Translations under genes and position numbers: made by a program | The notes under the pieces: generated by a model | Seen by the model: only the letters and a program-made list of their open reading frames with translations | Database searches by the model: none | Told to the model about the DNA's origin: nothing | Shown: piece after piece, positions 1-64,000 of the stretch | How the letters are laid out: each line of letters opens with the position of its first letter | How positions within the stretch are numbered: the first letter of the stretch is position 1 | Source: an uncultured Chloroflexia bacterium | GTDB taxonomy: Bacteria; Chloroflexota; Limnocylindria; Limnocylindrales; CSP1-4 | NCBI GenBank assembly: GCA_963712745.1 | Contig: CAVQJC010000005.1 | Coordinates: 64,001 to 128,000 of the forward strand | Direction: 5' to 3' | DNA length: 64,000 nucleotides

Positions 1-1158
1 ATCGCTGACACTGATGCCGACGACGGAGCCGGTGACGGTGTTGCCGACGATGTGACCACTGCTGCCAGGCTCCCAGACCGCGATGGCTGCCTCACCTCTC
101 CCGGACCGCGTGTCACGAACGACGTTGTCCTTCACGGTCATCGAGCTACCCGCGCCGATGCCGATGGACGCGTTAGTCAGATCGTTGCTCTCGATGATGC
201 CCGTGAGGTCGAAGTCAAGGTGGAGGATGGCGCCATCGGGGAACGTGTTCCCGCGCACGACGGCCTCACCGGGACCATCCAGCGCCATGACGCTGCTGGT
301 GATGGTGTTGCCTTCGAACGTGGGCGACGATCCGCCGCTGTGCAGGAAGCCGGTCCATGAGCTGTCCCGAACGACCGGGCTCGATCCCTCCTTGAACTGG
401 AACGGGTACATGAAAAGCGCATCGCGGTAGGTTCCCGAGATCTCGGCGTCTGGATGGGGGACGACCGAGAGGTCGGCCAGCTCGGGTGCACCTCCGTCCA
501 CTAGAACGCCGCCGCCCGCGAGCGGAACCACGATGGTGAGACCACGCAGGACCGCGTCGGCGCCTTGCAGGACGATGGGGAAGGAGATCTCCTCGTCCTC
601 GTCATCGTCACTCAGGAAGACCTGCGCTGGGCCGCCGTCGGGGAACTCCACCACGATCTCTTCGCGCGGGCCGTCGCCGGCGAGCGTGATGTCCTTGTCG
701 ATGAGCAGGTACTCGGTGTAGGTGCCGGCTGCGACGAGGATGGTGTCACCCTCCTCGGCCGCCGCCAGGGCATCGTTGATGGTCTGGTAGTCGCCGCTGC
801 CGTCGGCTGCGACGCGATGGGTGGCGCCGCCTGCCGCGGGAACGGGGAGGGGCTCGCCGGCCCCCTGCGGGATCACGAGCATCGCCGCGAGCGCGAGCGC
901 CGCCACGCTGGCGGCCACTGCCGTAGCACTGAACATGAGTCGGTTCCTCCGGTCGCTGCTATCGGGTGAGGTGTCGCCGCGCTCGGCGCTACGCGTCGCG
1001 CCGGACCGGCGACCGAACAACCGCCTCAGCCACCGGTGCTGCTGAGAGGTCCGTCCTGCTCGAGCCAGCGCCGAATCCAGGCTGCCGTGCGGCGGTGCGG
1101 CCGCGCGGTCGTCCAGCCAGTCGCTGACGATGCGCTCGAGCTCCTTGTTGGTGTTCAT
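1..1158 (-). CDS. Anti-sigma-factor-like membrane protein with extracellular right-handed beta-helix (NosD/pectin-lyase-like) domain; partial, runs off window start
   Basis: Not in the ORF track because it is open to the window edge. ATG at 1158 overlaps the sigma-factor stop (ATGA). Reads MNTNKELERIVSDWLDDRAAAPP, a TM segment, then VAADGSGDYQTINDALAAAEEGDTILVAAGTY, a typical beta-helix N-cap. Confidence 0.7.
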   Translation of the reverse strand, partial: MNTNKELERIVSDWLDDRAAAPPHGSLDSALARAGRTSQQHRWLRRLFGRRSGATRSAERGDTSPDSSDRRNRLMFSATAVAASVAALALAAMLVIPQGAGEPLPVPAAGGATHRVAADGSGDYQTINDALAAAEEGDTILVAAGTYTEYLLIDKDITLAGDGPREEIVVEFPDGGPAQVFLSDDDEDEEISFPIVLQGADAVLRGLTIVVPLAGGGVLVDGGAPELADLSVVPHPDAEISGTYRDALFMYPFQFKEGSSPVVRDSSWTGFLHSGGSSPTFEGNTITSSVMALDGPGEAVVRGNTFPDGAILHLDFDLTGIIESNDLTNASIGIGAGSSMTVKDNVVRDTRSGRGEAAIAVWEPGSSGHIVGNTVTGSVVGISVSD

Positions 1159-1715
1159 CGCGCCTTCTCCGGTGAGACTTCCCCATCGGGAAGTCGGGCG
1201 TCGGCCTCGAGAGCGGCGCGCAGGCCGGCCATGGCCCGATGGAGCCGTGAGTGGGCGGTGCCCTGCGGGATGCCCAGCACGTCGGCGACCTCGTGGAGCG
1301 GCAATCCCAGGTAGTGGTGCAGCACCACCACGGCGCGCTGCTCGATGGGCAGTCGGCAGAAGCCCCGCTCCAGCTGGTCCCGGTAGACCACGCCGGTGAT
1401 CGCTTCGGCCGCGCCCACGTCTTCGTCGCGCTCCGAGATGGGCGCGGGCAGCCAGCGCCGGGCCTTGCGTGCCTCGGCGTAGCAGGCATTCACCAGGATG
1501 CGGTACGACCAGGCCTCGAAGCGCCGCGCCTCTCGAAGCTGGGGCAGCTTGCGCCAGATGTCCACGACCGCCTGTTGCGAAGCGTCGTCGGCTCGGTCGA
1601 CATCGCCAAGGATGCTGTGCGCGACCCGGAACAAGCGGCTGTAGGTGCCCCTCGCGATCGACGCGAAGGCCTCGCGATCACCATCCTGTGCACGGACCAC
1701 GAGCTCGGCGTCCAT
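1155..1715 (-). CDS. ECF RNA polymerase sigma-70 factor
   Basis: 186 aa; LVVRAQDGDREAF, ADDASQQA..IWRKL, WSYRILVN, region 4 LPIEQRAVVVLHHYLGLPLHEVADVLGIPQGTAHSRLHRA. Confidence 0.92.
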   Translation of the reverse strand: MDAELVVRAQDGDREAFASIARGTYSRLFRVAHSILGDVDRADDASQQAVVDIWRKLPQLREARRFEAWSYRILVNACYAEARKARRWLPAPISERDEDVGAAEAITGVVYRDQLERGFCRLPIEQRAVVVLHHYLGLPLHEVADVLGIPQGTAHSRLHRAMAGLRAALEADARLPDGEVSPEKAR

Positions 1716-1790
1716 CCCCCCGGTCTCTCCGACTGCCGTTCATGCAACGCCTTGGGGCGTCTCACACATAGATGAGTCGGCTCAGGCGCG

Positions 1791-3206
1791 CTATCTGTCC
1801 GTTTCTTCCCCGATTCTCCCGCGCGTGGCCAGCCGCACCGCCTCGGCCAGGCGTCCGAACTCGCGGTCGGCATCCACGTAGCGGTCGGCCACGAAGGCCA
1901 GCTCCACGCGCGCCCCGCTGATGCGGGCCCAGACCCGGCGGCGCGGGAAGTAGAAGGTCAGCACCAGGCCCGCGATGAGCAGGCCGAAGGCGATCCAGAT
2001 GACCGGTTGGCCCGGGTCATTCTTGATGACCATGCCCGACCAGCTGCCAACGCCGTCCCAGGTGATGGACTGGCCGGCCGTGACCTCGGGATCGGTGGTC
2101 ACGCCCATGGGGATGGCCGCCAGGAAGAGCGTCTCGTTCTGGCCGGCTTCGACATCGGCGGGACCGACCCCCTGCAGCACCAGCTGCGGCGTTCCGGCCG
2201 CGTCCTCGTTGAGCACGGCCACCAGTCCCACCTCCGCGCCGGGGACGGTCATGAAGCCCTGCGGGCGACCGAGCAGTTCGTCGTCGAGCAGCAGCGGTCC
2301 GCGCCAGACCAGGGCCCCGGAGGCATCGTGGATGGTGAGCTCGGCCGTGGGCCCGAAGGTGTTCTGGTGGAAGGCGAAGCCGTCGACGTTGAGCGGCTCA
2401 TTGACGCGGATGGTCTGGCGCGCGATCTCCTCGCCGTCACGATAGACCGAGAGGTCGGTTCGGAAGTCCTTGAACGTGCCGTCCGCGCGACGCGGTGCGA
2501 AGAAGGCGTTGTTCTTGACCAGCAGGTTGCCGGGCGTGCCCACCGCTCGCACCGGCGCGGTCTCGCCCTCGCCCACGAAGACGACGGTCTCGAAGCCGGC
2601 CGCGACGGTCACGGCTCCCCCGAGGAGGAAGAGCACCAGGCCGGCGTGGGTCAGCAGCGTGGCCAGCTTCTGGAACTGGTTGCGATCGCCGTAGAGGATG
2701 GTGGCGCCCTCGACATCGGCCGAGCGCTGGCGCCGGAAGTGACGCTTGCGGAACGCACCGCGCACCGCTTCGACGGCCCCCTCCCCGGCACCTTCGATGA
2801 CGGCGCGATGGCTGCGGCCGGGATCGAAGAACGCCGCCGGCTGCCCGAGGCGGAGGTGGCTGACGCTGCGCCAGAGCCGGGGTGTGCGGTCGAGCGTGCA
2901 GCAGATGATGGAGATGACCAGCACGGTCATGAGCAGCAGGAACCAGGGCGTGGAGAAGACGCTGAAGAGCCCCAGCGTGTCGAAGGCAGCCACGATGAAG
3001 GCACCCGCCGGCAGCGGATCCCAGGCCGCGTGCATGGTCGCCAGCTCGGCCGCGTAGCGGGCCGGGTCGTCGGCCGCGGTCACGGGGAACTGGCGCACGA
3101 GCATGCCCACCAGACCGGACAGGGCGAGCAGCGTGATGAGCAGGACGGCGAAGCGGACGTCGGTCAGCAGGCGCCAGGCAGCCGCCCCCATCCGCGCCAG
3201 GATCAT
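1791..3206 (-). CDS. resB: Cytochrome c biogenesis protein ResB/Ccs1 family
   Basis: N-terminal TMs, FSTPWF..L...ISIICCT, LTHAGLVL, TIRVNEPLNVDGFAFHQNTFG, C-terminal KNDPG..VIW...RRVW. Confidence 0.85.
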   Translation of the reverse strand: MILARMGAAAWRLLTDVRFAVLLITLLALSGLVGMLVRQFPVTAADDPARYAAELATMHAAWDPLPAGAFIVAAFDTLGLFSVFSTPWFLLLMTVLVISIICCTLDRTPRLWRSVSHLRLGQPAAFFDPGRSHRAVIEGAGEGAVEAVRGAFRKRHFRRQRSADVEGATILYGDRNQFQKLATLLTHAGLVLFLLGGAVTVAAGFETVVFVGEGETAPVRAVGTPGNLLVKNNAFFAPRRADGTFKDFRTDLSVYRDGEEIARQTIRVNEPLNVDGFAFHQNTFGPTAELTIHDASGALVWRGPLLLDDELLGRPQGFMTVPGAEVGLVAVLNEDAAGTPQLVLQGVGPADVEAGQNETLFLAAIPMGVTTDPEVTAGQSITWDGVGSWSGMVIKNDPGQPVIWIAFGLLIAGLVLTFYFPRRRVWARISGARVELAFVADRYVDADREFGRLAEAVRLATRGRIGEETDR

Positions 3207-3208
3207 GG

Positions 3209-4414
3209 TCAGCTGCCGAGGCCGGCCTCGGCAGCAGCGACGAGCGCGGTGGCCATGTCGGCCAGCAGGTCGTCCACATCCTCCAGTCCGACCGAGATGC
3301 GCACCATGCCGGGCGGGATGCCGGCCGCCAGCAGCTGCTCCTCGTCGAGCTGCCGATGCGTGGCCGTCGGCGGATGGACCGCGTAGGTCACGACGCTGCC
3401 GAGCGTGGCCGTGACCGGCGGGATGGCAAGGCCGTCGATGAAGGCCGCGGCGGCGTCACGAGTGGCCAGCTGGAGCGCGAGCATGCCGCCGCCGGCTCGC
3501 AGCTCACGCTGGGCGATCTCGGCCTGCGGATGACTGAGCAGGCCGGGGTAGACCACGCTCGATACGCCCGGCGCACGCTCGAGCTGCTGGGCCAGCGCCA
3601 GCGCGGAGGCGGAGTGGCGGTCCATGCGCACGTGGAGCGTCTGCATCCCGCGCAGCACCAGGAAGGCACTGAAGGGTGCGGCGATGCCGCCGGTGTCGAT
3701 GGCCACGTCGCGCACCCGCTCGACCCAGGCCCGGCTTCCGGCCACGGCCCCGGCCAAGACGTCGGAGTGGCCGCTGAGCCACTTGGTGGCCGACTCGACG
3801 ACGATATCGGCCCCCAGCTCGAGGGGCCGGCAGAGGTACGGCGAGGCGAACGTGTTGTCCACCACCAGGAGGGCGTCGTGGCCATGGGCGAGCTCGGCCA
3901 GGCGTTCGAGGTCGGCCACCACGATGGTGGGGTTGGAGATGGTCTCGGCATAGAGCACGCGGGCGGGCGCGACCGCCAGCTCCTGCTCCACTGCCTCGAG
4001 GTCGGTGGGATCGACGAAGGTGACCTCCACGCCCAGCGGCCGCAGCACCCGCTCCATCAGTGCCCGCGTGCTGCCATACACCGCCTGGGTGCAGACGATG
4101 CGGTCGCCGGCGCGGACCAGCGAGAAGAGCGCAGCATGGATGGCACCCATGCCCGAGCCGAAGGCGAACCCGGCCTCCGCCCCGTGCATCTCGGCGAAGG
4201 CCGCGGCCATGGCATCGGCAGTGGGGTTCTCGATGCGCGCGTAGGTGTAGCCGGGCTTCTCGAAGCCGATCAGCGCGGCATAGTCGTCGACATCCTGGGC
4301 GTGGAACGTGGCCGACTGGTAGATGGGCACCGCGGCCGGCTGCTGCTCCACGCGTGGAGCACGGGTGGCGGCCTTGATGGCGCGCGTGCCGAAGCCGAGA
4401 TGCTGCTCGTCCAT
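3209..4414 (-). CDS. PLP-dependent Cys/Met trans-sulfuration enzyme (cystathionine gamma-synthase/methionine gamma-lyase family)
   Basis: PIYQSATF, YARIENPT, FGSGMGAI, ETISNPT, VVDNTFASP, ESATKWLSGHSDV, VRISVGLEDVDDL. Confidence 0.92.
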   Translation of the reverse strand: MDEQHLGFGTRAIKAATRAPRVEQQPAAVPIYQSATFHAQDVDDYAALIGFEKPGYTYARIENPTADAMAAAFAEMHGAEAGFAFGSGMGAIHAALFSLVRAGDRIVCTQAVYGSTRALMERVLRPLGVEVTFVDPTDLEAVEQELAVAPARVLYAETISNPTIVVADLERLAELAHGHDALLVVDNTFASPYLCRPLELGADIVVESATKWLSGHSDVLAGAVAGSRAWVERVRDVAIDTGGIAAPFSAFLVLRGMQTLHVRMDRHSASALALAQQLERAPGVSSVVYPGLLSHPQAEIAQRELRAGGGMLALQLATRDAAAAFIDGLAIPPVTATLGSVVTYAVHPPTATHRQLDEEQLLAAGIPPGMVRISVGLEDVDDLLADMATALVAAAEAGLGS

Positions 4415-5547
4415 CACAGCCCGCCCCGCCCCGGCCGGATCTCCTCGATCGATTCCATGTCGCAGACGACCTCGTCTTCCTCGGATGAGCGCACCAGCGC
4501 GATGGGGCGAGGTGGTGGCGTGGGCGCGCCCGTCGCACCCGCCGTCCCCTCGCTGGCGTCGGCCACGGCCACCGAGCCGACTCCCACGGTGGTGTAGTGG
4601 CGCAGGAACGCCTGCATCGCCAGGAACACGCCCTCGCGGCTGATGTCGCGCAGGTCATCACCGTAGAAGCGGCCCTGCGCATGCTGCCCGGTGATCATCT
4701 CGTAGGAGGGGAAGTAGTCGACCCTCTCGTGGCTGTCCACGATCGACTGCACGGCCACGCGCAGGACGCTCTTGCTGTAGGTAGTCGAGACCAGCACGTG
4801 GCGCGGCTCGAAGGTGGCGATGAGGGGCACCGGTGAGACGGTCAGGATGACGCGGCTGGCGGGGTTGATGGCTCGCAGGTCGGCCAGGAATGCCCGCAGG
4901 TCCTCCTCGACCTCGGCCACGCTGACGTTGACGAACTCGTGCTCCCCGGGGTCGTAGGAGCCGCCGGCCACGCCCGGCGCCAGCGGGTAGACCGTACCCT
5001 CCCGTCGCGAGCGCCAGGTCTCGGTCAGGCCCAGGGTGAAGACGAAGATGTCGAGCTCCTCGAACATGCGGCGGACATGGGCGAGGTGTCGGGCGCGGGC
5101 CTCGAGCATCTCGGCCTGCGTGGCGAACCCCGCAGGCTCGACCAGCGGCCGCAGCGGGTCGACCACCCGGCCGTCCTCCCTGCGCCATTCCGCGCCGTGG
5201 TCCGGATTGCGGCGACCGGTGGCCTCGAGCAGCAGCTGGCGCAGCTGGCGCACGGTGTAGATGTTGCCGTAGCGGCAGGAGAAGACCCCGAAGTTGCGCT
5301 TCCGCGCCTCCTCGTCACCGAGGCCTTCAGGGGCCGCCTCGACGACCCAGTAGTCGAGGCCCGAGGCCATCAGCGAGCGCGAGATGTGCTGGGCGAAGCA
5401 CGAGCCGGCGGTGGCCACGCGGTCGCCGGGGCCGATGACGAACGAAGGGGGTCCCACGGGATCCACGGCGAAGAGCTCCATGCGCGCCATCGACCGACGC
5501 CAGAAGCGCTCGTCGGGAAGGCCACGATAGGGGTTCGTCATCGCCAT
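4414..5547 (-). CDS. GSCFA domain-containing protein
   Basis: Contains TAGSCFAQHI, FVFTLGLTETW, ILTVSPVPL, YFPSYE. Confidence 0.88.
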   Translation of the reverse strand: MAMTNPYRGLPDERFWRRSMARMELFAVDPVGPPSFVIGPGDRVATAGSCFAQHISRSLMASGLDYWVVEAAPEGLGDEEARKRNFGVFSCRYGNIYTVRQLRQLLLEATGRRNPDHGAEWRREDGRVVDPLRPLVEPAGFATQAEMLEARARHLAHVRRMFEELDIFVFTLGLTETWRSRREGTVYPLAPGVAGGSYDPGEHEFVNVSVAEVEEDLRAFLADLRAINPASRVILTVSPVPLIATFEPRHVLVSTTYSKSVLRVAVQSIVDSHERVDYFPSYEMITGQHAQGRFYGDDLRDISREGVFLAMQAFLRHYTTVGVGSVAVADASEGTAGATGAPTPPPRPIALVRSSEEDEVVCDMESIEEIRPGRGGL

Positions 5548-6386
5548 TCTCCGATCGTGGCCAGGACCCGCTGTTCACGCTCCTGGAGGTGCTCCAGCAC
5601 GATCGTGTCCGGCGGGATCGAACGGTATGCCTGGTAGCTCCGGTGGACCAGCTCGTCCAGCTCCCAGTGGTGCGTCTCCCTCGATGGCTTGAAGCGGAAT
5701 GCACCCGGCAGGCCGAGCCGATCGGCGATGCCGGGATAGGGCGAGATCACCACGGCCTTGGCCAGGTTGTCCGGCAGGTCGGCCGCCACTCGTGACCATT
5801 CGGCGCCGATCGAGCCCAGCGCGGCGCGGGCGACATCGGCCAGGACCCAGATCTTGGGGTGGTTGTGCGTGTGCATGAAGACGCCGCGACGGACCCACCC
5901 ATAGAAGCGGTCCACCAGCGGCAGGCCCGTCTCGTCGAACCGGCCAAAGAGGATCTCCCGTGACGCCGACCACACGTCGAGGTAACCCGCCTGCGCGAAG
6001 AAGCGCGCGTCGTACAGCCGGAGCGCCTCCTCCTCGCTGAGGCCGCTGCGGAAGGCTGCGAACGCGATGAGCGAGTGGTAGTCACCCAGCGGCCCCGTGA
6101 CATTGGTGGAGCCACTCTTGAGGTAGACGATATCGGGGTGGAACCCCCAGAACGTGACGATCGGGACGAGCGAGATCCTCTCCGGGGGTAGCAGGCCCTC
6201 CAGCCCGGGCGCCACCGAGGTGATGGCGAAGACGTGCTCGTAGTCCCGTTTGAGGCGCTCCTTGATGGTCCGGTCCTGCTGGAGCTCGGGCAAGGTGAAG
6301 GCGTCACAAGACACGCCCACGCCCACGTTCTCGATGGAATTGGCCAGACCGAACGCCTGGCAGTTGGAAACGACGGCGACGCGCAT
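5538..6386 (-). CDS. WcbI-family polysaccharide biosynthesis protein
   Basis: VVSNCQA, FWGFHPDIVY, GPLGDYHSLI, FMHTHNHP motifs. Confidence 0.75.
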   Translation of the reverse strand: MRVAVVSNCQAFGLANSIENVGVGVSCDAFTLPELQQDRTIKERLKRDYEHVFAITSVAPGLEGLLPPERISLVPIVTFWGFHPDIVYLKSGSTNVTGPLGDYHSLIAFAAFRSGLSEEEALRLYDARFFAQAGYLDVWSASREILFGRFDETGLPLVDRFYGWVRRGVFMHTHNHPKIWVLADVARAALGSIGAEWSRVAADLPDNLAKAVVISPYPGIADRLGLPGAFRFKPSRETHHWELDELVHRSYQAYRSIPPDTIVLEHLQEREQRVLATIGEWR

Positions 6387-6454
6387 CAGCAGCTCACGGT
6401 CCCTCAGGTTGGGGTCGAGGCATCAAGCCTGCCACAGTCCGCGCCGGCGCAGCG

Positions 6455-8299
6455 CTAGCGAGTCGTTCGCGGCGGTTCCTCGTCGGGCTCGATGGGCAGG
6501 GCGATCCAGGGCCGCTCCTCGCCACCACGCAGCTCCTCGGTGCGACTGATGCCGTCCTTGGTGCTGCGATCGCTTGCACCACGGCCGGCCGCGGTGCCGC
6601 GGTCGGTACGCAGCTCAGGCGCCGGGCGCCCGCGGGCGCCATCGTCTACTTCCGAGCCGGGGCGAGGCGGTTCGGGCGTCCAACCCTCGGTCCTGGTGAG
6701 CCAGGGCTGGTCGGGCGCTTCCACCGCCGTCCGCAGGCGGCTCGGTGGCTCGGGTGGCTCGTCGGTCGGGCGACTGTCGGTTCGCGGGCGCGGCTCGGGC
6801 CAGGCTGTCGGGGTCGTCTCGGTGGCCCAGGGTGTGGTGACGTCCTCGTCGAACTCGACGTGGATGGCTGAACGGTCGGATCGCCGGCGTGACGAGGATG
6901 AGGAGCTCGGATCGGCCGGTGGGGCCTCCGGCTGGCGGCCAGCACCTTCGCTCGCCCCCCAGGGGACGGGATCGCCGCCGGTGCGGACGTCCTCCGCGGG
7001 TGCCAGCTGTACGAGCTGGCTCGACTCGGCGTCGATGGCTGTGGCCACCCGCTCGGTGCGTGTCTGGTAGCCGACGATGCGGTTCTTGCCCCGGCGCTTG
7101 GACTCGTACATGGCTACGTCCGCGGCGGCCACGAGCTGCTCGATGGTGCTGCCGTCGTCGGGGTAGGTCACCAGGCCGATCGAAACGGAGGAACGCACGT
7201 TGCGGTCAGCCGCGTTGAGGGTGAGGGAGTAGATGTCGCGGCGCAGCTTCTCAGCCACCACGTAGCCGCCGGCCGTGTCTGTCTCGGGCAGCAGGATCAC
7301 GAACTCGTCGCCACCGTAGCGAGCAGCGGCGTCGGTGAAGCGGACGGTGCGGCGGATGGTGTCGGCGATGCCCTTGAGCAGCCGGTCGCCCCACTGGTGC
7401 CCGAACGTGTCGTTGACCGGCTTGAGGTCGTCGAGGTCGAGCATGAGCATGGTGAAGCCGCGGCCCATGCGGTCCGAGCGGCGGATCTCCTGCTCCATGG
7501 TGGTGAAGAAGAAGGCTCGGTTGTAGAGCCCGGTCAGGGCGTCGAAGCGAGACGCACGCAGGGCCTCGTCGCGGGCATGGCGCTGAGAACGTGCGGCGGC
7601 GGTGGCGATGTCGGCGAGCAGGATGAGCGAGACCGCGTTGATGCCGATCCAGGCCAGCGACTCGGGCGCGATGGGCGCGTCGATGGCGTCGATGAGCCCG
7701 ACCACCGCGATGGTGGCGGCACCCACCACGGCCACGGCCAGCGGGGCGCGCCCCTCGGTCGAGAGCGCAGTGCCGGCCACGACCAGGAAGAAGCCCACCA
7801 GGAAGGGGCTGCCGGCACCACCGGTGAGGGCCATGAGCAGGCCCAGGAACACCAGCGCGCCGATGCCCTCGGCCGGGCGCCGGTAGCGGCCCAGCGCGGA
7901 CGGCGGGACCATGTCCATGAACAGGACGACCAGGAGCATGCCCGCGGCCACCAAGGTGAAGATGGCTGCTTCGCTGTCCGGCCAGGCGTCGGTGAGCGCC
8001 ACCACCACGGCAGTGGCCGCGAGGAACAGGAAGGCCACGACGCGCGCGACCTGGCGGGTGCTGGCGGGCGTGATGAACGAGGTGCTGGTGCGCATGGGGT
8101 TGCCCGCGCCGGCCTGGCTGTTGGCGAGACCGGGGTCGGCGGGATCGTCGTCGCGTTCACGGTTGCCGGGGGGGTCCGGCCCGGCGAGGGGGCGGTCAGA
8201 GCCGCGTGCGACCTGCGCGGTCGCATAGGCCACCGTCACCGCGACCCCGGCGATGACGATAAGCCCGACGACGAGCAGGATGATCTGGTCTGCGGACAC
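6455..8299 (-). CDS. Membrane diguanylate cyclase (GGDEF) with disordered C-terminal tail
   Basis: Multiple TMs, DALTGLYNR, DLDDLKPVNDTFGHQWGD, RYGGDEF. Confidence 0.92.
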   Translation of the reverse strand: MSADQIILLVVGLIVIAGVAVTVAYATAQVARGSDRPLAGPDPPGNRERDDDPADPGLANSQAGAGNPMRTSTSFITPASTRQVARVVAFLFLAATAVVVALTDAWPDSEAAIFTLVAAGMLLVVLFMDMVPPSALGRYRRPAEGIGALVFLGLLMALTGGAGSPFLVGFFLVVAGTALSTEGRAPLAVAVVGAATIAVVGLIDAIDAPIAPESLAWIGINAVSLILLADIATAAARSQRHARDEALRASRFDALTGLYNRAFFFTTMEQEIRRSDRMGRGFTMLMLDLDDLKPVNDTFGHQWGDRLLKGIADTIRRTVRFTDAAARYGGDEFVILLPETDTAGGYVVAEKLRRDIYSLTLNAADRNVRSSVSIGLVTYPDDGSTIEQLVAAADVAMYESKRRGKNRIVGYQTRTERVATAIDAESSQLVQLAPAEDVRTGGDPVPWGASEGAGRQPEAPPADPSSSSSSRRRSDRSAIHVEFDEDVTTPWATETTPTAWPEPRPRTDSRPTDEPPEPPSRLRTAVEAPDQPWLTRTEGWTPEPPRPGSEVDDGARGRPAPELRTDRGTAAGRGASDRSTKDGISRTEELRGGEERPWIALPIEPDEEPPRTTR

Positions 8300-8465
8300 G
8301 CACTACTCCGCTACCCGCGCTCGCAGGCTGGTCGTGGTGAGGCAGGCAGGGCCACCACAAGTACTCCCTTCACGCTGGCCGAATGGTACTGCCCTGGCGT
8401 GAGTCGCCGCGCCACCTCGAGGCTGCTAGTGTGGACCACAGGCAACGTCACGCGCTGAGGAAGTC

Positions 8466-8765
8466 ATGAGCGAACAAGCCCGATCCGAACAGGCCTGCCC
8501 CGTCTGCTCGCAGCACACGCTGGCCCTAGACACACCACCTGAGATCGACGTCATGGGCGTCCAGCAGTACAGCGACATGCTGGGTATGGGCGACCTCCAG
8601 AACGAGGGTGCGGTGGGCATCGTCTGCCTCAACTGCCAGACGCACTGGCGTGACAAGGGCGCCTTCGACCGAGGCGAGCCGGACCCGGACGTTGGCACGG
8701 ACATGGGCTCGGAGGTCGAGCTCGAGGACGGCGAGGGCGGCGGGGAGGCCGGCGGCGGGGAGTAA
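8466..8765 (+). CDS. Small hypothetical protein with two CxxC pairs (zinc-ribbon-like)
   Basis: GAGG-type RBS upstream; CPVC and CLNC; acidic tail. Confidence 0.6.
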   Translation: MSEQARSEQACPVCSQHTLALDTPPEIDVMGVQQYSDMLGMGDLQNEGAVGIVCLNCQTHWRDKGAFDRGEPDPDVGTDMGSEVELEDGEGGGEAGGGE

Positions 8766-8785
8766 CCTCGGGGGCTCTGCCGACT

Positions 8786-9139
8786 CTAGGCTCCGCGCTG
8801 CCCCCAGAAGAACATCAGGCCGAGACTGATCATCACAGCCAGCCCGAAGAGGATGGCCAGGATCCAGCTCACCGCGAAGCCGAAGGCGAGCGCACCGGCG
8901 AACCAGATGACGAGTTCGACCACCAGCCGGAGCGGATCGTCGAGTCGGCGTGAGGCCTTGGGGGCCACCAACAGGCCCCAGACGACCATCACGGCCAGGG
9001 GCATGCCCAGGGCCAGGATCAGCTGGATGGCCAGGCTGTCTGATAGCGACATGCCCAAGAGGAAGAGCGCCAGCAGCACAAGCATCTCGAGGATGAAGCG
9101 GAAGGCGAGATTCAGGTTCTTCATCGATCGCTCATTCAT
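8786..9139 (-). CDS. YrdB/DUF2568 family membrane protein
   Basis: NLAFRFILE, WGLLVAPKASRRL..PLRLVVE. Confidence 0.8.
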   Translation of the reverse strand: MNERSMKNLNLAFRFILEMLVLLALFLLGMSLSDSLAIQLILALGMPLAVMVVWGLLVAPKASRRLDDPLRLVVELVIWFAGALAFGFAVSWILAILFGLAVMISLGLMFFWGQRGA

Positions 9140-9635
9140 GGGCATCCTCCCTCCGAGCCAGCTCGGCCAGTCGCTCGGCCTCCTCGCGCTCTTCCGTCGC
9201 GCGGGTCTCGGCTTCCAGCTTGAGGAGCTGCACGAGGGCGTCGAGGACTCGTTGCAGGCGTTCCTGCATCCGGCGTCGCACCAATCGAACGGCGAGGCCG
9301 GTCATCTCGGCGCGGACGGCGACGCGGGTCCCGGCCGAGCCGGACGCGAGGTTCCACGTCTGGCGCTCACCGAACACAAGGACGCGACCCTTCCATGAAA
9401 GCGTCCTGGGCGCGTCGACCTCGGTGATGCGGCACTTGAGCGTGCCGATCTCGGTCGAGAAGCGGAACCCGGCGCCGACCTCGAGCTCAGCGTCGAAGAC
9501 GGCGTGTCGCACCGCGGGGTTCCAGGTAGGCCACGAGGCGATGTCGGCGATGACCGTCCAGACCTCGCGGTCCGGCGCCGCGATGTCTATCTCCGCGAAC
9601 GCGCTCACGGGTGCTGACGACCGGGTCTGCTCCAC
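9132..9635 (-). CDS. SRPBCC/polyketide cyclase family protein
   Basis: EIDIAAPDREVWTVIADIASWPTWNP. Confidence 0.8.
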   Translation of the reverse strand: MEQTRSSAPVSAFAEIDIAAPDREVWTVIADIASWPTWNPAVRHAVFDAELEVGAGFRFSTEIGTLKCRITEVDAPRTLSWKGRVLVFGERQTWNLASGSAGTRVAVRAEMTGLAVRLVRRRMQERLQRVLDALVQLLKLEAETRATEEREEAERLAELARREDAHE

Positions 9636-9678
9636 CGGCCGATGCTACCGCGGCCGCGGGCGGGCCGGTGCGAGAAGG

Positions 9679-9753
9679 TGGTCGGGGTGGCGGGGATCGA
9701 ACCCGCGACCTCATGCTCCCAAAGCATGTGCGCTACCTCTGCGCTACACCCCG
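9679..9753 (-). tRNA. tRNA-Pro(TGG), intact, CCA encoded
   Basis: Reverse complement CGGGGTGTAGCGCAGAGGTAGCGCACATGCTTTGGGAGCATGAGGTCGCGGGTTCGATCCCCGCCACCCCGACCA: acceptor CGGGGTG/CACCCCG, D stem GCGC, anticodon stem CATGC/GCATG with loop TTTGGGA, T loop TTCGATC. Confidence 0.97.
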
Positions 9754-9772
9754 ATGGTGTTCGTGCGTGGAT

Positions 9773-9782
9773 AGGGTACACA
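9773..9782 (-). promoter_or_regulatory. Putative extended -10 promoter (TGTG-TACCCT) of tRNA-Pro; also present in most array repeats
   Basis: + strand AGGGTACACA about 20 nt upstream of the tRNA 5' end; the GGGTACAC core recurs in most repeat copies. Confidence 0.55.
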
Positions 9783-9883
9783 GCGCGGCTCGATGACGAC
9801 ACCGATGGGGCCTACACGGCTCGAACCGCGGTATCGTCGGGCAGCCTGCGCGCGATGGAAATGCCGGAGTGGGCAGCCACAGA

Positions 9884-10783
9884 TCAACCTCTGCCGATGA
9901 ACTCGAGGATGTCCGGGCAGAGGCGCTCGTCCGAGATGGCCTGCATATGGTCCTTGCCTTCGTAGACACACAGGGTGCAGTCAGGGATCAGGCTGGCGGT
10001 CTCGTCGAGATATCCCTCGGGGAACATGAAGTCGGCATCGCCGCCGATGAGCAGCACCGGGACACCGATCTCGGGCAGGACGGGTCGCGCGTCGAAGGCC
10101 ACCTCGGCCTCGCCCTCGATCAGCACGTCGCTGGCGAACTCGGGGTGCCCGCCGCGGAACCCAATCCGTCCCATCACCTGGCCGAACAGCCAGGCCAGGC
10201 CGGGAACACGAACCTGCGGGAAGTAGTCTTCGAACATCCCCCTGGCGGCTTCGACCGGTCGACCTTTGCTGAGGCGCTCGGCGAACCGGTAGTCGATGTG
10301 TTTGCCGCGCTCGCTCACCTCGTAGCCAGCCAAGGCGATGACGATGTGGTCGAAGCGATCGGGGTGGCGAGCCGCCAGATAGAAGCCGATGATTCCGCCG
10401 TATGACGTCCCGAGCGCCACGTCCACCTTGCCGCCCAATTCCGACTCGATGAACTCAGCGTAGTCGTCGGCCATGTCGGCGATGGAATGCCCCTGCGGCA
10501 TGCCCTGCTTGCGCATGACGTACCAGATCGTGTAGCCCTCGTCGATGAACCGGCGGAACGGGCGAAGCATCATCCGGAGACTGATACCAGCGGGGGCGAA
10601 GTTGCCCGGACCACCGGGCATGAGCAGGAGCGTCTTCGCTCCCTCGCCCCATCGCGCGTACGCCATGCGACTCTTGGACATGCCGGTGACCGGCCTCGGT
10701 GCTCCCATCCAGACCGCCCGGCGTCCGGCGAGGATGGCCACGCCAGCCACGAAGAACAGTGCGATGAGTCGTCTCATGATCAA
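9884..10783 (-). CDS. Alpha/beta fold hydrolase
   Basis: LLMPGGPG, LGTSYGG nucleophile elbow, IGGDADFMFP, GKDH. Confidence 0.85.
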   Translation of the reverse strand: MIMRRLIALFFVAGVAILAGRRAVWMGAPRPVTGMSKSRMAYARWGEGAKTLLLMPGGPGNFAPAGISLRMMLRPFRRFIDEGYTIWYVMRKQGMPQGHSIADMADDYAEFIESELGGKVDVALGTSYGGIIGFYLAARHPDRFDHIVIALAGYEVSERGKHIDYRFAERLSKGRPVEAARGMFEDYFPQVRVPGLAWLFGQVMGRIGFRGGHPEFASDVLIEGEAEVAFDARPVLPEIGVPVLLIGGDADFMFPEGYLDETASLIPDCTLCVYEGKDHMQAISDERLCPDILEFIGRG

Positions 10784-11628
10784 ACCCCTCTTTCGACTCG
10801 GACGGCGGCTTCCTCGGCTCGCGGCCTGGCGATCGCTCGCACCCGTACCGCCTCGGGCGAGGGAGTGGGCTCCCGACGGAGTTCGGTCGGCAGTTCCTGG
10901 CCGCCGACCCAGGCCTCAATCGTGCGGATGTGCAGGTCGGGTGCCTGTCTTTGCCAGCAGTGGTCAAGGCCGGGCGCGTACCAGGCCTCGCCGTGGGGCA
11001 TGAGCGCGGCAAGGGCCGCGTTGGACGGCCGGTACCAGGCCTCTTGCTCACCTGCGACGAGCAGCGTCGGGTTCGACGTCTCGGCGAGCGGCGGGAGGCG
11101 TTCCATGCTTCCCACGAAGGCACGCCAGAACGCGAGGCGTGACGCATCGCGCAGGTCAGCCTCATCCATGACATTCCCGAATAGCGCTCGGAACCACCGA
11201 GCGTGCTTGAAGGGCAGTGCCGCGGTCAGCACGTACAGCAGAGGAAGCCTCGACGCTCGCGGCCAGTGGATGGGCGTGCCGTCCGCGATCACCCGATCGA
11301 CCAGTTCCGGATGGCGACTCAGCAAGGTAAGCGCGAGTGTCGCCCCCCAGGAGAGTCCCACCACGTGGACCAGCTGCCCTGGGACCCTCGATCCGATGAG
11401 CTCGGCCAGCAGCGCGACGATATGCCCGTTCGATGACGGTGCAAGGTGGTTGCTGCGTCCGAACCCCGGCAGGTCGGGGGCCAGGCAGTGGAAGTGGCTG
11501 AGCTTGGTCATGTGCCCTTGCCAGATGCGCCCGCTCTGACCCATCCCGTGGATGAAGAGGATGTCCGGTGAGCCCGGTGTCCCTGACTCCTCCACGTACA
11601 TGCCACCCAGGTACTTGGGGTGGCTCAT
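10780..11628 (-). CDS. Alpha/beta fold hydrolase
   Basis: FIHGMGQSG, APDLPGFGRS, VGLSWGA, PGLDHCW. Confidence 0.88.
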   Translation of the reverse strand: MSHPKYLGGMYVEESGTPGSPDILFIHGMGQSGRIWQGHMTKLSHFHCLAPDLPGFGRSNHLAPSSNGHIVALLAELIGSRVPGQLVHVVGLSWGATLALTLLSRHPELVDRVIADGTPIHWPRASRLPLLYVLTAALPFKHARWFRALFGNVMDEADLRDASRLAFWRAFVGSMERLPPLAETSNPTLLVAGEQEAWYRPSNAALAALMPHGEAWYAPGLDHCWQRQAPDLHIRTIEAWVGGQELPTELRREPTPSPEAVRVRAIARPRAEEAAVRVERGV

Positions 11629-12137
11629 CTCGTCACCCCGACGGTGTCCTCTTCGGAGTCAGACCGCGGTTCCAGGACCACGACCGCCATCTCGCGCGAC
11701 AGCCTGGCGGCATCACTGTCGATGTCGCACATGAAGCCCACGCCGGACCGCTTGCCGAAGTCGCGCCACAGGGCCCACAGGCGCTTCCGTTCATCGCCCT
11801 CCGCCGCCCGTGCCCGAACGGGATGGATCCCATCTTTCAGCCGGACGACGGCATCGGGGCAAGCCTGGAGGTTGAGCCACCACGCAGGGTCCGCGTCGGA
11901 CCACCCGTTGAACGGGATGATGACGAGGTTCGCGCCATCCTCCAGGTAGCCGATGATCGCGCTCCGCTCCCTGCCCGAGTGGCGACCGACCGTCATGAGA
12001 CACATCTCTCCCCAACGATCGGATCTCGGGCGTGATAATGCGAGGCGCCCTCCCGAGAGCCGATGGACGGTGCGCTGGGCAGTCCCGAACCCACGGAAGA
12101 ACCAGGGAGGAGGCAGGCGCCGACGCTCGCTGCTCAT
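11625..12137 (-). CDS. F420-dependent (deazaflavin) nitroreductase/quinone reductase family protein
   Basis: LMTVGRHSGRER, NGWSDADPAWWLNLQACPDA, ARAAEGDERKRLW; ATG at 12137 overlaps the MTase stop. Confidence 0.82.
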   Translation of the reverse strand: MSSERRRLPPPWFFRGFGTAQRTVHRLSGGRLALSRPRSDRWGEMCLMTVGRHSGRERSAIIGYLEDGANLVIIPFNGWSDADPAWWLNLQACPDAVVRLKDGIHPVRARAAEGDERKRLWALWRDFGKRSGVGFMCDIDSDAARLSREMAVVVLEPRSDSEEDTVGVTR

Positions 12138-12778
12138 GCCGACGCATCTGCCGGCTTCGTGCCTCGGGCGAGCAGCGCCTTCGAGAACACCGGCATCACC
12201 GAGACGGTGACATCGCCGAAGCCGGCCTCCTCCACCAGCCGCTGTGCGGCGTCGTCGGTCCACTGCCACTGGCCCCACTTGTCGACCACGCCCTCGGTCG
12301 CGCCGGCCGGCGCCTCCCCTGCCTCACCCAGGGTGACTGCCAGCCGACCGCCCGGACGCAGGACCCGGTGCATCTCCTTCAGCGCCGCCAGCGGATCGGG
12401 GAAGAACTTCATGGCGTTGACGGAGGTAGCGACGGTGAAGCGGCCGTCGTCCCAGGGCAGATGGTCGGCATCGCCCTCGACGATCTCCGCGGTGCCCGCG
12501 GTGATGCGCTCGGCCAGGCGGCGCCGGGCCGCCTCGAGCTGCAGCGCCGAGGCGTCGAGACCAGCGACGTAGCGCACACCTCCCGCGTGGTCGACGAACA
12601 GCGTCGCCGAGCCACATCCGACGTCGAGCAGCTCATCGTCGGGCTGCAGGTCCAACTCCGCGGCGATCGCCTCGTGGAATGGACGGCTGCTTCTCGGCAT
12701 CAGCCTGACGCCGAGTCGTCCGGGCAGGCCGTGCGGTACTCCGAAGAATGACATCCACCAACTTCGGCGCAGACCCAT
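12134..12778 (-). CDS. Class I SAM-dependent methyltransferase
   Basis: LLDVGCGSA, GLDAS, GDADHLPW, EMHRVLRPGG. Confidence 0.9.
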   Translation of the reverse strand: MGLRRSWWMSFFGVPHGLPGRLGVRLMPRSSRPFHEAIAAELDLQPDDELLDVGCGSATLFVDHAGGVRYVAGLDASALQLEAARRRLAERITAGTAEIVEGDADHLPWDDGRFTVATSVNAMKFFPDPLAALKEMHRVLRPGGRLAVTLGEAGEAPAGATEGVVDKWGQWQWTDDAAQRLVEEAGFGDVTVSVMPVFSKALLARGTKPADASA

Positions 12779-12901
12779 CGCACGTCCCCCCATGCACACG
12801 GGCCGGGTTCGCCAGTGGCTCGGCGCGGTCCTCAGCGGCCATGATCGACGGGCCGCGCGTCCTCGCCTCCCGCTAGGTCCGATTATCCCGTGGCAGCCAA
12901 G
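12779..12901 (-). promoter_or_regulatory. Conserved cassette leader, copy 1 (promoter-like box plus structured 5' UTR)
   Basis: - strand CTTGGC..CACGGGATAAT..GCGGGAGGC..GCGGCC-loop-GGCCGC..GAGCCACTGGCGAACCCGGCCCG..GGGGGACGTGCG-ATG; recurs at about 18630, 24765, 34035, 37472 and 48494. Confidence 0.65.
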
Positions 12902-12965
12902 CCCGATGTCTGGAAGGGGCGGCTAATCGGGCAGCTATGCCGCCATCATCTGGCGTCGACCGGAT

Positions 12966-13176
12966 CACGCTCGCGAACCGCACAATAATCGACGCCTTCG
13001 CCGCTCGGGGCGCCACGCTCACAACCCCCGCAGCCTTCGCCGCTCGAGCCTGAAAGGCTCCCAAAGCATGTGCGCTACCGCTGCGCTACACCCCGACGTG
13101 GTTCGTGCGTGATTAAGGGTACACAGCGCGCCTCGATAGCGACGCCGATGGGCCTACAGCACTCGAACCGCGCGAT
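12966..13176 (-). repeat. tRNA-Pro-derived att-like repeat R1
   Basis: CACGCTCGCGAACCGCAC..GCCTTCGCCGCTC x2..GCTCCCAAAGCATGTGCGCTACCGCTGCGCTACACCCCG (13057-13095, tRNA 5' half)..GGGTACACAG..CCTACAGCACTCGAACCGC. Confidence 0.93.
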
Positions 13177-13312
13177 ATGCCGAACGGGTCAGTCTCGCGC
13201 CATGGGCCTCGATCCGGAGCATGCCAAGGTCGTATCCATGGGCCCCAGGTCGGCGCTGTGCGACTCGAGGCGACGCTGCCGCCAGCCGGACGCTCGTCGT
13301 TCCTCCGCCAGG

Positions 13313-14500
13313 CTACTCGCGACCCGACTGCCGTGCGAGGTCGCGCTTGAACTCATCGATCTCGGGGACCGAGATGACCGACTCGCTGAGCCAATCGGGC
13401 AATCCACCCACCGCAGCGAGGTCGACGTTCGAGCCACCCATGCGCTGGACGTACGCTGGATCGGTCACGATGAACTCCCAGGGATGGACCTCCGCCATAC
13501 GGGTCACGATCTGCTCCGCCGTGATGTTCACGACGGTGTAGTCCTGGGCTAGCGTGAACGGGCCGCGGTAGCCGGTGCGGAGACCATCGAGAATCGGCTG
13601 CGGCGTCCCCGGAGCGATCATCGCGTGATAGCCCATGGCCATGCCCGGCTTGGTCGCCTCGAAGACCTTCGCGGCGGCCTGCGGTGCGGTGTGCATCGTC
13701 CAGGCGACGGTCCTCGCGATGAGCTCGGGCCAGCCCATCTTCTCCATGTACATCTCCGGCGGATTGAAGATCTCATGGATGAGGAGATCGACGCCCTTGG
13801 CATTCTCGACGGTGAAGGTCGATGGTTCGCAATCGCCGGCGTACACCAGCGACAGCCCCGCGTAGTCCAGGCGGTAGCCGACCGCACCGAAGATGGAATG
13901 TGGCACCGGGAACGCGCGGATGGCGACGCCGTCCTCTTCGTAGATGAGGGTCGCCTCATCCGCCGCGAAACGATGCGGCGTGATCTCGTACACGCGCGGA
14001 TCCAGCCCGGCCTTGGCGCGATCATGCCAGGTCGCCAGACGCTTGATGGCGTCCACGACAGCCTCGGTGGACTCACCCTCGCCGCTGCCGTCGGGTCCGT
14101 GGATGTGCATCGGCTCGAGCCGCCCGTTCGTCTGGCCGAAGTCGTAGTAGACGGGCAGGTCGGCGATGTGATCGAGGTGGAAGTGGGTGATGAAGAACCG
14201 TGTCGCCTTCCAATACGGCAGTCGCAGCGTGTTGAAGGCCATGTTCGTGCCCGGGCCGGCATCGAAGATGAAGCTCTGTCCGTTGCCGCACTCCACGAGC
14301 CAGCCGGCGCAGCCCTGGCCCCGCCGTGCCGGATAGCCGGTGCCCAGGGCGGTGACGCGGACCTCCGCCCTCGCCAACTCCTCGGACTCGGGCGTATAGC
14401 GGTCCGGATAGGTACGTCGCTCAGCAGACTCGTCCTTCACCACGACCGGATGCGTCGTCAGCGGCACGCTGTGGTACGGCTCGGGTAGTCGCTCAGCCAT
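13313..14500 (-). CDS. MBL-fold metallo-hydrolase (RNase Z/arylsulfatase-like)
   Basis: LGTGYP, FDAGPG, ITHFHLDHIAD, PVPHSI, YAGDCEP, LIHE; AGGGAGG RBS before ATG 14500. Confidence 0.88.
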   Translation of the reverse strand: MAERLPEPYHSVPLTTHPVVVKDESAERRTYPDRYTPESEELARAEVRVTALGTGYPARRGQGCAGWLVECGNGQSFIFDAGPGTNMAFNTLRLPYWKATRFFITHFHLDHIADLPVYYDFGQTNGRLEPMHIHGPDGSGEGESTEAVVDAIKRLATWHDRAKAGLDPRVYEITPHRFAADEATLIYEEDGVAIRAFPVPHSIFGAVGYRLDYAGLSLVYAGDCEPSTFTVENAKGVDLLIHEIFNPPEMYMEKMGWPELIARTVAWTMHTAPQAAAKVFEATKPGMAMGYHAMIAPGTPQPILDGLRTGYRGPFTLAQDYTVVNITAEQIVTRMAEVHPWEFIVTDPAYVQRMGGSNVDLAAVGGLPDWLSESVISVPEIDEFKRDLARQSGRE

Positions 14501-14664
14501 CTTCGTGCCTCCCTTGGGCTGTGGTTGAACCTGCTCGACATCGACGGTACCGGGTTTGGCCAGGGTCGACGCGGCAGAGGTTCCCCGGCAGCGTGCAACC
14601 GATGCAGGCAATCGCTACGGTAAGGCCCACCGGCCTCACGTCGCAGCCATACAGAGGTACATGT

Positions 14665-17001
14665 ATGCCAGAGCACGATCCAGTCGTGGATGGATCTACG
14701 CTTCCGTTTCCCAAGCCCAAGTCTGGCAGCGTGGCCGGCCGCACGATGCAAGAGTCCATCTACGACCCGGCGCCCCCACCACAGCGGCTGCCGGCTGATG
14801 CGCCGAACATCCTGATCATCCTGATCGACGATGCCGGGCCAGCGCTGCCGGAAGCGCTGGGCGGTGTCGTGCACACCCCGACGCTGGAGCGAGTCCTCTC
14901 GGAGGGGATCGGGTTCAACCGCTTCCACACGACAGCCATGTGCTCGCCCACCAGGGCCTCGTTGTTGACGGGCCGCAACCACCACCGGGTCGGCAGCGGC
15001 GTGATGACCGAGTTCGCCAACGACTGGGATGGCTACTCGGGCGTCATCCCCCGCAGTAGCGCCCTCCAGGCCGAGGTGCTGCGACAGTACGGCTACGCCA
15101 CCGCCGCGTTCGGCAAGTGGCACAACACCCCTGGGATCGAGACGTCGGCGGCCGGGCCGTTCGACAATTGGCCGGCTCGCATCGGGTTCGAGTACTTCTA
15201 TGGGTTCCTCTCGGGTGAAGCCTCACAGTACGAACCGAACCTCGTCCGCAATACGACCCCGGTCCTGCCGCCGAAGACGCCGGAGGAGGGATATCACCTG
15301 AGCGAGGACCTCGCCGAAGACGCGGTCCGCTGGCTCCAGACGCACAAGGCGGTGCAGCCCGACAAGCCCTTCTACCTGTACTGGGCGAGTGGAGCCGTCC
15401 ATGGCCCCCACCACGTTCACAAGCAGTGGGCTGACAAGTACCGTGGCATGTTCGACGACGGCTGGGACGCCTATCGTGAGCAAGCGTTCGAAGGCGCCAA
15501 GGCGAAGGGCTGGATCCCGGAGACCGCCGAGTTGACGCCCCGGCATCCGACGATGCCGGCGTGGGACGATCTCCCAGAGGACCAGAAGCCGTTCCAGCGC
15601 CGCCTGATGGAAGTGTTCGCCGGCTTCGGCGAGCACGCCGACGTACAGGCGGGCAAGGTCATCGATGAGATCGAACGCCTCGGCTACGGGGATAACACCC
15701 TGGTCGTCTACATCTGGGGTGACAACGGATCATCGGGCGAGGGCCAGCAAGGAACCATCAGCGAGTTGATGGCGGTGAACGGTATCCCCTCCACGGTCGA
15801 GCAGCACATCGAGGCCCTCGACACGCTCGGCGGGCTCGATGTGCTTGGCTCACCGCTCGTCGACAACATGTACCACGCTGGGTGGGCGTGGGCGGGCAGC
15901 GCCCCCTACCAGGGCATGAAGCTGCTCGGATCGCACTTCGGTGGAACCCGGAACCCGATGGCCATCCGATGGCCCGCGAGGATCACACCCGACGCGAGAC
16001 CGCGATCGCAGTTCCACCACTGCAACGACCTCGTGCCCACTATCTACGAGCTGCTTGGCATCACGCCGCCGCAGACCGTGAATGGAGCCCCCCAGGACCA
16101 GATCGATGGGGTGAGCCTGGCCTACACCTTCGATGACCCTGACGCCGAAGGGCGCCTTCGCACGCAGTACTTCGACATCATGGGTAGCCGGGCGATCTAT
16201 CACGACGGCTGGATGGCCTCCGCCATCGGGCCACGGCTGCCCTGGGTCCCAGGTCTCGACCCGAAGATGTTCGAGTGGACACCCGACAAGGACGTCTGGG
16301 AGCTCTACAACCTCGAGGAGGACTGGTCGCAGGCCCATGACCTCGCCGGGGCGATGCCCGAGAAGCTGGCGCAGATGAAGGAGGTCTTCCTCATCGAAGC
16401 GGCCAGGAACAAGGCCCTGCCGATCGGCGGCGGGCTATGGATCCCCTTCCATCCTGAGTTCCGTGCCGCATCGCCGCAGACCGAATGGACCTTCGCAGGC
16501 GACCTCGTTCGCATCCCGGAGCCCGTCGCGCCGGGGCTGGGCAACAGGCCCAACGTCGTCACCATCCTCGCGGACGTGCCCAGCGACGCCACCGGTGTGC
16601 TCTACAAGCTTGGTGCTGGCTCTTCTGGCGTCACGCTGTTCGTCGAGGACGGCCACCTGGTCTACGAGTACAACCTGTTCATCATCCAGCGAACCCAGAT
16701 CCGTTCCGCCACCAAGCTTCCGGTCGGCAAGGTGGAGATCCGAGTGACGACCCTGCCGGTCGAACCGCGCCCCTCGGGTCCCCTGCAGGTGATGCTCGAG
16801 GTCAACGGCGACGCCGTGGGCGAAGGCACCGTCCCGGTCAGCATCCGTACGAGCTTCACGGCCAACGACTGCCTGGACATCGGGCAGGCGCTCGGCTCTC
16901 CAGTCTCGCTCGACTACCGTGACCGGGCACCGTTCAAGTTCAACGGCACGATCGAGCAGGTCCAGGTGAGGTACCTACCACCGGCGCAGCCGTCAGCGTA
17001 G
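14665..17001 (+). CDS. Arylsulfatase (formylglycine-dependent)
   Basis: PNILIILIDDAG, CSPTRASLLTGRNHH, FGKWHN, IWGDNG. Confidence 0.93.
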   Translation: MPEHDPVVDGSTLPFPKPKSGSVAGRTMQESIYDPAPPPQRLPADAPNILIILIDDAGPALPEALGGVVHTPTLERVLSEGIGFNRFHTTAMCSPTRASLLTGRNHHRVGSGVMTEFANDWDGYSGVIPRSSALQAEVLRQYGYATAAFGKWHNTPGIETSAAGPFDNWPARIGFEYFYGFLSGEASQYEPNLVRNTTPVLPPKTPEEGYHLSEDLAEDAVRWLQTHKAVQPDKPFYLYWASGAVHGPHHVHKQWADKYRGMFDDGWDAYREQAFEGAKAKGWIPETAELTPRHPTMPAWDDLPEDQKPFQRRLMEVFAGFGEHADVQAGKVIDEIERLGYGDNTLVVYIWGDNGSSGEGQQGTISELMAVNGIPSTVEQHIEALDTLGGLDVLGSPLVDNMYHAGWAWAGSAPYQGMKLLGSHFGGTRNPMAIRWPARITPDARPRSQFHHCNDLVPTIYELLGITPPQTVNGAPQDQIDGVSLAYTFDDPDAEGRLRTQYFDIMGSRAIYHDGWMASAIGPRLPWVPGLDPKMFEWTPDKDVWELYNLEEDWSQAHDLAGAMPEKLAQMKEVFLIEAARNKALPIGGGLWIPFHPEFRAASPQTEWTFAGDLVRIPEPVAPGLGNRPNVVTILADVPSDATGVLYKLGAGSSGVTLFVEDGHLVYEYNLFIIQRTQIRSATKLPVGKVEIRVTTLPVEPRPSGPLQVMLEVNGDAVGEGTVPVSIRTSFTANDCLDIGQALGSPVSLDYRDRAPFKFNGTIEQVQVRYLPPAQPSA

Positions 17002-17066
17002 CCGAGGTCGTAGCCCGACCGCGTCGAATCGGGCTACAGGAGCAGGCGTGAGTTGCTCAAGGCCGG

Positions 17067-17277
17067 CACGCTCGCGAACCGCACAATAATCGAGGCCTTC
17101 ACCGCTCAGCTCGCCACGCTCGAAGCCCCGGAGCCTTCACCGCAAACCCCTCCTAGGCTCCCAAAGCATGTGCGCTACCGCTGCGCTACACCCCGATGGC
17201 GTCTGTGCACGGATAGGGTACACAGCAGGGCTCGATAGCGACACCAGAGAGCCTACAGCGCTCGAACCGCACAATAA
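17067..17277 (-). repeat. tRNA-Pro-derived att-like repeat R2
   Basis: Full copy; GAACCGCACAATAA present at both ends. Confidence 0.93.
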
Positions 17278-17429
17278 CGGCTGCAGAGCGCAAGTGCTCA
17301 TCCCGCGACTGGGGTGTGACGGGCGTGGTCGCCAGATGCCCTTCCATACCGTCGTGACCAAGCACCATCACAGGCGGACGGGGAACCCGGGTCCTCGGCT
17401 TGGGCCGAGGACCCGATCCGGCAAGTCAG

Positions 17430-18629
17430 CTACTCGGGAGGTTCAGGCGGAGCACCTTCGAAGATGACACCTTCGAGATCGGTCATGCCGTTGGGTGCGT
17501 GCGTCCAATCGACCATGTACGTCAAGCCCTCGTAGGCGCCCGTGCCTTCGAGGACGGCGAAGCTGTGTCCTGAGCCGTCCATCGCACGCGTGCCGTTGCG
17601 CGGCCCGACCCATGAGCCGTCTGGGCCCTCGAGTTCATAGGTGCCCCAGGTCGGTGACCCGATCCCGTACTGGCAGTCGCAGCTCCAGACCGTGGTCGCC
17701 CGGCCCGTCACCCGCGGGTCACTGGCGGTGTCGCGGCACGACATGGTCAGCCCGTCGATGGCCCAGATGCCGTCATGGAAGGTGACCCGGGGCGGAGCGC
17801 TCCAGTCCGGCGTGCAGGGACTGATCGACCCGGTCACCCAGGCACCAGCGTCGGGCGCCGGTGACATCGCGCCGTCGTCCCACCCTTGGATCGCCTCCCA
17901 GGCGACGCGCTGGAGGTACGCGGCCTCCTCCTCGCTCACACCCTCGGGCCGGTAGGTCAGGCCCTCGGGACTGTGCCCGTAGACCGTGGCGTAGATGACC
18001 GCCGCCGCGAGGTACAGGCCGTGGACGCTTGGGTGGCTCATGTCGGGACCGAGCATGTCGAGCTCTGGTCGCTCGATGAGCGAATCGATCATCGCCATCG
18101 CGACGGGGGCGATGTCGGCGTCCAGCTCGTCCTCGATCTGACGGTGCGCAGCCTCGATGCCCGCATGGCCCATCCAGTCCGCGAGGATGAAAGGCCAGGT
18201 CATGTAGTAGACCGGCCGTGCACCGCCGTCACGTACCGCTTGATCGAGAGTGCGGGCGCTCTCGAGGAACGTCTCGACCGCCGTCTCAGGGTCGTAGTTC
18301 TCCGGGATGTCGCCCTGGAGCACGACAACGTCAGGTCCCCTCTCTCGAACCCGCTCGGCCGAGACTCTACTCACGAAGGACTTCAGTGGCGCACCACCCG
18401 CCGTGATCGAGTCCACTTCGATCGTCCGAGGTGGGTCCTCCGACGCGGCCAGCCCTGCGACGTGGGACCACACCCCATCGTCCCAGAACGAGAAGCTGTT
18501 CCCGACGAAGAGCAGGCTGTCGGGGCTGGCTGGCAGTTCCTCGCTCTCCGTGGCGGCCGCCGTACCTCCCAGTCCGCTGAGCAGCGCCAGGATGATCGCC
18601 CCGACCAGAGTCAGCCGCTGCGTGCCCAT
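17430..18629 (-). CDS. Secreted SGNH/GDSL-like hydrolase with extra C-terminal domain
   Basis: Signal peptide, LLFVGNSFS, DVVVLQG, DMSHPSVHGLYLAAAVIY. Confidence 0.75.
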   Translation of the reverse strand: MGTQRLTLVGAIILALLSGLGGTAAATESEELPASPDSLLFVGNSFSFWDDGVWSHVAGLAASEDPPRTIEVDSITAGGAPLKSFVSRVSAERVRERGPDVVVLQGDIPENYDPETAVETFLESARTLDQAVRDGGARPVYYMTWPFILADWMGHAGIEAAHRQIEDELDADIAPVAMAMIDSLIERPELDMLGPDMSHPSVHGLYLAAAVIYATVYGHSPEGLTYRPEGVSEEEAAYLQRVAWEAIQGWDDGAMSPAPDAGAWVTGSISPCTPDWSAPPRVTFHDGIWAIDGLTMSCRDTASDPRVTGRATTVWSCDCQYGIGSPTWGTYELEGPDGSWVGPRNGTRAMDGSGHSFAVLEGTGAYEGLTYMVDWTHAPNGMTDLEGVIFEGAPPEPPE

Positions 18630-18750
18630 AGCATTCCCCCATCTGGTTCGCGGGGCGGGTTCGCCAGTGGCTCGACACGGTCCAGGCGGCCAGTTCTGGG
18701 GCTGTGCCTCATCGCCTCCCGTTACCACTGATTATCGCGCGGCCGCCAAG
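18630..18750 (-). promoter_or_regulatory. Conserved cassette leader, copy 2
   Basis: + strand GGGTTCGCCAGTGGCTC..GCGGCC..GCCTCCCG..GATTATC..GGCCGCCAAG. Confidence 0.6.
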
Positions 18751-18828
18751 CCGAGTCGTGGTGGCTCGGATCCACCGCCTTGGTCGGACATCGGGCAGAA
18801 CTCCGGCGCCGAAGACAAGCCCGCAGAT

Positions 18829-19025
18829 CACGCTCGCGAACCGCACAATAATCGAGGCCTTCGCCGCTCTGGCTATCGTGCGTGGAACCCCGGAGCCTTC
18901 ACCGCAAACCCCTCGTAGGCCCCCAAAACATGTGCGCTACCTCTGCGCTACACCCCGACGAGTTCGTGCGTGACTAGGGTACACGGCACTCGTCTGAAGC
19001 GACAGCAGAGGGCCTGCAGCGCTCG
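18829..19025 (-). repeat. tRNA-Pro-derived att-like repeat R3
   Basis: Type-B arm (CCGCAAACCCCTCG); D-loop identical to the native tRNA (CTACCTCTGCGC). Confidence 0.9.
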
Positions 19026-20008
19026 CTGTCTAGTCCCTGTCGCATCGAGATCACGGTCGTTCCCTGGGCATGCCCGTCCGCGACGTGCCCGACGGCGCTC
19101 GCCCCTTCGTCCAGCGTGGATGCCAAGTCGATGACCGGACTGAGCCTGCCGGCCTCCACCAGTTCCGCAAGGGCGATCAAGTCGCTTGCGCGGTAGGCAT
19201 GGACGACGGGTCGAGCCTGCTGACGTACGACCCACGAGGACACGAGCACTCGGATGATCCGCCCCAAGGGCCTGGTCCAGCCGCCGGCAGGCGCTCCGTT
19301 GGACAGGAGGAGCCCGTTGGTGTCGAGGGCGCGCCTGATATCAGACAACGAACGGGTCCCCACGTTGTCGAGGATGAGGTCGTACCGTTGCTCGCCCTGG
19401 GTGAAGTCATCCTGGGTGTAGTCGATCACGTGGTCGGCGCCGATCGATCTCACGAGTTCGAGGTTCCGTGTGCTGCAGACAGCCGTCACTTCAGCCTCGA
19501 ACGCCTTGGCGAGCTGTACCGCGAACGTGCCCACACCGCCGGAGGCACCGTTGATGAGGACTCGCTGACCCGGTTGGACATTCCCAGCGTCGCGCAGAGC
19601 CTGAAGAGCGACCATCGCTGAGACCCCGAGGGCGGCGGCGTATTCGAACGAGGTTGCAGCAGGCTTCGGGGCCAACTTGTCCGCCGATGTCACGACGTAC
19701 TCAGCGAAGGCGCTCTTGCACCAACCGAACACCTGATCGCCCGGCGCGAGCTTCGTCACGTTTGGGCCGACGGCCTCGACCGTGCCCGCGATGTCCGTTC
19801 CCGGGATCCGTGCCTTGGGCCCGCGCAGCCCGTAGATAGGACGGAACAGGTATGGCACCCCCCGGATGCCGTGGACATCGCCAATGTGGATCGATGCGGC
19901 GCGGACGCGGATGAGCACCTCGTCGTCGTCGGGCGTCGGTTGAGGGACCTCGCCGACGCCTAGGACATCCCGCGGTTCTCCGTAGTCCTCCTGGATGAGT
20001 GCCCTCAC
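18974..20008 (-). CDS. NAD(P)-dependent medium-chain alcohol dehydrogenase/quinone reductase
   Basis: GTG start VRALIQEDYGEP, PGTDIAGTVEAVG, VLINGASGGVGTFAVQLAK, GADHVIDY; stop lies inside repeat R3. Confidence 0.88.
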   Translation of the reverse strand: MRALIQEDYGEPRDVLGVGEVPQPTPDDDEVLIRVRAASIHIGDVHGIRGVPYLFRPIYGLRGPKARIPGTDIAGTVEAVGPNVTKLAPGDQVFGWCKSAFAEYVVTSADKLAPKPAATSFEYAAALGVSAMVALQALRDAGNVQPGQRVLINGASGGVGTFAVQLAKAFEAEVTAVCSTRNLELVRSIGADHVIDYTQDDFTQGEQRYDLILDNVGTRSLSDIRRALDTNGLLLSNGAPAGGWTRPLGRIIRVLVSSWVVRQQARPVVHAYRASDLIALAELVEAGRLSPVIDLASTLDEGASAVGHVADGHAQGTTVISMRQGLDSERCRPSAVASDECRVP

Positions 20009-20110
20009 TGATGCCTCCGCAGGGGTACCTTGATGCTCCAAGGCACGGTGTCGCCGCTGTGTGCCTGATCCAAGGGCCATAGGACACCTAGCCCGGAGGA
20101 GACTCAGACG

Positions 20111-20479
20111 ATGGATGAGACGAGGATCGTGCTCGCAGGGCTGTGGGTGGCCCTGATGCTGACGTACCTCCTGGGCGACGTGCTCCGGATATTCGCGGGC
20201 GACGTCGAGCCCGGCAAGCTAGCCGGCGGCGTCCAGGGAAGGCCAGTCATGTGGCTGGGTATCGCGGTCATCATGCTGATCCCGATCGTCATGATCGTGT
20301 TGACCCTGACAGTCGACTATCCCGTGATCCAATGGCTGAACATCGTTGCCGCTGCTGGCCTGGTGGTGTTCAACCTCGTCGGCCTGCCCTACAAGGGCGC
20401 CTACGACAACTTCCTGATCATCGTCAGCCTCGTCTTCAATGCACTGACGATCTGGTACGCATGGAACTGGGTCGCCTAG
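20111..20479 (+). CDS. DUF6326-like membrane protein
   Basis: RIVLAGLWVALMLTYLLGDVL, ends IWYAWNW; GGAGGAG RBS. Confidence 0.72.
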   Translation: MDETRIVLAGLWVALMLTYLLGDVLRIFAGDVEPGKLAGGVQGRPVMWLGIAVIMLIPIVMIVLTLTVDYPVIQWLNIVAAAGLVVFNLVGLPYKGAYDNFLIIVSLVFNALTIWYAWNWVA

Positions 20480-20532
20480 AGCCCTGCGTGTGAGGGCGAG
20501 CTCGAGGTGTGGCATGGGGTGCACAACCGAGC

Positions 20533-20745
20533 CACGCTCCCGAACCGCACAATCATCGACGCCTACACCGCTCCGCGCGCCACGCTCAAGACCCCGAAGC
20601 CTTCGCCGCTCGAGCCCGAAAGGCTCCCAAAGCATGTGCGCTGCCGCTGCGCTACACCCCGACGAGGATCGTGCGTGGATAGGGTACGCAGCGCGGCGCT
20701 CAGGCGGTATCCGAGGGTCTACAGCGCTCGAATCGTGCGATGATC
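20533..20745 (-). repeat. tRNA-Pro-derived att-like repeat R4
   Basis: Full copy with GCTCCCAAAGCATGTGCGCTGCCGCTGCGCTACACCCCG. Confidence 0.92.
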
Positions 20746-20849
20746 GTGGCTTCGCCCGAGACCCCGCCTGGGCCCCGAAGGTTGAGCGGTACTTCGACGC
20801 TCACTCGCACATTCAATCTGTTGCCCAGTCGCGACCGCTTTCCCGAGTG

Positions 20850-21146
20850 CTATCTGCTACGGAGCCAGCGCTCCAGATCGGCTCGGTCGACGATGCCGAG
20901 TACCAGGACCACGTGGTCGGCGTCGATGACGTCGTACATCACGCGGTAGTCGCCGATGCGCAACCGGTGGAAGGTGTCGTCGGCACCATGGATGGTCTTC
21001 ACGGACTTGCCTGCGACGCGTCCGGGGCGAGCAACGTTATGCGCGAGTCGCTCAAGTGCTCGGCGGATGCGATCACGATCAGCGTCACCGAGCTTCTTGA
21101 ACTGACGGGCCGCCGACCGCGAGAGCCGGACCTCGTAGGCGGTCAG
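20850..21146 (-). CDS. RelE/ParE-family toxin (CTG start, absent from ORF track)
   Basis: Manual translation MTAYEVRLSRSAARQFKKLGDADRDRIRRAL..FHRLRIGDYRVMYDVIDADHVVLVLGIVDRADLERWLRSR; CTGA overlap with the antitoxin stop, GGAGG 7 nt upstream. Confidence 0.85.
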   Translation of the reverse strand: MTAYEVRLSRSAARQFKKLGDADRDRIRRALERLAHNVARPGRVAGKSVKTIHGADDTFHRLRIGDYRVMYDVIDADHVVLVLGIVDRADLERWLRSR

Positions 21147-21379
21147 TCCAGATCCTCCAGCCTGACCGTCCGCCGCTTGGCGTGGTCGGCGCGGGCGAGT
21201 CGACGCTGGCGGACGAACTCGTCGGCATTGGCAAGGACGAGGTCCTCGGCCTCCTCGACCGGCAACAGGACCGCGGCAGGGCGGCCGCGCCGCGTGACGA
21301 CGTAGGCGGAGCCGCTCTCGACCTCGTCGATGACCGATGAGGCGGTCGCCTTCAGTTCCTTGATCCCGATCTCCGCCAT
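21143..21379 (-). CDS. Phd/YefM-family antitoxin
   Basis: MAEIGIKELKATASSVIDEVESGSAYVVTRRGRPAAVLLP. Confidence 0.9.
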   Translation of the reverse strand: MAEIGIKELKATASSVIDEVESGSAYVVTRRGRPAAVLLPVEEAEDLVLANADEFVRQRRLARADHAKRRTVRLEDLD

Positions 21380-21484
21380 GTCGTACCTCCTGCCCAAGTG
21401 GTCACCGAGGTGGTCACCTTAGCACAGGGGACGAGCGTGCCCAGGACCTTCGCAATTCGTGGAGGCAGGTCCCTGGGCTCGAGC

Positions 21485-21685
21485 CACGCTCCCGAACCGC
21501 ACGATGATCGAGGCCTTCACCGCTCGGCCCGTCACGCTCGGGGCACCGGAGCCTTCACCGCTCGAGCTTGGAAGGCTCCCAAAGCATGTGCGCTGCCGCT
21601 GCACTACACCCCGACGAGGTCCGTACGTAGATAGGGTACACAGCGCGCGTCCGAAGCGACCGCGAAGGGCCTACGGCGCTCGAAC
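21485..21685 (-). repeat. tRNA-Pro-derived att-like repeat R5
   Basis: Full copy. Confidence 0.92.
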
Positions 21686-21717
21686 TCAGCTGTGGCTGGA
21701 GCCTCCGGTGGAGGGCG

Positions 21718-22896
21718 CTACTCCGACGACAGCATCTCGGCGAACGGGGCGAACACCGGGTCGATCGCCCCCAGCGCCTTCGCGACCACCCCGAGGTCCG
21801 AGCAGGTGGTCGTGAAGACGACCGCGCTCAGGCCGCTATCGGGGTCTTGACCGACCAAGCCCTCCCAGCCGATGGCTTCTCCTTCGTGACCGACCAGGTC
21901 GCCGAGCTTCATGATGCCGAGGCCGTACTGCAGATCGAGCCCGCCTGTCTCCGAACGGAGCCGCGCGTTCACGGCTTCCTCAGACAGGAGCGCGTTGCCG
22001 CTCATGGATGCCGCCCAGATACCGAGGTCTCCGATCGTGGAATGCATCCCGCCGCCAGCCTGGCCGTAGCTGGCATTCCAGTCGGTCAGGTCCGTGCCCG
22101 GTGGCACCGGATCCGCGCCGTCGCCCAGGAGCTCGCCGACGCAGGGTTGGCTCATATAGCCGTGGGCGACCGGCTCGGGCAGCGCGGTGTCCTCGTTGGG
22201 CGGCAGGGCGGTATCGGCCATGCCCAGCGGCTCGGTGACGCGCTCGCGGATGAGTTCCTGGATGGTCTGGCCGGTGAGTGTCTCGGCGATCTCCTGGAGG
22301 GCGATGTAGTTGGTCGTGCTGTAGCCGCTGGTACCCGGCGGTTCGACCTCGCCGTCGGCACCGAAACCGATGAGCTGATCGGACGACCACGCGGTGTCCG
22401 GAGCCTGGACGTGGGCAGCGACGGCCGCATCAGGCACGTTCATGTAGTCGGGAATGCCGCTGGTCATACCCAGCAGCTGCTCGATGGTGATGCCCGCCAG
22501 GTTGGGGTGTCGCTCGGCAAGGTCGGGGTCGACATCGGCCACGGTGTCAGCAAGTGCGAGCTTGCCCTCATCGATGAGCTGGAGCATGACCGTGGCCATG
22601 AACGTCTTGCTGACGCTGCCGATGCGGAAGTGGTCGTCGATCGACGCAGGACGTCCCGCGGCGACGTCGGCGAGGCCATACGCCTGCTGGTACACGCCGC
22701 GTTCAGGGTCCCAGACGCCGATGTAGATGGCCGGCACCTCAGGGTGCTGTTCCATGACGGCGGCGATGTCGGTATCGATGGCAGCGGTGTCCTCGGCGGA
22801 CATGGGCTCGCTCGGCAGCTCGACGTCCGCAGCAGCGACCGGAGCGGCCAGGGTCAGGGCGAGGAAGGTGGTCGTGAGCAGCGTGACTCGGGACAA
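21718..22896 (-). CDS. Secreted serine hydrolase (beta-lactamase class C/D-Ala-D-Ala peptidase family)
   Basis: TTG start after AAGGAG; FRIGSVSKTF (SxxK), LLGMTSGIPDY, YSTTNY, GHEG. Confidence 0.88.
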   Translation of the reverse strand: MSRVTLLTTTFLALTLAAPVAAADVELPSEPMSAEDTAAIDTDIAAVMEQHPEVPAIYIGVWDPERGVYQQAYGLADVAAGRPASIDDHFRIGSVSKTFMATVMLQLIDEGKLALADTVADVDPDLAERHPNLAGITIEQLLGMTSGIPDYMNVPDAAVAAHVQAPDTAWSSDQLIGFGADGEVEPPGTSGYSTTNYIALQEIAETLTGQTIQELIRERVTEPLGMADTALPPNEDTALPEPVAHGYMSQPCVGELLGDGADPVPPGTDLTDWNASYGQAGGGMHSTIGDLGIWAASMSGNALLSEEAVNARLRSETGGLDLQYGLGIMKLGDLVGHEGEAIGWEGLVGQDPDSGLSAVVFTTTCSDLGVVAKALGAIDPVFAPFAEMLSSE

Positions 22897-22995
22897 CTGG
22901 GTCTCCTTGGGAAGGGCGAATTGCGAGCCGATGATGCCAGACCCCATCCGATGCGGCCATCGATCACGCGACCGCCCTGATGGTCAACGACGTGT

Positions 22996-23153
22996 CGCGC
23001 TCCCGAACCGCACGATGATCGAGGCCTTGGCCGCAAACCCCTCGCAAGCTCCCAAAGCTGTGCGCTAGCGCTGCGCTACACCCCGACGTGGTTCGTGCGT
23101 GACTGGGGTACACGGGAGGGCTCGATGGCGATACCAAGGGGCCTCACAGCGCG
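22996..23153 (-). repeat. tRNA-Pro-derived att-like repeat R6 (internally deleted arm)
   Basis: Only one GCCTT..CCGC unit remains; tRNA half degenerate (AAAGCTGTGCGCTAGCG). Confidence 0.88.
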
Positions 23154-23202
23154 CGGGAAAACAGGCCTGCCCCCGGCGGTGCGTCGAGCTGAGCTCCTGG
23201 TA

Positions 23203-24072
23203 CTACGTGGGGAGATCTGAGCGTCGCAGCCGCTCGACGGTGACTGGTGACGGCGCGGCTTCGGGTCGCAGCTCCGTCGGCAGTTCCTGTCCGGTCAGCC
23301 AGGCCTCGACCATGCGGACGTGCAGGTCGGGTGCCGTGAGCTGCCAGCAATGCCCCAGACCGGGCGCGTACCACGCCTCGGCGTCCTGCATGACGGCCGC
23401 CAGTGCCGCATTGGAGGCTCGGACGCCGAGTCCGTCGAGGTCATCGGTCTCCGCCTCCCCGGCGACGAGGAGCGTCGGGCACGAGGCGCCGGTCGCGGCA
23501 TAGGACCGGAAGGCGTCGGCGACTGTGCCCAGGTACGCCCGGCGCGACGCGGCGCGCACATCCTCCTCGCCCAGGAGTTCACCGAGCCTCCTGACCACTG
23601 GCCGGGTGTGAAGGAACGGCGTCACCATGACGGTGGCCAGGAGCGTCAGGGCACGCGCGCCCCTCGGGACGATGACTGGGACGCCATCGGTGATCGCCCG
23701 CTGGACGCGGTCGGGGTGGCGGTCCAGCAGGGCATGGATGACCACGCCACCCGAGCAGAGACCGACCACGCTCGCGCGACCCGAAGGGACGTGCGACCCG
23801 ATGAGCGCGGCCACGATGTCCGCCGTCTTCCGCAGCGACGCTGCGGGCAGGTGATTGCTGCGCCCGAACCCAGGCAGATCCGGGGCCAGGCAGTAGAAGT
23901 CGGTGAGGCCCGTCATGTGCGTTCGCCAGAACCGGGCACTCTGGCCGGCCCCGTGGAGGAAGACGACAGCTGGGGACTTCGGGTCGCCAGACGCCTCCAC
24001 GTACATGCCATGGGGCCCGGGCTCCGCCTTGCGGACCGTGGCGGAGTGGTCGAGCACCTCGGGCGCGTTCAT
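23203..24072 (-). CDS. Alpha/beta fold hydrolase
   Basis: FLHGAGQS, APDLPGFGRS, VGLCSGG, PGLGHCW. Confidence 0.85.
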   Translation of the reverse strand: MNAPEVLDHSATVRKAEPGPHGMYVEASGDPKSPAVVFLHGAGQSARFWRTHMTGLTDFYCLAPDLPGFGRSNHLPAASLRKTADIVAALIGSHVPSGRASVVGLCSGGVVIHALLDRHPDRVQRAITDGVPVIVPRGARALTLLATVMVTPFLHTRPVVRRLGELLGEEDVRAASRRAYLGTVADAFRSYAATGASCPTLLVAGEAETDDLDGLGVRASNAALAAVMQDAEAWYAPGLGHCWQLTAPDLHVRMVEAWLTGQELPTELRPEAAPSPVTVERLRRSDLPT

Positions 24073-24764
24073 GCCACGGACGCCTTGACGGGCATCTGTC
24101 GCTCTGGGGCGCTGGCCACCGCGGTGGATGCCGGTTTGACAGCCCGGACGAGCTGGGACTTGGAGGGCACCGGCAGGACCGTGACGCTGATGTCGGTGAA
24201 GCCTGCCTCCTCGACAAGCCTGGCCGCGTCGACGTCGCTCCAGAACCAGACGCCCCAAGCGTCGCGCGTACCCGACTTGTCGGTCCGCCCCAAGAGGGCC
24301 TTCGTGTTGTCGCCCATGGTGAAGACGGCGCGTCCACCGGGTCGCAGGACGCGGTGCATCTCAGCCAGCGCCCCTCCCGGGTCGGACGTGAACTTCATGG
24401 CGTCGAGGGAGGTGACGACGCCGAAGCGGGAGTCCTCCCAGGGCAGGTCCGCAGCATCGCCGAGGACGATCTCGGCCGTCCCCGCGGCGATGCGTTCGGC
24501 CAGACGCTTTCGGGCCATCTCGATCTGGAGCTCCGAGGCATCGATGCCGGCCACGTAGCGGACGTGAGCGGCGTGCTCGGCGAAGAGCACCGCCGATCCG
24601 CAGCCGACGTCGAGCAACTCGTCGTCGGCCTGGAGGTCGAGCTCGGCGGCCATGGCGCGATGGTACTTGCCCTTCATCGACGCCAGCAGCCGGGCACCGA
24701 TCCAGCCGAGCGGACCGTGGGGCACTCCCAGCAACGCGTAGTCGAACGATCTGCGCAGACCCAT
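24069..24764 (-). CDS. Class I SAM-dependent methyltransferase
   Basis: LLDVGCGSA, GDAADLPW, EMHRVLRPGG. Confidence 0.9.
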   Translation of the reverse strand: MGLRRSFDYALLGVPHGPLGWIGARLLASMKGKYHRAMAAELDLQADDELLDVGCGSAVLFAEHAAHVRYVAGIDASELQIEMARKRLAERIAAGTAEIVLGDAADLPWEDSRFGVVTSLDAMKFTSDPGGALAEMHRVLRPGGRAVFTMGDNTKALLGRTDKSGTRDAWGVWFWSDVDAARLVEEAGFTDISVTVLPVPSKSQLVRAVKPASTAVASAPERQMPVKASVA

Positions 24765-24883
24765 CGCACGTCCCCCTTGCGCGGGCCGGGTTCGCCAGTG
24801 GCTCAGCGCGGTCCTCAGCGGCCATGGTCACGGACCGTGCGTCGGAGCCTCCCGCTACCCACCATTCTCGCGCGGCCGCCAAG
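24765..24883 (-). promoter_or_regulatory. Conserved cassette leader, copy 3
   Basis: Same motif as 12779-12901. Confidence 0.65.
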
Positions 24884-24950
24884 ACCATGGTGCGGTCGGA
24901 ACCTATCAGCCGGGCGGCAACGAGTGAGCATCATGCAGGCTGCCACGGAT

Positions 24951-25163
24951 CACGCTCGCGAACCGCACGATGATCGAGGCTTTCGCCGCTTCCCCGGCCA
25001 CGCTCACGCCCCCGGAGCCTTCGCCGCTCGAGCCTAGAAGGCTCCCAAAGTATGTGCGCAACCGCTGCGCTACACCCCGACGAGGTTCGTGCCTGACTAG
25101 GGTACACAGCGGAGCTCGACAGCGACATCTGAAGGCCTGCAGCGCTCGAACCACACGATGATC
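24951..25163 (-). repeat. tRNA-Pro-derived att-like repeat R7
   Basis: Full copy. Confidence 0.92.
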
Positions 25164-25176
25164 GACGGCGGGCGGT

Positions 25177-25704
25177 CTACTCGGGCGCGGACCTCCTGGT
25201 GAGACGACGGAGCAACGTCATCAGATCGGTGCGTGCGTTGAAGCTCGCCTCGGGCAATCGGTCGGGGGTGCTTCCCTCCCGTGGGACGAGTCCGATTCTG
25301 CCGCGCGAACGCAAGCCCATCGAGACAGATGGTGTTGTGCACGAGTCGACGGTCCTAGAAGGACATGACGTCACTGCCGCGGAACTCGACTCGTCGGCCG
25401 GTGGGGTGTCTGCCCTGGAAGGACCCGCCCGAGAACGTCCCCGTTCCCTGCCACTCGACCACAGCCATGTCGCCCTCAGCAACGACGCCGAGGACCTCGC
25501 TCCTGAAGTCCGGGAACGCCGCGGACCACTCGGTGAAGAACGCTTGGACGGCCTCGCGGCCATTCCAGGACGCCGACCGGCACGGAGTTCGTCCACGAGG
25601 TCCGGAGCGTAGTTGGCCTTCATGGCCTCGAGGTCGTGACGCGAGACCGCATCCATGAGCGCCCGAGTTCGTTCTGCGATAGATGTGCTGGCGTCGATAG
25701 ACAT
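25177..25704 (-). pseudogene. SnoaL-like ester cyclase, frameshifted with premature stop
   Basis: N-terminus DAVSRHDLEAMKANYAPD; alternate frame gives GREAVQAFFTEWSAAFPDF..EGDMAVVEWQGTGTF..PTGRRVEFRGSDVMSF*DRRLVHNTI. Confidence 0.75.
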
Positions 25705-25753
25705 CAAGGACAACCCTCGGCTGGACGGCTCATCTGGACAACGAGCAACGGGT

Positions 25754-26194
25754 TCAGCTCCCAGCTTCGGCTTCCTTCGGCGCGATGATCTTCGCCAGCA
25801 GCGGCTGGTCGATGATGTAGTCCTTCGCTGAGCGTGCCTTGCCACCCTCGACCACGAACGCCGTCACACCGGTGAGCTGGGAGCAATGGCCATCGTGATC
25901 ACCCTCTTCGAGGTCCCACTCCACGTGCACGACGTTGGAGTTCGAGACCGCCCAGACGTTCTCGACCGAGACGTGTCGAACGGTGAAGCGCGTCACCGGC
26001 ATCGTCTCGAACCAGTTCGCGAACCACTCACGGTTGGCCTCGCGTCCCTCGAAGCGGCCGCTCCTGACGGTCTCGCCCGGGAACTCGAAGACAGCATCCT
26101 CGTGGAACAGCTCGGCCACCGCGTCAGGGTCCCGTCCGTTGACCGTCGCGTAGCCCTGTCGCACCGCTCGCTGCATCAAGACCGCACCGATCAT
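25754..26194 (-). CDS. NTF2/SnoaL-like family protein
   Basis: NGRDPDAVAELFHEDAVFEFPG..GRFEGREA. Confidence 0.8.
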   Translation of the reverse strand: MIGAVLMQRAVRQGYATVNGRDPDAVAELFHEDAVFEFPGETVRSGRFEGREANREWFANWFETMPVTRFTVRHVSVENVWAVSNSNVVHVEWDLEEGDHDGHCSQLTGVTAFVVEGGKARSAKDYIIDQPLLAKIIAPKEAEAGS

Positions 26195-26210
26195 GTCGTC
26201 CCTCCTTTGG

Positions 26211-27575
26211 CTAGGCTCGTACCCCGTAGCCGACCTGCAAATCGTCGCTCGGCGAGTGGACCTCGACCGCATCGAAGCCGGCATCGTGCAGTAGCTGCGC
26301 AAGCTCCTCGTCGCTGTAGAGCGTGGCCTTGTGCAGGAACCAGCCCACGGCACGAGTGCCGACGTCCTCGCGCTTCGGCTTGGGCATGGTCACGACCACG
26401 AAGCGACCGCCGGGCTTCAGGACCCTGACGGCCTCGTGCAGGACCCTTGGCGGGTCGGCGGCGAGGAAGAGTGCCGCCAGATTGGACTCCGCGTCGAAGG
26501 TGGCGTCGTCCCAGGGCAGCGCGGTGGCGTCACCGAGGCGCACCTCGAGGCGGCCCTCGGCCACTGCCCGAGCGTTGTTCTCCCGTGTCAACTCGACCAT
26601 ATCCGGGCTGTGGTCGATGCCGGCAGCCTGGTCGACCGTCTCGAGTGCCTGCGACAGGAACGTCCCGCCACCGCAGCCGACGTCAAGCAGATGGTCCGTT
26701 GGCGCCAGAGCGAGCTTCTCGTGGCAGGCGCGCCAGCCCTCGCCGTGCATCGAGGTCGCGTCTCGGTAGAGCATCCGGCCGATGGGTCCGCTGGGCCGCG
26801 AGATCGCCATATCCGTCAGCCGATCGACGATGTCACGACCTCGCAGCATGAGCAGCGCCGCACCGGCCACAGCCGCGCCAGCGAGCGCGAGGAGGAATCG
26901 ACGCCTAGCCACCAAGCCCATGAGTCCGACGATGGCTGCGACCGGCCAGACCCATATCAGATCGAGCGGGAGTGGCGCCGGCCCGGGCTCGTCGACCGGG
27001 TCGAGACGGACGACGTGGATGCGCTCGATGTCCCGGGCGAATCCCTCGGGGCTGTCCTCGACCCCCAGGTCAGCGAGGTACTCGTGGAACCGGCGACGGA
27101 CGCCGTGTTCGAGTATCGCGTACTGTGCGACCGCCTCGTCATGGTCGGTGGGATGGGCCGCGCGGGCCGTCCAGGTGCCGTGGGCATCCTGGATGGTGAC
27201 GATGGGGTCGGCCACCAGGTTGCGATACCAGTGGGCCCGGTCTCCATAGGGGTTCCATAGGTACCTGCGGCCCTCGATCTGGGCCCCGCCAATGACGATC
27301 CGTCGGGGCAGCCCGCTCGCTCGACCCGTGGTGGTGAGGACGACGTCACCCTCGATCCGGCCCAGCCCGAGCCTCCACAGGAGCATCGGAGCCCGGTGCG
27401 CGAGGCGGACCAGGAGTGTGTCCGGGTAGGCGGCGAGTCGGTCTTCGATGCGATCGTAGAGCTGGTGCAGCCGCGAGCCCATACGGTCGGCTGGCGTCAC
27501 GCCGGGCAGTCCAGCCGTGCCGGTGTCGGCATCCTGCTCCAGCCGTGATGCACTGGTCGGGGCGGTGGCGACCAT
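26211..27575 (-). CDS. Fusion protein: F420-dependent nitroreductase-like domain + TM hairpin + class I methyltransferase
   Basis: LTTTGRASGLPR..AHWYRNLVADPIVT; hydrophobic segments; LLDVGCGGG, GDATALPW, RVLKPGG. Confidence 0.8.
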   Translation of the reverse strand: MVATAPTSASRLEQDADTGTAGLPGVTPADRMGSRLHQLYDRIEDRLAAYPDTLLVRLAHRAPMLLWRLGLGRIEGDVVLTTTGRASGLPRRIVIGGAQIEGRRYLWNPYGDRAHWYRNLVADPIVTIQDAHGTWTARAAHPTDHDEAVAQYAILEHGVRRRFHEYLADLGVEDSPEGFARDIERIHVVRLDPVDEPGPAPLPLDLIWVWPVAAIVGLMGLVARRRFLLALAGAAVAGAALLMLRGRDIVDRLTDMAISRPSGPIGRMLYRDATSMHGEGWRACHEKLALAPTDHLLDVGCGGGTFLSQALETVDQAAGIDHSPDMVELTRENNARAVAEGRLEVRLGDATALPWDDATFDAESNLAALFLAADPPRVLHEAVRVLKPGGRFVVVTMPKPKREDVGTRAVGWFLHKATLYSDEELAQLLHDAGFDAVEVHSPSDDLQVGYGVRA

Positions 27576-27746
27576 CGGCTCCCCCTGCTCGAAGCGGGTC
27601 GCGAGCGCCCGCACCAGCCGGTGGCGTTCACCGTCCCCGCTGACCTTGATTCTCTCGCGGCCGACAAGCCGGGTGCGCCTGGCTCAGCTGGGCGGGACCG
27701 TTGGGGTGCCGGGCAGTCCGCCGAAGCGACGAAGCGGCCGGCATTT

Positions 27747-27958
27747 CACGCTCGCGAACCGCACGATAATCGAGGCCTTCGCCGCTCCCCCGGCCACGCT
27801 CACGCCCCCGGAGCCTTCGCCGCTCGAGCCTGAAAGGCTCCCAAAGCATGTGCGCTACCGCTGCGCTACACCCCGACGAGGTTCGTGCCTAGAGAGGGTA
27901 CACAGCACGCCCCTATAGCGACACAAAGGGACCCACAGCGCTCGAACCGAACACGATC
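27747..27958 (-). repeat. tRNA-Pro-derived att-like repeat R8
   Basis: Full, well-conserved copy. Confidence 0.93.
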
Positions 27959-28081
27959 TGGTCCACGAACGCTGGGTCGTCATCACTGAACGTTGGCCAC
28001 GCTCTCGTACCGCACAATGATGTGGGTAGCGGCGGCTCGGGGCACCGGGCAGGTCCGCAGAAGCAGCGAGGAGCCGATGCC

Positions 28082-29137
28082 ATGACATCGTCACCGCCAC
28101 CGCCACGGCCGATGCCTTCGAGCCTGACGCCCGTCGGCAAGCTCGGCTTCCGCGGACGCGCGGCCACACCCGAGGAGCGGGCCCGCATCTTCGACGCACT
28201 GTTCTTCGAGGGCGCGCAACGGATCCCCTACCTGCAGCAGTACTTCGTGCTCATGTTGCTCTCGGCCGCGATCGCCGCCTTCGGGATCGTCAACGACAGC
28301 GCCGCAGTGGTCATCGGGGCCATGCTCGTGGCACCGCTGATGACGCCCATCCTCGCGGTCGCTGCGGCGATCGTTCATGGCTGGGGCCGCCGGGCCCTCG
28401 AGTCGCTGCTCATCGTGGCTGCCGGTGCCCTCGCCGGGATCGGCGTCGGCATCGCGGTCGGATGGCTGGTCCCGAACGTGAACACGGGCCTGCCGTTGCC
28501 GGGTGAGCTCCTCGCGCGCACGAGCCCGAACCTCGTCGACCTGTTCATCGCGCTCGCCGCCGGTAGCGCGGCCGGCTTCGTGACGGTGCGGACCGAGGCT
28601 AGCGGTGCCTTGCCGGGCGTGGGCATCGCGGTAGCGCTGGTGCCACCGCTCGCGACCATCGGCATCACCATCGGCCTTGGAGACTGGGGACTCGCCTGGG
28701 GGGCGCTGTTGCTGTTCGCGACGAACCTCGTGGCCATCGTCCTCGCGGCTGGCGCGGTGCTCCTCGCGGCCGGGTTCGCGGCGTTCCGTGACCTCGAGGG
28801 CGCCCGTAGTGCCTCGCTCGCCACCAAGCTCGTCTGGATCGGCCTCCTCATCGTCGCCGTCCCGCTCGCGTTCCAGTCGTGGGCCCGCTACCAGGAGAGC
28901 GTGGCGCGCGGGCACATCGTCGAGGCCATCGAGACCTGGGCTGCCGACCTCAGAATCCGCGACGTGCACATCGACCGCTCGGCCGACCCGGTCCTCGTCG
29001 AGGTCACGGTCGTGGGACCCGAGGAACCGCCGCCGCCAGGCAGGCTGGCCGAACTCACGGCAGAGGATCTCGGACGACCGGTGCGGCTGGAGGTGACCTG
29101 GGCACCGATGACGGCGGTCGAAGCCCCGGCTCCCTAG
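28082..29137 (+). CDS. DUF389 family membrane protein
   Basis: DSAAVVIGAMLVAPLMTPI, ELLARTSPNLVDL, LPGVGIAVALVPPL. Confidence 0.88.
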   Translation: MTSSPPPPRPMPSSLTPVGKLGFRGRAATPEERARIFDALFFEGAQRIPYLQQYFVLMLLSAAIAAFGIVNDSAAVVIGAMLVAPLMTPILAVAAAIVHGWGRRALESLLIVAAGALAGIGVGIAVGWLVPNVNTGLPLPGELLARTSPNLVDLFIALAAGSAAGFVTVRTEASGALPGVGIAVALVPPLATIGITIGLGDWGLAWGALLLFATNLVAIVLAAGAVLLAAGFAAFRDLEGARSASLATKLVWIGLLIVAVPLAFQSWARYQESVARGHIVEAIETWAADLRIRDVHIDRSADPVLVEVTVVGPEEPPPPGRLAELTAEDLGRPVRLEVTWAPMTAVEAPAP

Positions 29138-29273
29138 GCTGGGCCCGACGGTGCGCACGGGCGATAGCCAACGGCGCCGCACGAACGCGTCTATCGATCG
29201 AGAACGTGTGCGCCCGTCTGGGTTCGCGATCCGGACCGCTGGCGACAACCGGGGCCTCTGCTCGAGGCGTGAC

Positions 29274-29485
29274 CGTGCTCGCGAACCGCACGATGATCGA
29301 GGCCTTCACCGCTCGGGCCATCTCGCTCAGGACCCCTGAGCCTTCGCCGCTCGAGCCTGGAAGCCTCCCGAAGCATGTGCGCTACCGCTGCGCTACACCC
29401 CGACGGAGTTCGTGCCTGGCTACGGGTACACAGCGGGCCTCGATAGCGACAACGACGGGCCTACAGCGCTCGAACCGCACGATGA
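29274..29485 (-). repeat. tRNA-Pro-derived att-like repeat R9
   Basis: Full copy. Confidence 0.92.
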
Positions 29486-29632
29486 CCCCGAACCGCTCGA
29501 AGTCGTGGACGTTGGACTCCGGTCGCAACAGGCAGACTCAGGGCCCGTGGCCGAATCCGGGTCCCGCGGTGAGGCACGGGTGGACTTGGGCGGTCAGCTC
29601 GCACCCATCCGCAGCTGTCTCGTCGGCGTCGC

Positions 29633-30229
29633 TCAGCGTGGCAGCGGGTTCGGGCCGGTCGCGGTCACGAGCCGCTGTGGCATCCAGTCGTCGACGTGGT
29701 GGAACCCGTCCTCGAACTGACGACCATCGAGCTCGACTGATGCTCGCAGCGAAAGTCGATAGAACTTCACGTGCGTGAAGTCCTCGAACAGGATGTAGAC
29801 GGGGTCGGGTGTGCTGTTCGGGCCTTGGAACTGCTGGCCCGTCAGGACGGGCTTGTGGACTTCGACGAACGTGTCGAACGTGTCGCCCACGACGACGCCG
29901 AGGTGTTCCAGGCCCATCTTGTAGACGCGCTGATGGACCGGGGGAATGAGCTCGATCATCGGAACCTCCTTGTCGTCAAGCGCCTCTAGCGGCTCGGCGG
30001 GAAGGATCAACGAGATCGGCCGACCGTTCCAGAGGTTCTCGAGGTTCGAGGTCGCGTGGCGCTCCAGGAGCGTCCGGACGTGGACGTACTGGTCCCACTC
30101 GGGCACGCGGAACGCAAGGTGGCTAAGCGCGTATGGGGCGATGTCGATGCCGCGCTCCAGTAGGCGGTCGCGCTGTTGGGCCGCGAAGGCTCGGTAGTCC
30201 CCGATGATGTCGCCTACCGGATCGGCCAT
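29633..30229 (-). CDS. VOC/YecM-like protein
   Basis: SHLAFRV, NGRPISLI, IELIPP, GLEHLGVVVG, VKFYRLSL; GAGGAGG RBS. Confidence 0.78.
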   Translation of the reverse strand: MADPVGDIIGDYRAFAAQQRDRLLERGIDIAPYALSHLAFRVPEWDQYVHVRTLLERHATSNLENLWNGRPISLILPAEPLEALDDKEVPMIELIPPVHQRVYKMGLEHLGVVVGDTFDTFVEVHKPVLTGQQFQGPNSTPDPVYILFEDFTHVKFYRLSLRASVELDGRQFEDGFHHVDDWMPQRLVTATGPNPLPR

Positions 30230-30334
30230 CGCCTCCTCCTCTCGGTCGCCATCGTACGATACTGTGCAGCGAATCTGGAAGCTCAGCGGCATCACGCCCA
30301 TCGGCTAGGCAGCCCGTCGCCCGGTGCGGTATGC

Positions 30335-30485
30335 CACGCGCGCGAACCGCACAATGATCGAGGCGTTCGCCGCTCGCGCCGCCGCGCTCAGGACCCCGTC
30401 GCCTTCGCCGCTCGGGCCTGAAGGGCCCCCAAAGCATGCGCGCTGCCGCTGCGCTACACCCCGACGAGATTCGTGCGTGGAGGGG
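30335..30485 (-). repeat. tRNA-Pro-derived att-like repeat R10 (left part; remainder at 31143-31215)
   Basis: Arm plus tRNA half, ends at TCGTGCGTGGA. Confidence 0.88.
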
Positions 30486-30788
30486 AATTGAGCGACTGAT
30501 CGACCGGGAGTGTCCGCCGGCACTGCTTCCATCCGTTGCATCCAGGGCTCACCGAGGACCTGCCCGATTCGCAGCGATTGGCGGACACGGACCATCCGTA
30601 GCTCCCGCCGAGCGTCGAGCGCCCCGAATGACAGCCCTTACAGCTTGCCTGGCCGGCTCGCCTGAGGCATCGTGTGTGCTGCAAGAGCGCAGGCTGACGG
30701 CATGCAGGGGAAGCTGCGCGGGAGGAACCCAGATGAACGCTCCCGACCCCCAACCGCGTGTCGGTGACATAGGCGGAGGTGGGGGCTC

Positions 30789-31012
30789 ATGATCTTGTTG
30801 GCGTTGCTGGCGGTGCTCGGGATCCCGATCTGGCTGGTCGTCGGGGTCCTCATCGCCGTTTGGCAGATCCGGCGCGCGGTGAAGCAACAGCCAGGCGTGT
30901 TCGAGATCCTGGTGCGAGCGGAGGACACGGACAAGTGGCCGCGAGAGCTGAGCTATGGCCGCGTCGTTCGTGATGTCCTCGTAGACAAGCAGGAGGTCGC
31001 TGACGCGGACCA
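30789..31012 (+). pseudogene. Truncated small membrane protein fragment
   Basis: MILLALLAVLGIPIWLVVG..; the frame runs into a partial cassette leader at about 31013. Confidence 0.4.
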
Positions 31013-31142
31013 GCGGCCATGGTCCGCGAGCCGCGCGTCGTCGCCCCCCGCTACCCTCGATTATCCCGTGGCCGCCAAGCCGGGAGTCAGAGTCAGGCGG
31101 CTCGCTCGAGCAGCCAGGCCACCAGCGTCTGGACCCTGCCGC

Positions 31143-31215
31143 GCGTAGATAGGGTACACATCGGGCGGCCCGCCGGCGGTAGCGGAGGGGCCTACAGCGC
31201 TCGAAGCGCACGATA
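31143..31215 (-). repeat. Right (promoter) half of the att-like repeat
   Basis: GCGTAGATAGGGTACACA..GGGCCTACAGCGCTCGAAGCGCACGATA. Confidence 0.8.
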
Positions 31216-31250
31216 GTCGGCCTTCGCTCGACCGCAATGGTTCCGTCTTG

Positions 31251-31859
31251 TCACATGGCCAGGCCTTCCGCTCGGTCGCGGATAGTGAGCATCTGCTTCC
31301 GCACCATCAGGAGCACGACGAGCCCGATCACCCGCATGGCGGCCGCACTCACGCGACGCGGGAGGGCCGGACGAGACCGGATGCGCTCGACGAGACGGGA
31401 CCGCCGGCCGCCCTCCATCGGCTCGAGGATGAAGGCCCAGCTCCAGCTGCCGGCGATGTCGCTGTAGAGGACCAGTGTCCGCTCGGGCTCGAGCTCGCGT
31501 ACGACCCACTCGTTGATGGGGTCGCCCACCGTCAGGTCCTGCCACTCGGGCACGATGCGGTCGGCCCCTTTGCGGTGCGGGAGGCCGAACACCGAGTAGC
31601 TGTACTCGCCACCCCGGTCATCGCCCATCTGCACGAGCCACGGCCAGACGGCCGACGGCGGGGCCGCGATCTCGAGGGTTCGCGTGTCGACGGCGACCGG
31701 GTCCACCACGAGGTCATCACCGGGTAGCGCACTGGCACTCAAGACGGGATCGATACCCCACGAGACCATGCGCTCCCAGATGCCGCTGAGATGCAGCGCC
31801 GTCGCCGCCGTCCCTACCACGCCGACGGTCGCCAAGCCGATCGCCAGCACCTTGCCCAT
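31251..31859 (-). CDS. SRPBCC family protein
   Basis: ALPGDDLV, IAAPPSAVWPWLVQMG..RGGEYSY, ADRIVPEWQDL. Confidence 0.8.
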   Translation of the reverse strand: MGKVLAIGLATVGVVGTAATALHLSGIWERMVSWGIDPVLSASALPGDDLVVDPVAVDTRTLEIAAPPSAVWPWLVQMGDDRGGEYSYSVFGLPHRKGADRIVPEWQDLTVGDPINEWVVRELEPERTLVLYSDIAGSWSWAFILEPMEGGRRSRLVERIRSRPALPRRVSAAAMRVIGLVVLLMVRKQMLTIRDRAEGLAM

Positions 31860-33477
31860 GGGCCACCTCCCTTCGAATCGGTCGGGCGATCCGTTGAGCG
31901 TCGCTCAGGTGACGACCACCTCTCGGTGATTCCGTTGCCTCGCTCGCATCCCCCGCCGCAGATGCGGCCGGCTTGGTGGCGTGCACCAGCCTGGACTTGT
32001 ACGCGACCGGCAGGACCGAGAGCGCGACGTCGACGAAGCCGGCCTCCTCCACGAGGCGCTGCGCATCGGCATCGCTCCAGTTCCAGACGCCCCAGGCGTT
32101 GCGCGCGCCTGATTCGTCCGTCGCGCCCCAGCCGGGCTTGACGTGCTCGCCCAACGTGAAGACCGCCCGTCCGCCGGGCCGAAGGACGCGACACATCTCC
32201 CGCAGCGTGCCCTCGGGGTCGCCGATGTGCTTGAGCACCTCGAGCGAGGTGACGACGCTGAAGCGGCCGTCCTCCCAGGGCAGGTCCGCCGCGTCACCGA
32301 GGACGATCTCGGCCGTGCCTGCCGCGATGCGCTTCGACAAACGCTTGCGCGCCATCCTGACCTGGATCTCCGAGATGTCGAGGCCGGCCACGTGGCGGAC
32401 GTGCGCCGCATGCTCCGCGAGGAGCCTGCCCGACCCGCAGCCGACGTCGAGGAGCTCATCGTCGGGCCGGAGGCGAAGCTCAGCCGCCATGGCCCGTGTG
32501 TATTGCTGCATGGCCGACCCCATCACCCGGGCGCCGACCAACCCGACGGCCCCGCGCGGCTCCCCGAACAAGCGGCTCCAGAACTCCCTGCGATAGCCGA
32601 TCGATCGTCCGCCTCGTCGGGTCTTCGCTCGCATCCGCTCCACCCTCGCAGGCGAGGGTGCGGCTTCGGGTCGCAGCTCCGTCGGCAATTCCTGTCCGGT
32701 CAGCCAGGCCTCGACCATGCGGACGTGCAGGTCGGGTGCCGTGAGCTGCCAGCAATGCCCCAGACCGGGCGCGTACCACGCCTCGGCGTCCTGCATGACG
32801 GCCGCCAGTGCCGCATTGGAGGCTCGGACGCCGAGTCCGTCGAGGTCATCGGTCTCCGCCTCCCCGGCGACGAGGAGCGTCGGGCACGACGCGCCGGTCG
32901 CGGCATAGGACCGGAAGGCGTCGGCGACTGTGCCCAGGTACGCCCGGCGCGACGCGGCGCGCACATCCTCCTCGCCCAGGAGTTCACCGAGCCTCCTGAC
33001 CACTGGCCGGGTGTGAAGGAACGGCGTCACCATGACGGTGGCCAGGAGCGTCAGGGCACGCGCGCCCCTCGGGACGATGACTGGGACGCCATCGGTGATC
33101 GCCCGCTGGACGCGGTCGGGGTGGCGGTCCAGCAGGGCATGGATGACCACGCCACCCGAGCAGAGACCGACCACGCTCGCGCGACCCGAAGGGACGTGCG
33201 ACCCGATGAGCGCGGCCACGATGTCCGCCGTCTTCCGCAGCGACGCTGCGGGCAGGTGATTGCTGCGCCCGAACCCAGGCAGATCCGGGGCCAGGCAGTA
33301 GAAGTCGGTGAGGCCCGTCATGTGCGTTCGCCAGAACCGGGCACTCTGGCCGGCCCCGTGGAGGAAGACGACAGCTGGGGACTTCGGGTCGCCAGACGCC
33401 TCCACGTACATGCCATGGGGCCCGGGCTCCGCCTTGCGGACCGTGGCGGAGTGGTCGATCACTTCGGGCGCGCTCAT
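31717..33477 (-). CDS. Alpha/beta hydrolase-methyltransferase fusion (C-terminal read-through overlaps next gene)
   Basis: N-terminal half near-identical to 23203-24072; C-terminal half LLDVGCGSG..GDAADLPW..RVLRPGG. Confidence 0.8.
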   Translation of the reverse strand: MSAPEVIDHSATVRKAEPGPHGMYVEASGDPKSPAVVFLHGAGQSARFWRTHMTGLTDFYCLAPDLPGFGRSNHLPAASLRKTADIVAALIGSHVPSGRASVVGLCSGGVVIHALLDRHPDRVQRAITDGVPVIVPRGARALTLLATVMVTPFLHTRPVVRRLGELLGEEDVRAASRRAYLGTVADAFRSYAATGASCPTLLVAGEAETDDLDGLGVRASNAALAAVMQDAEAWYAPGLGHCWQLTAPDLHVRMVEAWLTGQELPTELRPEAAPSPARVERMRAKTRRGGRSIGYRREFWSRLFGEPRGAVGLVGARVMGSAMQQYTRAMAAELRLRPDDELLDVGCGSGRLLAEHAAHVRHVAGLDISEIQVRMARKRLSKRIAAGTAEIVLGDAADLPWEDGRFSVVTSLEVLKHIGDPEGTLREMCRVLRPGGRAVFTLGEHVKPGWGATDESGARNAWGVWNWSDADAQRLVEEAGFVDVALSVLPVAYKSRLVHATKPAASAAGDASEATESPRGGRHLSDAQRIARPIRREVAHGQGAGDRLGDRRRGRDGGDGAASQRHLGAHGLVGYRSRLECQCATR

Positions 33478-34034
33478 GCCACGGACGCCTTGACGGGATC
33501 TGCTCGCTCTGGGGCGCTGGCCACCGCGGTGGATGCCGGTTTGACAGCCCGGATCAGCTGGGACTTGGAGGGCACCGGCAAGACCGAGATGCTGACGTCA
33601 GTGAAGCCCGCCTCCTCGACGAGCCTGGCCGCGTCGGCATCGCTCCAGCACCAGATGCCCAGGCGCTCTGCGTACCCGAGGGGGCCGATCCGAACCACGC
33701 CTGACTGTCGTCGCTCATGGTGATGATCGCCCGGCCACCGGGTGGCACGACGCGGTGCATCTCCGCCAGGACCATGGATGGGTCGGACACGAACTTCATG
33801 GCGTCGAGGGAGGTGATGACGCTGAAGCGACCGTCCTCCCACGGCAGCGACGAAGAGCCTGCCCGAGCCACAGCCGACGTCGAGCAACTCGTCGTCAGCC
33901 TGGAGGTCGAGCTTGGCAGCCATGGAGCGGTAGTACTTGCCCTTCATCGACACCATCATCCGGGCGCCGACCCGTCCGCTCAGGCCGCTCGGCTTTCCGA
34001 AGAATGGGGTCCAGGACCTGCGGCGCAGACCCAT
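33474..34034 (-). pseudogene. Class I methyltransferase with internal deletion and frameshifts
   Basis: DVGCGSGRLFV jumps directly to LPWEDGRFSVITSLDAMKF in another frame; the segment present in paralogs is missing. Confidence 0.8.
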
Positions 34035-34158
34035 CGCACGTCCCCCCATGCGCACGGGCCGGGTTCGCCAGTGGCTCCGCGCGGCCCTCAGCGGCCATGG
34101 TCGACAGGCCGCGCGTCATCGCCTCCCGCTACTGACGATTATCCCGTGGCCGCCAAGC
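34035..34158 (-). promoter_or_regulatory. Conserved cassette leader, copy 4
   Basis: Same motif; near-identical to 37472-37595. Confidence 0.65.
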
Positions 34159-34224
34159 CCGGAGTCAGAGTCAGGCGGCTCGCTCGGACAGCCAGGCCAT
34201 CAGCGTCTGGAATCTGCGGCGGCT

Positions 34225-34433
34225 CACGCTCGCGAACCGCACGATGATCGAGGCCTTCGCCGCTCCGGCCGCCAGGCTCAGGGTCGCGGAGCCTTCGCCG
34301 CTCGAGCCCGAAAGGCTCCCAAAGCATGTGCGCTACCGCTGCGCTGCACCCCGACGAGTTCGTGCGTGCATTGGGTGCACAGCGCGGCTCGAGAGTGATG
34401 CCGAGGGGCCTACAGCGCTCGAACCGCACGATA
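34225..34433 (-). repeat. tRNA-Pro-derived att-like repeat R11
   Basis: Full copy. Confidence 0.92.
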
Positions 34434-34511
34434 GCCCTTGGGCGTTCGAGGTGGTGCACCGCGACGGGGCTCACCCTCGCCGATGCAGGTTTCCCGTGGC
34501 GACGAGCGGAC

Positions 34512-36008
34512 TCAGGCGTGCAGGAACTCGGGTTCGACGTGAACTGGTTCACCCCGACTCACCCGGAAGTCGCAGCGTCGGCCGCCTTGCGCGATGGTCT
34601 CGGTGCGGTCGAGCCGCAGGCCCATCGCGGCGAACTGGGGATAGTCGATCCAGCACAGGTACTCGGCGAGCTCGGGGGCACCCTCGTGTTCGAGGTACTT
34701 CACGGCCCCACACTCGATGCAGTCCAGCCCCATCCCCGAGTCGCTCCCGTCGCCTTCGACGACCTCGTACACCCAATCCCCGGGATAGCGGCGTTCCTGG
34801 CTGGTGGCCGCGATGCGTCTCCACAGGTCGACACCCTTCTGGCTCAGGAAACCTCGGCCCTGCAAACGCATCAGCCAGCGCGTCGGGACGGACTGGTAGA
34901 AGCCCACTTCCCCGAGGTGGATGAGGCGGGCCGCTTGCTCGACCGATGCCCCACGCGCCCGGAGGGTTCGGTACATCGCCAGCTTGGCAGCGATCTTGAC
35001 GAGGGTGATGGTGAAGGCGTTCTTGCCGCCGCCGATGTAGGGGATGTCCGGCAGCAGGACCTCGAAGCGCCCGAGCGCCTCTTTGACGATGGCCTCCCCT
35101 GCTGCCTTGCCGTAGGCCTGGGCGAGGGGCTTGCGGAAGGGCCGGAAGTAGAACCTCACCAGCCGCATGAGCCGACCCTTGTGCCTGAGATACCAGAACT
35201 CGGGGCCCATGCGCCGGACCTGCTCGATCTTGGCCGGCGAGGGAGCGGCTTCTCGACGGAGCTCGGACGGCAGCTCTCGTCCGCTGACCCAGGCCTCGAC
35301 CGTGCGGATGTGCAGGTCGGGATCGGCTTTCTGCCAGCAGTGCTTGAGGCCGGGGACATACCAGGCCTCGGCCCGGGGCAGGACCTCGGCCAGGGCGGCG
35401 TTCATCGATCGGACCACGCTCTCCTTCTCGCCGGCGATGAGCAGGGCAGGGCTCGGCGCATCGAGGGCTGCGAACTCCCCGAAGATCTCCCCCACGACGC
35501 GCCCGAACTCCAGGCGTGATGCGACCCGCAGGTCCTCCGGGTCGTGGGTGTCGCGGAAGAACGACTTGAGCGGGCGCGTGTGGATGAATGGCGCCATGGC
35601 AAGCATGCACAGACGCATGATCGCGCGGCCGATGCGCGGCGTGCCAAAGGGGGGCGAGCCGTCGATGACAGCCCGCTCGACGCGCTCGGGGTGGCGATCG
35701 AGCAGGGCGTGGATGTGCAGCCCGCCCGAGGAGATCCCCACGACGCTGGCACGTTTCGCGGGGACGCGCTCCTCGATGAGGCGAGCCAGCAGGTCCGCCA
35801 CGCGCTCCTTGGTCGCCGACCCGAGATGGTTGCTGCGCCCGAAGCCGGGCAGATCCGGCGCCAGGCAGTGGAAGCCAGAGAGCCTGTCCATGTGCTGCCG
35901 CCACTCGCGGCTGCTCTGGCCGGCCCCGTGGATGAAGACGATGGCCGGCGAGCCCGGGGTCCCGGACTCCTCGACATGCAGGCCATCAGGAGAACGCCGC
36001 TCACTCAT
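34512..36008 (-). CDS. Alpha/beta hydrolase fused to L-2-amino-thiazoline-4-carboxylic acid hydrolase-like domain
   Basis: FIHGAGQS, VGISSGG; C-terminus LLPDIPYIGG, YPGDW, ECGAVKYL, YLCWIDY, RTETIAQGGRRCDFR. Confidence 0.8.
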   Translation of the reverse strand: MSERRSPDGLHVEESGTPGSPAIVFIHGAGQSSREWRQHMDRLSGFHCLAPDLPGFGRSNHLGSATKERVADLLARLIEERVPAKRASVVGISSGGLHIHALLDRHPERVERAVIDGSPPFGTPRIGRAIMRLCMLAMAPFIHTRPLKSFFRDTHDPEDLRVASRLEFGRVVGEIFGEFAALDAPSPALLIAGEKESVVRSMNAALAEVLPRAEAWYVPGLKHCWQKADPDLHIRTVEAWVSGRELPSELRREAAPSPAKIEQVRRMGPEFWYLRHKGRLMRLVRFYFRPFRKPLAQAYGKAAGEAIVKEALGRFEVLLPDIPYIGGGKNAFTITLVKIAAKLAMYRTLRARGASVEQAARLIHLGEVGFYQSVPTRWLMRLQGRGFLSQKGVDLWRRIAATSQERRYPGDWVYEVVEGDGSDSGMGLDCIECGAVKYLEHEGAPELAEYLCWIDYPQFAAMGLRLDRTETIAQGGRRCDFRVSRGEPVHVEPEFLHA

Positions 36009-36042
36009 CTCGTCACCTCCTACAAGGACGCGAACATGGGGT

Positions 36043-36783
36043 TCACCGTTTTGGCCGAGCAAGGTGGCCGACCCCCACCTCGCGCGCGGCAGCGACGGCG
36101 GCCGCGACACCGTCGGTCCAGGGTTCCCCGTGGCCGGGCAGCAACCAGTGCGCCTCGAGCTCTTCGATGCTCGCGAGCGAGGCCAGCGCTTCATCGGGGT
36201 CGGCAGCGAAGGGACAGATCTGCGGACCACGGCGCTCGGTGATGACCGCGTCCGTCGCCAGCGCGTCGCCCACGAAGAGGGCGTCGTGTTCCGGCGCATG
36301 GAAGGTGACGCTGCCATGCGTGTGTCCGGGTGTGTGGATGACGCGCAGCGCGCCCGGTACGTCGAGCGTCGTGCCCGGGTCGAAGGTGCCGACCTCCATC
36401 AGCGCCGTGGTACGCATCGCGCCGTGACGCATGAGCCACAGCAGATAGTGCAGCAGCGATCGCAGCCGGCGTTCACCCATGCCGGCGCTCGGGTTGCCGA
36501 CCTCGCCCCGGGCCAGGGCAGCATCCAGCTCGTGGATGCTGACGGGCACGTCGCGCTCGGCACGCAATCGTTCGGCGAACCCGATGTGGTCGTCGTGGCC
36601 GTGGGTCAGCACGACGGCGCGAACATCCTCGATCGTGCGGCCCATGGCCGCGAGCTCACCTGGCAGTTCGCCGTAGTACGCGGGCACACCCGCGTCGATG
36701 ATGGTGACCTCGCCAGCTTCCTCGAGGAGATAGCAGCTGACGATCGCTTCGCCGAGCCGATGCAGGGATGGGGCGAGTCGCAT
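36043..36783 (-). CDS. MBL-fold metallo-hydrolase
   Basis: IIDAG, LTHGHDDHIG, HTPGHTHGS, FVGDAL, LLPGHG. Confidence 0.9.
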   Translation of the reverse strand: MRLAPSLHRLGEAIVSCYLLEEAGEVTIIDAGVPAYYGELPGELAAMGRTIEDVRAVVLTHGHDDHIGFAERLRAERDVPVSIHELDAALARGEVGNPSAGMGERRLRSLLHYLLWLMRHGAMRTTALMEVGTFDPGTTLDVPGALRVIHTPGHTHGSVTFHAPEHDALFVGDALATDAVITERRGPQICPFAADPDEALASLASIEELEAHWLLPGHGEPWTDGVAAAVAAAREVGVGHLARPKR

Positions 36784-36793
36784 CGGATCGGCC

Positions 36794-37471
36794 TCACGCC
36801 ACGCTCTCAGCCGTCGTGGTTGTCGCCTCGGCCGCTGTTGCCGCCGACTTCACGCCTCGGGCCAGCAGGGCCTTGGAGAACACCGACATCACCGAGACGG
36901 TGACATCGCCGAAGCCGGCCGCCTCCACCAGCCGTTGCGCGGCGTCGTCGGTCCACTGCCACTGGCCGAAGCCGTCCACCACCGCCTCGGTCGACCCTTC
37001 CGGAGCGTACCCAGCCTCACCCATCGTGACCGCCATCCGACCACCCGGGCGCAGGACCCGGTGCATCTCCCGCAGCGTTGCCAGCGGGTCGGGCACGAAC
37101 TTGAGGGCATTGACCGACGTGACCGCGCTGAATCGGTCGTCCTCCCAGGGCAAGTTGTCGGCATCGCCCTTGACGATCTCCGCGGTGCCCGCGGCGATGC
37201 GCTCAGCCAGGCGCCTACGTGCTATCTCGAGCTGCAGCTCCGAGGCGTCGAGGCCGGCGACGAAGCGCACGTGCCCCGCGTGGTCGACGAACAGGGTGGC
37301 CGAGCCACAGCCGACGTCGAGCAGCTCATCGTCCGGCTGGAAGTCCAGCTCCGCAGCGATCTGGGTGTGGAACGGACGGCTGCTCCTCGGCATCAGCCGG
37401 ACGCCGAGCCGCCCAGGCATGCCGTGCGGCACCCCGAAGAACGACATCCACCAGCTTCGGCGCAGACCCAT
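36794..37471 (-). CDS. Class I SAM-dependent methyltransferase (close paralog of 12134-12778)
   Basis: MGLRRSWWMSFFGVPHG.., LLDVGCGSA. Confidence 0.9.
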   Translation of the reverse strand: MGLRRSWWMSFFGVPHGMPGRLGVRLMPRSSRPFHTQIAAELDFQPDDELLDVGCGSATLFVDHAGHVRFVAGLDASELQLEIARRRLAERIAAGTAEIVKGDADNLPWEDDRFSAVTSVNALKFVPDPLATLREMHRVLRPGGRMAVTMGEAGYAPEGSTEAVVDGFGQWQWTDDAAQRLVEAAGFGDVTVSVMSVFSKALLARGVKSAATAAEATTTTAESVA

Positions 37472-37595
37472 CGCACGTCCCCCCATGCGCACGGGCCGGG
37501 TTCGCCAGTGGCTCCGCGCGGCCCTCAGCGGCCATGGTCGACAGGCCGCGCGTCATCGCCTCCCGCTACTGACGATTATCCCGTGGCCGCCAAGC
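37472..37595 (-). promoter_or_regulatory. Conserved cassette leader, copy 5
   Basis: Same motif. Confidence 0.65.
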
Positions 37596-37661
37596 CCGGA
37601 GTCAGAGTCAGGCGGCTCGCTCGGACAGCCAGGCCATCAGCGTCTGGAATCTGCGGCGGCT

Positions 37662-37759
37662 CACGCTCGCGAACCGCACGATGATCGAGGCCTTCGCCGC
37701 TCCGGCCGCCAGGCTCAGGGCCGCGGAGCCTTCGCCGCTCGAGCCTGAAAGGCTCCCAA
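37662..37759 (-). repeat. att-like repeat R12, arm only, ending in the anticodon loop
   Basis: ..GAGCCTGAAAGGCTCCCAA followed by unrelated sequence. Confidence 0.85.
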
Positions 37760-38071
37760 GCGGACACCACTCGCGCGTCGCCGAGCGGCGCGACCTACCC
37801 CACCTTCGTTCCACGTACGATGCGCATGTCCTCCATCTTCGCGAGCCGGTTGAGCGCCCGAAGGAAGCGGCTGGATGCGCTCGCGGCGCCGTGACCGAGA
37901 CGTCCGGTCGCCTTGGCACAGGGGACGAGCGTGCCCCGCTCTGGGCGATCGTCTGCTGTGCTGATCGAAGTGGAGCGGCTCTCCCTACGTGCTCGAGCCG
38001 TCATACGCGACGTGCGCTGACGTGGCACCCAGCGATGACACGACCAACACACGTCGAGCGAGAACGGGTCG

Positions 38072-39296
38072 TCACTGGTCGGCGGCAGCAGCTCCCTCCA
38101 GGGCGACGAGTGCATCTACGAGCGGCTGGACCCCCGGGTCGAGCACCGCGAGGGCACTGAACAGCGCACCGCTGTCGGAGCAGGTGTTGGTGAAGACCAC
38201 GTACGACTCCCCGGTCGTCGGGGTCATGCCCGGCCCAGCCCTCCCAGCCGATGGCCTCGCCCTCGTGCCCGTACTGGTTGCCGAAGCCCTCGGCGAACTG
38301 CATGATGCCGAGGCCATAGGCGAAGATCCCAAGGCCGGCATCGTGCATCTGGAGGCGCTCGGCGGCGAGCTCGTCCGAGAGCAGCGAGCTGCCGCTCATC
38401 GAGGCGGCCCAGATGCCGAGGTCGTCGAGGTCGGAATGCATGCTGCCGCCGATCTGGCCGTAGCTCGCGTTCCAGTCGGTCGTGTCGGTGTCGTCGGGCA
38501 CCGGCTCGGCCCCGTCGCGCACCAACTCGTCCACGCAGGCCGGGCTCATGTAGCCACGGGCGAAGGGCTCGGGCAGGGTGGTGTCGTCGTTGTACGGCAG
38601 CGCGGTGTCAGGCATGCCCAGCGGCTCGGTCAGGCGCTCGGCGACCAGCTCCTGGATGGGCTGGCCGGTGAGGGTCTCGGCGATCTCCTGGAGGATGACG
38701 TAGCCGGTGGTGCTGTAGCCGGGGGTGCCCACGGGCGCCAGGCCGCGCTCCACGCCGTACCCGATGAGCTGCTCCGGGTCCCACTGCGTGTCGGGCGCCT
38801 GGGTCAGCGCCGCCACTGCGGCATCGGGCACGTTCATGTAGTCGGGGATGCCGCTGGTCATGCCCAGCAGGTCACCGATGCTGATGTCGGCCACGTCGGG
38901 GAACTGCTCTGCCAGGGCGGGGTCAGCGTCGGCCACGGTGTCCTCGAGTGCGAGGCTGCCCTCGTCGACGAGCTGCAGGATGATGGCCGCGCCGAAGGTC
39001 TTGCTGATGCTGCCGATGCGGAAGTGGTCGTCGATCGAGGCCGCGCGCCCGTTGGCCACGTCCGCGAGGCCGTACGCCTGCTGGTAGGAGCCGCGCTCGG
39101 GACTCCACAGGCCGACGTAGAAGGCGGGCACCTCGGGGTGCTCCTCCATGACCGCGGCGATGCCGGCATCGATGGCCGCCTGGTCTTCGGCGGACATCGG
39201 CTCGGTCGGTAGCTCCATGTCGGCGGCGACGACCGGGACGACGAGCCCGAGAGCGAGGGTGACGGTGACGGCTGTGGCCATGATGGCTCGAAGCAT
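38072..39296 (-). pseudogene. Secreted serine hydrolase (paralog of 21718-22896), frameshift near 38217
   Basis: FRIGSISKTF, GHEGEAIGWEG; the C-terminus GESYVVFTNTCSDS continues in another frame (could be a sequencing error). Confidence 0.75.
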
Positions 39297-39452
39297 CGGC
39301 CTCCTCCGGAGAATGCGACTGGGACCTTCAGGCATGCGCTCGGTCGGCGAGCGAATCGGGGCGACGGTAGCACGCGCGTTCTCAGCGAGCGAAAGGGGGC
39401 ATCCGGGCCCCGGGCCCCGGGCCCCGGGCCGATGATCCTCCGGGCGAAGTCG

Positions 39453-39608
39453 ACGCTCGCGAACCGCACGACGATCGACGCCTTCACCGCTCGGCCCGCC
39501 ACGTTCAGGACCCTGGAACCTTCGCTGCTCGAGCCAGAAGCTCCCAAGGCATGGGCGCTACCGCTCCGCTACACCCCAACGAGGTTCGTACGTGGAGAGG
39601 GTACACAG
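39453..39608 (-). repeat. att-like repeat R13 (right end truncated)
   Basis: Degenerate tRNA half GCTCCCAAGGCATGGGCGCTACCGCTCCGCTACACCCC; ends after GGGTACACAG. Confidence 0.88.
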
Positions 39609-39609
39609 G

Positions 39610-39900
39610 GACTGCGACTTCGGCGATGGCTGGGAGCACGACGTCGTGGTCGAGGAAATCAGCCCGCAGCGGTCGGACTTGGATGGCCCGATCTGCCTGG
39701 CCGGAAGCATGGCTTGCCCGCCCGAGGATTGCGGGGGGCCAATGGGCTACGAGGACCTGCTTGACGCACTATCGGATCCCGCACATCCCGAGCACGACCA
39801 TCTGCGCGAATGGGCGCCGCCGGACTTCGACCCGACGTTCTTCGACATGGACGAGGCGACCGCCGCCATGCGCTCGGTGCGACCGCTCCAGAGGTGGTGA
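39610..39900 (+). pseudogene. C-terminal fragment of plasmid pRiA4b ORF-3 family protein
   Basis: DFGDGWEH..CLAGSMACPPEDCGG.MGY..PAHPEH..FDP; N-terminus missing at the repeat junction. Confidence 0.78.
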
Positions 39901-39910
39901 TGGACGGCCT

Positions 39911-40327
39911 TCAGGCAGCGAGTCGGAAGGGGTCCTCCACGCGGATGCCGTCGTAGTCGGTGGCATCGTCGAGATCTTCGGACAACACCACTGAACATCC
40001 AAGGGCACGAGCGGCCTCGAGGATCGCCGCGTCCCAGTAGGACACGCCGAAGCGGCTCCGTGTCGCCAGCGCCGCTCGCATCACATCGACACTCGTGACC
40101 TGCACCGAGAACCGACACCAGGCCTCGACCAGTCCGGCTGCCTCGTCGTGGGTGATCGCGTCTTCTCGAGTTGCCCGGGTCGCTTGGACGTAGAACTCCT
40201 GCAGGACCTGCACCGAGAGACCGATCTCACCACCGTCGATGATCTCGTTCGCGATCATCGCTTTGCCCTCCTCCGCCGGGTCGCGTGAGATGGCATACAA
40301 GAGGATGTTCGTGTCAACGAAGCGCAC
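39911..40327 (-). CDS. PIN-domain (VapC) toxin
   Basis: FVDTNILLYA, SVQVLQEFY, SYWDAAILEAA, VLSEDL. Confidence 0.9.
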   Translation of the reverse strand: MRFVDTNILLYAISRDPAEEGKAMIANEIIDGGEIGLSVQVLQEFYVQATRATREDAITHDEAAGLVEAWCRFSVQVTSVDVMRAALATRSRFGVSYWDAAILEAARALGCSVVLSEDLDDATDYDGIRVEDPFRLAA

Positions 40328-40553
40328 GCTCGTGAACCTCATCGCGTGTCAGGCGGTCCATCGCCCGGAAGCGCTTGATCTGACCTTGGATGCGACGCTG
40401 CTGCGCTTCCAACCGCGAGAACTCGGCGTCATCGTAGGAAAGCGAGCGCAGGTAGGTCGCGACCATGCCACTGACTGATCGGCCCTCCTCCGCGGCTCGG
40501 ATGCGAGCGGCGCGATAGACGTCGTCAGGTACAGAGACCGTGATGTTCTTCAC
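40314..40553 (-). CDS. RHH-type antitoxin (VapB-like)
   Basis: GTG start KNITVSVPDDVYRAARIRAAEEGRSVSGMV; overlaps the toxin start. Confidence 0.85.
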   Translation of the reverse strand: MKNITVSVPDDVYRAARIRAAEEGRSVSGMVATYLRSLSYDDAEFSRLEAQQRRIQGQIKRFRAMDRLTRDEVHERALR

Positions 40554-40592
40554 CGTGTCACAGTAACGCATTCTCACAGTATCTGTGAGCTG

Positions 40593-40766
40593 ATGGCAGT
40601 GAGCCCAAGGTCCTGGATGTGGGAGCTTCGCCACACAGTGACGGCCTGTGACGCGGCATTCCTGGCACTCGCGGAGGCGCTCGATGCACCGCTGGTCACG
40701 TGCGATGCCCGACTCGCTCGCGCGCCCGGTCACGCAGCTTCGGTAGAGGTGTTCCCTCGCGGTTGA
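40593..40766 (+). pseudogene. C-terminal remnant of a second VapC/PIN toxin
   Basis: WELRHTVTACDAAFLALAEALDAPLVTCDARLARAPGH. Confidence 0.7.
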
Positions 40767-40819
40767 TCAGGTGCCGTTGCTGGAGGGACTCCCGAAGCAC
40801 TCTGCGCGAGCGTCTTGGA

Positions 40820-41023
40820 GCCCGCAAACCACACGATGATCGGGGCCTTCACCGCTCGGCCCATCACGCTCGCATGGCCGGGAGCTTCACCGCGAACCCC
40901 GCGTGGGCTCCCAAAGCATGTGCGCTACCGCTGCGCTACACCCCGACGAGTCCGTGCGTGCCTAGGCGCAGCGAGGCTCGACGGCGACACAGATGGGCCG
41001 ACACTGCTCGAATCGCACGATAA
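40820..41023 (-). repeat. att-like repeat R14
   Basis: Type-B arm; intact tRNA half; degenerate promoter box. Confidence 0.88.
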
Positions 41024-41084
41024 CCCCGAAGCAGCGGCGAACCGACTGGGGGTGCTCGCCCGCCGGTTCGCGCATCCAGACCGA

Positions 41085-41903
41085 TCAGGCTTCGCGTTGG
41101 TGATCGAGAATCCAGCGCTGCACCCTGACGACCCCGAGGAGCCCGAGGATCCGATCGCCCAGGCTGGGCGACAAGGCGTTGAGGGCGAGGAGTGGCCGGA
41201 CTGGTCGCGGGCTGACGACTACCTCCTGGCGCTCTTCTTCGATGGCACGCACGACAGCGCGGGCGACGTCGGAGGCGGGACTGGCACCCATCAGGCGCGG
41301 CGCGGTCGCACCACGGTCCACGAAGATCCCTGCCTCGCTGACGTAGCCGGGCAGGACGATGCTGGTCTTGACACCCGTGCCCTCTAGCTCCACGTGGAGG
41401 CCTTCCATCCAGTTGACGAGCGCCGCCTTCGTCCCGGAGTAGGCGGCGTCATAGGGGATGCCCTTCTTGCCCTCGAGGGAGGCGACGGTGGCCAGATGTC
41501 CACGGCCCCGCTCGATCATGCCCGGGAGCAGTCGGCGGGCGAGAACCATCGGTGCAACGAGGTTGACATCGACCATCTCTCGGAGCTCGGTGTCATCGAA
41601 CTCCGTGAATGGGGCCAACCGTGCGACGGCGGCGTTGCTGACCAAGATGTCGATCGGCCCCAGCTCTGTCTCAGCGCGCGACACCAAGACGTCGAGTGAG
41701 TCCAGGTCACGCAAGTCGGCCGGAAGCGCCACCACGTTGGCCCCGCTGCCGGCGAGATTCGCGGCCATCCGCTCAAGCTGGTCCGCATGTCGGTCCGTGA
41801 GCGCCAGGTTGGCACCTCGGAATGTCATTGCTCGTGCGATGAACACACCGATGCCTCGTGAAGCACCGGTCAGCAGCGCGTTCGCGCCCCGCAACTCCCC
41901 CAT
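41085..41903 (-). CDS. SDR family oxidoreductase
   Basis: LTGASRGIG, ILVSNAA, YSGTK. Confidence 0.9.
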   Translation of the reverse strand: MGELRGANALLTGASRGIGVFIARAMTFRGANLALTDRHADQLERMAANLAGSGANVVALPADLRDLDSLDVLVSRAETELGPIDILVSNAAVARLAPFTEFDDTELREMVDVNLVAPMVLARRLLPGMIERGRGHLATVASLEGKKGIPYDAAYSGTKAALVNWMEGLHVELEGTGVKTSIVLPGYVSEAGIFVDRGATAPRLMGASPASDVARAVVRAIEEERQEVVVSPRPVRPLLALNALSPSLGDRILGLLGVVRVQRWILDHQREA

Positions 41904-42025
41904 CGTTCACCCTCCGTTCCGGCTCGGATCGTGGTGGGTGCCCCCACGCTGCAGCGCTACGATACTCCGTGGTGTCTGCGCGACACCCTTGCGGGCACCG
42001 ACATCGATGCAAGCAGGAGGCGGCG

Positions 42026-42853
42026 ATGGCGACGATCATGGTGAACGGAGCATCGCTCGAGTACGAGGAGCGAGGGACCGGATCGACACCGGTGCTCATG
42101 ACGCACGGGTTCCTGTTCGACCACCACGCCTTCGATGGGCTCGTGGCCGATCTCGAGGGCGACCACCGGTGCGTGACCTTCGACTGGCGCGGTCAGGGCG
42201 CGAGCGAGGTGACGAGCGACGGCTACAGCGTCGACACGCTGACCGACGATGCGGCCGCGCTCATCGAGCGCTTGGAGCTGGCGCCCTGCCACTACATCGG
42301 CACCTCGATGGGTGGCTGGGTCGGCTTGCGGCTCGCGCTGCGACGGCCCGAGCTGCTGCGCTCGCTCATCCTGCTCAACTCCTACTCTGAGGGAGAGGGC
42401 TGGGGCCGCGTCCCGGGCTATCTATTGATGGCTGCGATCGCACGCATCAGAGGCATGGCGCCGCTCGTGGATCCGGCGATGAAAGCCGTCTTCTCACAGG
42501 AGTTCATGTCCGGCGAGGAGCACGAGGTCGAGCGTGAGCGCTGGCGGGAGCATATCCGGGACATCGATCGCACCGGTGCCGACCGGACGCTCCACGGGAT
42601 CGTCCTTCGTGCCGGGAGCGTGACCAATCAACTGGCGGACGTCGGACTCCCCGTGCTCGCGATCGCAGGGGTCGAGGACAAGTCGTTCAGCCCGGACCAG
42701 GTCCAGGAGATGGCGCTGCGTATCCCCGATGGTGAGTACGCCCAGATTGCCGGTGCCGGCCACGCGGTCGCCATCGAACAACCGGAGGCGACCGTGCGAC
42801 TCATCCGTGGCTTCTTCGAGCGCGTGAACGTGGCGCGGACCGACGCAGCCTGA
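42026..42853 (+). CDS. Alpha/beta fold hydrolase
   Basis: THGFLF, DWRGQGAS, IGTSMGG, GAGHAV; AGGAGG RBS. Confidence 0.9.
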   Translation: MATIMVNGASLEYEERGTGSTPVLMTHGFLFDHHAFDGLVADLEGDHRCVTFDWRGQGASEVTSDGYSVDTLTDDAAALIERLELAPCHYIGTSMGGWVGLRLALRRPELLRSLILLNSYSEGEGWGRVPGYLLMAAIARIRGMAPLVDPAMKAVFSQEFMSGEEHEVERERWREHIRDIDRTGADRTLHGIVLRAGSVTNQLADVGLPVLAIAGVEDKSFSPDQVQEMALRIPDGEYAQIAGAGHAVAIEQPEATVRLIRGFFERVNVARTDAA

Positions 42854-42912
42854 CCTCGCGCTCGATTCGTTGCGGCGATTGTCACGTCGTCTGAACCGAT
42901 CTCATCCGCCAA

Positions 42913-43101
42913 GCGTCTGAACCGCACGATGATCGAGGCTTTCGCCGCTCGGTCCCTCGTGCTCAGCGGTTCGCTGCCTTCACCCGCTCGGGCCTCGCGG
43001 GCTCCCCAAGCATGTGCGCTCCCGCTGCGCTACACCCCGACGAGTTCGTGCGTGGATTGGGTAGACGGGGCAGCTCTCGGAGGGAGAGGGCCTACAGCGC
43101 T
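42913..43101 (-). repeat. att-like repeat R15
   Basis: Degenerate copy with GCTCCCCAAGCATGTGCGCTCCCGCTGCGCTACACCCCG. Confidence 0.85.
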
Positions 43102-43111
43102 TCTGCCCGGG

Positions 43112-44458
43112 TCAGCCGAGGCGTATTACCGGTGGCACCACCCAGGTGCCGTCCAGCGCCGCCGGCTCCGGCCAGTACATGCGGCACGCCAGGTAGAAGG
43201 GCCCGTCAGGGGTCGGCAGCCAGTTGGCTCGCTCGACCGGGTCGGTGGGCGCTTGGCGCTGCATGGTGATCGTGAGCGCGCCCTCGGCGTCGCGAACGAG
43301 TCCCTCGGTGAGCGCGTTGATGAGATAGCGGTCGATCGGGTTCTCGACGAGGTATCCGGCAGTGCCGTCGTAGCTGGTGTCGTACATCGTCACCGACCAG
43401 AACGCCCGCACCGGCGGCTCGGTCTCGAGCCGCAGCTGGTACTTGCTGTTGCCGTCGAACGGGTTGCCGTCAGCATCGACCCGCGCCATGGGGTAGGAGG
43501 CCTCGATCCGGTCGTTGCCGCCCCAGCCCACCATCGACTCGGCGGCGCGGCGGAGGTAGTCGCCGGCATAGGCCTCGCGGTTGCCGAAGGCGTCCATCGA
43601 CATCCATCCGTTGATGGTGGCCCCGAGCTGGCTGGAGGCCTTGGAGAGCTCATCGCGAGCCTCGGCCACGCCGCTCGCGAGGGCACTTCGGATGTCATCC
43701 GGGAGTGCCTCGACGTCCGCAGGGAGGCCGGGGCCGATGCCGATCCGGGCGAAGCGGGCAAACATCTCCACCTCGTCGGGGTGGGGAGGCTGGCACAGGG
43801 GCAGCAGGGAGTTGAGGTAACGCACGAAGCGCTCATCGCGCGACGTCTCGTCGTCCCAGTGGGGCCAGTCGTAGGCTGGCAGATCAGGCGCCGGATTCCC
43901 GGTGAATACCGCGTAGGGCTCCAGACGATACTGCTTCATGATCCCCGCGAGCGCCGGGGCGTCTCCGGGGCCGAGCAGTTGGGAGCGGCCGATGAGGAAC
44001 ACCAAGTCGGTCTCGAACTGGTGGGAGCCGCTGAAGCCTTCGGGCACCTCACCCTGCCAACTCGGACCGGCGAGGAAGTAGGTGCCGGCCTCCACCCCCG
44101 TCGACCGGCTGCCGACGTAGAGGTCGTTCTGTCCATAGAGGTCCTCGAACTGCATCACGTAGTAGCGGTCGGTCACTGCGGGTACCGATAGCACCAGCGG
44201 GCCAGCGCGAAGATCGAGCAGGGAGAATGAATAGGGGGTATCCGCGTTCGGCGTGATGACATCGCGGAAGCGATGGTCGAGCGTCACAGCCTCACCGTAC
44301 GGCCCCGCGTTGGCCGGGCCGCGATACGCGGGCGAGGCCGACCGGAGGAATGTGGCATACCCATATCGGTACCCCATCATCATGGGGAAGGCGTAGATGT
44401 ACGCCTCCCTGGCGATGGCGGCCACTTCGGCGAGGGCCAGGGAAGGGTCGATGCGCAT
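43112..44458 (-). CDS. DUF1254/DUF1214 domain protein
   Basis: EAYIYAFPM, VITPNADTPYS, DRYYVMQF, PPVRAFWSVTMYD, NWLPTPDGPF. Confidence 0.88.
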   Translation of the reverse strand: MRIDPSLALAEVAAIAREAYIYAFPMMMGYRYGYATFLRSASPAYRGPANAGPYGEAVTLDHRFRDVITPNADTPYSFSLLDLRAGPLVLSVPAVTDRYYVMQFEDLYGQNDLYVGSRSTGVEAGTYFLAGPSWQGEVPEGFSGSHQFETDLVFLIGRSQLLGPGDAPALAGIMKQYRLEPYAVFTGNPAPDLPAYDWPHWDDETSRDERFVRYLNSLLPLCQPPHPDEVEMFARFARIGIGPGLPADVEALPDDIRSALASGVAEARDELSKASSQLGATINGWMSMDAFGNREAYAGDYLRRAAESMVGWGGNDRIEASYPMARVDADGNPFDGNSKYQLRLETEPPVRAFWSVTMYDTSYDGTAGYLVENPIDRYLINALTEGLVRDAEGALTITMQRQAPTDPVERANWLPTPDGPFYLACRMYWPEPAALDGTWVVPPVIRLG

Positions 44459-44677
44459 GGGTGGCTCCTAGGTTGGTCGGGTGACCCCCTCGTCGGCGGG
44501 TCCCGCTGTTCGTCTCGACGTTGTCACTCATGCTAACCGGGGTCGACCGGATCACTGGTGTGCGCCGACCGTGAAGTCCGTCCGGTCGGCACTGCCGCTG
44601 TGGACCAGCCGCGCAGGGTGTGCATTCGCAAGGCCTGGAACTGGCATCGACTGCGCTGCAAGCTCCCGTCCGCCAGA

Positions 44678-44878
44678 CACGCTCTCGAACCGCACGATGG
44701 TCGAGGCCGTCGCCGCTCGGCCGGTCGTGCTCAGAGCCCCGGAGCCGTCGCCGCTCGAGCCTGAAAGGCTCCCAAAGCATGAGCGCTACCGCTGCGCGAC
44801 GCCCCGACGAGGTCATGCGTGACCGGGGCACACGGCACGCTTCGATAGCGACGCGGAAGGGGCCGACCGCGCTCGAAT
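44678..44878 (-). repeat. att-like repeat R16
   Basis: Degenerate full-length copy. Confidence 0.85.
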
Positions 44879-45072
44879 GGCATGTTCACGGGCGATGGCT
44901 TCCGCGGAGCGACCAGCTGCGCAAACCGCAGGTGGCAGGAGTGTCGCCTGCCCCTGGGCAAGAAGCGTGGAGACCGAGACCTTGGCCATGGCGTCACCCA
45001 CCCGCCGGCGCGGACGCAGACCATGGAGATCGGTCACCGAAAGCGCATGGTGCGGGCCGCCGTCGGTAGTTA

Positions 45073-45354
45073 TCAGCCTGGCTTGGCCCAGGCCTCCTCA
45101 GCCTCGGTCTCCATCTTCTTGAGGCGCGTGTAGTAGTCCGGGAATTCCTTGAGATGTGCGAGCGCGATCTTGCCCGTCACGATCGGATCGCTGCCGCTCA
45201 CGTTGGTCTGCGAGTCGTGCGTTCCGTGCTCCAGTTCGACATCGAGGCCCTCTCGGAACTGATCCACGTCGAATGGGCTGGTGTCCCAGTCGATACCGAT
45301 CTCAGTCCCGATCCGACGGGCTTCTTCGGCGGTGAAGTGTTCGTCCGTTGTCAT
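45073..45354 (-). CDS. DUF5661-like small protein
   Basis: FTAEEARRIG..QFREGLDVELEHG..TGKIALAHLKEFPDYYTRL. Confidence 0.8.
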   Translation of the reverse strand: MTTDEHFTAEEARRIGTEIGIDWDTSPFDVDQFREGLDVELEHGTHDSQTNVSGSDPIVTGKIALAHLKEFPDYYTRLKKMETEAEEAWAKPG

Positions 45355-45560
45355 CGATCCTCCTCAAGAGCCAGCAGGACGCGTGACTCACTCGAGCAGC
45401 GTACTACCCGGGTATCCGTGCTCGGGCCGACGGGGGTGCGAGTCCCCCTGGATGAGGGTCGAGCGACTGGCAGGCCCGTTCGCCCCGGCAACGACGGACC
45501 AGCGTGAAGCCGGTGCTGGCCATCGCTAGGGTATGGGACTGTCTGCCTCGAGTCGCAGCC

Positions 45561-46070
45561 ATGCCTGAGGAGCACCTGTGCCCAGCACAAGAGCCAGTCG
45601 TGGACCGATCCGTCCTGCCGTTTCCCAGATCCCGGTCAGGCAGCGTGGCCGGCCGCACGATGCAGGAGTCCATCTACGACCCGACTCCGCCGCCACAGCG
45701 GCTGCCGGCCGATGCGCCGAACATCCTGATCATCCTGATCGATGATGCCGGGCCTGCGTTGCCGGCAGCCTTGGGAGGTGCTGTCCACACCCCGACGTTG
45801 GAACCGATCCTCTCCGAGGGCATCGGCTACAACCGCTTCCACACGACGGCGATGTGCTCGCCCACCAGGGCCTCACTGCTGACGGGCCGCAATCACCATC
45901 GGGTCGGCAGTGGCGTGATTACCGAGTTTGCCAATGGCTGGGATGGGTACTTGGGCGTCATCCCCCGCAGCAGCGCCCTCCAGGCCGAGGTACTGCGACA
46001 GTACGGCTATGCCACCGCCGCGTTCGGCAAGTGGCACAACACCCCCGGGCAGGAGACGTCGGCGGCCGGG
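45561..46070 (+). pseudogene. 5' fragment of an arylsulfatase (paralog of 14665-17001) cut at a repeat
   Basis: CSPTRASLLTGRNHH..FGKWHNTPGQETSAAG, then joins the repeat arm. Confidence 0.85.
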
Positions 46071-46190
46071 TTCACCGCGCCACGCTCCGAAGGCCGGGGC
46101 CATCGCCGCAAACCCCTCGTGGGCTCCCGAAGCATGAGCGCTACCGCTGCGCTACACCCCGACGGAGTTCGTTCGTGCGAACCGTACAAT
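46071..46190 (-). repeat. att-like repeat R17 (collapsed)
   Basis: CCGCAAACCCCTCGTGGGCTCCCGAAGCATGAGCGCTACCGCTGCGCTACACCCCG..GAACCGTACAAT. Confidence 0.82.
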
Positions 46191-46267
46191 GGTGGTTCGC
46201 ATGACGAACCTGGACTAGCGCACACCGCTGACTGGCGGCACCCGAAGAGGGGTCGGGTTGAGGTGGC

Positions 46268-46618
46268 ATGCACGAGCTTCCCGTCACCACGAGCATCCTC
46301 GAGATCGTCCTTCGCCATGCCGCGGTGAACGAGGTGGAGCGGGTTTCCACCATCGACTTGAGCATCGGGGCCCTGAGCGATCTGGAGCCCGAGTGGCTCC
46401 AGTCCTACTTCGACCACATCAGCAGGGGGACCCCAGCTCAAGGGGCCCGACTTCGGGTTCGCCGTTCCCCCCTCACCTTCCGGTGCGGGTTCTGCACCGC
46501 GGAGTTCGATGCGGCCCGGGAGAGCCTGGACCGGATCGTCTGCCCCGACTGCGGCTCCGGAGACGCGTCAGTCGTCTCGGGGACCGGCTACACGGTGGAA
46601 GCCATGGAGGCCGAGTGA
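46268..46618 (+). CDS. hypA: Hydrogenase maturation nickel metallochaperone HypA
   Basis: MHELPVT, IGALSDL, CGFC and CPDC. Confidence 0.92.
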   Translation: MHELPVTTSILEIVLRHAAVNEVERVSTIDLSIGALSDLEPEWLQSYFDHISRGTPAQGARLRVRRSPLTFRCGFCTAEFDAARESLDRIVCPDCGSGDASVVSGTGYTVEAMEAE

Positions 46619-47283
46619 TGAGCGATCTCACCCTCATAGACATCAAAGAGGAGATCCTCTCGGAGAACCGAGAGCTGGCGAAGCAGCTCCGGTCCGAGCT
46701 CGAGTCCCGGAACGTCTTCCTCGTCAACTTCATGTCTTCGCCGGGATCAGGAAAGACGAGCCTCATCCTCCGGACGCTTTCGAACTTGAGGGCGGCCTAC
46801 AGGATGGCCGTCATCGAAGGTGACGTGGATTCGGCTGTGGACGCAGAACGGATGACGAAGGCGGGATTCCCGGCGGTCCAGCTCAAGACAGGCGGCTCCT
46901 GTCACCTCACCGCTGCCATGGTGGAAAAGAGCCTCCAGGCGCTGCCCCTGGAATCACTGGACCTGCTGTTCCTGGAGAACATCGGGAACCTCATCTGCCC
47001 CGTCGACTCGGACACAGGCGCCAACCTGAACGTGGCCCTCACCAGCGTCCCCGAGGGGGACGACAAACCCCTGAAGTACCCGAAGATCTTCCAGACCTCC
47101 GACGCCTTCCTGGTGAACAAGACGGACGTGGCGGACCATTTCGATTTCGATTTGGCCGAGTTCCGGCGGCGGGTCAGGACGCTGAACCGGGAAGCGCCGG
47201 TCTTCGAGGTCTCCTGCAAGACCGGTCAGGGGATCGAGGAGTGGTGCGCGTGGCTACGGGGGAGGATCGAGGGTTCTGGCTGA
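46618..47283 (+). CDS. hypB: Hydrogenase nickel incorporation GTPase HypB
   Basis: MSSPGSGKT, VIEGD, TGGSCHL, ENIGNLICP, PEGDDKPLKYP, NKTD. Confidence 0.93.
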   Translation: MSDLTLIDIKEEILSENRELAKQLRSELESRNVFLVNFMSSPGSGKTSLILRTLSNLRAAYRMAVIEGDVDSAVDAERMTKAGFPAVQLKTGGSCHLTAAMVEKSLQALPLESLDLLFLENIGNLICPVDSDTGANLNVALTSVPEGDDKPLKYPKIFQTSDAFLVNKTDVADHFDFDLAEFRRRVRTLNREAPVFEVSCKTGQGIEEWCAWLRGRIEGSG

Positions 47284-47365
47284 GGCCATGACGAGGGCGG
47301 TGGCTGGCGGGCCTCACCCAGAGGCCGCCGCCAGAAGCCCCTGTCATTTGTCGGGACCGCCTACC

Positions 47366-48493
47366 TCAGGTCCTCATGCCCAGGGCCTTCTTCCCCACGA
47401 ACTTCATCGTCCCCAACACACCGTATCGCTCCAGCATGATCTTCTTGTAGAGGTCAGCCGTGCTCTTCGGGGGCGTCGTCGTCGCCTCCTTCTCCACCAG
47501 GTGGATGGCTTCCTCGGGGCAGGTCGACACGCAGAGGCCGCACCCGATACAGAAGAGCCGGTCCACCGAGGCGACGCCGTCGGCGTAGCTGATGGCCCCC
47601 ATGGCGCAGCGGTCCCCACAAGTCTCACACGCGATACAGAGCTCCTCGTCCACCCCGGCGAAGTAGTTGGTGTCGAAGTACTCGGCGGGCCGGGGGAGCT
47701 TCTTGGCCGTGGAGAGGACCCCGCAGCAGCAGCCGCAGCAGCAACAGATGAAGTCGGGGTCCTGGGTGTTCATGGGCTGAAGGACCATGCCGACCTCGTC
47801 GGCTCGGTCCAGGAGCCCGAGCATCTCTTCCGATGACAGCTCCCTGGCATTTCCCGACTCGATGGCGGCCTTGGCGAAGTCCTTCAGGAGCAGGCAGGTC
47901 TCCCGGATCTCCGTCTGGCGGCACGGTTCATCCTGAAGGTCCATGCCCTGGCGGCAGACGCAGTTGATCACGCCGAACGGTCCCTCCGAGCGCATCACCA
48001 GAGAACGGGCGTTGTCGTAGGTGCCGATCCGGCGCTCAGGCGTCACCTCCTCGCTGATGGGAATCGTCCGCATCTGCGAGGTCTTCCTGGTGTGGAAGGC
48101 CTTGCCGAATCCCTCATCCATGTACTGGAGGAAGTCGGAGTGCAGCTCCTTGGTGAGCCGGTTGACCTGGAACTCGAAGATGCCGAGGGCCAGCATGGCC
48201 TTCGAGTAGTGGGGCTTCCCGTCGATCTTGGTGCCCGCGATCGCACCCTTGGCAGCAAGACGTTGCAGGGCGTCCCGCAGCTGGGCGAACTCCACCCCCG
48301 TCTTCTTCGCCCGGGCGTGGATCTTATCGATGGACTCCGGGAGGGCGCCCAGGTGCAGAGCCATCTCGGCCTCTTCAGGGGTGAACAGGTGCTCCAATAG
48401 CCTGAGCTCGACACCCGAGTCCGTGGCGGGAAACCCGACCGGCATCTGGTCGAGGTGCTGTTGGAGCCGACGGTAAACGTTCTCGGTGGCCAT
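47366..48493 (-). CDS. 4Fe-4S dicluster domain protein
   Basis: PVGFPATDSGVE, NCVCRQ, ICCCCGCCCG, CIACETCGDRC, CIGCGLCVSTCP. Confidence 0.88.
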   Translation of the reverse strand: MATENVYRRLQQHLDQMPVGFPATDSGVELRLLEHLFTPEEAEMALHLGALPESIDKIHARAKKTGVEFAQLRDALQRLAAKGAIAGTKIDGKPHYSKAMLALGIFEFQVNRLTKELHSDFLQYMDEGFGKAFHTRKTSQMRTIPISEEVTPERRIGTYDNARSLVMRSEGPFGVINCVCRQGMDLQDEPCRQTEIRETCLLLKDFAKAAIESGNARELSSEEMLGLLDRADEVGMVLQPMNTQDPDFICCCCGCCCGVLSTAKKLPRPAEYFDTNYFAGVDEELCIACETCGDRCAMGAISYADGVASVDRLFCIGCGLCVSTCPEEAIHLVEKEATTTPPKSTADLYKKIMLERYGVLGTMKFVGKKALGMRT

Positions 48494-48612
48494 TGTGGGC
48501 CTCCCGTTGGCGCGGGCCGGGTTCGCCAGTGGCTCGGCGCGGCCCAGGCGGCCATGGTGTGGGCCGCGTCTCACAGCCTCCCGCTGCTCACGATTCTCTC
48601 GCGGCTGCCAAG
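48494..48612 (-). promoter_or_regulatory. Conserved cassette leader, copy 6
   Basis: - strand GAGAAT..GCGGGAGGC..GCGGCC-CACACCAT-GGCCGC..GGGCCG CGCCGAGCCACTGGCG AACC CGGCCC..GGGAGG..ATG. Confidence 0.65.
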
Positions 48613-48750
48613 CCGGGGTGCGATCGGGACTGATCGACTGGGTCGTGAGAGCGCCGGGCGGACGTCACACCTTGCGCCTACGATGCTCACGACGAACGGA
48701 GAGCGCTGCGTCTGCTGTGCCCGATCGGGACAACGAACGAGACGTGACGT

Positions 48751-49329
48751 TCAATCGTCGCGGGTGAGCTCGGAGCGAGCGTCACGGGGGTAGACCAAGA
48801 GCAGTCGCGCCGGCTCGTCGCCGATCGACTCCGCATCATGCGGCAGCGTCCCATCGAGGAGGACGTAGTCGCCGGCCCCGGCTTCCACGAAAGCGTCGCC
48901 CTGCGTGAAGCGCACCTTGCCCGCGAGGACCACGTGGTGCTCGTCACCAGCATGGGCATGGAAGCCGGTTCGCCGGCCGACCGGCATCTCGCCCTCGAAG
49001 ATGGCGATCTCACGCGCCAGGCCACCGTCAACCTGCGTCATCACCCCCAGTCCATCGAGCAGTTCGCGTCGAGGTCGCTCGGACGCACGCACCAGGCGCG
49101 GTCGCGCGGTCGCGTCGAGCAGGAACCACGCGATCGGGACATCGAGCGCGTCGGCCAGCGCCGCGAGCGTCTCGAGTGACGGCGACGCCTTGTCGTTCTC
49201 GACCTGGCTCAGGTAACCCACGTTCAAACCGGTCAGCTCGCCAACCTGCTTGAGCGTCAGCGCTCTCTCACGACGTCTGCGCCTGATCTGTGCGCCGACT
49301 CGTGGGCGGCGCCGAAAGCTGTCGGTCAT
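48751..49329 (-). CDS. XRE-family HTH + cupin transcriptional regulator
   Basis: LTLKQVGELTGLNVGYLSQVENDKASPSL; HAHAGDEHHVVLAG. Confidence 0.9.
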   Translation of the reverse strand: MTDSFRRRPRVGAQIRRRRRERALTLKQVGELTGLNVGYLSQVENDKASPSLETLAALADALDVPIAWFLLDATARPRLVRASERPRRELLDGLGVMTQVDGGLAREIAIFEGEMPVGRRTGFHAHAGDEHHVVLAGKVRFTQGDAFVEAGAGDYVLLDGTLPHDAESIGDEPARLLLVYPRDARSELTRDD

Positions 49330-49466
49330 GCCTGGAGTATGCCACCACCAATTGTTGTTTGACAAGAACGAACTTGCCCTTCATGATATGGCTCACAGAC
49401 AACAGAAGTGGTGCCGAACAATCTGCGATACAGCAGGTCGGCGCCGCGAAGACGAGGCCAGACGGC

Positions 49467-49835
49467 ATGCGCGCGGCATTCCTGCGCAGCCCTGCTCGAG
49501 CCAACCACCACGATCTCGGCCTCTTCGAGGTCGGATCGTCCGCTCCGCGACCGCCTCGCGGCTCGGTCGGCCTCTACCACCTCGCCTGGGAGGTCGAGTC
49601 CATCGAGGATCTAGTCGGAATGGCGGGCAAGCTCAAGGAGCTCGGCGCACTCACCGGGACCTCCGACCACGCCGTCAGCAAGTCGCTGTACGGCCGCGAT
49701 CCCGACGGCCACGAGTTCGAGGTCATGTGGGCGGTGCCGAGCGACGCGTGGGGTGAGGACGCGGATCGAGCCGTCATCATGCCGCTCGATCTCGATGCCG
49801 AGCTGCGGCGGTGGGGCTCCGGCGCCGCGCAGTGA
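49467..49835 (+). pseudogene. VOC/glyoxalase family protein, probably 5'-truncated
   Basis: AAFLR..NHHDLGLF..GLYHLAWEV..SDHAVSKSLYGRDPDGHEFEV; the first VOC strand/His motif is absent. Confidence 0.6.
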
Positions 49836-49928
49836 GGCGGACGAGCGCGATCAGATACACCTCCTCGACGTTGACCCGACGGGGATCGCGTCGACTGGAG
49901 GCCTGCTTGCGTTGCTCCTGGCGTACGC

Positions 49929-49953
49929 CACGCTCCTGAACCGCACGACGATC
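49929..49953 (-). repeat. Terminal motif fragment of the att-like repeat
   Basis: CACGCTCCTGAACCGCACGACGATC. Confidence 0.6.
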
Positions 49954-49961
49954 CTGTCCCC

Positions 49962-50270
49962 TCAGCAGCCGAGGGCGTGGCCGACCGCCGAGCAGACACG
50001 CCTCATGGTCGCTTCGCTGACGGAGCCGGCGTACGTCGTGAGCGACGTCTTGGTGATCGTGTGAAGGCCGTCGCAGTTGATGACTGACGGTCGGTCGAGG
50101 CCAGCTTCCTGGTGATCGAACTCGACCTCTGCGGCGATGCCGCGGATAGTGGTGGTGACCTCAGCGACGGTCACGAGCGCGCGCACATCGATGACCTCGG
50201 GCCGGGTCAAGACCAGCACGGGCCGCCGCTTGCGGCCGACTTCCGCGAACCAGATCTGGCCCCGGGTCAC
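49962..50270 (-). CDS. PemK/MazF-family toxin
   Basis: GTG start TRGQIWFAEVGRKRRPVLVLTR..VTTTIRG..PSVINCDGLHTI. Confidence 0.9.
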   Translation of the reverse strand: MTRGQIWFAEVGRKRRPVLVLTRPEVIDVRALVTVAEVTTTIRGIAAEVEFDHQEAGLDRPSVINCDGLHTITKTSLTTYAGSVSEATMRRVCSAVGHALGC

Positions 50271-50482
50271 TCCTCTGTCCAGGCCTCTATGTCGGACCAG
50301 AACGGATCGGGTCGCTCGGGACGGCGGCGATAGGCGTCTCGGTCGGCTCGCGCCATCGCAGCTCGTACCGCCGCCTCCACGCCCTCGCGAGCGGCCGAGG
50401 AGACGTTGATACCGAGACGACGGGCCCGATCGGCCAGGGCCCGGTCGAGGGTGAACGTGCTTCGAGTGGACGCCATCGCCAT
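50267..50482 (-). CDS. CcdA-like/RHH antitoxin
   Basis: TFTLDRALADRARRLGINVSSAAREG; GTGA overlap with the toxin. Confidence 0.85.
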   Translation of the reverse strand: MAMASTRSTFTLDRALADRARRLGINVSSAAREGVEAAVRAAMARADRDAYRRRPERPDPFWSDIEAWTEE

Positions 50483-50681
50483 ATGCTAGCACTTCATGAC
50501 AGCATCGCAAGCACGGCGAGGTAGAACTTCAACACATGAGCCTCCGCGAGCCACAGCGCTCGGACCGCTCGGATGCGCCACCAGCGCTGCGCCCCGTCAC
50601 GTCCACGACGCTTGGACCGCCCCTTCGCGCCCAGTCGCGTAGGATGTCGCGTCCGGGGGCGCTCATCGCGGGAGACTCTTG

Positions 50682-51575
50682 ATGCCGAATCGTCCGACCT
50701 GCCTCCGCTTCGTACCGACCGCCTTCATGCTGGTTCTCGCGCTTGGCTCTGCTGCGGTGGCAAGCCAGACTGAGACGCCGCGACCATCCGATGACGCGAG
50801 CCGCTGGCCCACAGCGGCTGAACTACGAGCGACCTTGGTCGGACTCGGTTACGAGTTCCGCGCGGACGGCCTGTCGTCGCCCTGGTCTGGGACCGGCTTC
50901 TGGACTGGGGCACGGTCGGACTTGACCGACTTGCCGTCCGCTTCCGAAGACCGATGGCTGCGAGTCGACTCGCCGGACGAAGCAGCTGCCCAGATCCGGC
51001 TGCTGCTGGCGGACGACGATCGTGTCACCCAACTCCTCGACGTGGGGTCGGTCCTGGGCATCCCGCGACCGGCGCTGGATGAAGCGAGCGCGCTCGTCCG
51101 GGTCAGCGCCGAGTGGACAGACGCACCCGACTGCGCGTTCTTCGAGTGGGAGGTATCCGGTGGCCGGATGGTGCTCTGGCGGGATGGCCTGGCTGGCGAC
51201 TCGGACTTCGAGATCGACTTCGAGCCGCCGTCCTCGGACCAGTTGGTCGGTGTCGATGCCAGAGCGGTCGACGCGATCCCAGGATCGGCCTCTGAAGCGT
51301 GCGGCGCGGCGCTCACCGTCAAGGCCGGAGATCTGTGGTTCCGTCCCGCGGAGGTGACGGTCGCCAGCTCGGGATCTTCGACCATCAGGCTCGACAACGC
51401 CGGCCGCTTGGTGCACAACCTTACCGTCGACGAGCTGGGGATACAGATCGTGGTGGCGCCCCGAGGTGCGGGCGAGGCCATCCTGGTCGATCCCAGTCCT
51501 GGGGTCTACGAGTTCTACTGCTCGGTCTCGGGGCACCGGGAAGCCGGCATGGTGGGCACACTCATCGTGGAATAG
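50682..51575 (+). CDS. Secreted protein with C-terminal cupredoxin domain
   Basis: Signal peptide; HNLTV..YEFYCSVSGHREAGMVGTLIV. Confidence 0.78.
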   Translation: MPNRPTCLRFVPTAFMLVLALGSAAVASQTETPRPSDDASRWPTAAELRATLVGLGYEFRADGLSSPWSGTGFWTGARSDLTDLPSASEDRWLRVDSPDEAAAQIRLLLADDDRVTQLLDVGSVLGIPRPALDEASALVRVSAEWTDAPDCAFFEWEVSGGRMVLWRDGLAGDSDFEIDFEPPSSDQLVGVDARAVDAIPGSASEACGAALTVKAGDLWFRPAEVTVASSGSSTIRLDNAGRLVHNLTVDELGIQIVVAPRGAGEAILVDPSPGVYEFYCSVSGHREAGMVGTLIVE

Positions 51576-51632
51576 GAAAGAGGCGCACCGGCTCGTGGCC
51601 AGCGCGCCCCTGACAAAGCGCTTCCAGGATCC

Positions 51633-52784
51633 CTATTGGATGCTGACGAGCCCCCCCGCTCCTGGCGGGCAGCCGGTGCACGTCGAGACGTAGACCGTGC
51701 CATCTTCGGCGATGGCCATCCCGCCGGGCATCGGCAGACCATCGCTGGTGATGAGCTCTGCGGATCCACCTCCAGCGGGGACCTGCCACAGGCCACCCAT
51801 CGGCGGTCCGCCTTCTCCGGCACTCATGAGCCCTTCGTGGGCCATCTCGAGCACGTAGAGCGTGCCATCGGCACCAAACTCCACGTCGATGATATTGGTG
51901 AAGCCGTCGGCATACACGGTGGGGTCCTCCCCAGGTGCGACGCGGAACACCGCGGCGCCGCCCATAGGGAAGGGGAATCCGGTCAACTGGCCGACATAGA
52001 GGGCATCGTCATCGCCGAGCGCCACAGAGGTCGGGACCGGGTCCATCGGGATCATGGGCGGCTCTGCGGCCGGATCGGGCTCCGCTTCAGGGTCGGGCGG
52101 AGCCGGCTGCATGACGACCGGCATGACGGCCAGAGTCGAGATCGAACCCTCAGCATCCACGAGGAGAAGGGTGTTCGCGCCCGCGTCGGCGACGGCCACG
52201 CCGTCGGCTGTCGCCACCATGCCGTTGGCATTGGAGTCGGGCTCGGCGTTCCCCGGCTGGTCGGCGTCGGGGTTCTCGCTCGTCTCGTAGGCGGCCAGGT
52301 CGGCCACGCTCTGGGCCATGCCGTCAGCGTCGATGCGGTAGAGCTGACCCATGCCTGCTCCGGCCCCATCGGGGATGCTTTCGCGGAACTCAGCGGCCCC
52401 CAAGGTCGGGCCCCCGACCAGGAACCAGATGGTCCCGTCGGCATCCACGGTGACGTCGGATGGTCCGATCGCTTCCCCGGCGTCAGAGAGCCCCGAGGCC
52501 AAGCCCTCTACGATGTGCGATGCCTCGCCCCCGGAGACAGCGATGATGCTTCCGCTGGCACCGAAACACATGTTGCCGAGCTCCTCGAGCGTCGCACACG
52601 ACTCGGTACCGCCTGCCCCCGCTTCAGCGATGTAGACCGTGCCATCCGCGCCGATGGCGACGCCGCGCGGCGAGTTGAAACCCCCGGCCACCTCGGTGAT
52701 CGTGGGCCCCTGTGCCGCGGCTGGCGCAGCCACCGCCATGACCATGGCGACCCCCATCGCAATCCCCCTGCCGGTTCCGTGCAT
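51633..52784 (-). CDS. ScyD/ScyE family beta-propeller protein
   Basis: NSPRGVAIGADGTVYIAEAG, VADAGANTL, PVPTSVALG, YVGQLTGFPF. Confidence 0.82.
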   Translation of the reverse strand: MHGTGRGIAMGVAMVMAVAAPAAAQGPTITEVAGGFNSPRGVAIGADGTVYIAEAGAGGTESCATLEELGNMCFGASGSIIAVSGGEASHIVEGLASGLSDAGEAIGPSDVTVDADGTIWFLVGGPTLGAAEFRESIPDGAGAGMGQLYRIDADGMAQSVADLAAYETSENPDADQPGNAEPDSNANGMVATADGVAVADAGANTLLLVDAEGSISTLAVMPVVMQPAPPDPEAEPDPAAEPPMIPMDPVPTSVALGDDDALYVGQLTGFPFPMGGAAVFRVAPGEDPTVYADGFTNIIDVEFGADGTLYVLEMAHEGLMSAGEGGPPMGGLWQVPAGGGSAELITSDGLPMPGGMAIAEDGTVYVSTCTGCPPGAGGLVSIQ

Positions 52785-52931
52785 GAACACCTCATCTGGT
52801 CGGTATGGTCGGACCCCGGTAGCTCACCGACAACGCTCATCCGAGGCCGGACATACTGGGGCTCCAACTGGGGCTCTCAGTTTCGAATGTCTACCCCGTC
52901 GGTACACTTTTGACAGCCACCGGGACGGCGG

Positions 52932-53642
52932 TCATGGGCCTTCAGCGTTTCGGCCCTCCGGCCGGTGTGGGGCCTCAGCCATCACGCGCGGCCGAAGCGG
53001 GCCTTCCACGCCGATAGCGGCGCGGATCAGGACCTGCACGGCCCAGTGGACCGCGTAGCCGGCCTCGCGCGCATCGAGGTCGATGTCAGCCTCACGAAGC
53101 CGGCTCCAGGTCTCGCTCCCGAGCAGCAAGCGCACCAACGCAGCCAACTGCCGGGCGGTCGCCGCTTCGACACCATCGGTCTCGGCGATGGCACGCTGCA
53201 CGAGTCTGGTTCGCTCGTCGCGCGTGCGGCCATCGAACCCGGTCATACCAAGCAGTCTGGCCGCGTGCACCAACGGAGCGTGTCTGTCGAACACCTCGAA
53301 CGTTGAGGCGACCACGTCGGGGTTCGAGTCCAGCATGGCCAGGGAGCCGGCCTGGCGCAGCAACTCCCGGTCGAGCTCGCTGGCCTCGTTGTCCCTGATG
53401 GACTCGATGATGGCTTCGCGGTTGGGGAAGTAGCGATAGAGCGTGCGGGTGGACACGCCCGCGGCCGAAGCGAGATCGTGGAAGGTGAAGCCGTCGACAC
53501 CTCGCTCGATGACCAGACGGATGAACTGGGAGCGGAGTTCGCGACGGACCTGCTCGGCCTGTCGCTCACGTAGCGTGAGCGTGCGCTTGCCAGCGCCCTC
53601 GGGTTCAGGATCGGTCCGTCGCTCGTTCGTCTCCCCCGTCAT
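52932..53642 (-). CDS. TetR/AcrR family regulator
   Basis: FTFHDLASAAGVSTRTLYRYFPNRE. Confidence 0.88.
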   Translation of the reverse strand: MTGETNERRTDPEPEGAGKRTLTLRERQAEQVRRELRSQFIRLVIERGVDGFTFHDLASAAGVSTRTLYRYFPNREAIIESIRDNEASELDRELLRQAGSLAMLDSNPDVVASTFEVFDRHAPLVHAARLLGMTGFDGRTRDERTRLVQRAIAETDGVEAATARQLAALVRLLLGSETWSRLREADIDLDAREAGYAVHWAVQVLIRAAIGVEGPLRPRVMAEAPHRPEGRNAEGP

Positions 53643-53801
53643 CGCTTCCGGCCTGCTTCGATGCCGGATCGGCCGGTCGCGGCGGGACCTCGGTGCCTTC
53701 GGCGGTGACCACGAACCCCTCGATCATGCCCCATGCCGAGACCTCCTCCCCTGCTCCCTGGCGCCGGCGCCCGTGCAGTGTGTGTGGCTGGTTGCGCCAG
53801 T

Positions 53802-53820
53802 ATGGCACACTGTGTGTCAT
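53802..53820. promoter_or_regulatory. Putative TetR operator palindrome
   Basis: ATGGCACAC-T-GTGTGTCAT (one mismatch) between divergent tetR and PEP-utiliser genes. Confidence 0.5.
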
Positions 53821-53859
53821 GGGGGCAAGACTCGTGCCAAGTCGAAAGGACGCGGACCG

Positions 53860-55335
53860 ATGGACGCAAAGCCAGCGAGCCTGCCCGACCAGTCTTCGTG
53901 GGAACCACCCGCAGCAGGTGTGTACACACGCTCGCTTCGCTTTGGCGAGTGGATCTCCGAGCCTGTCACCCCGCTCTTCGAGTCGTGGCTCCTGAGCCGG
54001 ATGGAGGAGCGCTTCCACGCGAGCCTTCGGATCCTCATCGGACAGCGTGCCCCACGGCCGTATCACGTCCTCGTCAACGGCTGGTACTACTACTCGCTGA
54101 ACTGGATGAGCGGCGGCGCGTGGTTGCGCAACCTGCCGAGCATGGTGATGACAGGGCTTCGTTCGCCGCGACACCTCGCCGGCATCATCCCTCCCACCGT
54201 CAAGTACAGCATCCCGGTCACCGAACGTGTCTGGCGGGAGGACGTCCAGCCTCGGTATCGGGACGCCGTTGCCCGGGCTGACGAGCAGGTGGAGAGCCTC
54301 CCCGATGAGGATCTGCCCCAACTCATCGACGACCTCTCGGACCTCGCGGGCGACTACTTCACCTCGATGGCCTCGTTTGGAGGCGCCGCCTACAAGATGG
54401 AGATGAACCTCGCCCGCTTCTATCGACGGCACCTGGCGCCGTCCCTCGGCGGCAGTCACCTGTCACTCCTGGTGGGTCTCGAAGCGCCCACAGGTCCCGA
54501 CAGCCACGCGGTGGCGTCGCTGGATTGGTGGTTCGAGCCCTCCGGGCAGCAGTCCGCACCCCCAGCCTTCCCCGGCCATCACGCCCGTGTCGTGGCCAAC
54601 CGAGAAGCAGCCGAGAACGCCGCGTTCGCCGCACTCGCCGCATCGCCCCGGCGCCTCGAGGACTTTCGCAGGCTGCTGTCGGAGGCACAGCGCCTGGTGC
54701 CGCTGCGGGAAGCGCAAGCTCGCGAGCTGACCCTGTCCTGGCCAGCGATGAGGCGCGCCGTGCTCCGTATCGGCCAGCACCTGGTGGCCAAGGCGATGAT
54801 CCCCGCACCTGACGATGTGTTCTTTCTGCGGCGGACCGAGGTACTCGATGGCATGGCCGCGGATGCTCCTGCGGCAGTGGACGCGGCCGGCCGTCGAGAG
54901 CTGCGCAAGGCGCAGGCAGCGCTGCTACCGCCGCTGCATGTCGGCCGTATGGGCGCGGGGATGCGACGGATGATCGAGACGTTCCCGCGGTTCGTGGGCG
55001 CCGTTCCCGCCGATCAGGCGATCATCTCCGGGACCCCGGTGTCGCCGGGGCGTGCCACCGGCATGGTCCGAGTCATCCGCGGACCTGCGGACTTCGACCA
55101 GTTGCAGCAGGGTGAGATCCTCGTCGCACCCCTGACTGCTCCGGCCTGGACACCGCTCTTCCTGCGGGCTGCGGGGGTGGTGACCGACGTCGGGAGCGCC
55201 GCTTCGCACGCATCGATCGTCGCGCGCGAATACGGGATCCCCGCCATCGTCGGCTGTGGGGATGCGACCTCGCGCCTCGAGACGGGAATGGCAGTGATGG
55301 TGGACGGAACCACCGGCAACGTAGAGAAGGTCTGA
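53860..55335 (+). CDS. PEP-utilising enzyme with phosphohistidine mobile domain
   Basis: GTPVSPGRATG, GEILVAPLTAPAWTPLF, GSAASHASIVAREYGIPA. Confidence 0.85.
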   Translation: MDAKPASLPDQSSWEPPAAGVYTRSLRFGEWISEPVTPLFESWLLSRMEERFHASLRILIGQRAPRPYHVLVNGWYYYSLNWMSGGAWLRNLPSMVMTGLRSPRHLAGIIPPTVKYSIPVTERVWREDVQPRYRDAVARADEQVESLPDEDLPQLIDDLSDLAGDYFTSMASFGGAAYKMEMNLARFYRRHLAPSLGGSHLSLLVGLEAPTGPDSHAVASLDWWFEPSGQQSAPPAFPGHHARVVANREAAENAAFAALAASPRRLEDFRRLLSEAQRLVPLREAQARELTLSWPAMRRAVLRIGQHLVAKAMIPAPDDVFFLRRTEVLDGMAADAPAAVDAAGRRELRKAQAALLPPLHVGRMGAGMRRMIETFPRFVGAVPADQAIISGTPVSPGRATGMVRVIRGPADFDQLQQGEILVAPLTAPAWTPLFLRAAGVVTDVGSAASHASIVAREYGIPAIVGCGDATSRLETGMAVMVDGTTGNVEKV

Positions 55336-55501
55336 ATCGGAGCTGGCGGACTGCCAGGGATTGATCGGACCGCCCAGGCTCGCGAACCACCTGATGACAG
55401 CAGACCGATCGATCTTGCATAGGTCATGCAACGGGCTCGCCTGGTCTCTCGAGCAGCGTCGGCGGGATCGAGGAATGACGGTGACCGATGGAGGAGCGGG
55501 C

Positions 55502-55771
55502 TCAGGCGGGGGCCGCGGCGAGCACGACTCCGATCACTACGGCCGTGGCAGTACCGGCCACCATCCAGAGCATGCGGCCGCGCGGGAGCAGCGGCTCGGA
55601 GACCACCACCCGCTGGAAGTGGGTCTCGTACTCGGTGCCTCGATAGCGCTCGGTGAACGACTGGCTGCTGGGCTTGGTGATGCCGGACCGGTCGGCCGGG
55701 ATAGTGGTGATCCGGTGCTGGTTCTCGAGGATGCGGGTGCGCAGCGACGGATAGGTACGCGCGAGCGACAT
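55502..55771 (-). CDS. Small hypothetical protein with C-terminal TM
   Basis: AGGAG RBS before ATG 55771; hydrophobic C-terminus. Confidence 0.35.
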   Translation of the reverse strand: MSLARTYPSLRTRILENQHRITTIPADRSGITKPSSQSFTERYRGTEYETHFQRVVVSEPLLPRGRMLWMVAGTATAVVIGVVLAAAPA

Positions 55772-56189
55772 GGGTTCTGACTCCTGCATCAGGTGGAGAG
55801 GTCCTGGATGCCTGCTCGGGAGACGAGCCTTGAAGGCGTCTGCCGACAGTTGTAGCAGCGAACCGGGACAGAGGTAAGCCCCACCAACTACGCCCAACCG
55901 GGACACACTGCCCAATCTGCTGGGACTGTCGTCATCCCCCCGGTTACCTCTGCCAGCCTCCTGGCGTGCCGAGGGCTCGCAGCACTCCCAGAGGCGCCTC
56001 AAGCTCGCCAGCCAGGACCATCACTCGAGGGACGGCGCCTCACGCTGCCGGTGGTGAAGAGCTCGACGAGGATCGGATCGACCTGGTCGAACTCGTCAGC
56101 GTTCACGACGTCGTCGACCATGTCGTGCTCCTGCGCATGGCATCAGCAGGCTTCATCGTCGAGTTGGCGGCACAGACCCTCCGGCAGCC

Positions 56190-56408
56190 CTACTCCGACG
56201 ACAGCATCTCGGCGAACGGGGCGAACACCGGGTCGATCGCCCCCAGCGCCTTGGCGACCACCCCGAGGTCCGAGCAGGTGGTCGTGAAGGCGACCGCGCT
56301 CAGGCCGCTATCGGGGTCCTGGCCGACCAGGCCACCCAGCCGATGGCCTCGCCTTCGTGACCGACCAGGTCGCCGAGCTTCATGATGCCGAGGCCGTACT
56401 GCAGATCG
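56190..56408 (-). pseudogene. 3' fragment duplicate of the serine hydrolase (21718-21937)
   Basis: Near-identical DNA from the stop codon to DLQYGLGIMKLG. Confidence 0.85.
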
Positions 56409-56588
56409 TGACCGGACGGGTCGATGTCAGGTCATTACGAATTCTCTACTGTGTTGACGCAGCGGCGCCGGCTCATCACCTTTGGTCCGTCCGTTGTGCG
56501 GAAGAGGCACGGGGACGATGACAAGGACAGTCGAGGATTCGTCGGCCGGCCCGACGAATGGCGGGGGCCATGCCGTGTGGAGGACACC

Positions 56589-56906
56589 ATGGGCTTCGGA
56601 TTCCACTACCACAAGATCCTCCGGGCAGGCGAGGCCTCCGAACTCAAGCGTCGCCATGAGCATGCGCGTGCGCTCAAGGAGAGTGCGAGGTGGACGCCGG
56701 AACCAAGACGACGAGACGCGATGAAGGACCGCATCACGGCCCTACGTGGACGTCGGGAACCCCAGTTCGATCTGCCGCCGTCGCCGACTGCCGATGGGCA
56801 CGAACTGACCCAGGCCATATGTCGTCTTGGCGATGGGTCGATGGGCCGCATCGCTATCGTCCGCCAGTCCGCCGAGGAGTGGACGGCTGTTTGCGTCAAG
56901 CCTTGA
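56589..56906 (+). CDS. Hypothetical protein
   Basis: GGAGG RBS; MGFGFHYHKIL..ICRLGDGSMGRIAIV..WTAVCVKP; stop abuts the repeat half. Confidence 0.55.
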   Translation: MGFGFHYHKILRAGEASELKRRHEHARALKESARWTPEPRRRDAMKDRITALRGRREPQFDLPPSPTADGHELTQAICRLGDGSMGRIAIVRQSAEEWTAVCVKP

Positions 56907-56977
56907 CTCGTGCGTGGATAGGGTACACAGCGCGCTTCGATAGCAGCAGATGCGAGGCCTACAGCGTTCGAACCGCG
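56906..56977 (-). repeat. Right (promoter) half of the att-like repeat
   Basis: TCGTGCGTGGATAGGGTACACAGCGCG..GGCCTACAGCGTTCGAACCGC. Confidence 0.85.
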
Positions 56978-57234
56978 CAACCATGACCGATCGCCTTAGG
57001 TCGATGGGGGCCAGCGTGCGGTCTACGGGTCTCCATCGAGGAAGCCGGCCCCTGACCACGGCCAGCTGATCAGGCTCATCAAGCTGCGGGGAGTCACCAG
57101 AATCGGTGATCACTTCGAATCGGGCTTCCGCTCAGCCGCCAGCTGGGCCATGGCGTCACCCACCCGCCGGCGCGGACGCAGACCATGGAGACCGGTCACC
57201 GAAAGCGCATGGTGCGGGCCGCCGTCGGTAGTTA

Positions 57235-57516
57235 TCAGCCTGGCTCGGCCCAGGCCTCCTCAGCCTCGGTCTCCATCTTCTTGAGGCGCGTGTAGTAGTC
57301 CGGGAATTCCTTGAGATGTGCGAGCGCGATCTTGCCCGTCACGATCGGATCGCTGCCGCTCACGTTGGTCTGCGAGTCGTGCGTTCCGTGCTCCAGTTCG
57401 ACATCGAGGCCCTCTCGGAACTGATCCACGTCGAATGGGCTGGTGTCCCAGTCGATACCGATCTCAGTCCCGATCCGACGGGCTTCTTCGGCGGTGAAGT
57501 GTTCGTCCGTTGTCAT
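57235..57516 (-). CDS. DUF5661-like small protein (duplicate of 45073-45354)
   Basis: Protein differs by one residue. Confidence 0.8.
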   Translation of the reverse strand: MTTDEHFTAEEARRIGTEIGIDWDTSPFDVDQFREGLDVELEHGTHDSQTNVSGSDPIVTGKIALAHLKEFPDYYTRLKKMETEAEEAWAEPG

Positions 57517-57742
57517 CGATCCTCCTCAAGAGCCAGCAGGACGCGTGACTCACTCGAGCAGCGTACTACCCGGGTATCCGTGCTCGGGCCGACGGGGGTG
57601 CGAGTCCCCCTGGATGAGGGTCGGCTTTGTCTCGCGCCTAGAATCGAAGGAGGGCCGGACAGCACTCGCAAGACGCGGCTCACGGTGGCGAGGACGAGAG
57701 TCCTGGTCTCGGGAACGGACCGGCCTCGGGGGAGGTGGAGCG

Positions 57743-58444
57743 GTGAGGACGATCATCAAGGTCTTGGCGCTGCTCGGAGTCGGCATACTGCTCTGGTTCC
57801 GCGGGCGCGATTGGGCAGGCTACGTAGGCGATCACGTCGGCGTCGGGCGCAAGACGACCGGACCCATCGCGCGGGCCCTCTACAGACACGACCCGTGGCA
57901 CCGCACGGCATACCCCATGGCCCTCGAGAAGCTGGCGCTGGCCCCGGATGACACGTACCTCGACATCGCTTGTGGAGGGGGGACGCTGCTCTCACTGGCG
58001 CTCGAAACGGTGGACCGGGCGGCGGGCCTCGATCACAGCCCCGCCGCCGTCGAGGTAGCGCGGGAAACGAACGCCGCGGCGCTCGAGGCGGGTCGGCTCG
58101 AACTGCGGGAAGGCGACGCCGCGGACCTGCCGTGGGATGACGGCTCGTTCGACGCCGTCTCCAATCTCAACACCATCCACACGATGCAGGAGCCACGGCC
58201 TCTGCTACGCGAGGCCCATCGGGTCCTGAAGCCCGGTGGTCGGTTCCTGCTCATCACCCAGTCGGCCGAGTCGCTCGAAGGCCCGATGTGGGGATGGATG
58301 CGACGCTTGCTGGTGCTCCACGGCGACAGCGAACTGGCATCGATGCTGCGGGATGTCGGATTCTCGGAGGTGGAGGCCTACTCACCGGACGGGGATCGCC
58401 AGGTCGGCTACGGCATCAAGGCGACCGTCGAGGCCAGCGCGTAA
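57743..58444 (+). CDS. Membrane-anchored class I methyltransferase
   Basis: GTG start after GGAGG; N-terminal TM, YLDIACGGG, GDAADLPW, RVLKPGG; paralog of the 26211 C-terminal domain. Confidence 0.85.
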   Translation: MRTIIKVLALLGVGILLWFRGRDWAGYVGDHVGVGRKTTGPIARALYRHDPWHRTAYPMALEKLALAPDDTYLDIACGGGTLLSLALETVDRAAGLDHSPAAVEVARETNAAALEAGRLELREGDAADLPWDDGSFDAVSNLNTIHTMQEPRPLLREAHRVLKPGGRFLLITQSAESLEGPMWGWMRRLLVLHGDSELASMLRDVGFSEVEAYSPDGDRQVGYGIKATVEASA

Positions 58445-58515
58445 GCCCGCGGAGACAAGCCTCTTGGGCGCCGCCGCTGCGACGAGTTCCCCGCCAGGGG
58501 CGCACTGCGCGACCG

Positions 58516-58595
58516 ACGCTCCTCGATCGCACGATGATCGAGGCCTTCACCGCTTCGGCCGTCACGCTCGGAAGGCGGCACCTTCGCCACTCGAC
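58516..58595 (-). repeat. Distal, degenerate arm of the att-like repeat (array end)
   Basis: ACGCTCCTCGATCGCACGATGATCGAGGCCTTCACCGCT..GTCACGCTCG..CCTTCGCCACTCGA; no tRNA half. Confidence 0.75.
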
Positions 58596-58763
58596 CCGGT
58601 ATCCCGCTCGTGGAGCAGGCGCTGGCCAGGGCTCGCCTCGACCGCGATCTGGGCGAACGCCTCCGAGCATCGGGCAGCTTGCCTGGGCCCATGCGGGCCG
58701 TCCGGCTCTTGACCCTCCCCGCCCGGCACCGAAGATGGACACGACCGCCAGGGGGTGTGAGCG

Positions 58764-60029
58764 ATGCCCGAGTCACCATCCGGACGCCGCGTCGTCGTCA
58801 CCGGTCTCGGGGCTGTCACCCCCCTTGGCGCCGACGTCCCGTCGCTGTGGGAGGGCCTGGTCGCCGGCCGCTCCGGCATCCGGCGTATCAGTTCGTTCGA
58901 TCCATCGCGCCTGCGCTGCCAGATCGCCGGCGAGATACCCGACTTCGATGCGGAGGCCTCGCTCGACCACAAGCTCGTCCGGCGCTCCGATCGCTATACG
59001 CAGCTGGCGCTGGTGGCGACACGCGAAGCCATGCGAGACGCCGGCCTGCCCGAGCATCTCGAGGGTCGACTGGCGGAGGAGACGGGCATGCTCGTGGCCT
59101 CCTGTCTCGGCGGCAACGGAACGCTGGTCGACCAGATAGGAGCGTGGTCCGCGCGCGGTCCCGACCACGTCAGCCCCTTCTTCATTCCCATGGCCATCGC
59201 CAACATGGCATCAGCCCAGGCAGCCATCGACTGCGGGGCCCTCGGTCCCAACTACTCCACGACCAGCGCCTGCGCATCGTCCGGGCATGGGATCGGAGAG
59301 GCCACCGAGACCATCCTCCGAGGAGACGCCGAGATGATGGTCGCCGGCGGTTCCGATGCGCCGGTCTACGAGGTCACGGTCGCGGCCCTCGGTGCCATGC
59401 GCGCGCTCTCGGGCAGGAACGACGACCCAGCCGCCGCCAGCCGGCCCTTCGACGCGGGACGCGACGGCTTCGTCCTGGCCGAGGGTGCCGCCGCGCTCGT
59501 CCTCGAGGAGCTTGGCCACGCGGACGACCGCGGCGCAGACATCTATGTCGAGGTCCTCGGCTACGCGGCCACCACCGATGCCAGCCACATCACCCGGCCC
59601 GCACCCCGCGGCAGTGGAGCCCTACGCGCCGCCCGCCGCGCACTGGAGAAGGCCGGCATCGGAGCCGGCGATATCGATCTCGTAAGCGCCCATGCCACGA
59701 GCACGCCGGAGGGTGACAGGGCGGAACTGGAGTTCCTGCATACCCTGTTCGGCGAGCACGCCCGGGACGTCAGTGTCACTGCCACCAAGTCGGCGGTCGG
59801 CCACAGCCAGGGTGCGGCCGGAGCCATCGCCGCGGTCGCCGCGGTCAAGGCCATGACCGGCGGAGTCGTGCCACCGACGCTCAACCTCGATACCCCGGAC
59901 CCGGCCATCGGCGAGCTCGATTGCACGCCGGTCGAAGCGCGCGAGCGGAGGTGCGACGTCGCGCTCGTGAACGCCTTCGGCTTCGGCGGCCAGAACGCGG
60001 TGCTCGTCCTGCGCAGGTGGGAGTCGTAG
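58764..60029 (+). CDS. fabF: Beta-ketoacyl-ACP synthase II
   Basis: RRVVVTGLGAVTPLG, SACASSG, HATSTPEGD, KSAVGHSQGAAG, NAFGFGGQN. Confidence 0.9.
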   Translation: MPESPSGRRVVVTGLGAVTPLGADVPSLWEGLVAGRSGIRRISSFDPSRLRCQIAGEIPDFDAEASLDHKLVRRSDRYTQLALVATREAMRDAGLPEHLEGRLAEETGMLVASCLGGNGTLVDQIGAWSARGPDHVSPFFIPMAIANMASAQAAIDCGALGPNYSTTSACASSGHGIGEATETILRGDAEMMVAGGSDAPVYEVTVAALGAMRALSGRNDDPAAASRPFDAGRDGFVLAEGAAALVLEELGHADDRGADIYVEVLGYAATTDASHITRPAPRGSGALRAARRALEKAGIGAGDIDLVSAHATSTPEGDRAELEFLHTLFGEHARDVSVTATKSAVGHSQGAAGAIAAVAAVKAMTGGVVPPTLNLDTPDPAIGELDCTPVEARERRCDVALVNAFGFGGQNAVLVLRRWES

Positions 60030-60140
60030 TCCGGTCGGCACTTGACCTCCTTGTCGAAGGGAGGACCATGCGCAGCAGGAGAACCCGGGGTTGCGCCTCC
60101 GGGGTCACCGGGGGCGACCTCGGCCACGCCGAGGTGGGAT

Positions 60141-61478
60141 ATGCACATCGCGTTCATCGCCATGAGCGGGCTGCGCGCGTGGAACAGCGAGATCACTGAG
60201 GCCGGCCTGACCATGCCCGGCTTCCTCGAGCGCAGCGAGGTCATCGCCTCGCTTCCGAGTCTCGGGCTGCTGACCCTCGCTGGGATGACGCCCGACAGCT
60301 TCGACATCAGTTACCACGAGATCGAGGACATCCGCGACATGGGCGAGTTGCCCGATTGCGACATCGCGGCCATCAGCTCCTATTCCGCCCAGCAGAAGGA
60401 CGCCTACGAGCTCGCCGACCAGTACCAGGCAGAGGGCGTGCGCACCGTGCTCGGCGGACTCCACGTCTCGGCCCTGCCCCACGAGGCCCTCGAGCACGCC
60501 GATTCGGTGGTCGTCGGCGAGGGGGAGCTGGGCTGGGCCGACCTGGTCGGCGACCTGCAGGCTGGACGCCCCCTCCACGGCGTCTACGCGCCCGACGGCC
60601 GTGAGTTCGACCTGGCCGATTCGCCCATGCCGCGCTTCGATCTGCTCGACCCCGAGCGCTACAACCGGCTCACCGTCCAGTCACAGCGTGGGTGCCCGTG
60701 GCGTTGCGAGTTCTGCGCCTCGTCCATCCTCCTGACCCCCAAGTACAAGGTCAAGCCGGTCGAGCGGGTCATGGCCGAGATCCGCGAGATCCGGCAGATC
60801 TGGCCGAACCCCTTCATCGAGCTCGCCGACGACAACACCTTCGTGGATCGGCGTCACTCCAAGGAGCTGCTGCGGGCGATGGCGCCCGAAGGGCTGCGCT
60901 GGTTCACCGAGACCGACATCGGCATCGCTGACGACCCCGAGCTGCTGGAGTTGATGCGCATCTCCGGCTGCGCCGAGGTGCTCATCGGCCTCGAGAGCCC
61001 CACCGCCGAGGGCATCGACGGGGTCGAGCAACGAAGGAACTGGAAACGCTCGCGCTTCGACGACTACCAGGACGCCATCGCCCGCATCCAGGGCCACGGC
61101 ATCGCCGTCAACGGCTGCTTCGTGATGGGCCTGGACGGAGACGGGCCCGAGCTCTTCGAGTCGATCGAGCGGTTCGTGGAGGAGAGCGGCCAGTTCGACG
61201 TCCAGATCACGGTCATGACGCCCTATCCGGGCACACCCCTGTACGAGCGGCTCCTGCAGGAGGGTCGGCTACTCGAGGAGGGCGCATGGGAGAAGTGCAC
61301 GCTCTTCGACGTCAATCACGTACCGCTGGGCATGACCCCGGAGACGCTCCACCGCGAAGGCCTGGCCCTGGGCCTGCGCCTCTACACCGACGAGCGACGC
61401 AAGGCGCGGGCCAAGCGGTTCCGTGACCAGCGGCGCGCCTACGTCCGCAGCCATCGCACGAAGGAGGCTATCGCATGA
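60141..61478 (+). CDS. B12-binding domain radical SAM protein
   Basis: PSLGLLTLAGMTP, VLGGLHVS, RGCPWRCEFC. Confidence 0.9.
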   Translation: MHIAFIAMSGLRAWNSEITEAGLTMPGFLERSEVIASLPSLGLLTLAGMTPDSFDISYHEIEDIRDMGELPDCDIAAISSYSAQQKDAYELADQYQAEGVRTVLGGLHVSALPHEALEHADSVVVGEGELGWADLVGDLQAGRPLHGVYAPDGREFDLADSPMPRFDLLDPERYNRLTVQSQRGCPWRCEFCASSILLTPKYKVKPVERVMAEIREIRQIWPNPFIELADDNTFVDRRHSKELLRAMAPEGLRWFTETDIGIADDPELLELMRISGCAEVLIGLESPTAEGIDGVEQRRNWKRSRFDDYQDAIARIQGHGIAVNGCFVMGLDGDGPELFESIERFVEESGQFDVQITVMTPYPGTPLYERLLQEGRLLEEGAWEKCTLFDVNHVPLGMTPETLHREGLALGLRLYTDERRKARAKRFRDQRRAYVRSHRTKEAIA

Positions 61479-61894
61479 GTGCCTACCTCGACCGGATGAG
61501 TCACACCGACTGGCCCGGCTGGAAACCGTTCTTCCTCATCGCCGGCCTCTACGACGTCCTGCTCGGCCTCGCCTTCCTGGTCTTCGGCGAGCAGATCCTC
61601 GAATGGGTGGGCATGGACCTGCCGCCGCACATCGCCTACATCCAGCTGGCCGCCGTCTTCATCGCCGTGCAGGGCCTGAGCTACCTGCTGGTCTGGATGG
61701 AACCGACCCGCTACCTGGGGCTGGTGATGATCGGCGTGGTCTACAAGATCGCCTACGCCGGACTGGCGCTGTGGTATCTCATCATCGATGAGCTGCCCAG
61801 CGCCTTCTTCATCCCGTGGGCCATCATCGACATCGTCTTCCTCGTCGGCTTCCTGCTGTTCCTGCGCGCCGCCAGGCAGGCACAGGCTGCATGA
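61475..61894 (+). CDS. Hypothetical membrane protein
   Basis: About four hydrophobic segments; ATGA overlap. Confidence 0.7.
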   Translation: MSAYLDRMSHTDWPGWKPFFLIAGLYDVLLGLAFLVFGEQILEWVGMDLPPHIAYIQLAAVFIAVQGLSYLLVWMEPTRYLGLVMIGVVYKIAYAGLALWYLIIDELPSAFFIPWAIIDIVFLVGFLLFLRAARQAQAA

Positions 61895-62403
61895 TCCACC
61901 AGGCACTGGGCCGGCCGGTCCCGGTCGAGTTCACGGCTGACCCACGCGTCACCGGGCGGGTGAAGCGGCTGTCGCTGGTGAGCGCGATCATGCTCGGGCT
62001 CATCTGGGTCCTGGCCGTGGGGACGCTCGAGTCGCCCTACCTGGTGGGCGCCGCTCTGTTCGCGGGCTGGCTCCTGATGCCGCTGACGCTGGTGGCGAGC
62101 CTGTACCGGCCGACGGCTCGCTACTGGCTGGTGCTGCCTTCGACACTGGTGAGCCTGGGGCTGCTGGCGATCGTCCTCGGCTGGACGCCGGCAGAGCCCG
62201 CGGCCGCGTCTGGCTGGCTGCTCATGAGCGCGGGGGTGTTGCTAGGCGGCGGCATGGGCCTGTGGCTCTGGTTCCGCGTGCTCCCGGTCCCGACCCGCCT
62301 CGATGACCCCCTGTCCGGGGGCCGCTGGGCTCTGATAGGCGTCCACGTAGCGCTCGTCGTGACCGGCGCGACGCTGGTTCTCGCGACTGCCATCGCGGAC
62401 TGA
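61891..62403 (+). CDS. Hypothetical membrane protein
   Basis: ATGA overlap; multiple TMs. Confidence 0.65.
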   Translation: MIHQALGRPVPVEFTADPRVTGRVKRLSLVSAIMLGLIWVLAVGTLESPYLVGAALFAGWLLMPLTLVASLYRPTARYWLVLPSTLVSLGLLAIVLGWTPAEPAAASGWLLMSAGVLLGGGMGLWLWFRVLPVPTRLDDPLSGGRWALIGVHVALVVTGATLVLATAIAD

Positions 62404-62593
62404 GCTGTCGCTGGCGCTGCGGCTCATCGAGGAGCACGACCGCCTGGGCATGTTCGACGCTGTCCTGGCTGCCTGCGTGATGGGGTCGGGGGCGGAGGCT
62501 CTGGTCAGTGCGGACCGCGCCTTCGCCGCCGTCCGGGGACTCAGCCATCTCGACCCGGCAGGACCGGGGCTGCACGATCTCATCGGGACCTGA
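62402..62593 (+). pseudogene. C-terminal remnant of a PIN/VapC toxin
   Basis: ALRLIEEHDRLGMFDAVLAACVMGSGAEALVSADRAFAAVRGL; in-frame stop at 62348 upstream. Confidence 0.6.
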
Positions 62594-62640
62594 AAGACGC
62601 ACAAGACAGCAAGGGTCTGCGCCGCTAGCATTCGAGGCTC

Positions 62641-64000
62641 ATGCAGCCTGACCGAGTGACGGGGGAACGCCGCCCAGCCACGGCCCTCTTCGTCGATGTC
62701 GTAGGTTCGACCAGCCTCGCCGAACGGATGGACCCGGAGGACTGGGCTGCCACCATGGAGCGGGCCATGGCCATCATGACCGGCGCCGTGGAGCGGTATG
62801 AGGGCTGGGTCGCCTCGCATACGGGCGACGGGTTCATGGCCATCTTCGGGCTCCCGACCGCGCATGAGGACGACCCCGCCCGAGCCGTGAGCTCGGCCAT
62901 CGAGATGGTCGGTGCCATCGACGAGCTGGCCCGGGAGCTGCGCGCGGACCAGGTCGAGTTCCAGATCCGGGTCGGTATCAACACCGGCGAGGTCGTGGTC
63001 CGCGACACGTCCACCGCCGGTGCCACACGGGACTCGCGGCTGTACGGCGACACGCTCAACGTGGCCGCGCGCATGCAAACGGAAGCACCGCCCGGCGGCA
63101 TCATGATCACCGGCGAGACCTACGGACTGGTCAGCGGCCTCATCGAGAGCCGCCACATCGGCCCGGTCAGCGTCAAGGGCAAGGCCACCCCGGTCGAGGC
63201 CTACGAGGTCCTGGGGCGGACGGGTGTGCTGCGCTCCATGCGGGGGATCGCCGGGCTCACCAGCCCCATGGTCGGTCGCGACGACGAGCTGGCCAGGCTG
63301 CGGGCGACCCTGGCGCCGGTCCGGGCCGGACTCGGCCGCATGGCCGTGGTGGTGGGCGAACCGGGCATCGGCAAGAGCCGGCTGCTGTGGGAGCTTCGGC
63401 AGATCGCGGAGTCGGACGGCCTGGGCTGGTTCGAGGCCCGCACCGTCAGCTACGGCCGCAACCTGCCGCTGCACCTCGCGGTCGACCTGGTTCGCGCGCT
63501 CGTCGGCCTGCCCGACCCCATCGAGAGCATCCCCGCGGACCAGGCCAGTGCGCGCCTGGCGAGCCGACTGCAGGACCTGGCTGGGCCGGACACCGCGGAG
63601 ATCGGGCCGATCCTGAGCCACCTGCTGTCACTGCCCCTGGACGCGGCCGGCGCCGAGCGCCTGGAGCACATGGAGCCCAAGACGCTCAGGCTGCGGTACG
63701 GCGAGGCGATCGCGGCCCTCATCCGGGCGGCGGCCCGAGAGCAGCCGCTGGTCATGGTCTGCGATGACGTGCACTGGGCCGATGACGCTTCGACCGACCT
63801 CCTCCAGCCGCTGGCGGCGGCCGTGGCAGGTCAGCCGGTCCTGTGGGTCCTGGCCAGCCGCGCCGAGCGCGAGGCCCCCGGCTGGCGGCTCATCGGCGCC
63901 GCCGGGGAGGCTTTCGGCGAGGCCCTGGTCGACGTCCGCCTGCGGCCGCTCGAGGCTGACGCCGGCGAGCGACTGGTGGCCAATCTCCTGGAGATCGAGT
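62641..64000 (+). CDS. Adenylate/guanylate cyclase + AAA ATPase domain protein (partial)
   Basis: ERRPATALFVDVVGSTSLAE, GDGFMAIFG, RVGINTG, GDTLNVAARMQ, GEPGIGKSRL, CDDVHWAD. Confidence 0.9.
   Translation, partial: MQPDRVTGERRPATALFVDVVGSTSLAERMDPEDWAATMERAMAIMTGAVERYEGWVASHTGDGFMAIFGLPTAHEDDPARAVSSAIEMVGAIDELARELRADQVEFQIRVGINTGEVVVRDTSTAGATRDSRLYGDTLNVAARMQTEAPPGGIMITGETYGLVSGLIESRHIGPVSVKGKATPVEAYEVLGRTGVLRSMRGIAGLTSPMVGRDDELARLRATLAPVRAGLGRMAVVVGEPGIGKSRLLWELRQIAESDGLGWFEARTVSYGRNLPLHLAVDLVRALVGLPDPIESIPADQASARLASRLQDLAGPDTAEIGPILSHLLSLPLDAAGAERLEHMEPKTLRLRYGEAIAALIRAAAREQPLVMVCDDVHWADDASTDLLQPLAAAVAGQPVLWVLASRAEREAPGWRLIGAAGEAFGEALVDVRLRPLEADAGERLVANLLEIE

Follow-up and report, generated by a model that had tools for sequence, protein, structure and literature searches.

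How has a bacterial chromosome come to hold a long row of small gene packets beside a single tRNA gene? The question is raised by a stretch of 64,000 nt (assembly GCA_963712745.1, contig CAVQJC010000005.1, forward positions 64,001-128,000; hereafter the window), in which an array spanning 9679-58595 lies 5' of a single tRNA-Pro(TGG) and comprises about 20 such packets, with copies of the front half of the tRNA as their boundaries. The host is an uncultured soil or sediment bacterium.

The anchor tRNA and the repeat census

ARAGORN detects one tRNA in the window, the intact Pro(TGG) gene at 9679-9753 on the minus strand (71.5 bits with the Rfam tRNA model), which anchors the array. An nhmmer profile made from 15 repeat copies matched the window 21 times, always on the minus strand (E-values between 1e-7 and 1e-68). 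The match at 9713-9838 (profile columns 21-145) represents the intact tRNA plus its upstream region; the latter, at 9754-9838 on the minus strand, consists of the promoter region and the outer motif M_R, and in alignment its sequence is of the type seen in the repeats' P arm. The sequence common to the intact gene and the repeats is confined to 9715-9803. Counting the intact gene, the array contig has 16 places where 32 or more of the first 36 tRNA bases are matched.

Proceeding away from the tRNA, full minus-strand repeats are located at 12958-13191 (repeat 1, E=7e-67, anatomy taken from alignments), 17056-17294 (repeat 2, E=3e-62), 18819-19033 (repeat 3, E=4.5e-59), 20525-20752 (repeat 4, E=6e-63), 21478-21702 (repeat 5, E=5e-65), 24939-25174 (repeat 7, E=1e-66, the query of our genome searches), 27737-27962 (repeat 8, nhmmer), 29269-29500 (repeat 9, E=8e-65), 34211-34449 (repeat 11, E=8e-68), 39443-39676 (repeat 13, E=4e-51), 40815-41034 (repeat 14, E=9e-51), 42903-43127 (repeat 15, E=1e-48) and 44669-44900 (repeat 16, E=5e-58). 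Interspersed on the same strand, repeat 6 (22988-23152, E=9e-32) is shortened, with columns 39-241 in 165 nt, and repeat 10 (30325-30546, E=2e-49) is diverged in its upstream part. Repeat 12 (37648-37881, E=3e-35) keeps an intact P' arm and M_L, its tRNA half and upstream part being replaced as judged by segment identities, and a partial repeat at 46072-46190 (E=2e-23) covers columns 76-194.

The initial annotation of this DNA had listed one intact tRNA-Pro(TGG), 17 same-orientation repeats and five partial copies. The tRNA call agrees, and all 17 repeat starts are recovered by the profile within about 10 nt on the minus strand. Three of the partial copies are likewise profile matches on that strand: 31139-31226 (M_R and upstream region only, columns 13-97, E=9e-8), 56907-56996 (M_R and upstream region, columns 10-98, E=3e-10) and 58512-58599 (P' arm and M_L, columns 148-236, E=3e-14), the last being situated 165 nt before fabF (identified by Pfam). 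The remaining two are mere short remnants, namely a lone M_L-type outer motif at 49929-49952 on the minus strand (regex match at 49937 with 2 mismatches) and a degenerate outer motif at 55378, read by eye. A further lone outer motif follows repeat 8 at 27989-28021 (read from the sequence, with a regex match at 28006).

The genome-wide profile scan proposed with that annotation returned 29 matches, of which 21 are in the tRNA-Pro array on one strand. The other eight, mostly partial, are distributed over five contigs (C8, C10, C16, C17 and C20) and weigh against a strict confinement of the repeat to the tRNA-Pro locus. A dispersed MITE- or SINE-like element was nevertheless rejected, given this concentration in one single-strand array and the anchoring of the relatives' arrays at the same tRNA.

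Anatomy of the repeat

Throughout the array the repeats are about 230 nt long and on the same strand. Read along the minus strand, each is composed of M_R, the tRNA upstream (promoter) region, the tRNA 5' half, the anticodon loop, a short hairpin, the P' arm and M_L. The tRNA 5' half, missing from the copy at 37648, extends two bases past the anticodon loop, where it gives way to a foreign arm of about 100 nt with repeated GAGCGGYGAAGGC motifs and the second outer motif. The view of the repeats as att-like junctions containing the tRNA 5' half, suggested at the outset, is supported. M_R and M_L, of about 28 nt each, are in direct orientation, one on either side of every cargo. Comparison across genera shows a differing promoter region but a retained GAGCGGYGAAGG motif and outer motif; such conservation of motif blocks with variable spacers points to protein-binding sites.

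A structured RNA gene or riboswitch was also considered and rejected: the tRNA is the sole family covering the repeats in an Rfam scan, and none of the 31 predicted pairs in the consensus fold of 29 repeats displays compensatory change.

Cassettes and their cargo

Across 18 arrays from 17 genomes, successive repeats are separated by a median of 2264 nt (n=64; interquartile range 1396-3715). By a crude GC3-based gene caller, from which gene orientations were also derived, 49 of the 64 intervals hold one to three genes, 3 hold four, 11 hold five to ten and 1 holds none. Gene orientation over the 18 arrays is balanced, with 97 genes on the tRNA strand and 84 opposite (binomial p=0.37); the corresponding numbers in the window are 21 and 10.

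Most cargo is unrelated from cassette to cassette. In the window, Pfam assigns two alpha/beta hydrolases and a SAM methyltransferase to cassette 1 (9884-12799, minus strand) and a sulfatase to cassette 2 (14521-17001, plus strand), the latter recurring by protein clusters in relatives G021 and G009 elsewhere in their arrays. Further along on the minus strand, a hydrolase/ATC-hydrolase fusion with a methyltransferase (34512-37492) matches a G031 cassette over 3.5 kb at 90% identity, the core flank of G031 being at 75% (blastn), and a pair of PIN toxin and ribbon-helix-helix antitoxin (39911-40733) shows 95% identity to G009 and 93% to G029.

Arrays in relatives and transfer between species

Within the genus (g1), 17 of the 48 other genomes, mostly few-contig assemblies, match the repeat at E<=1e-25, and arrays that include an intact tRNA, with 1 to about 10 repeats, were retrieved from 13 of the 48. 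All of these start at tRNA-Pro(TGG), on the same strand and next to a left flank that is syntenic. The same layout is seen in three other genera of the family, with several same-strand 5' halves carrying the same P' arm.

Cassettes pass between species: those held in common are 88-99.7% identical, compared to 72-79% for the conserved core flank. Their position is not fixed either, as a toxin-antitoxin-like pair ranks first in G021, fourth in G031 and fifth in the window array, and the sulfatase cassette second in the window array and about eighth in G021. The region is thus variable cassette by cassette, in content and order, in line with the early reading of the locus, and since related species swap packets the site works as a gene-collecting dock.

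A cognate integrase at the same tRNA

The array had been described as integrase-less, and indeed a PF00589 search of the window yielded no match. The window genome has four such matches, on contigs C4 (two), C12 and C17; no homologue of the cognate integrase described below was found in this genome (84.6% complete) at E<=1e-20. No integrase of any kind was detected in or near the 10 arrays checked, the window array and nine others, and in G009 (90% complete) and G065 (62% complete), both with arrays, the Xer pair represents the sole tyrosine recombinases.

A search for a co-occurring recombinase had also been recommended at the outset. In the four relatives G008, G265, G354 and G136, and neither in the window nor in its genome, an integrase lies beside the att site. 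The gene is placed about 100 nt 5' of tRNA-Pro, divergent to it, inside larger inserts of 6 kb (G008), 14 kb (G265), 24 kb (G136) and 28 kb (G354), each terminating in an array-type repeat. A cognate integrase family exists at the same tRNA and with the same junction anatomy. The enzyme is Xer-like, with 312-327 aa and Phage_int_SAM and Phage_integrase domains, scores below the XerC/XerD cut-offs and is devoid of a separate arm-binding domain, though the site has repeated arm-like motifs. In G265 a Replic_Relax (PF13814) gene adjoins the integrase, and the two junctions of the element have the 38-nt 5' half alone in common, the sequences beyond differing on both sides, which bounds the att core. 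Five more homologues (L191-L195) are positioned 5' of tRNA-Ala(GGC) (one) or tRNA-Arg(TCG) (four).

Tandem accretion and its alternatives

We favor, with a probability of roughly 0.6, that the array is an island made by repeated site-specific integration (tandem accretion) at tRNA-Pro(TGG), mostly of integrase-less cassettes. The att site of an incoming element would consist of a tRNA promoter copy and the tRNA 5' half (P arm), with the anticodon loop as the joint to a P' arm of about 100 nt, and would recombine with the chromosomal tRNA within the common 38-nt 5' half, with a crossover probably in the anticodon loop and circular molecules as likely intermediates. The promoter and 5' half of the element would then be placed before the resident 3' half, so that the tRNA stays intact, and the displaced old promoter and 5' half would end up joined to the element's P' arm, generating the ~230-nt repeat. 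With each newcomer, the cassettes already present would come to lie farther from the tRNA. The recombinase acting on the repeats would belong to the Xer-like tyrosine integrase family encoded by autonomous relatives about 100 nt 5' of the tRNA, and the window cassettes, all without an integrase, would depend on such an enzyme in trans or may now be immobile. A search for circular or free cassettes found none, with no circular one among 14 metagenome contig matches and no clean joints in short contigs from public runs. This result counts against tandem accretion, as do the integrase-free arrays, the integrase-free window genome and the lack of a separate arm-binding domain in the enzyme.

Alternatively, the cassettes may have arrived as complete integrase-bearing elements that later lost their integrase and replication genes, leaving the array as a graveyard. 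Decay followed by accretion is the standard model for cis-mobilizable elements in the accessible part of a review (PMC5704250), and the first cassette of G034 has preserved, besides a promoter arm of the integrase type, 91 nt that match the G008 element and nothing further; these 91 nt comprise the intergenic region and the opening ~58 nt of the integrase gene. Decay of integrase-bearing elements hence also happens. As a general account it is nonetheless unlikely, as tblastn with the G008 integrase left 22 of 26 array regions, the window among them, without any match (E<=1e-3), the matches in the other four being intact genes. Furthermore, conservation in dozens of repeats ends exactly at the outer motif, with nothing integrase-like past it, and the cassette-type promoter arm is abundant and a distinct sequence type, unlike the integrase-type arm.

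A rather improbable scenario is that cargo is exchanged mainly at M_R and M_L, where the host Xer pair or the same integrase would serve as the site-specific enzyme, with the tRNA-half modules forming an old, largely static scaffold; the locus would then be a genuine gene-capture platform with two sites. Among 16 promoter-side pairs, defined by cargo on the promoter side common at >=93% identity, 14 have a background-like adjoining promoter region (U) (0.58-0.83 vs 0.64), the outer motif alone accompanying the cargo; high identity stops at or just inside the outer motifs in these, as it does in several other-side pairs, while homologous recombination should favor the 48-nt invariant tRNA block over the shorter motifs. 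The motif core has 30 regex matches in the window, on a single strand, and lone outer-motif remnants recur among arrays. The nearest neighbor of a repeat interior is in the same genome in 7 of 38 cases (8 expected) and no pair of interiors exceeds 92% identity, which fits an old scaffold with young cargo. On the other hand, in the three cassette pairs of highest similarity (98.3-99.7%), the most recent transfers, identity spans the cargo with its neighboring arm and breaks off in the tRNA-half/anticodon/hairpin zone. M_R is also far more degenerate than M_L, and just one independent 'empty' hybrid junction came to light. The motifs have no enzyme linked to them, and they resemble the arm motif of the integrase-bearing elements and so may simply mark the outer limit of att.

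Where identity breaks off in these three pairs does not, however, prove a site-specific crossover, because it lies in the longest invariant block, which homologous recombination would prefer too. Moreover, a pure anticodon-loop crossover does not predict the pattern of the U region in the 14 pairs, so further exchange inside the repeats, besides such a crossover, is needed under tandem accretion. A bolder and rather unlikely reading is a working gene-capture platform in which a large pool of integrase-less cassettes, every one with a full tRNA-derived att site and docked in trans, circulates among the species of this Chloroflexota family, with the outer motifs as second exchange site. It would be functionally parallel to the integron and independently evolved: cassettes would be docked at tRNA-Pro and other tRNAs by a Xer-like integrase from rare autonomous elements, and the outer motifs would let cargo be swapped between att modules.

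It is very improbable that no dedicated recombinase now operates, and that a few founding integrations were followed by homologous recombination between repeats and segmental duplication. Such a course would accommodate the paralogous methyltransferase and hydrolase cassettes inside the window array (repeat families D9-D15; Pfam), two cassette ends of 92-93% identity within the window genome, the absence of integrases from most array genomes, and repeats that form a mosaic of discrete variants. It is at odds with the mostly unrelated cargo, with repeats that are not homogenised within a genome, with cassettes up to 99.7% identical across species, and with motif blocks kept across genera as the spacers vary. 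Finally, a chimeric joining of strain variants at the repeat during assembly or binning is scarcely credible, despite the nature of the assembly (a metagenome bin, 84.6% complete with 5% contamination), duplicate tRNA sets on two contigs and public contigs aligned to the array that are too short to bridge repeats, as the same architecture, with the same tRNA and flank, occurs in regions from 18 other genus genomes and from 5 genomes of three other genera, and it recurs in 14 independent metagenome contigs.

Relation to known systems

The array is best read as closer to known tandem accretion and tycheposon islands than to an integron. With chromosomal integrons it has in common a long array running in one direction, whose small cassettes mostly serve a single function and have a recombination site at their boundary, as well as content that is highly variable between relatives, a toxin-antitoxin cassette and a recombinase of the Xer-like branch. 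However, its head has no integrase, attI or common promoter, and the site is a ~230-nt tRNA-derived junction inserted into a tRNA gene. An integron was rejected, and with it the detailed superintegron analogy of the initial annotation, on the grounds that no integrase adjoins the array, the genes do not share one orientation (the 97 versus 84 genes above) and the consensus fold of 29 repeats reveals no attC-like folded site, with no hairpin across the site among its predicted pairs.

Tycheposons are distinguished by a deep-branching tyrosine recombinase and replication modules. The notion that nothing comparable has been described does not hold, considering these elements (bioRxiv 10.1101/2020.12.28.424599) and tandem accretion with integrase-less CIMEs (PMC5704250), as far as the accessible parts of both sources extend. 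The Prochlorococcus islands are tRNA-adjacent, with tRNA-Pro(TGG) among their sites; partial tRNA copies separate tandem elements, new arrivals displace older ones inward, additional partial tRNAs are dispersed through the islands, and most islands are without an integrase-bearing element, all according to that portion of bioRxiv 10.1101/2020.12.28.424599. The present array differs in phylum, and the integrase family at its tRNA is Xer-like; complete att junctions that follow one another regularly, with small integrase-less cassettes, are not among the features described there.

Regarding CIMEs, reviewed for ICESt1-related and other streptococcal islands (PMC5704250), the common features in the accessible text are site-specific integration at one tRNA gene and integrase-less units flanked by att sites, newcomers integrating beside residents. 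In the window, too, direct repeats of part of the tRNA flank the units, with the intact tRNA at one end. Measured against the islands in that text, there are here up to ~20 units of 1-4 kb in a row rather than two or three large ones, the 5' half and promoter are duplicated rather than the 3' end, conjugation genes were not seen, the att junctions retain ~230 nt of conserved arms, and the array is spread across a whole family of uncultured Chloroflexota.

Elements targeting the 5' part of a tRNA, archaeal cases included, are similar in that the promoter-proximal part of the tRNA is replaced, the promoter is brought along and the integrase sits at the tRNA 5' side. Integrative elements recombining with this part were reportedly described by Zhao and Williams in 2002. 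Such integration is 'considerably less frequent' than 3' targeting (PMC6563490), and arrays of the present type are not mentioned in the accessible part of that article. Extra half-tRNA copies are found at six other tRNAs of the window genome as well.

A half-tRNA repeat array at tRNA-Pro(TGG)

The studied genome, G000, is a metagenome bin of 4.22 Mb in 20 contigs (C1-C20), with 68% G+C, 84.6% completeness and 5% contamination. The window corresponds to C5:64001-128000. ARAGORN detected a single tRNA in it, Pro(TGG) at 9679-9753 on the minus strand, and a repeat search recovered same-strand families with 9-17 members, most of which lie at 12.9-46.2 kb and a few further out, at 56.9 and 58.5 kb. 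A profile generated from 15 copies gave 21 matches in the window, all on the minus strand, and recovered each of the 17 full-repeat starts proposed in the initial annotation. Three of the five partial copies listed there were likewise matched, whereas those at 49929 and 55378 are remnants of the outer motif only. Elsewhere in the genome the profile found eight more matches, mostly partial, on five other contigs. The half-tRNA repeat array is real and far above chance.

Read in the sense of the tRNA, along the minus strand, each repeat opens with an outer motif of ~25 nt (M_R), followed by ~50 nt equivalent to the upstream region of the intact tRNA, with a conserved block right before the tRNA start, and then by the tRNA itself from its first bases to the anticodon loop and two further bases. 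Next come a short, variable hairpin, a foreign arm of ~60 nt (the P' arm) with two direct copies of GAGCGGYGAAGGC, and finally a second outer motif (M_L) that has a 16-nt core in common with M_R. The intact gene overlaps the repeats only in its promoter region and 5' half (9715-9803), here termed the promoter arm. Conserved blocks are interleaved with variable spacers, the latter existing as a few discrete variants that are combined in many ways. At the centre of the P' arm, a segment of ~10 nt occurs in two forms, TGAGCGTGG-like and CCACGCACG-like, which are roughly mutual reverse complements, as exemplified by 18868-18890 and 24990-25010 of the window; both are found across genomes.

Rfam returned no family besides tRNA for the repeats, and none of the 31 predicted pairs in a consensus fold of 29 sequences displayed compensatory change, and we therefore read the repeats as DNA sites rather than as an RNA gene. 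A role as obligatory promoters of the cargo was rejected, because gene strand bias is absent over all arrays (97 versus 84 genes in 18 arrays, p=0.37); the window alone holds 21 versus 10 genes by strand, a bias that is not general over the 18 arrays.

The left flank consists of core genes encoding ResB-like, Cys/Met PLP enzyme, GGDEF, small zinc-ribbon, DUF2568 and SRPBCC proteins, with the GGDEF protein (6455-8299) a conserved neighbour of the tRNA. On the other side, fabF starts at 58764, and variability probably does not end with the last repeat but continues through 58600-64000 and on to ~148.5 kb of C5, the contig of the array. The gene at 62641-63999 has a homologue (79%) in the first cassette of the relative G066, and the first synteny with the right flank of another relative, G031, is reached ~20 kb past the window end.

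Cargo of the cassettes

Pfam annotation of 40 array ORFs revealed ordinary accessory enzymes and small systems, with no recombinase among them. The enzymes comprise alpha/beta hydrolases, a paralogous set of SAM methyltransferases, a sulfatase, two beta-lactamase-fold proteins, and zinc and short-chain dehydrogenases, accompanied by DUF389, YecM and DUF1254/DUF1214 proteins, CobW, a ferredoxin-domain protein, an HTH-cupin regulator, a cupredoxin, a PEP-utiliser and a PIN/ribbon-helix-helix pair. Long cassette arrays typically hold stabilising toxin-antitoxin cassettes. The PIN toxin and ribbon-helix-helix antitoxin cassette (39911-40733) is 93-95% identical to cassettes of G009 and G029, with a core flank at 76-78%, and a second small two-gene cassette (20850-21397) is also widespread among the genomes.

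Paralogous hydrolase and methyltransferase sets, with 62-93% nucleotide identity, are present in four cassettes (10780-12799, 23203-24764, 31717-34055 and 34512-37492), in one of which the genes are fused into a single 586-aa ORF. These four cassettes show that, besides acquisition, the array also grew by internal duplication and divergence. Six matches to the riboswitch variants c-di-GMP-II-GAG and c-di-GMP-II-GCG, at 52-59 bits and above the gathering score, were found on the minus strand of the window (12792-12879, 18644-18728, 24775-24861, 34049-34135, 37486-37572 and 48507-48590). Each lies directly 5' of a cassette gene, namely four paralogous SAM methyltransferases, one DUF4886-like and one ferredoxin-domain gene.

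Distribution in the genus and family

Among the 49 genomes of the genus, one per species, 17 of the 48 others have a repeat match at E<=1e-25, nearly all of them few-contig assemblies. The fragmented assemblies gave no match, a silence that unassembled repeats would produce. Array regions were compared in 18 genus genomes, 13 of which have at least two repeats; every array that includes the intact tRNA is anchored on tRNA-Pro(TGG), on the same strand and with the same left flank, and the relatives' arrays count from 1 to ~10 repeats. A dispersed MITE-like element, scattered irrespective of tRNA-Pro, was considered in the initial annotation as a refuting alternative; this was rejected on the genome-wide profile matches and the anchoring of the relatives' arrays.

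A 5'-half pattern, which failed to match the tRNA of other families, was searched for in 300 genomes of the class and revealed multiple same-strand 5' halves in three further genera of this family. There are four copies in G301, at spacings of 1.6-2.4 kb, two in G109, and in each of G265, G354 and G136 a pair separated by 14-28 kb. The P' arm and M_L of the repeats in other genera are of the same type, with promoter regions unlike those of the studied genus. Scanning metagenomes for the junction of anticodon loop and hairpin yielded 14 short contigs bearing array pieces, none of them circular or tRNA-bearing, and with no integrase on the longest. An assembly artefact is unlikely as the origin of the architecture, because it recurs in regions of 23 other genomes and in these 14 contigs; the cassette order given here is that of a single bin assembly. 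In short contigs from public runs, 0.1-0.3 of the sampled words were present, and some joints between repeats were found, but with extra letters and low likeness. The outer motif had no match in viral contigs, and scanning the genome collection with a 17-base motif gave 115 matches, most of them chance-like, the motif being too unspecific.

Movement of cassettes between species

Protein clustering demonstrated that content and order differ between relatives, the same cassettes being found at different positions; identical content and order had been a refuting condition in the initial annotation. A two-gene toxin-antitoxin-like cassette is first in G021, fourth in G031 and fifth in G000, a sulfatase cassette is second in G000 and about eighth in G021, and a hydrolase-methyltransferase cassette is twelfth in G000 and second in G031. 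As relative order is inverted between genomes, loss alone is insufficient to explain the differences.

The 6-kb core flank has 72-79% nucleotide identity between species, and 85-89% in the closest pairs. A cassette common to G000 and G031 is 90% identical over 3.5 kb (core 75%), the PIN cassette is 95% identical between G000 and G009 (core 76%), a cassette with a 102-aa gene is at 94-97% in five genomes, and three further cassette pairs reach 98.3%, 98.7% and 99.7%. With one genome per species in the collection, these similarities point to interspecies transfer and, judged from sequence comparison, indicate that cassettes have been transferred between species.

An integrase family at the 5' side of tRNA genes

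A six-frame search for PF00589 detected nothing on the contig of the window and four places in G000, all on other contigs; neither was the domain found in or near the array in any of 10 array-bearing genomes, G000 included. The only tyrosine recombinases common to all 10 are a syntenic Xer-like pair, ~40 kb apart, which represent the sole tyrosine recombinases of G009 (90% complete) and G065 (62% complete). A 586-aa tyrosine recombinase on C12 was rejected as the array enzyme, being absent from all 48 other genus genomes in a stricter first look. This protein (C12:6671-8431) combines a long N-terminal region of no assigned family with a Phage_integrase domain at its C-terminus; it is present only in G000 among the 49 genus genomes and has no repeat nearby. 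The small zinc-ribbon protein and other conserved left-flank genes were without support as recombinases.

A recombinase co-occurring with such repeats, as envisaged in the initial annotation, was however recovered in G265, G354 and G136, where the insert contains a PF00589 gene no more than ~500 nt from the intact tRNA-Pro. The G265 integrase comprises 327 aa with Phage_int_SAM and Phage_integrase domains and scores 159-163 bits on the XerC and XerD models (cut-offs 330-335), and is thus Xer-like, but neither XerC nor XerD. It is followed by a Replic_Relax gene (PF13814), then a channel, an MFS transporter and a LuxR/STAND regulator; PF13814 had no match in G000, nor in control genomes. At both G265 junctions the sequences on either side of the 38-nt 5' half are unrelated, and hence the att core is confined to the tRNA 5' half and the element supplied its own promoter for the tRNA.

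Within the genus, G008 carries an intact homologue of 312 aa (67% identity), 120 nt from the tRNA-Pro 5' end and divergent from it, in a 6-kb insert that terminates, away from the tRNA, in a repeat made up of a tRNA-half remnant, P' arm and M_L. The promoter arm of integrase-bearing elements has, in the place of M_R, a motif ending in GAGCGGTGAAGG, which is also the repeated motif of the P' arm. Six homologues with loci (L190-L195; 51-67% identity) are all ~100 nt from a tRNA 5' end and divergent, with Arg(TCG) as the neighbour of four of them and Ala(GGC) and Pro(TGG) of one each. Thus, this integrase family systematically uses the uncommon 5'-side mode. G000 itself has no homologue at E<=1e-20.

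Most likely, this Xer-like integrase family, absent from G000, would have built the array by inserting elements one after another, site-specifically, into the 5' half of tRNA-Pro, leaving mostly integrase-less cassettes that would circulate between species. The first cassette of G034 is a clear case of decay: it retains an integrase-type promoter arm, but of the integrase gene no more than the first ~58 nt. Travel of cassettes without an integrase is nevertheless favoured on indirect evidence, since a tblastn search with the G008 integrase found nothing in 22 of 26 array regions, conservation of cassette-type repeats ends exactly at M_R with unrelated cargo beyond, and the cassette-type promoter arm is a distinct, abundant sequence type.

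Where exchange happens

We aligned 85 repeats to the profile and assessed segment-wise identity in pairs with common adjacent cargo. In the G013/G014 pair (cargo 99.7%), identity extends from the cargo across M_R, promoter region and tRNA half as far as column 148, save for two differences, beyond which the P' arm contains 12 differing positions. Conversely, G022 and G066 (98.3%), whose common cargo lies on the other side, agree fully from that cargo across M_L and the P' arm as far as column 170, while hairpin and promoter region differ, and G067 has its promoter region in common with the intact tRNA of G021 (98.7%). These three most similar pairs support a switch in the zone of tRNA half, anticodon and hairpin, as att crossover in the tRNA 5' half, with arms following their own cargo, would predict. 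This argument is weakened by the location of the switch points within the longest invariant block, where homologous recombination would cross as well.

The older pairs fit this prediction less readily. Among promoter-side pairs with cargo at 93% or higher, the promoter region is linked in only 2 of 16, namely G013/G014 and G067/G021 (1.00 and 0.94), the remaining 14 being at 0.58-0.83 versus a background of 0.64, with M_R still raised (0.82-0.96 versus 0.69). Of 11 other-side pairs that could be scored, 8 retain a P' arm at 0.82-0.98, versus a background of 0.74. The idea that the repeats of one genome evolve in concert was rejected, as interiors do not cluster by genome (nearest neighbour in the own genome for 7 of 38, versus 8 expected), and within-array homogenisation is consequently not the cause of the unlinked promoter regions; no pair of interiors exceeded 92% identity. 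To judge from these alignments, further exchange must occur within repeats, often at the outer motif, and could be either a second site-specific reaction or homologous recombination in conserved blocks. A search for 'empty' hybrid junctions, with a pattern that was too loose, gave one independent case, and a search for a dif-like site resembling the outer motif found nothing usable.

Relation to known systems

Integrons have an adjacent integrase and attI, a common gene orientation and an attC fold; the tRNA-Pro array is without these, orientation being mixed, and the integron-like interpretation of the initial annotation was rejected. Nor was support found for its impression that no system of this kind had been reported. 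Streptococcal and other islands are an established case of tandem accretion at one att site, with cis-mobilizable elements (CIMEs; integrase-less) that retain attL and attR (PMC5704250). Tyrosine-recombinase elements are noted to build arrays by using one site repeatedly, in a text that terms recombination at the 5' side of tRNA genes 'considerably less frequent' than at the 3' side (PMC6563490). The tRNA-seeded tycheposon islands of Prochlorococcus are described at seven tRNA or tmRNA genes, tRNA-Pro(TGG) included, with partial tRNAs between tandem elements, newcomers displacing older ones inward, partial tRNAs scattered and a resident element absent from most islands (10.1101/2020.12.28.424599). 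In open-access text, we found no report of small integrase-less cassettes in a long, regular series bounded by complete tRNA-5'-half junctions, and no such array for Limnocylindria. The tRNA-Pro array is an extreme form of tandem accretion and tRNA-seeded islands, not a new class.

If recombinase-less cassettes of 1-4 kb can be stacked twenty deep at a tRNA gene and pass between species, integron-scale shuffling exists outside integrons. Its machinery would be an ordinary Xer-like integrase acting with a tRNA-derived site, and its setting a lineage of soil and sediment that is abundant but uncultured. The system supplies, within a single family, many examples of the rare 'reversed' tRNA targeting, where the element replaces promoter and 5' half, and offers a concrete pair of enzyme and site.

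Other half-tRNA sets and stray copies

Extra half-tRNA copies were detected for seven tRNA genes of G000, including tRNA-Pro (blastn-short, at least 32 of 36 nt). The 3'-half sets belong to Thr(CGT), with 13 copies (11 on C5), Gly(TCC) with 7 and Asn(GTT) with 4, and the 5'-half sets to Val(GAC) with 8, Lys(TTT) with 3 and Arg(TCG) with 2. The six sets other than tRNA-Pro are located at C5:295905-362254, C8:73133-94037, C20:653861-660458, C1:101367-218383, C17:368411-374074 and C20:76-11226, and the phenomenon is thus general in this organism. With seven half-tRNA sets and one accessory integrase, G000 represents a natural case for island upkeep with a recombinase that is rarely resident.

Pro-type repeats also occur away from tRNA-Pro, at C8:96154-98262, C17:74720-74914, C20:31184-32203, C16:14936-15058, C17:5374-5490 and C10:7254-7302 in G000 and at C12:142058-147614 in G022. 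Some of them are paired into mini-arrays that enclose one to five genes, and the copies on C8 lie just past the Val(GAC) 5'-half set, near the contig end. These stray repeats may derive from the array by translocation, mark secondary sites or belong to strain variants in the bin. Separately, C1 and C2 carry the same tRNA series in the same order (Ala-TGC, Ile-GAT, Ser-GGA, Ser-CGA, Arg-GCG, Ser-GCT, Ser-TGA, Thr-CGT), which suggests two strain variants or a large duplication in the bin.

Follow-up and report, generated by a model that had tools for sequence, protein, structure and literature searches.

Six minus-strand elements in the window (the whole stretch of 64,000 nucleotides that was analysed) are probably 5'-UTR aptamers of the c-di-GMP-II clan, through which a c-di-GMP-like dinucleotide would control translation of the gene that follows, a reading to which, with the explanation developed below, we assign a probability of about 0.6. 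The elements have the P1-P2-P3 fold and the pseudoknot of this clan (CL00127), match its families and stand directly ahead of start codons. Judged from their sequences, these leaders are an already catalogued riboswitch family related to cyclic-di-GMP sensors, unusual at the bases that probably contact the ligand. With 45 aptamer matches, the genome of this uncultured Chloroflexota bacterium is exceptionally rich in the family.

Six aptamers, their family and their fold

The 18-nt core GAGCCACTGGCGAACCCG occurs six times without mismatch on the minus strand (at 12804, 18656, 24787, 34060, 37497 and 48518) and a seventh time, with three mismatches, on the plus strand; seven matches were reached in 0 of 100 shuffles. 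Invariant in the six-way alignment are CTTGGC.GCC.CG.GA.AAT, GCGGGAGGC, GGCCGC and GAGCCACTGGCGAACCCG.CCC, followed by a purine-rich stretch and then by ATG, so that the repeated motif with an invariant core, described in an earlier note on this DNA, was borne out. The hairpin that the same note drew between GCGGCC and GGCCGC is not part of the family's fold, as GGCCGC sits in the P3 loop and belongs to the pseudoknot. The aptamers (the A-C-G type is defined below; R1 is our own model) are as follows.

12792..12879, minus strand: aptamer copy 1, c-di-GMP-II clan, A-C-G type (RF03169 55.5 bits; R1 85.8 bits)
18644..18728, minus strand: aptamer copy 2 (RF03170 57.1 bits; RF03169 48.7 bits)
24775..24861, minus strand: aptamer copy 3 (RF03169 52.5 bits)
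34049..34135, minus strand: aptamer copy 4 (RF03169 57.0 bits)
37486..37572, minus strand: aptamer copy 5 (RF03169 57.0 bits; alignment), identical in sequence to copy 4 over the length of the aptamer
48507..48590, minus strand: aptamer copy 6, outside the tRNA-half repeat array (RF03169 58.8 bits)
30983..31057, minus strand: truncated aptamer remnant, 5' two thirds, lacking the CACTGGCGAACCCG core (R1 27.5 bits, E 6.5e-4; alignment; no Rfam match at E up to 5)

All six full copies exceed an Rfam gathering score (40 bits for RF03169, 47.9 for RF03170, 53.5 for RF01786), the best model being RF03169 (c-di-GMP-II-GAG) for five and RF03170 (c-di-GMP-II-GCG) for one. The cmscan alignments are full-length, with RF03169 scores of 52.5-58.8 bits for those five copies; only the 18.6 kb copy passes the RF03170 threshold with this as its best model. 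With the canonical model RF01786 the six copies score 35.4-45.4 bits, below its threshold, which none of the 37 genome matches passes. The earlier note had proposed a candidate new cis-regulatory RNA: a cis-regulatory leader RNA it is predicted to be, but the Rfam scan, named beforehand as a possible refutation of novelty, returned a known family for each of the six.

The fold was recovered in part independently of the family models, with P1 and P3 found by RNAalifold on a MAFFT alignment of 24 copies from the same genome. Among 78 distinct aptamers, taken from this genome and from 29 relatives, in an alignment fitted to the model's structure and made of sequences related to each other, changes on both sides were observed in 12 of 17 pairs, including all eight P3 pairs. 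The covariation score of 0.263 compares with 0.157 for shuffled alignments (reached in 0 of 500 shuffles) and with 0.016-0.119 for slid controls, giving the covariation support that had been proposed as a check. The pseudoknot, in which the P3 loop pairs with the 3' junction strand, is 92% paired, with an A-U to G-C swap relative to the canonical consensus.

Three distinguishing positions and the ligand

The Rfam consensus lines differ at three positions, which read A-A-G in the canonical family and G-A-G or G-C-G in the variants; from these lines, the names GAG and GCG would refer to the same positions. We take them to be ligand-contact bases in the c-di-GMP-II crystal structure. All six window copies read A-C-G, so that binding of c-di-GMP cannot be assumed. 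This type is also the most frequent among the 78 distinct aptamers (A-C-G 45, G-C-G 15, A-A-G 7, G-A-G 4) and heads the expanded set in the genus. A loose A-C-G junction pattern gave 34 matches in the same genome as against four for the reversed control; among 401 Chloroflexota genomes 109 were matched, but outside the own genome the reversed control gave a similar result. The informative matches are those of the exact 18-mer, which is found, among the matches listed, twice in one genome (G410) and once in each of four others (G143, G457, G276 and G301).

These observations bear on the possibility, which we regard as the less probable one, that fold and family are as described but that the ligand of the A-C-G subclass is not c-di-GMP, being for instance a different dinucleotide, cyclic or linear, in which case the genus would run parallel riboswitch specificities (A-A-G, A-C-G, G-A-G and G-C-G). 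The prevalence of A-C-G is in keeping with it, as is the distribution of the types, G-C-G being found, in all 13 of the genomes examined, ahead of orthologues of one gene (DUF5658) and A-C-G with the expanded set, which suggests separate regulons. Furthermore, no ligand for either variant, GAG or GCG, is reported in the literature searched, a set without the paper describing them. However, methyltransferase homologues (55% amino acid identity) stand under G-A-G aptamers in three relatives and under A-C-G here, which fits tolerated variation equally well, and the contact role of the three positions is presumed from the crystal structure. A bolder version, put forward tentatively and rather doubtful, is that A-C-G might be a third, unnamed specificity variant of c-di-GMP-II for another messenger, multiplied into dozens of copies in each genome so as to serve a regulon of exported proteins and spread partly by an integrase-less tRNA-Pro array.

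Upstream boxes, downstream genes and the proposed control of expression

Each window aptamer lies 6-7 nt behind a -10-like GA(T/G)AAT hexamer, the end of a CTTGGC...GA(T/G)AAT box that has eight occurrences in the genome, all in this window.

12882..12901, minus strand: upstream box CTTGGCTGCCACGGGATAAT, -10-like GATAAT (contig position 76882; invariant alignment columns)
18731..18750, minus strand: upstream box (contig position 82731)
24864..24883, minus strand: upstream box (contig position 88864)
27649..27668, minus strand: upstream box without aptamer, about 8 nt of an aptamer start after it (contig position 91649)
31060..31079, minus strand: upstream box of the truncated copy (contig position 95060)
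34138..34157, minus strand: upstream box (contig position 98138)
37575..37594, minus strand: upstream box (contig position 101575)
48593..48612, minus strand: upstream box (contig position 112593)

The partial copy noticed earlier near 31.0 kb is thus a truncated aptamer behind an intact box, while of the degenerate copy placed near 27.6 kb the box stands but the aptamer does not. The copies are close to a repeat arm, as had been noted, in five of six cases (62-76 nt); the 48.5 kb copy is without one. The array repeat is a unit of about 190-215 nt containing the 5' half of a tRNA-Pro. The genes downstream of the six copies are listed below.

12134..12778, minus strand: class I SAM-dependent methyltransferase, ATG 13 nt past the aptamer (Pfam Methyltransf_11, E 2.2e-20)
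17430..18629, minus strand: signal-peptide-like start MGTQRLTLVGAIILALLSGLGG, weak DUF4886 match (Pfam 23.9 bits, below the 26.7 cut-off)
24069..24764, minus strand: methyltransferase paralogue (Methyltransf_11, E 3.1e-21; 62% amino acid identity to 12134-12778)
33474..34034, minus strand: frameshifted methyltransferase paralogue (weak CMAS match; tblastn matches in two frames)
36794..37471, minus strand: methyltransferase paralogue (Methyltransf_11, E 4.5e-21; 85% amino acid identity to 12134-12778)
47366..48493, minus strand: 4Fe-4S cluster protein (Pfam Fer4 families)

Of the four methyltransferases claimed at the outset, three are clear and the one at 33474-34034 is the frameshifted paralogue; the 4Fe-4S motifs agree with the original identification at 47366-48493, and the SGNH hydrolase proposed at 17430-18629 is at most tentative, given only the sub-cut-off DUF4886 match. 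The description of the cargo as unrelated does not hold for the four methyltransferase copies, which are paralogous duplications and not independent captures. These copies belong to modules that were duplicated whole, and the six aptamers probably spread in part by such duplication inside the tRNA-Pro cassette array.

The most likely mechanism is that c-di-GMP, or a dinucleotide related to it, controls translation. Transcription would start at about the first aptamer base; a messenger of the cyclic-dinucleotide type, most likely c-di-GMP, would bind the junction and the pseudoknot and lock P1, and this would alter access to the Shine-Dalgarno sequence and the start codon. The window copies end 10-14 nt ahead of the start codon (ATG in all six), with a Shine-Dalgarno stretch in between. 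Translational control is favoured because a terminator would not fit into the space available, and a scan of 33900-37800 and 47300-48800, which cover three of the six copies, gave no terminator-like site. According to PMC7583470, canonical c-di-GMP-II riboswitches have c-di-GMP as ligand and are translational 'on' switches; by analogy with these, an 'on' direction is assumed here. The family is touched on in passing in PMC5737381 and appears as a listed name in PMC9943018 and PMC11539752.

For 39 of the 45 genome matches, a co-oriented start codon could be assigned within 21 nt downstream. Modelled Shine-Dalgarno accessibility, with P1 forced (bound mimic, 0.55) or blocked (apo mimic, 0.51), gave no clear change over the 30 of these 39 copies that were modelled, the other nine having been left out for unmatched landmark patterns. 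About half of the 39, judged by eye, could form a helix of GCGCAUG, which follows P1, with CAUGCGC, which lies at the start codon. This helix encloses the Shine-Dalgarno sequence but is no stabler than shuffles (-9.3 versus -8.7 kcal/mol), and it is therefore not proposed as the expression platform. Of 21 public runs listed, three are RNA libraries with 5-8% of the sampled words; four runs (X18, X19, X20 and X1) were compared as assembled contigs, a form of data that cannot reveal a transcription start. Aptamer bins are deep both in an RNA run (X19; 145 and 85) and in a DNA run (X1; 246 and 65) because many copies in the community share the core, hence their depth is no sign of a start or of expression. 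Two contigs of the RNA run match 17735-18004 and 18183-18462 without differences, with carry-over of DNA possible.

The genes under the aptamers are functionally diverse and mostly exported-looking, as expected of a second-messenger regulon, about 29 of the 45 matches lying ahead of genes with signal-peptide-like starts. Making a ligand of this kind plausible, the genome encodes eight GGDEF and about four EAL proteins (five EAL-domain matches). One GGDEF gene lies within the window, at 6455-8299.

The suggestion of a standard cassette expression head found partial support. All eight boxes are in this window and in six of the eight occurrences the box travels with a full aptamer, but four of the six copies head methyltransferase modules duplicated as units, and the two regions scanned (33900-37800 and 47300-48800) gave no -35/-10 pair of the sigma-70 type at standard spacing. 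Genome-wide, GA[GTC]AAT ends 8-11 nt ahead of the conserved CGGG in 26 of the 45 matches. Taken further, the suggestion becomes that of a leader that binds no ligand, a constitutive head (promoter, stable 5' structure and strong ribosome-binding site) copied along with cassettes, which we consider improbable. The joint travel of box and leader, the two decayed copies at 27.6 and 31.0 kb and the accessibility modelling without a switch would fit such a head. However, conservation is highest in the bases of the junction and the pseudoknot, which the secondary structure leaves unpaired, and the core is identical in the six copies and near-invariant in the 78 sequences, as expected of a binding pocket and not of a stabilising hairpin; P3 pairing is kept through compensatory changes, and the other 39 genome aptamers are preceded by different upstream sequences. 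As to an undescribed class of cis-regulatory RNA, the reading first preferred, the copies are not quite typical of the Rfam models (52-59 bits as against 69-77 for G-A-G copies in related genomes), but the full-length matches above threshold, with the same helices and pseudoknot, rule it out for practical purposes.

Significance and relation to known systems

With the c-di-GMP-II-clan assignment, the presumed binding pocket occurs in this genus as a natural allelic series (A-A-G, A-C-G, G-A-G and G-C-G). A single genome holds up to 45 copies, and gene associations differ partly by type, so that a few synthetic RNAs would bring ligand discovery and specificity-switch tests within reach. The set suggests that a second messenger governs the secreted proteome of an uncultured Chloroflexota lineage from sediment, and tRNA-Pro array cassettes can putatively carry their own regulatory leader.

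Compared with RF03169, the window copies have the same P1, P2 and P3 helices, CGCC/GGCG pseudoknot and GGGAGGC and GAGCCA.UGGCG blocks, and the same 5'-UTR placement ahead of genes for exported proteins. They differ in reading UGGCGAACCCG where the consensus has UGGCGAGACCG, that is A-C-G instead of G-A-G, and in a P1 of 5-6 bp in which the outer pairs of the model are not formed. With RF03170 the 18.6 kb copy shares the C at the middle position, whereas the first is A in all six copies and G in that model, so that none reads G-C-G; the genus's own G-C-G type, unlike the window copies, has GGGAAGC, a GAGC-AG block shorter by one base and a tie to the DUF5658 gene. RF01786 shares architecture, clan and the A at the first position, and differs in the middle one (A versus C) and in one pseudoknot pair (A-U versus G-C).

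The array, for its part, resembles those of integrons and integrase-less attC clusters in its many small, unrelated, same-strand cassettes parted by a conserved repeat, and in its cargo, which includes a PIN/RHH toxin-antitoxin pair. Of intI with attI and attC-bounded cassettes, however, no tyrosine recombinase (PF00589) was matched on contig CAVQJC010000005.1, nor an integrase of this family beside the arrays of five relatives, and the repeat is built on a tRNA-Pro 5' half instead of an attC hairpin. Unlike integron cassettes, some of those found here are predicted to bring their own promoter-like box and riboswitch.

Identity and structure of the repeated leader

The 18-nt core of the leader, GAGCCACTGGCGAACCCG, occurs six times without a mismatch in the window, on the − strand only (positions 12804, 18656, 24787, 34060, 37497 and 48518), and the seven core matches obtained with up to three mismatches were reached in none of 100 shuffles. 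Alignment of 400 nt around each of the six copies demonstrated that CTTGGC.GCC.CG.GA.AAT, GCGGGAGGC, GGCCGC and the core are invariant columns, followed by a purine-rich stretch and ATG, confirming both the repeated element and the invariant blocks described in the earlier note. The same note had offered a new cis-regulatory RNA as one of two candidate readings, to be rejected on a match to a known Rfam family, and its novelty did not survive the Rfam check. Scanning the whole window with the Rfam 15 models, with their curated thresholds applied, returned seven matches, namely the six elements and one tRNA-Pro(UGG) gene. Five elements match RF03169 (c-di-GMP-II-GAG) with 52.5–58.8 bits (cut-off, 40), and that at 18644-18728 matches RF03170 (c-di-GMP-II-GCG) with 57.1 bits (cut-off, 47.9); all six alignments are full length, with P1, P2, P3 and the conserved junctions present. 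With the canonical RF01786 model the same elements score 35.4–45.4 bits (cut-off, 53.5), and none of its 37 matches genome-wide attains the 53.5-bit cut-off. Since the RF03169 and RF03170 matches lie above the curated thresholds, the elements are assigned to a catalogued riboswitch-type RNA and, to judge from sequence, are genuine cis-regulatory RNAs of a known clan, the class not being new.

P1 and P3 were also recovered by RNAalifold, without Rfam guidance, when 24 copies of the window's own genome were aligned with MAFFT and folded together. A covariance model built from this alignment, and used to search the window and 65 loci from the own genome and 29 relatives, gave 90 matches, of which 78 are distinct aptamers. 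In the alignment of the latter, which is fitted to the model and made up of mutually related sequences, pairing is found in 87.8% of cells, both-sided changes are found in 12 of 17 pairs, including all eight P3 pairs, and the covariation score is 0.263, compared with 0.157 for shuffles (0/500 reach 0.263) and 0.016–0.119 for slid partners. For the pseudoknot, formed by the loop CGCC and GGCG, pairing is 92% with no covariation within the genus; the variant consensus lines depart from the canonical one there by an A-U to G-C swap.

The A-C-G variant of the presumed binding pocket

Ten matches were fetched from other Chloroflexota, for seven of which the canonical model was the best, making the canonical consensus readable. 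After the pseudoknot strand it reads GUG-CAACCG, compared with GCG-AGACCG in the GAG family and GCG-AGCCCG in the GCG family, whose names presumably denote bases two and three beyond the strand plus the G three bases on. In the Rfam consensus lines the three distinguishing positions, which we take to correspond to the ligand-contacting bases in the solved structure (A69, A70 and G73), are A-A-G in the canonical family and G-A-G and G-C-G in the variants. A-C-G (GCG-AACCCG) was read in all six window copies. The 78 distinct aptamers comprise 45 of the A-C-G type (34 from the own genome and 11 from relatives), 15 G-C-G, seven A-A-G, four G-A-G and seven truncated or other forms. The own genome has an A-A-G copy at C7:68231-68315. 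Judged by the feature that separates the families, the window copies belong to the clan yet to none of its three Rfam families, and A-C-G appears to be an unnamed pocket variant, strongly amplified in the lineage and tied in the window to a cassette array.

Aptamers of the G-C-G type, further marked by GGGAAGC and a shorter GAGC-AG block, lie upstream of the gene of an orthologous DUF5658 membrane protein (approx. 97 aa) in 13/13 genomes examined, an association suggesting that each aptamer type has its own regulon. In many relatives this aptamer is the sole match of the riboswitch family. Members of one methyltransferase family (55% amino acid identity) are headed by G-A-G in three relatives and by A-C-G in the window, so that the presumed pocket bases have changed ahead of a gene that is itself conserved, a pattern as compatible with tolerated variation as with an altered input.

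L016:1500-1587 (a fetched locus, equal to contig C7:63327-63412 of the own genome, G000), also L057 and L059-L069: G-C-G aptamer before the DUF5658 gene
L042:1501-2282, L045 and L046 (fetched loci from relatives G036, G002 and G008): G-A-G aptamer (1501-1585 in L042) and methyltransferase gene

Mode of control and downstream genes

Genome-wide (own assembly, 4.2 Mb, 84.6% complete), RF03169 matches 45 places, 37 of them above the cut-off, and these are frequently clustered. In 26 of the 45 copies GA[GTC]AAT ends 8–11 nt ahead of the conserved CGGG, and a TCATAC-like hexamer is found in eight more. The full box, CTTG[GT]C.GCC.CG.GA.AAT, occurs eight times in the genome, always inside the window: six times with an aptamer, once with a truncated one (31.0 kb) and once without (27.6 kb). 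Only approximately 8 nt separate the CTTGGC box from the hexamer downstream of it, and a sigma-70 scan found no −35/−10 pair at 16–18 nt spacing; a promoter at the box and hexamer is plausible. Translational control is likely because the aptamers end 10–14 nt before the ATG and no terminator-like site was found in two scanned stretches covering three of the six copies.

A co-oriented start codon within 21 nt downstream could be placed for 39 of the 45 aptamers, and approximately 29 of the 45 are followed by signal-peptide-like N-termini, as judged by eye. Pfam matches downstream include a BD-FAE esterase, a periplasmic sugar-binding protein, a rhodanese, a META domain protein, a 1551-aa BNR/sortilin protein, three SRPBCC proteins, methyltransferases, a GNAT protein and a dynamin-like GTPase, along with a weak cupin match under the Pfam cut-off; 13 of 26 representative non-window proteins gave no Pfam match. 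The genome encodes eight GGDEF proteins and approximately four EAL proteins (five EAL-domain matches), and one diguanylate cyclase gene adjoins the riboswitch-rich array. Such a diverse, mostly exported predicted regulon, together with the c-di-GMP enzymes, fits a second-messenger riboswitch. Behind several aptamers a signal-peptide start is followed by a reading frame that breaks after 40–160 codons, reflecting either pseudogenes or frameshift errors of metagenome assembly.

6455-8299, − strand: GGDEF diguanylate cyclase gene (614 aa), approx. 1.4 kb beyond tRNA-Pro
C4:294835-296304, C17:172729-173065, C10:43191, C10:175348, C20:287339 and C15:161380 (own-genome contigs): aptamers with broken frames

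The cargo genes had been described as unrelated, which holds only in part. The methyltransferase proteins at 12.8 kb and 37.5 kb are 85% identical to each other and 60–62% identical to that at 24.8 kb, the gene at 34.0 kb is frameshifted, and downstream alpha/beta-hydrolase genes are duplicated together with the methyltransferases. The four methyltransferase-led copies are paralogous, which reduces the number of independent gene contexts in the window from six to three.

Distribution and the tRNA-Pro cassette array

At least one match (1–38 per genome) was found in 33 of 36 other genomes of the genus, and in none of 24 small genomes (1.0–1.4 Mb) of another family within the same order. Of 151 genomes sampled from the phylum, 46 have a match at E ≤ 0.001, with 1–10 per genome outside the genus; the unpublished G190 is counted in this tally. 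The DNA was found in sediment, salt-marsh and estuary metagenomes.

9679-9753: tRNA-Pro(UGG) gene, matched in Rfam 15
9679-46211, − strand: integrase-less cassette array, upstream of the intact tRNA-Pro(UGG)
14521-17001 and 45504-46328, + strand: full sulfatase cassette and truncated sulfatase fragment, respectively
39911-40733, − strand: PIN-domain toxin and ribbon-helix-helix antitoxin genes

The array contains at least 16 units of approximately 190–215 nt, 1–4 kb apart. Each carries the region upstream of tRNA-Pro, approximately 38 nt from the 5′ end of the tRNA, and a conserved tail in which the GAGCGGCGAAGGC box occurs twice. All but one of the six riboswitch copies begin 62–76 nt after a unit, in agreement with the claimed closeness of most copies to a repeat arm. 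The unit nearest the first copy gives a sub-threshold tRNA match (13005-13095, − strand; 23.1 bits, E 1.5) that contains a 40-nt insertion and is closed by an acceptor-like CGCCCCGA; the other units show nothing of the kind. A PF00589 search found no tyrosine recombinase gene on the window's contig, C5; arrays of the tRNA-half unit are present in at least eight relatives, with no integrase beside the array in the five checked. The sulfatase fragment is a partial duplicate of the full cassette (84% DNA identity over 300 nt), which is further evidence for cassette turnover. The array also encloses the toxin–antitoxin pair, and genes of this kind are common in large integron arrays.

What the first reader, a model, noticed from the sequence alone, without database searches (positions are those of the whole stretch)
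13057..13095. Repeats duplicate the 5' half and upstream region of the tRNA, not the usual 3' end
Seen: on the - strand the repeat matches ~75 nt of tRNA upstream sequence plus CGGGGTGTAGCGCAG(C/A)GGTAGCGCACATGCTTTGGGAGC. It diverges 2 nt after the anticodon loop and has no T arm or CCA. Known: most tRNA-targeting elements restore the 3' portion of the gene. Inference: each incoming cassette supplies a new promoter and 5' half, so the functional tRNA is rebuilt by the newest cassette. Most copies carry D-loop AGCGGTA, while the native gene and R3 carry AGAGGTA, so rearrangement would also swap tRNA alleles.
Basis: partly seen in the sequence, partly recalled or inferred. Interest (0 to 1): 0.85.

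Follow-up and report, generated by a model that had tools for sequence, protein, structure and literature searches.

The report
tRNA-Pro 5'-half gene cassette array
Upstream of a proline tRNA gene lie at least 18 small gene cassettes, each ending in a copy of the tRNA's promoter region and 5' half, which looks like an integron-style gene-collecting site that uses the rarely targeted front end of a tRNA gene.

Summary
The window has one intact tRNA-Pro(TGG) at 9679-9753 (-). It also has 16 displaced copies of the tRNA's first 38 nt, all on the - strand and upstream of the gene. All diverge from the gene at the same base, 2 nt past the anticodon loop. The 3' half occurs once.

Each copy sits in a ~215-nt unit: a promoter-like P arm, the 5' half, then a conserved B arm absent from the tRNA. 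The units bound 18 cassettes of 0.6-3.9 kb carrying enzymes, toxin-antitoxin pairs and riboswitch-led methyltransferases.

The window has no integrase. One genus relative (G008) and several other Chloroflexota MAGs have a Xer-like tyrosine integrase about 120 nt upstream of, and divergent from, tRNA-Pro, with the same B arm at the element's far end. In 61 of 69 loci of this integrase family a tRNA's 5' end faces the integrase. Elements at tRNA-Arg are flanked by exact repeats of tRNA nt 1-39.

Relatives carry the same cassettes at different ranks, some far more similar than the flanking core genes.

Best reading: anticodon-loop integration in which each element supplies the promoter and 5' half, with integrase-less cassettes probably moved in trans. 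Recombination and promoter activity are inferred. It is a new variant of a known kind.

The parts
9679..9753 (-). Intact tRNA-Pro(TGG) with encoded CCA. It is the only tRNA-Pro(TGG) found in the genome assembly.
   Evidence: ARAGORN; Rfam RF00005, 71.5 bits
9754..9834 (-). P arm directly upstream of the intact tRNA (attR side). It is homologous to the P arms of the displaced copies and has a conserved TGTGTACCCTA with a TAnnnT hexamer at -25.
   Evidence: Alignments A1 and A3; profile hit covering positions 7-127; tRNA upstream survey
13057..13095 (-). The reported element: displaced tRNA 5' half (nt 1-39) of junction unit 1.
12967..13179 (-). Junction unit 1 (P arm + 5' half + B arm). It is the type example of the ~215-nt repeat.
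   Evidence: nhmmer, profile 4-214, E 1e-60
17068..17278 (-). Junction unit 2
18830..19028 (-). Junction unit 3. It carries the D-loop A allele, like the functional gene.
20534..20745 (-). Junction unit 4
21486..21693 (-). Junction unit 5
22998..23151 (-). Junction unit 6, degenerate. It has a 1-nt deletion in the 5' half and an internal B-arm deletion between the two GCGGYGAAGG boxes.
24952..25163 (-). Junction unit 7
27748..27957 (-). Junction unit 8
29277..29487 (-). Junction unit 9
30336..30537 (-). Junction unit 10
31141..31217 (-). P-arm-only remnant
   Evidence: profile 4-77
34226..34436 (-). Junction unit 12
37663..37759 (-). B-arm-only remnant
   Evidence: profile 118-214
39453..39644 (-). 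Junction unit 14
40820..41025 (-). Junction unit 15
42912..43104 (-). Junction unit 16
44679..44888 (-). Junction unit 17
46072..46188 (-). Junction unit 18. Its upstream arm is of the other subtype (..ATTGTACGGTTCGCACGAA..), like the arm next to the integrase in G008 and G066, and its B arm is truncated.
9835..46071 (-). Array of 18 cassettes (603-3888 nt) between the units. In 13 of 18 the first gene after the B arm runs the same way as the tRNA. Cargo includes alpha/beta hydrolases, SAM methyltransferases, sulfatase, beta-lactamase-fold and MBL-fold proteins, ADH/SDR, F420H2-dependent quinone reductase, PIN/RHH and Phd antitoxin.
46189..58599 (-). Probable older, decayed continuation of the array. 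It includes a P-arm remnant at 56908-56981, a B-arm remnant at 58518-58599, and genes (a MazF-like protein, an HTH-cupin protein and a glyoxalase-family protein) whose homologues lie inside relatives' arrays.

Best explanation
The region is an accretion array made by repeated site-specific integration at the anticodon loop of tRNA-Pro(TGG), in the rare 'reversed' configuration.

Each circular element would carry an attP-like site of ~215 bp: P arm with a tRNA-type promoter, tRNA nt 1-38, then the B arm. Recombination with the chromosomal gene joins the element's promoter and 5' half to the resident 3' half, so the essential tRNA stays intact. The previous promoter and 5' half are pushed outward, now fused to the incoming B arm. 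Repetition gives the observed series: [P arm, 5' half, B arm, cassette] repeated, ending in [P arm, whole tRNA].

The recombinase is a Xer-like tyrosine integrase family (P0001 type) that is encoded about 100-150 nt upstream of, and divergent from, the target tRNA in autonomous elements. The window's cassettes lack it. They are best read as non-autonomous, integrase-less derivatives moved in trans.

Shown: the anatomy, the constant boundary, the integrase-bearing homologous elements, and the sharing of cassettes between genomes.

Inferred: the crossover position, action in trans, and promoter activity of the P arm.
For: (1) There are 16 displaced 5' halves, all co-oriented and all upstream of the one intact gene. 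The 3' half occurs once.

(2) The boundary is the same in 33 of 33 listed displaced copies across G000 and relatives.

(3) Ten genus genomes, G000 included, were fetched with the syntenic downstream flank (SRPBCC, DUF2568, a 99-aa ORF, GGDEF). In all of them the repeats lie upstream of tRNA-Pro(TGG), and the number of junction hits runs from 1 to about 10.

(4) G008 has integrase P0001 (312 aa; PF00589 plus an N-terminal SAM-like domain) 121 nt from the tRNA 5' end and divergent from it. A B arm with the conserved TTATCGTGCGGTTCGCG box marks the far end.

(5) P0001 relatives occur in 10 of 49 genus genomes. All 14 loci have an adjacent tRNA, and 11 have a 101-124 nt divergent gap.

(6) A scan of genome contigs found 292 relatives, and the best 80 loci were kept. 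Of the 69 loci with at least 250 nt of upstream sequence, 61 have a tRNA whose 5' end faces the integrase. Six have a co-directional tRNA. One (L126) has only a tRNA-Gly 5' fragment. One has none. Twenty of the tRNAs are Pro(TGG).

(7) Integrase-bearing tRNA-Arg elements of 9-17 kb are flanked by 100% identical copies of tRNA nt 1-39 with unrelated upstream flanks. Integrase-bearing tRNA-Pro elements of 3.3-32 kb end in a B arm.

(8) Cassettes are shared at different ranks, always in the same orientation. Rank 13 in G000 matches rank 1 in G010 (88.8% over 2439 nt) and rank 3 in G021. The PIN/RHH cassette at rank 15 matches rank 5 in G009 at 94.9%, while the core flank is 70-83% identical.

(9) The repeat shows no RNA structure signal, as expected for a duplex protein-binding site rather than a folded one. 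Only 1 of 38 predicted pairs covaries, and B-arm folding z-scores are +0.65 to +2.0.
Against: No tyrosine or serine recombinase gene lies in the window. No P0001 homologue was found in G000 (84.5% complete) or in most array-bearing relatives, including G009, G010 and G001 at 90-91% completeness.

No circular cassette, empty site or excision joint was seen. The public contigs laid on the array were short and broke at the repeats.

P0001 has no recognisable arm-binding domain, so it is unexplained why ~90-nt arms are conserved.

Integrases sit next to the intact tRNA in 67 of 69 loci. That is odd if integrase-less cassettes are often inserted at the tRNA after the integrase element.

Mismatches in the displaced halves do not rise significantly with distance from the tRNA.
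Confidence: 0.72

Rival explanations
1. Fossil islands. Each cassette is the decayed remnant of a once integrase-bearing island that integrated by itself. The integrase and other mobility genes were later deleted, so there is no cassette-level mobility and no action in trans.
For: Integrase-bearing elements of the same att type exist and range down to 3.4 kb. The arrays contain deleted or degenerate junctions: window 22998-23151, 31141-31217 and 37663-37759, and bare B-arm-end remnants in G009. Most array-bearing genomes have no cognate integrase.
Against: Cassettes of 0.6-1.5 kb with one gene keep complete 215-nt units on both sides. The same small cassettes recur with similar limits at different ranks in different genomes. 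Some are much more similar than the core flanks: 94.9% against 75-79% for G009. Independent decay of 18 islands down to single cargo genes, each losing exactly its integrase, is not parsimonious.
Confidence: 0.13
2. Homologous-recombination shuffling. The junction units were made once by integrase-driven events. Cassette gain, loss and exchange between genomes now proceed by RecA-type recombination between the conserved ~215-nt units, for example after DNA uptake, with no site-specific recombinase.
For: The units are long and 72-89% identical to one another in BLAST, which may be enough for recombination. Arrays persist in genomes without the integrase. Deletions between internal direct repeats of the unit are seen.
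Against: It does not explain the origin of the units or the strict tRNA anchoring. The units are only 72-89% identical, which is poor substrate for efficient homologous recombination. The core and the distal B-arm box are kept nearly invariant while the spacer between them drifts. That suggests selection for a protein-binding function.
Confidence: 0.1
3. Dispersed regulatory repeat. The ~215-nt unit is a promoter or leader module, MITE-like, that spreads or is copied in front of genes. Its likeness to the tRNA 5' half is a by-product, not an attachment site.
For: In 13 of 18 cassettes the first gene runs downstream of the unit. The P arm has a -10-like hexamer where this genome's tRNA promoters have one, and the B-arm end has TAT(C/T)GT in many copies. 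Partial or whole units also occur on five other contigs of G000.
Against: The units are confined to arrays upstream of one tRNA gene in every relative examined. Their break with the tRNA is at the classical anticodon-loop position. Homologous arms flank integrase-bearing elements. Four cassettes have the first gene on the opposite strand.
Confidence: 0.04

Closest known systems
Genomic islands integrated in tRNA genes with a displaced 5' tDNA fragment ('reversed target orientation')
   Same: There is an intact tDNA plus co-oriented displaced 5' fragments upstream, and the break is at the anticodon loop. Relatives carry a tyrosine integrase at the tRNA-proximal end. Passages and Table 1 of the Islander paper (PMC4383910) list 159 islands with a 5' fragment against 3760 with a 3' fragment. 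[quoted passage not shown]
   Different: Here 16 displaced fragments sit at one tRNA, and the intervening units are 0.6-3.9 kb with no integrase. Islander counts tandem members only if each has its own integrase, and it found only 4 tandems of three or more. The element-borne att region is ~215 nt with conserved arms on both sides.
Integrons (IntI, attI, attC cassette arrays)
   Same: Both are one-directional arrays of many small, mostly single-gene or few-gene cassettes. Each cassette is bounded by a conserved recombination unit. The cargo is adaptive enzymes and toxin-antitoxin pairs. Arrays can occur without an integrase, like the integron cassette clusters named CALINs (a name I recall, from no call). 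The candidate recombinase is Xer-like.
   Different: There is no IntI next to the array. P0001 scores far better to XerC/XerD models than to integron-integrase models: 163 and 144 bits against 58. The unit is not a folded imperfect palindrome like attC. The anchor is an essential tRNA gene that must be rebuilt at each insertion. Each unit appears to carry a promoter, rather than the whole array relying on a single Pc promoter.
Tycheposons and other tRNA-anchored additive islands
   Same: Successive integrations at one tRNA push older elements outward and leave partial tRNAs between them (passages of bioRxiv 10.1101/2020.12.28.424599).
   Different: As that preprint describes them, those elements each carry an integrase and often replication or packaging genes, and genomes hold 1-2 elements on average. 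Here the elements are integrase-less mini-cassettes in a Chloroflexota lineage, and the array uses the 5' half.
Cis-mobilizable elements (CIMEs) and other integrase-less satellites of integrative elements (recalled, from no call)
   Same: They are non-autonomous units bounded by att sites of an autonomous relative and could be moved by its integrase.
   Different: As I recall them, CIMEs are few and large. Here there are 18 or more very small units in series, and mobilisation has not been shown.

Membership tests
tRNA-integrated genomic island, 5'-fragment configuration | Intact tDNA plus a co-oriented displaced tDNA end fragment on the correct side (a 5' fragment lies upstream) | tested here: met
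   There are 16 displaced 5' halves, all on the - strand and all upstream of the tRNA at 9679-9753. The 3' half occurs once.
tRNA-integrated genomic island, 5'-fragment configuration | The fragment ends at a canonical crossover sublocation (anticodon loop) | tested here: met
   Identity ends 2 nt past the anticodon loop in 33 of 33 listed copies. In tRNA-Arg elements of the same integrase family it ends at the last loop base.
tRNA-integrated genomic island, 5'-fragment configuration | An integrase gene inside each island | tested here: not met
   PF00589 and PF00239 give no hit in the window. No P0001 homologue is found in G000. The feature is met only in relatives: G008, G065-G069 and others.
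tRNA-integrated genomic island, 5'-fragment configuration | Integrase-catalysed attP x attB recombination | not testable with these tools
   Needs an in vivo or in vitro assay.
Integron | An IntI-type integrase adjacent to the array | tested here: not met
   No tyrosine recombinase lies in the window. The related integrase scores 58 bits on the integron-integrase model TIGR02249, whose cut-off is 265.
Integron | attC sites: 57-141-nt imperfect palindromes that fold as single strands (definition recalled) | tested here: not met
   The unit is ~215 nt. RNAalifold finds 1 covarying pair among 38. B arms fold worse than shuffled sequence, with z +0.65 to +2.0.
Integron | An array of small co-oriented cassettes | tested here: met
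   There are 18 cassettes of 603-3888 nt. In 13 of 18 the first gene is co-oriented.
XerC/XerD chromosome dimer resolvases (for the related integrase P0001) | A score above the NCBIfam equivalog cut-off | tested here: not met
   XerC 163.1 bits against a cut-off of 335. XerD 144 bits against a cut-off of 329.6. The closest solved chain is XerD 1a0p, E 1.2e-20.

The most novel reading that the evidence does not exclude
This Chloroflexota lineage (relatives' record titles say Limnocylindrales or Chloroflexia) would use tRNA genes as integron-like platforms. A Xer-like integrase family would insert and excise a shared pool of integrase-less mini-cassettes at the anticodon loop. Each cassette would carry a tRNA promoter and 5' half. 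Each insertion would then rebuild the essential tRNA, possibly swapping its allele, and hand the displaced promoter to the neighbouring cassette. G000 alone has on the order of 50 displaced tRNA halves at seven or more tRNA genes, but only two tyrosine recombinase hits besides the XerC/D-like pair.
Probability: 0.4. Interest if true: 0.8.

Novelty: new variant of a known kind. Interest (0 to 1): 0.66.

Why it matters
Integration at tRNA genes is textbook. Almost all known cases replace the 3' end and involve self-sufficient islands. Here the 5' end and the promoter are replaced, and the inserted units are tiny integrase-less gene cassettes stacked 18 or more deep.

If the cassettes move in trans, this would be a second, independently evolved way of building integron-like gene-capture arrays. 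It would differ from integrons in supplying a promoter with each cassette and in being anchored on an essential gene. The arrays may make up a sizeable flexible fraction of these soil and sediment Chloroflexota genomes.

It also defines a large integrase family with a predictable target, the 5' half of a named tRNA. That is of practical interest for site-specific integration tools.

Tried and rejected
- Public reads. The 20 runs that hold part of the stretch are sediment, marsh, soil and rhizosphere metagenomes kept as short Logan contigs. The four laid runs broke at the repeats. The only joint seen in three runs (21519 to 27986, side 32) is best explained by a contig end matching the short direct-repeat box. 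I draw no conclusion from it.
- Viral contigs. A 25-nt junction pattern gave 0 matches.
- RNA-structure reading of the unit. There is no covariation, and the B arms fold worse than shuffles, so this reading is rejected.
- Sigma-70 consensus scan. It found 0 promoter-like sites in 9600-21800, which is uninformative in a 68% GC genome. One weak terminator-like hairpin lies in a B arm (13003-12990).
- Rolling-circle Rep as a common helper. It was found only in the G066 element, not in G000 or any other stored locus, so it is rejected as general.
- Junction 46072-46188 as the native far end. This is rejected. Its upstream arm matches the integrase-proximal arm subtype, and homologues of genes beyond it lie in relatives' arrays.
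- Age gradient along the array. Not significant.
- Unresolved. The direct-repeat box ATCGTGCGGTTCG at both ends of the unit, and the two GCGGYGAAGG boxes, could be accessory-protein sites or promoter pieces.
- Literature searches. They found no description of such arrays or of this integrase family. These five searches do not show that it is not in print. Supplementary files were not consulted.

Full report
WHAT IS THERE

The window (G000 contig C5, 64001-128000; 67.8% GC; a MAG 84.5% complete in 20 contigs) holds one tRNA gene. It is tRNA-Pro(TGG) at 9679-9753 on the - strand, with an encoded CCA (Rfam 71.5 bits). It is the only tRNA-Pro(TGG) that ARAGORN finds in the assembly.

The reported element at 13057-13095 is a copy of the first 39 nt of this gene. 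A 23-nt piece of it occurs 16 times in the window with up to 3 mismatches, always on the - strand, and none of 100 shuffles gave a match. A profile built from the copies finds 21 hits in the window:
- the gene with its upstream arm;
- 16 displaced copies that contain the 5' half;
- four arm-only remnants.

The 3' half of the tRNA occurs once.

ANATOMY OF THE REPEAT

Alignments A1 and A3 show a unit of about 215 nt, read on the - strand.
- P arm, about 86-100 nt. It is homologous to the sequence upstream of the real gene. It begins with ATCGTGCGGTTCGAGCGCTGTAGG and contains a conserved TGTGTACCCTA.
- tRNA nt 1-38.
- B arm, about 90 nt, which has no counterpart in the tRNA. It carries two GCGGYGAAGG boxes and ends in ATYATYGTGCGGTTCGCGAGCGTG. 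That end is a direct repeat of the start of the P arm and, apart from the tRNA part, the most conserved stretch of the unit.

All 33 displaced copies listed in G000 and its relatives leave the tRNA sequence at the same base, after GGGAGC, 2 nt past the anticodon loop.

The unit shows no sign of a conserved RNA or single-strand fold. Only 1 of 38 predicted pairs covaries. Six B arms fold worse than their shuffles, with z from +0.65 to +2.0.

In this genome about 20 of 47 tRNA genes have a TAnnnT hexamer starting 15-20 nt upstream of the gene. The P arm has TACCCT at -25. A promoter in the P arm is therefore plausible but not shown.

THE CASSETTES

The units bound 18 intervals of 603-3888 nt between the tRNA and 46072. 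They encode ordinary accessory functions:
- alpha/beta hydrolases and SAM methyltransferases;
- a sulfatase;
- beta-lactamase-fold and metallo-beta-lactamase-fold proteins;
- a zinc-type alcohol dehydrogenase and a short-chain dehydrogenase;
- F420H2-dependent quinone reductases;
- DUF1254/DUF1214 and DUF389 proteins;
- toxin-antitoxin parts: PIN with an RHH partner, and a Phd/YefM antitoxin.

In 13 of 18 cassettes the first gene after the B arm runs in the direction of the tRNA. In four it runs the other way, and one is unclear.

Beyond 46188 there are arm remnants at 56908-56981 and 58518-58599. Homologues of genes there (a MazF-like protein, an HTH-cupin protein and a glyoxalase-family protein) lie inside relatives' arrays. 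The array probably continues in decayed form to about 58.6 kb.

NO RECOMBINASE HERE, BUT ONE IN RELATIVES

No PF00589 or PF00239 hit lies in the window. G000 has four PF00589 hits. Two lie about 40 kb apart on C4 and are XerC/D-like. One is on C12 and one on C17.

In nine further genomes of the same genus the downstream flank is syntenic (SRPBCC, DUF2568, a 99-aa ORF, GGDEF). In each, the same units lie upstream of tRNA-Pro(TGG), and the number of junctions runs from 1 to about 10. In G009, G010, G014, G021 and G022 no tyrosine recombinase lies near the array.

In G008 a 312-aa tyrosine recombinase (P0001) starts 121 nt upstream of, and divergent from, the intact tRNA-Pro. That element ends 5.9 kb away in a piece of the 5' half followed by a B arm with the conserved end box.

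P0001 has a catalytic PF00589 domain and an N-terminal SAM-like core-binding domain. Its closest solved chain is XerD (1a0p, E 1.2e-20). It scores well below the NCBIfam XerC and XerD cut-offs. It is therefore a Xer-like but separate family, with no recognisable arm-binding domain.

THE INTEGRASE FAMILY TARGETS tRNA 5' HALVES

P0001 relatives occur in 10 of 49 genus genomes and not in G000. All 14 loci have an adjacent tRNA: Arg-TCG in 7, Val-GAC in 2, and one each of Gly-CCC, Gly-TCC, Ala-GGC, Arg-TCT and Pro-TGG. In 11 of them the integrase start lies 101-124 nt from the tRNA 5' end and points away from it.

A scan of one genome per prokaryote species with the alignment A2 found 292 relatives and kept 80 loci. 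Their record titles are mostly Chloroflexota: uncultured Chloroflexia, Candidatus Limnocylindrales or Limnocylindria, Dehalococcoidia and SAR202. A few are Actinomycetota or other phyla.

Of the 69 loci with at least 250 nt upstream of the integrase:
- 61 have a tRNA whose 5' end faces the integrase, at gaps of 105-211 nt;
- 6 have a co-directional tRNA;
- 1 (L126) has only a displaced tRNA-Gly 5' fragment;
- 1 has nothing.

The 20 loci at tRNA-Pro(TGG) include the integrases closest to P0001.

Three tRNA-Arg(TCG) elements (G019, G024, G005; 9-17 kb) are flanked by 100% identical direct repeats of tRNA nt 1-39. The sequences upstream of the two copies are unrelated. This is what one expects if the element brings its own upstream region and 5' half.

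Five further genomes with a tRNA-Pro integrase have elements of 3.3-32 kb that end in a B arm. In G066 a 3.36-kb element encodes only the integrase and a protein with a REP_ORF2-G2P replication domain. It is the tRNA-proximal member of an array with four displaced halves.

EVIDENCE THAT CASSETTES MOVE AS UNITS

- Cassette 13 of G000 (34437-37662) matches the first cassette of G010 at 88.8% over 2439 nt, and the third cassette of G021 at 81.5%.
- The PIN/RHH cassette (rank 15) matches rank 5 of G009 at 94.9% over 688 nt.
- The Phd cassette (rank 5) matches rank 1 of G021 and rank 4 of G009.
- All matches keep the same orientation relative to the tRNA.
- The core flank is only 70-83% identical to these genomes.

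It is A in G000, G001, G008 and G022, and C in G009, G010, G013, G014, G021 and G024. Both bases occur among displaced copies.

HOW IT MOST LIKELY WORKS

[quoted passage not shown] The resident 3' half would receive the element's P arm and 5' half. The old promoter and 5' half would be displaced and fused to the incoming B arm. Repetition gives the array.

Integrase-less cassettes share both arms with integrase-bearing elements. The most economical reading is that they are non-autonomous derivatives moved in trans by such an integrase.

The integrase is nearly always next to the intact gene. This fits the idea that the only self-mobile member tends to be the last to have integrated. It would equally fit insertion of cassettes at internal junctions.

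The crossover position, action in trans, promoter activity, and the role of the conserved boxes are all inferences.

RIVALS

The rivals are decay of complete islands, shuffling by homologous recombination across the units, and a purely regulatory repeat. They are weighed in the fields above. The first two may well contribute alongside the main mechanism.

COMPARISON WITH WHAT IS KNOWN

Islands with a displaced 5' tDNA fragment are known but uncommon. Table 1 of the Islander paper lists 159 of them against 3760 with a 3' fragment. It lists only 4 tandems of three or more, each member having its own integrase, and at most 19 islands in one genome (PMC4383910, passages and Table 1). PMC6563490'-distal recombination 'considerably less frequent' (passage).

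Successive integration at one tRNA, leaving partial tRNAs between elements, is described for tycheposons (bioRxiv 10.1101/2020.12.28.424599, passages).

What I did not find described, in the searches, is a long series of integrase-less mini-cassettes at the 5' half with a conserved two-armed unit, or this integrase family. The likeness to integrons lies in organisation, not in membership. There is no IntI, no attC-like fold, and the anchor is an essential gene.

VERDICT

- Observation: confirmed.
- Interpretation: supported, with the caveats above.
- Novelty: new variant of a known kind.
- Interest: 0.66.

Noticed in passing
window 12792-12879, 18644-18728, 24775-24861, 34049-34135, 37486-37572, 48507-48590 (all - strand): Six matches above Rfam gathering score to the c-di-GMP-II variant riboswitch families RF03169 (five) and RF03170 (one). 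Five start 87-101 nt after a B-arm end and lie just upstream of cassette genes, mostly SAM methyltransferases. The whole genome has 45 matches to RF03169, 37 of them over the cut-off, which seems very many for one genome. From memory, the ligand of these variants is unknown.
   Followed up: partly
G000:C5:295866-362286 (outside the window): tRNA-Thr(CGT) is followed by copies of its 3' half spread over about 66 kb: 10 further copies on C5, and 3 more on C2 and C9. This is the usual 3'-type array, and no PF00589 hit lies on contig C5. Displaced halves also exist for Val-GAC (5' half, 7 extra), Gly-TCC (3' half, 7 extra), Lys-TTT (5' half, 2 extra), Arg-TCG (5' half, 1 extra) and Asn-GTT (3' half, 2 extra).
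   Followed up: partly
G000 contigs C8 (73133-94074), C16, C9, C10:7833: The tRNA-Val(GAC) copies have the same 5'-type architecture. They have their own conserved ~110-nt downstream arm, which contains a perfect hairpin (GCCCTCAC..GTGAGGGC). Pro-type units lie near Val-type units on C8 and C16.
   Followed up: partly
window 10734-13172, 23224-25150, 31957-34428, 35204-37759: Four paralogous modules (alpha/beta hydrolase, with or without an F420H2 quinone reductase or an MBL-fold protein, plus a riboswitch-led methyltransferase), 70-77% identical to one another, sit in different cassettes of the same array.
   Followed up: partly
window 39911-40733, 21143-21397, 49962-50510: Toxin-antitoxin parts in cassettes: PIN with an RHH partner, a Phd/YefM antitoxin, and a MazF/PemK-like toxin. 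The MazF cassette is the first cassette next to the tRNA in G024.
   Followed up: partly
L144 (G066:C6) 8868-12224: A minimal 3.36-kb integrative element that encodes only the Xer-like integrase and a 266-aa protein with a REP_ORF2-G2P rolling-circle replication domain (PF23343, E 3.4e-13). No homologue was found in G000 or in any other stored locus.
   Followed up: yes
G000:C17:373739-373903: A 55-residue remnant similar to the N-terminus of P0001 lies about 170 nt upstream of tRNA-Lys(TTT), which has two displaced 5' halves.
   Followed up: no
G000 contigs C1 and C2: The same run of tRNA genes (Ala, Ile, Ser, Ser, Arg, Ser, Ser) appears on both contigs. With 5% estimated contamination, the MAG may hold pieces of two strains. 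That would inflate genome-wide repeat counts.
   Followed up: no
L020 13902-13948 and 15931-15970 (G009); window 22998-23151: Some junctions are reduced to the B-arm end box alone, or have lost the stretch between the two GCGGYGAAGG boxes. Deletion between the unit's internal direct repeats would produce this, and it would immobilise the cassettes.
   Followed up: no
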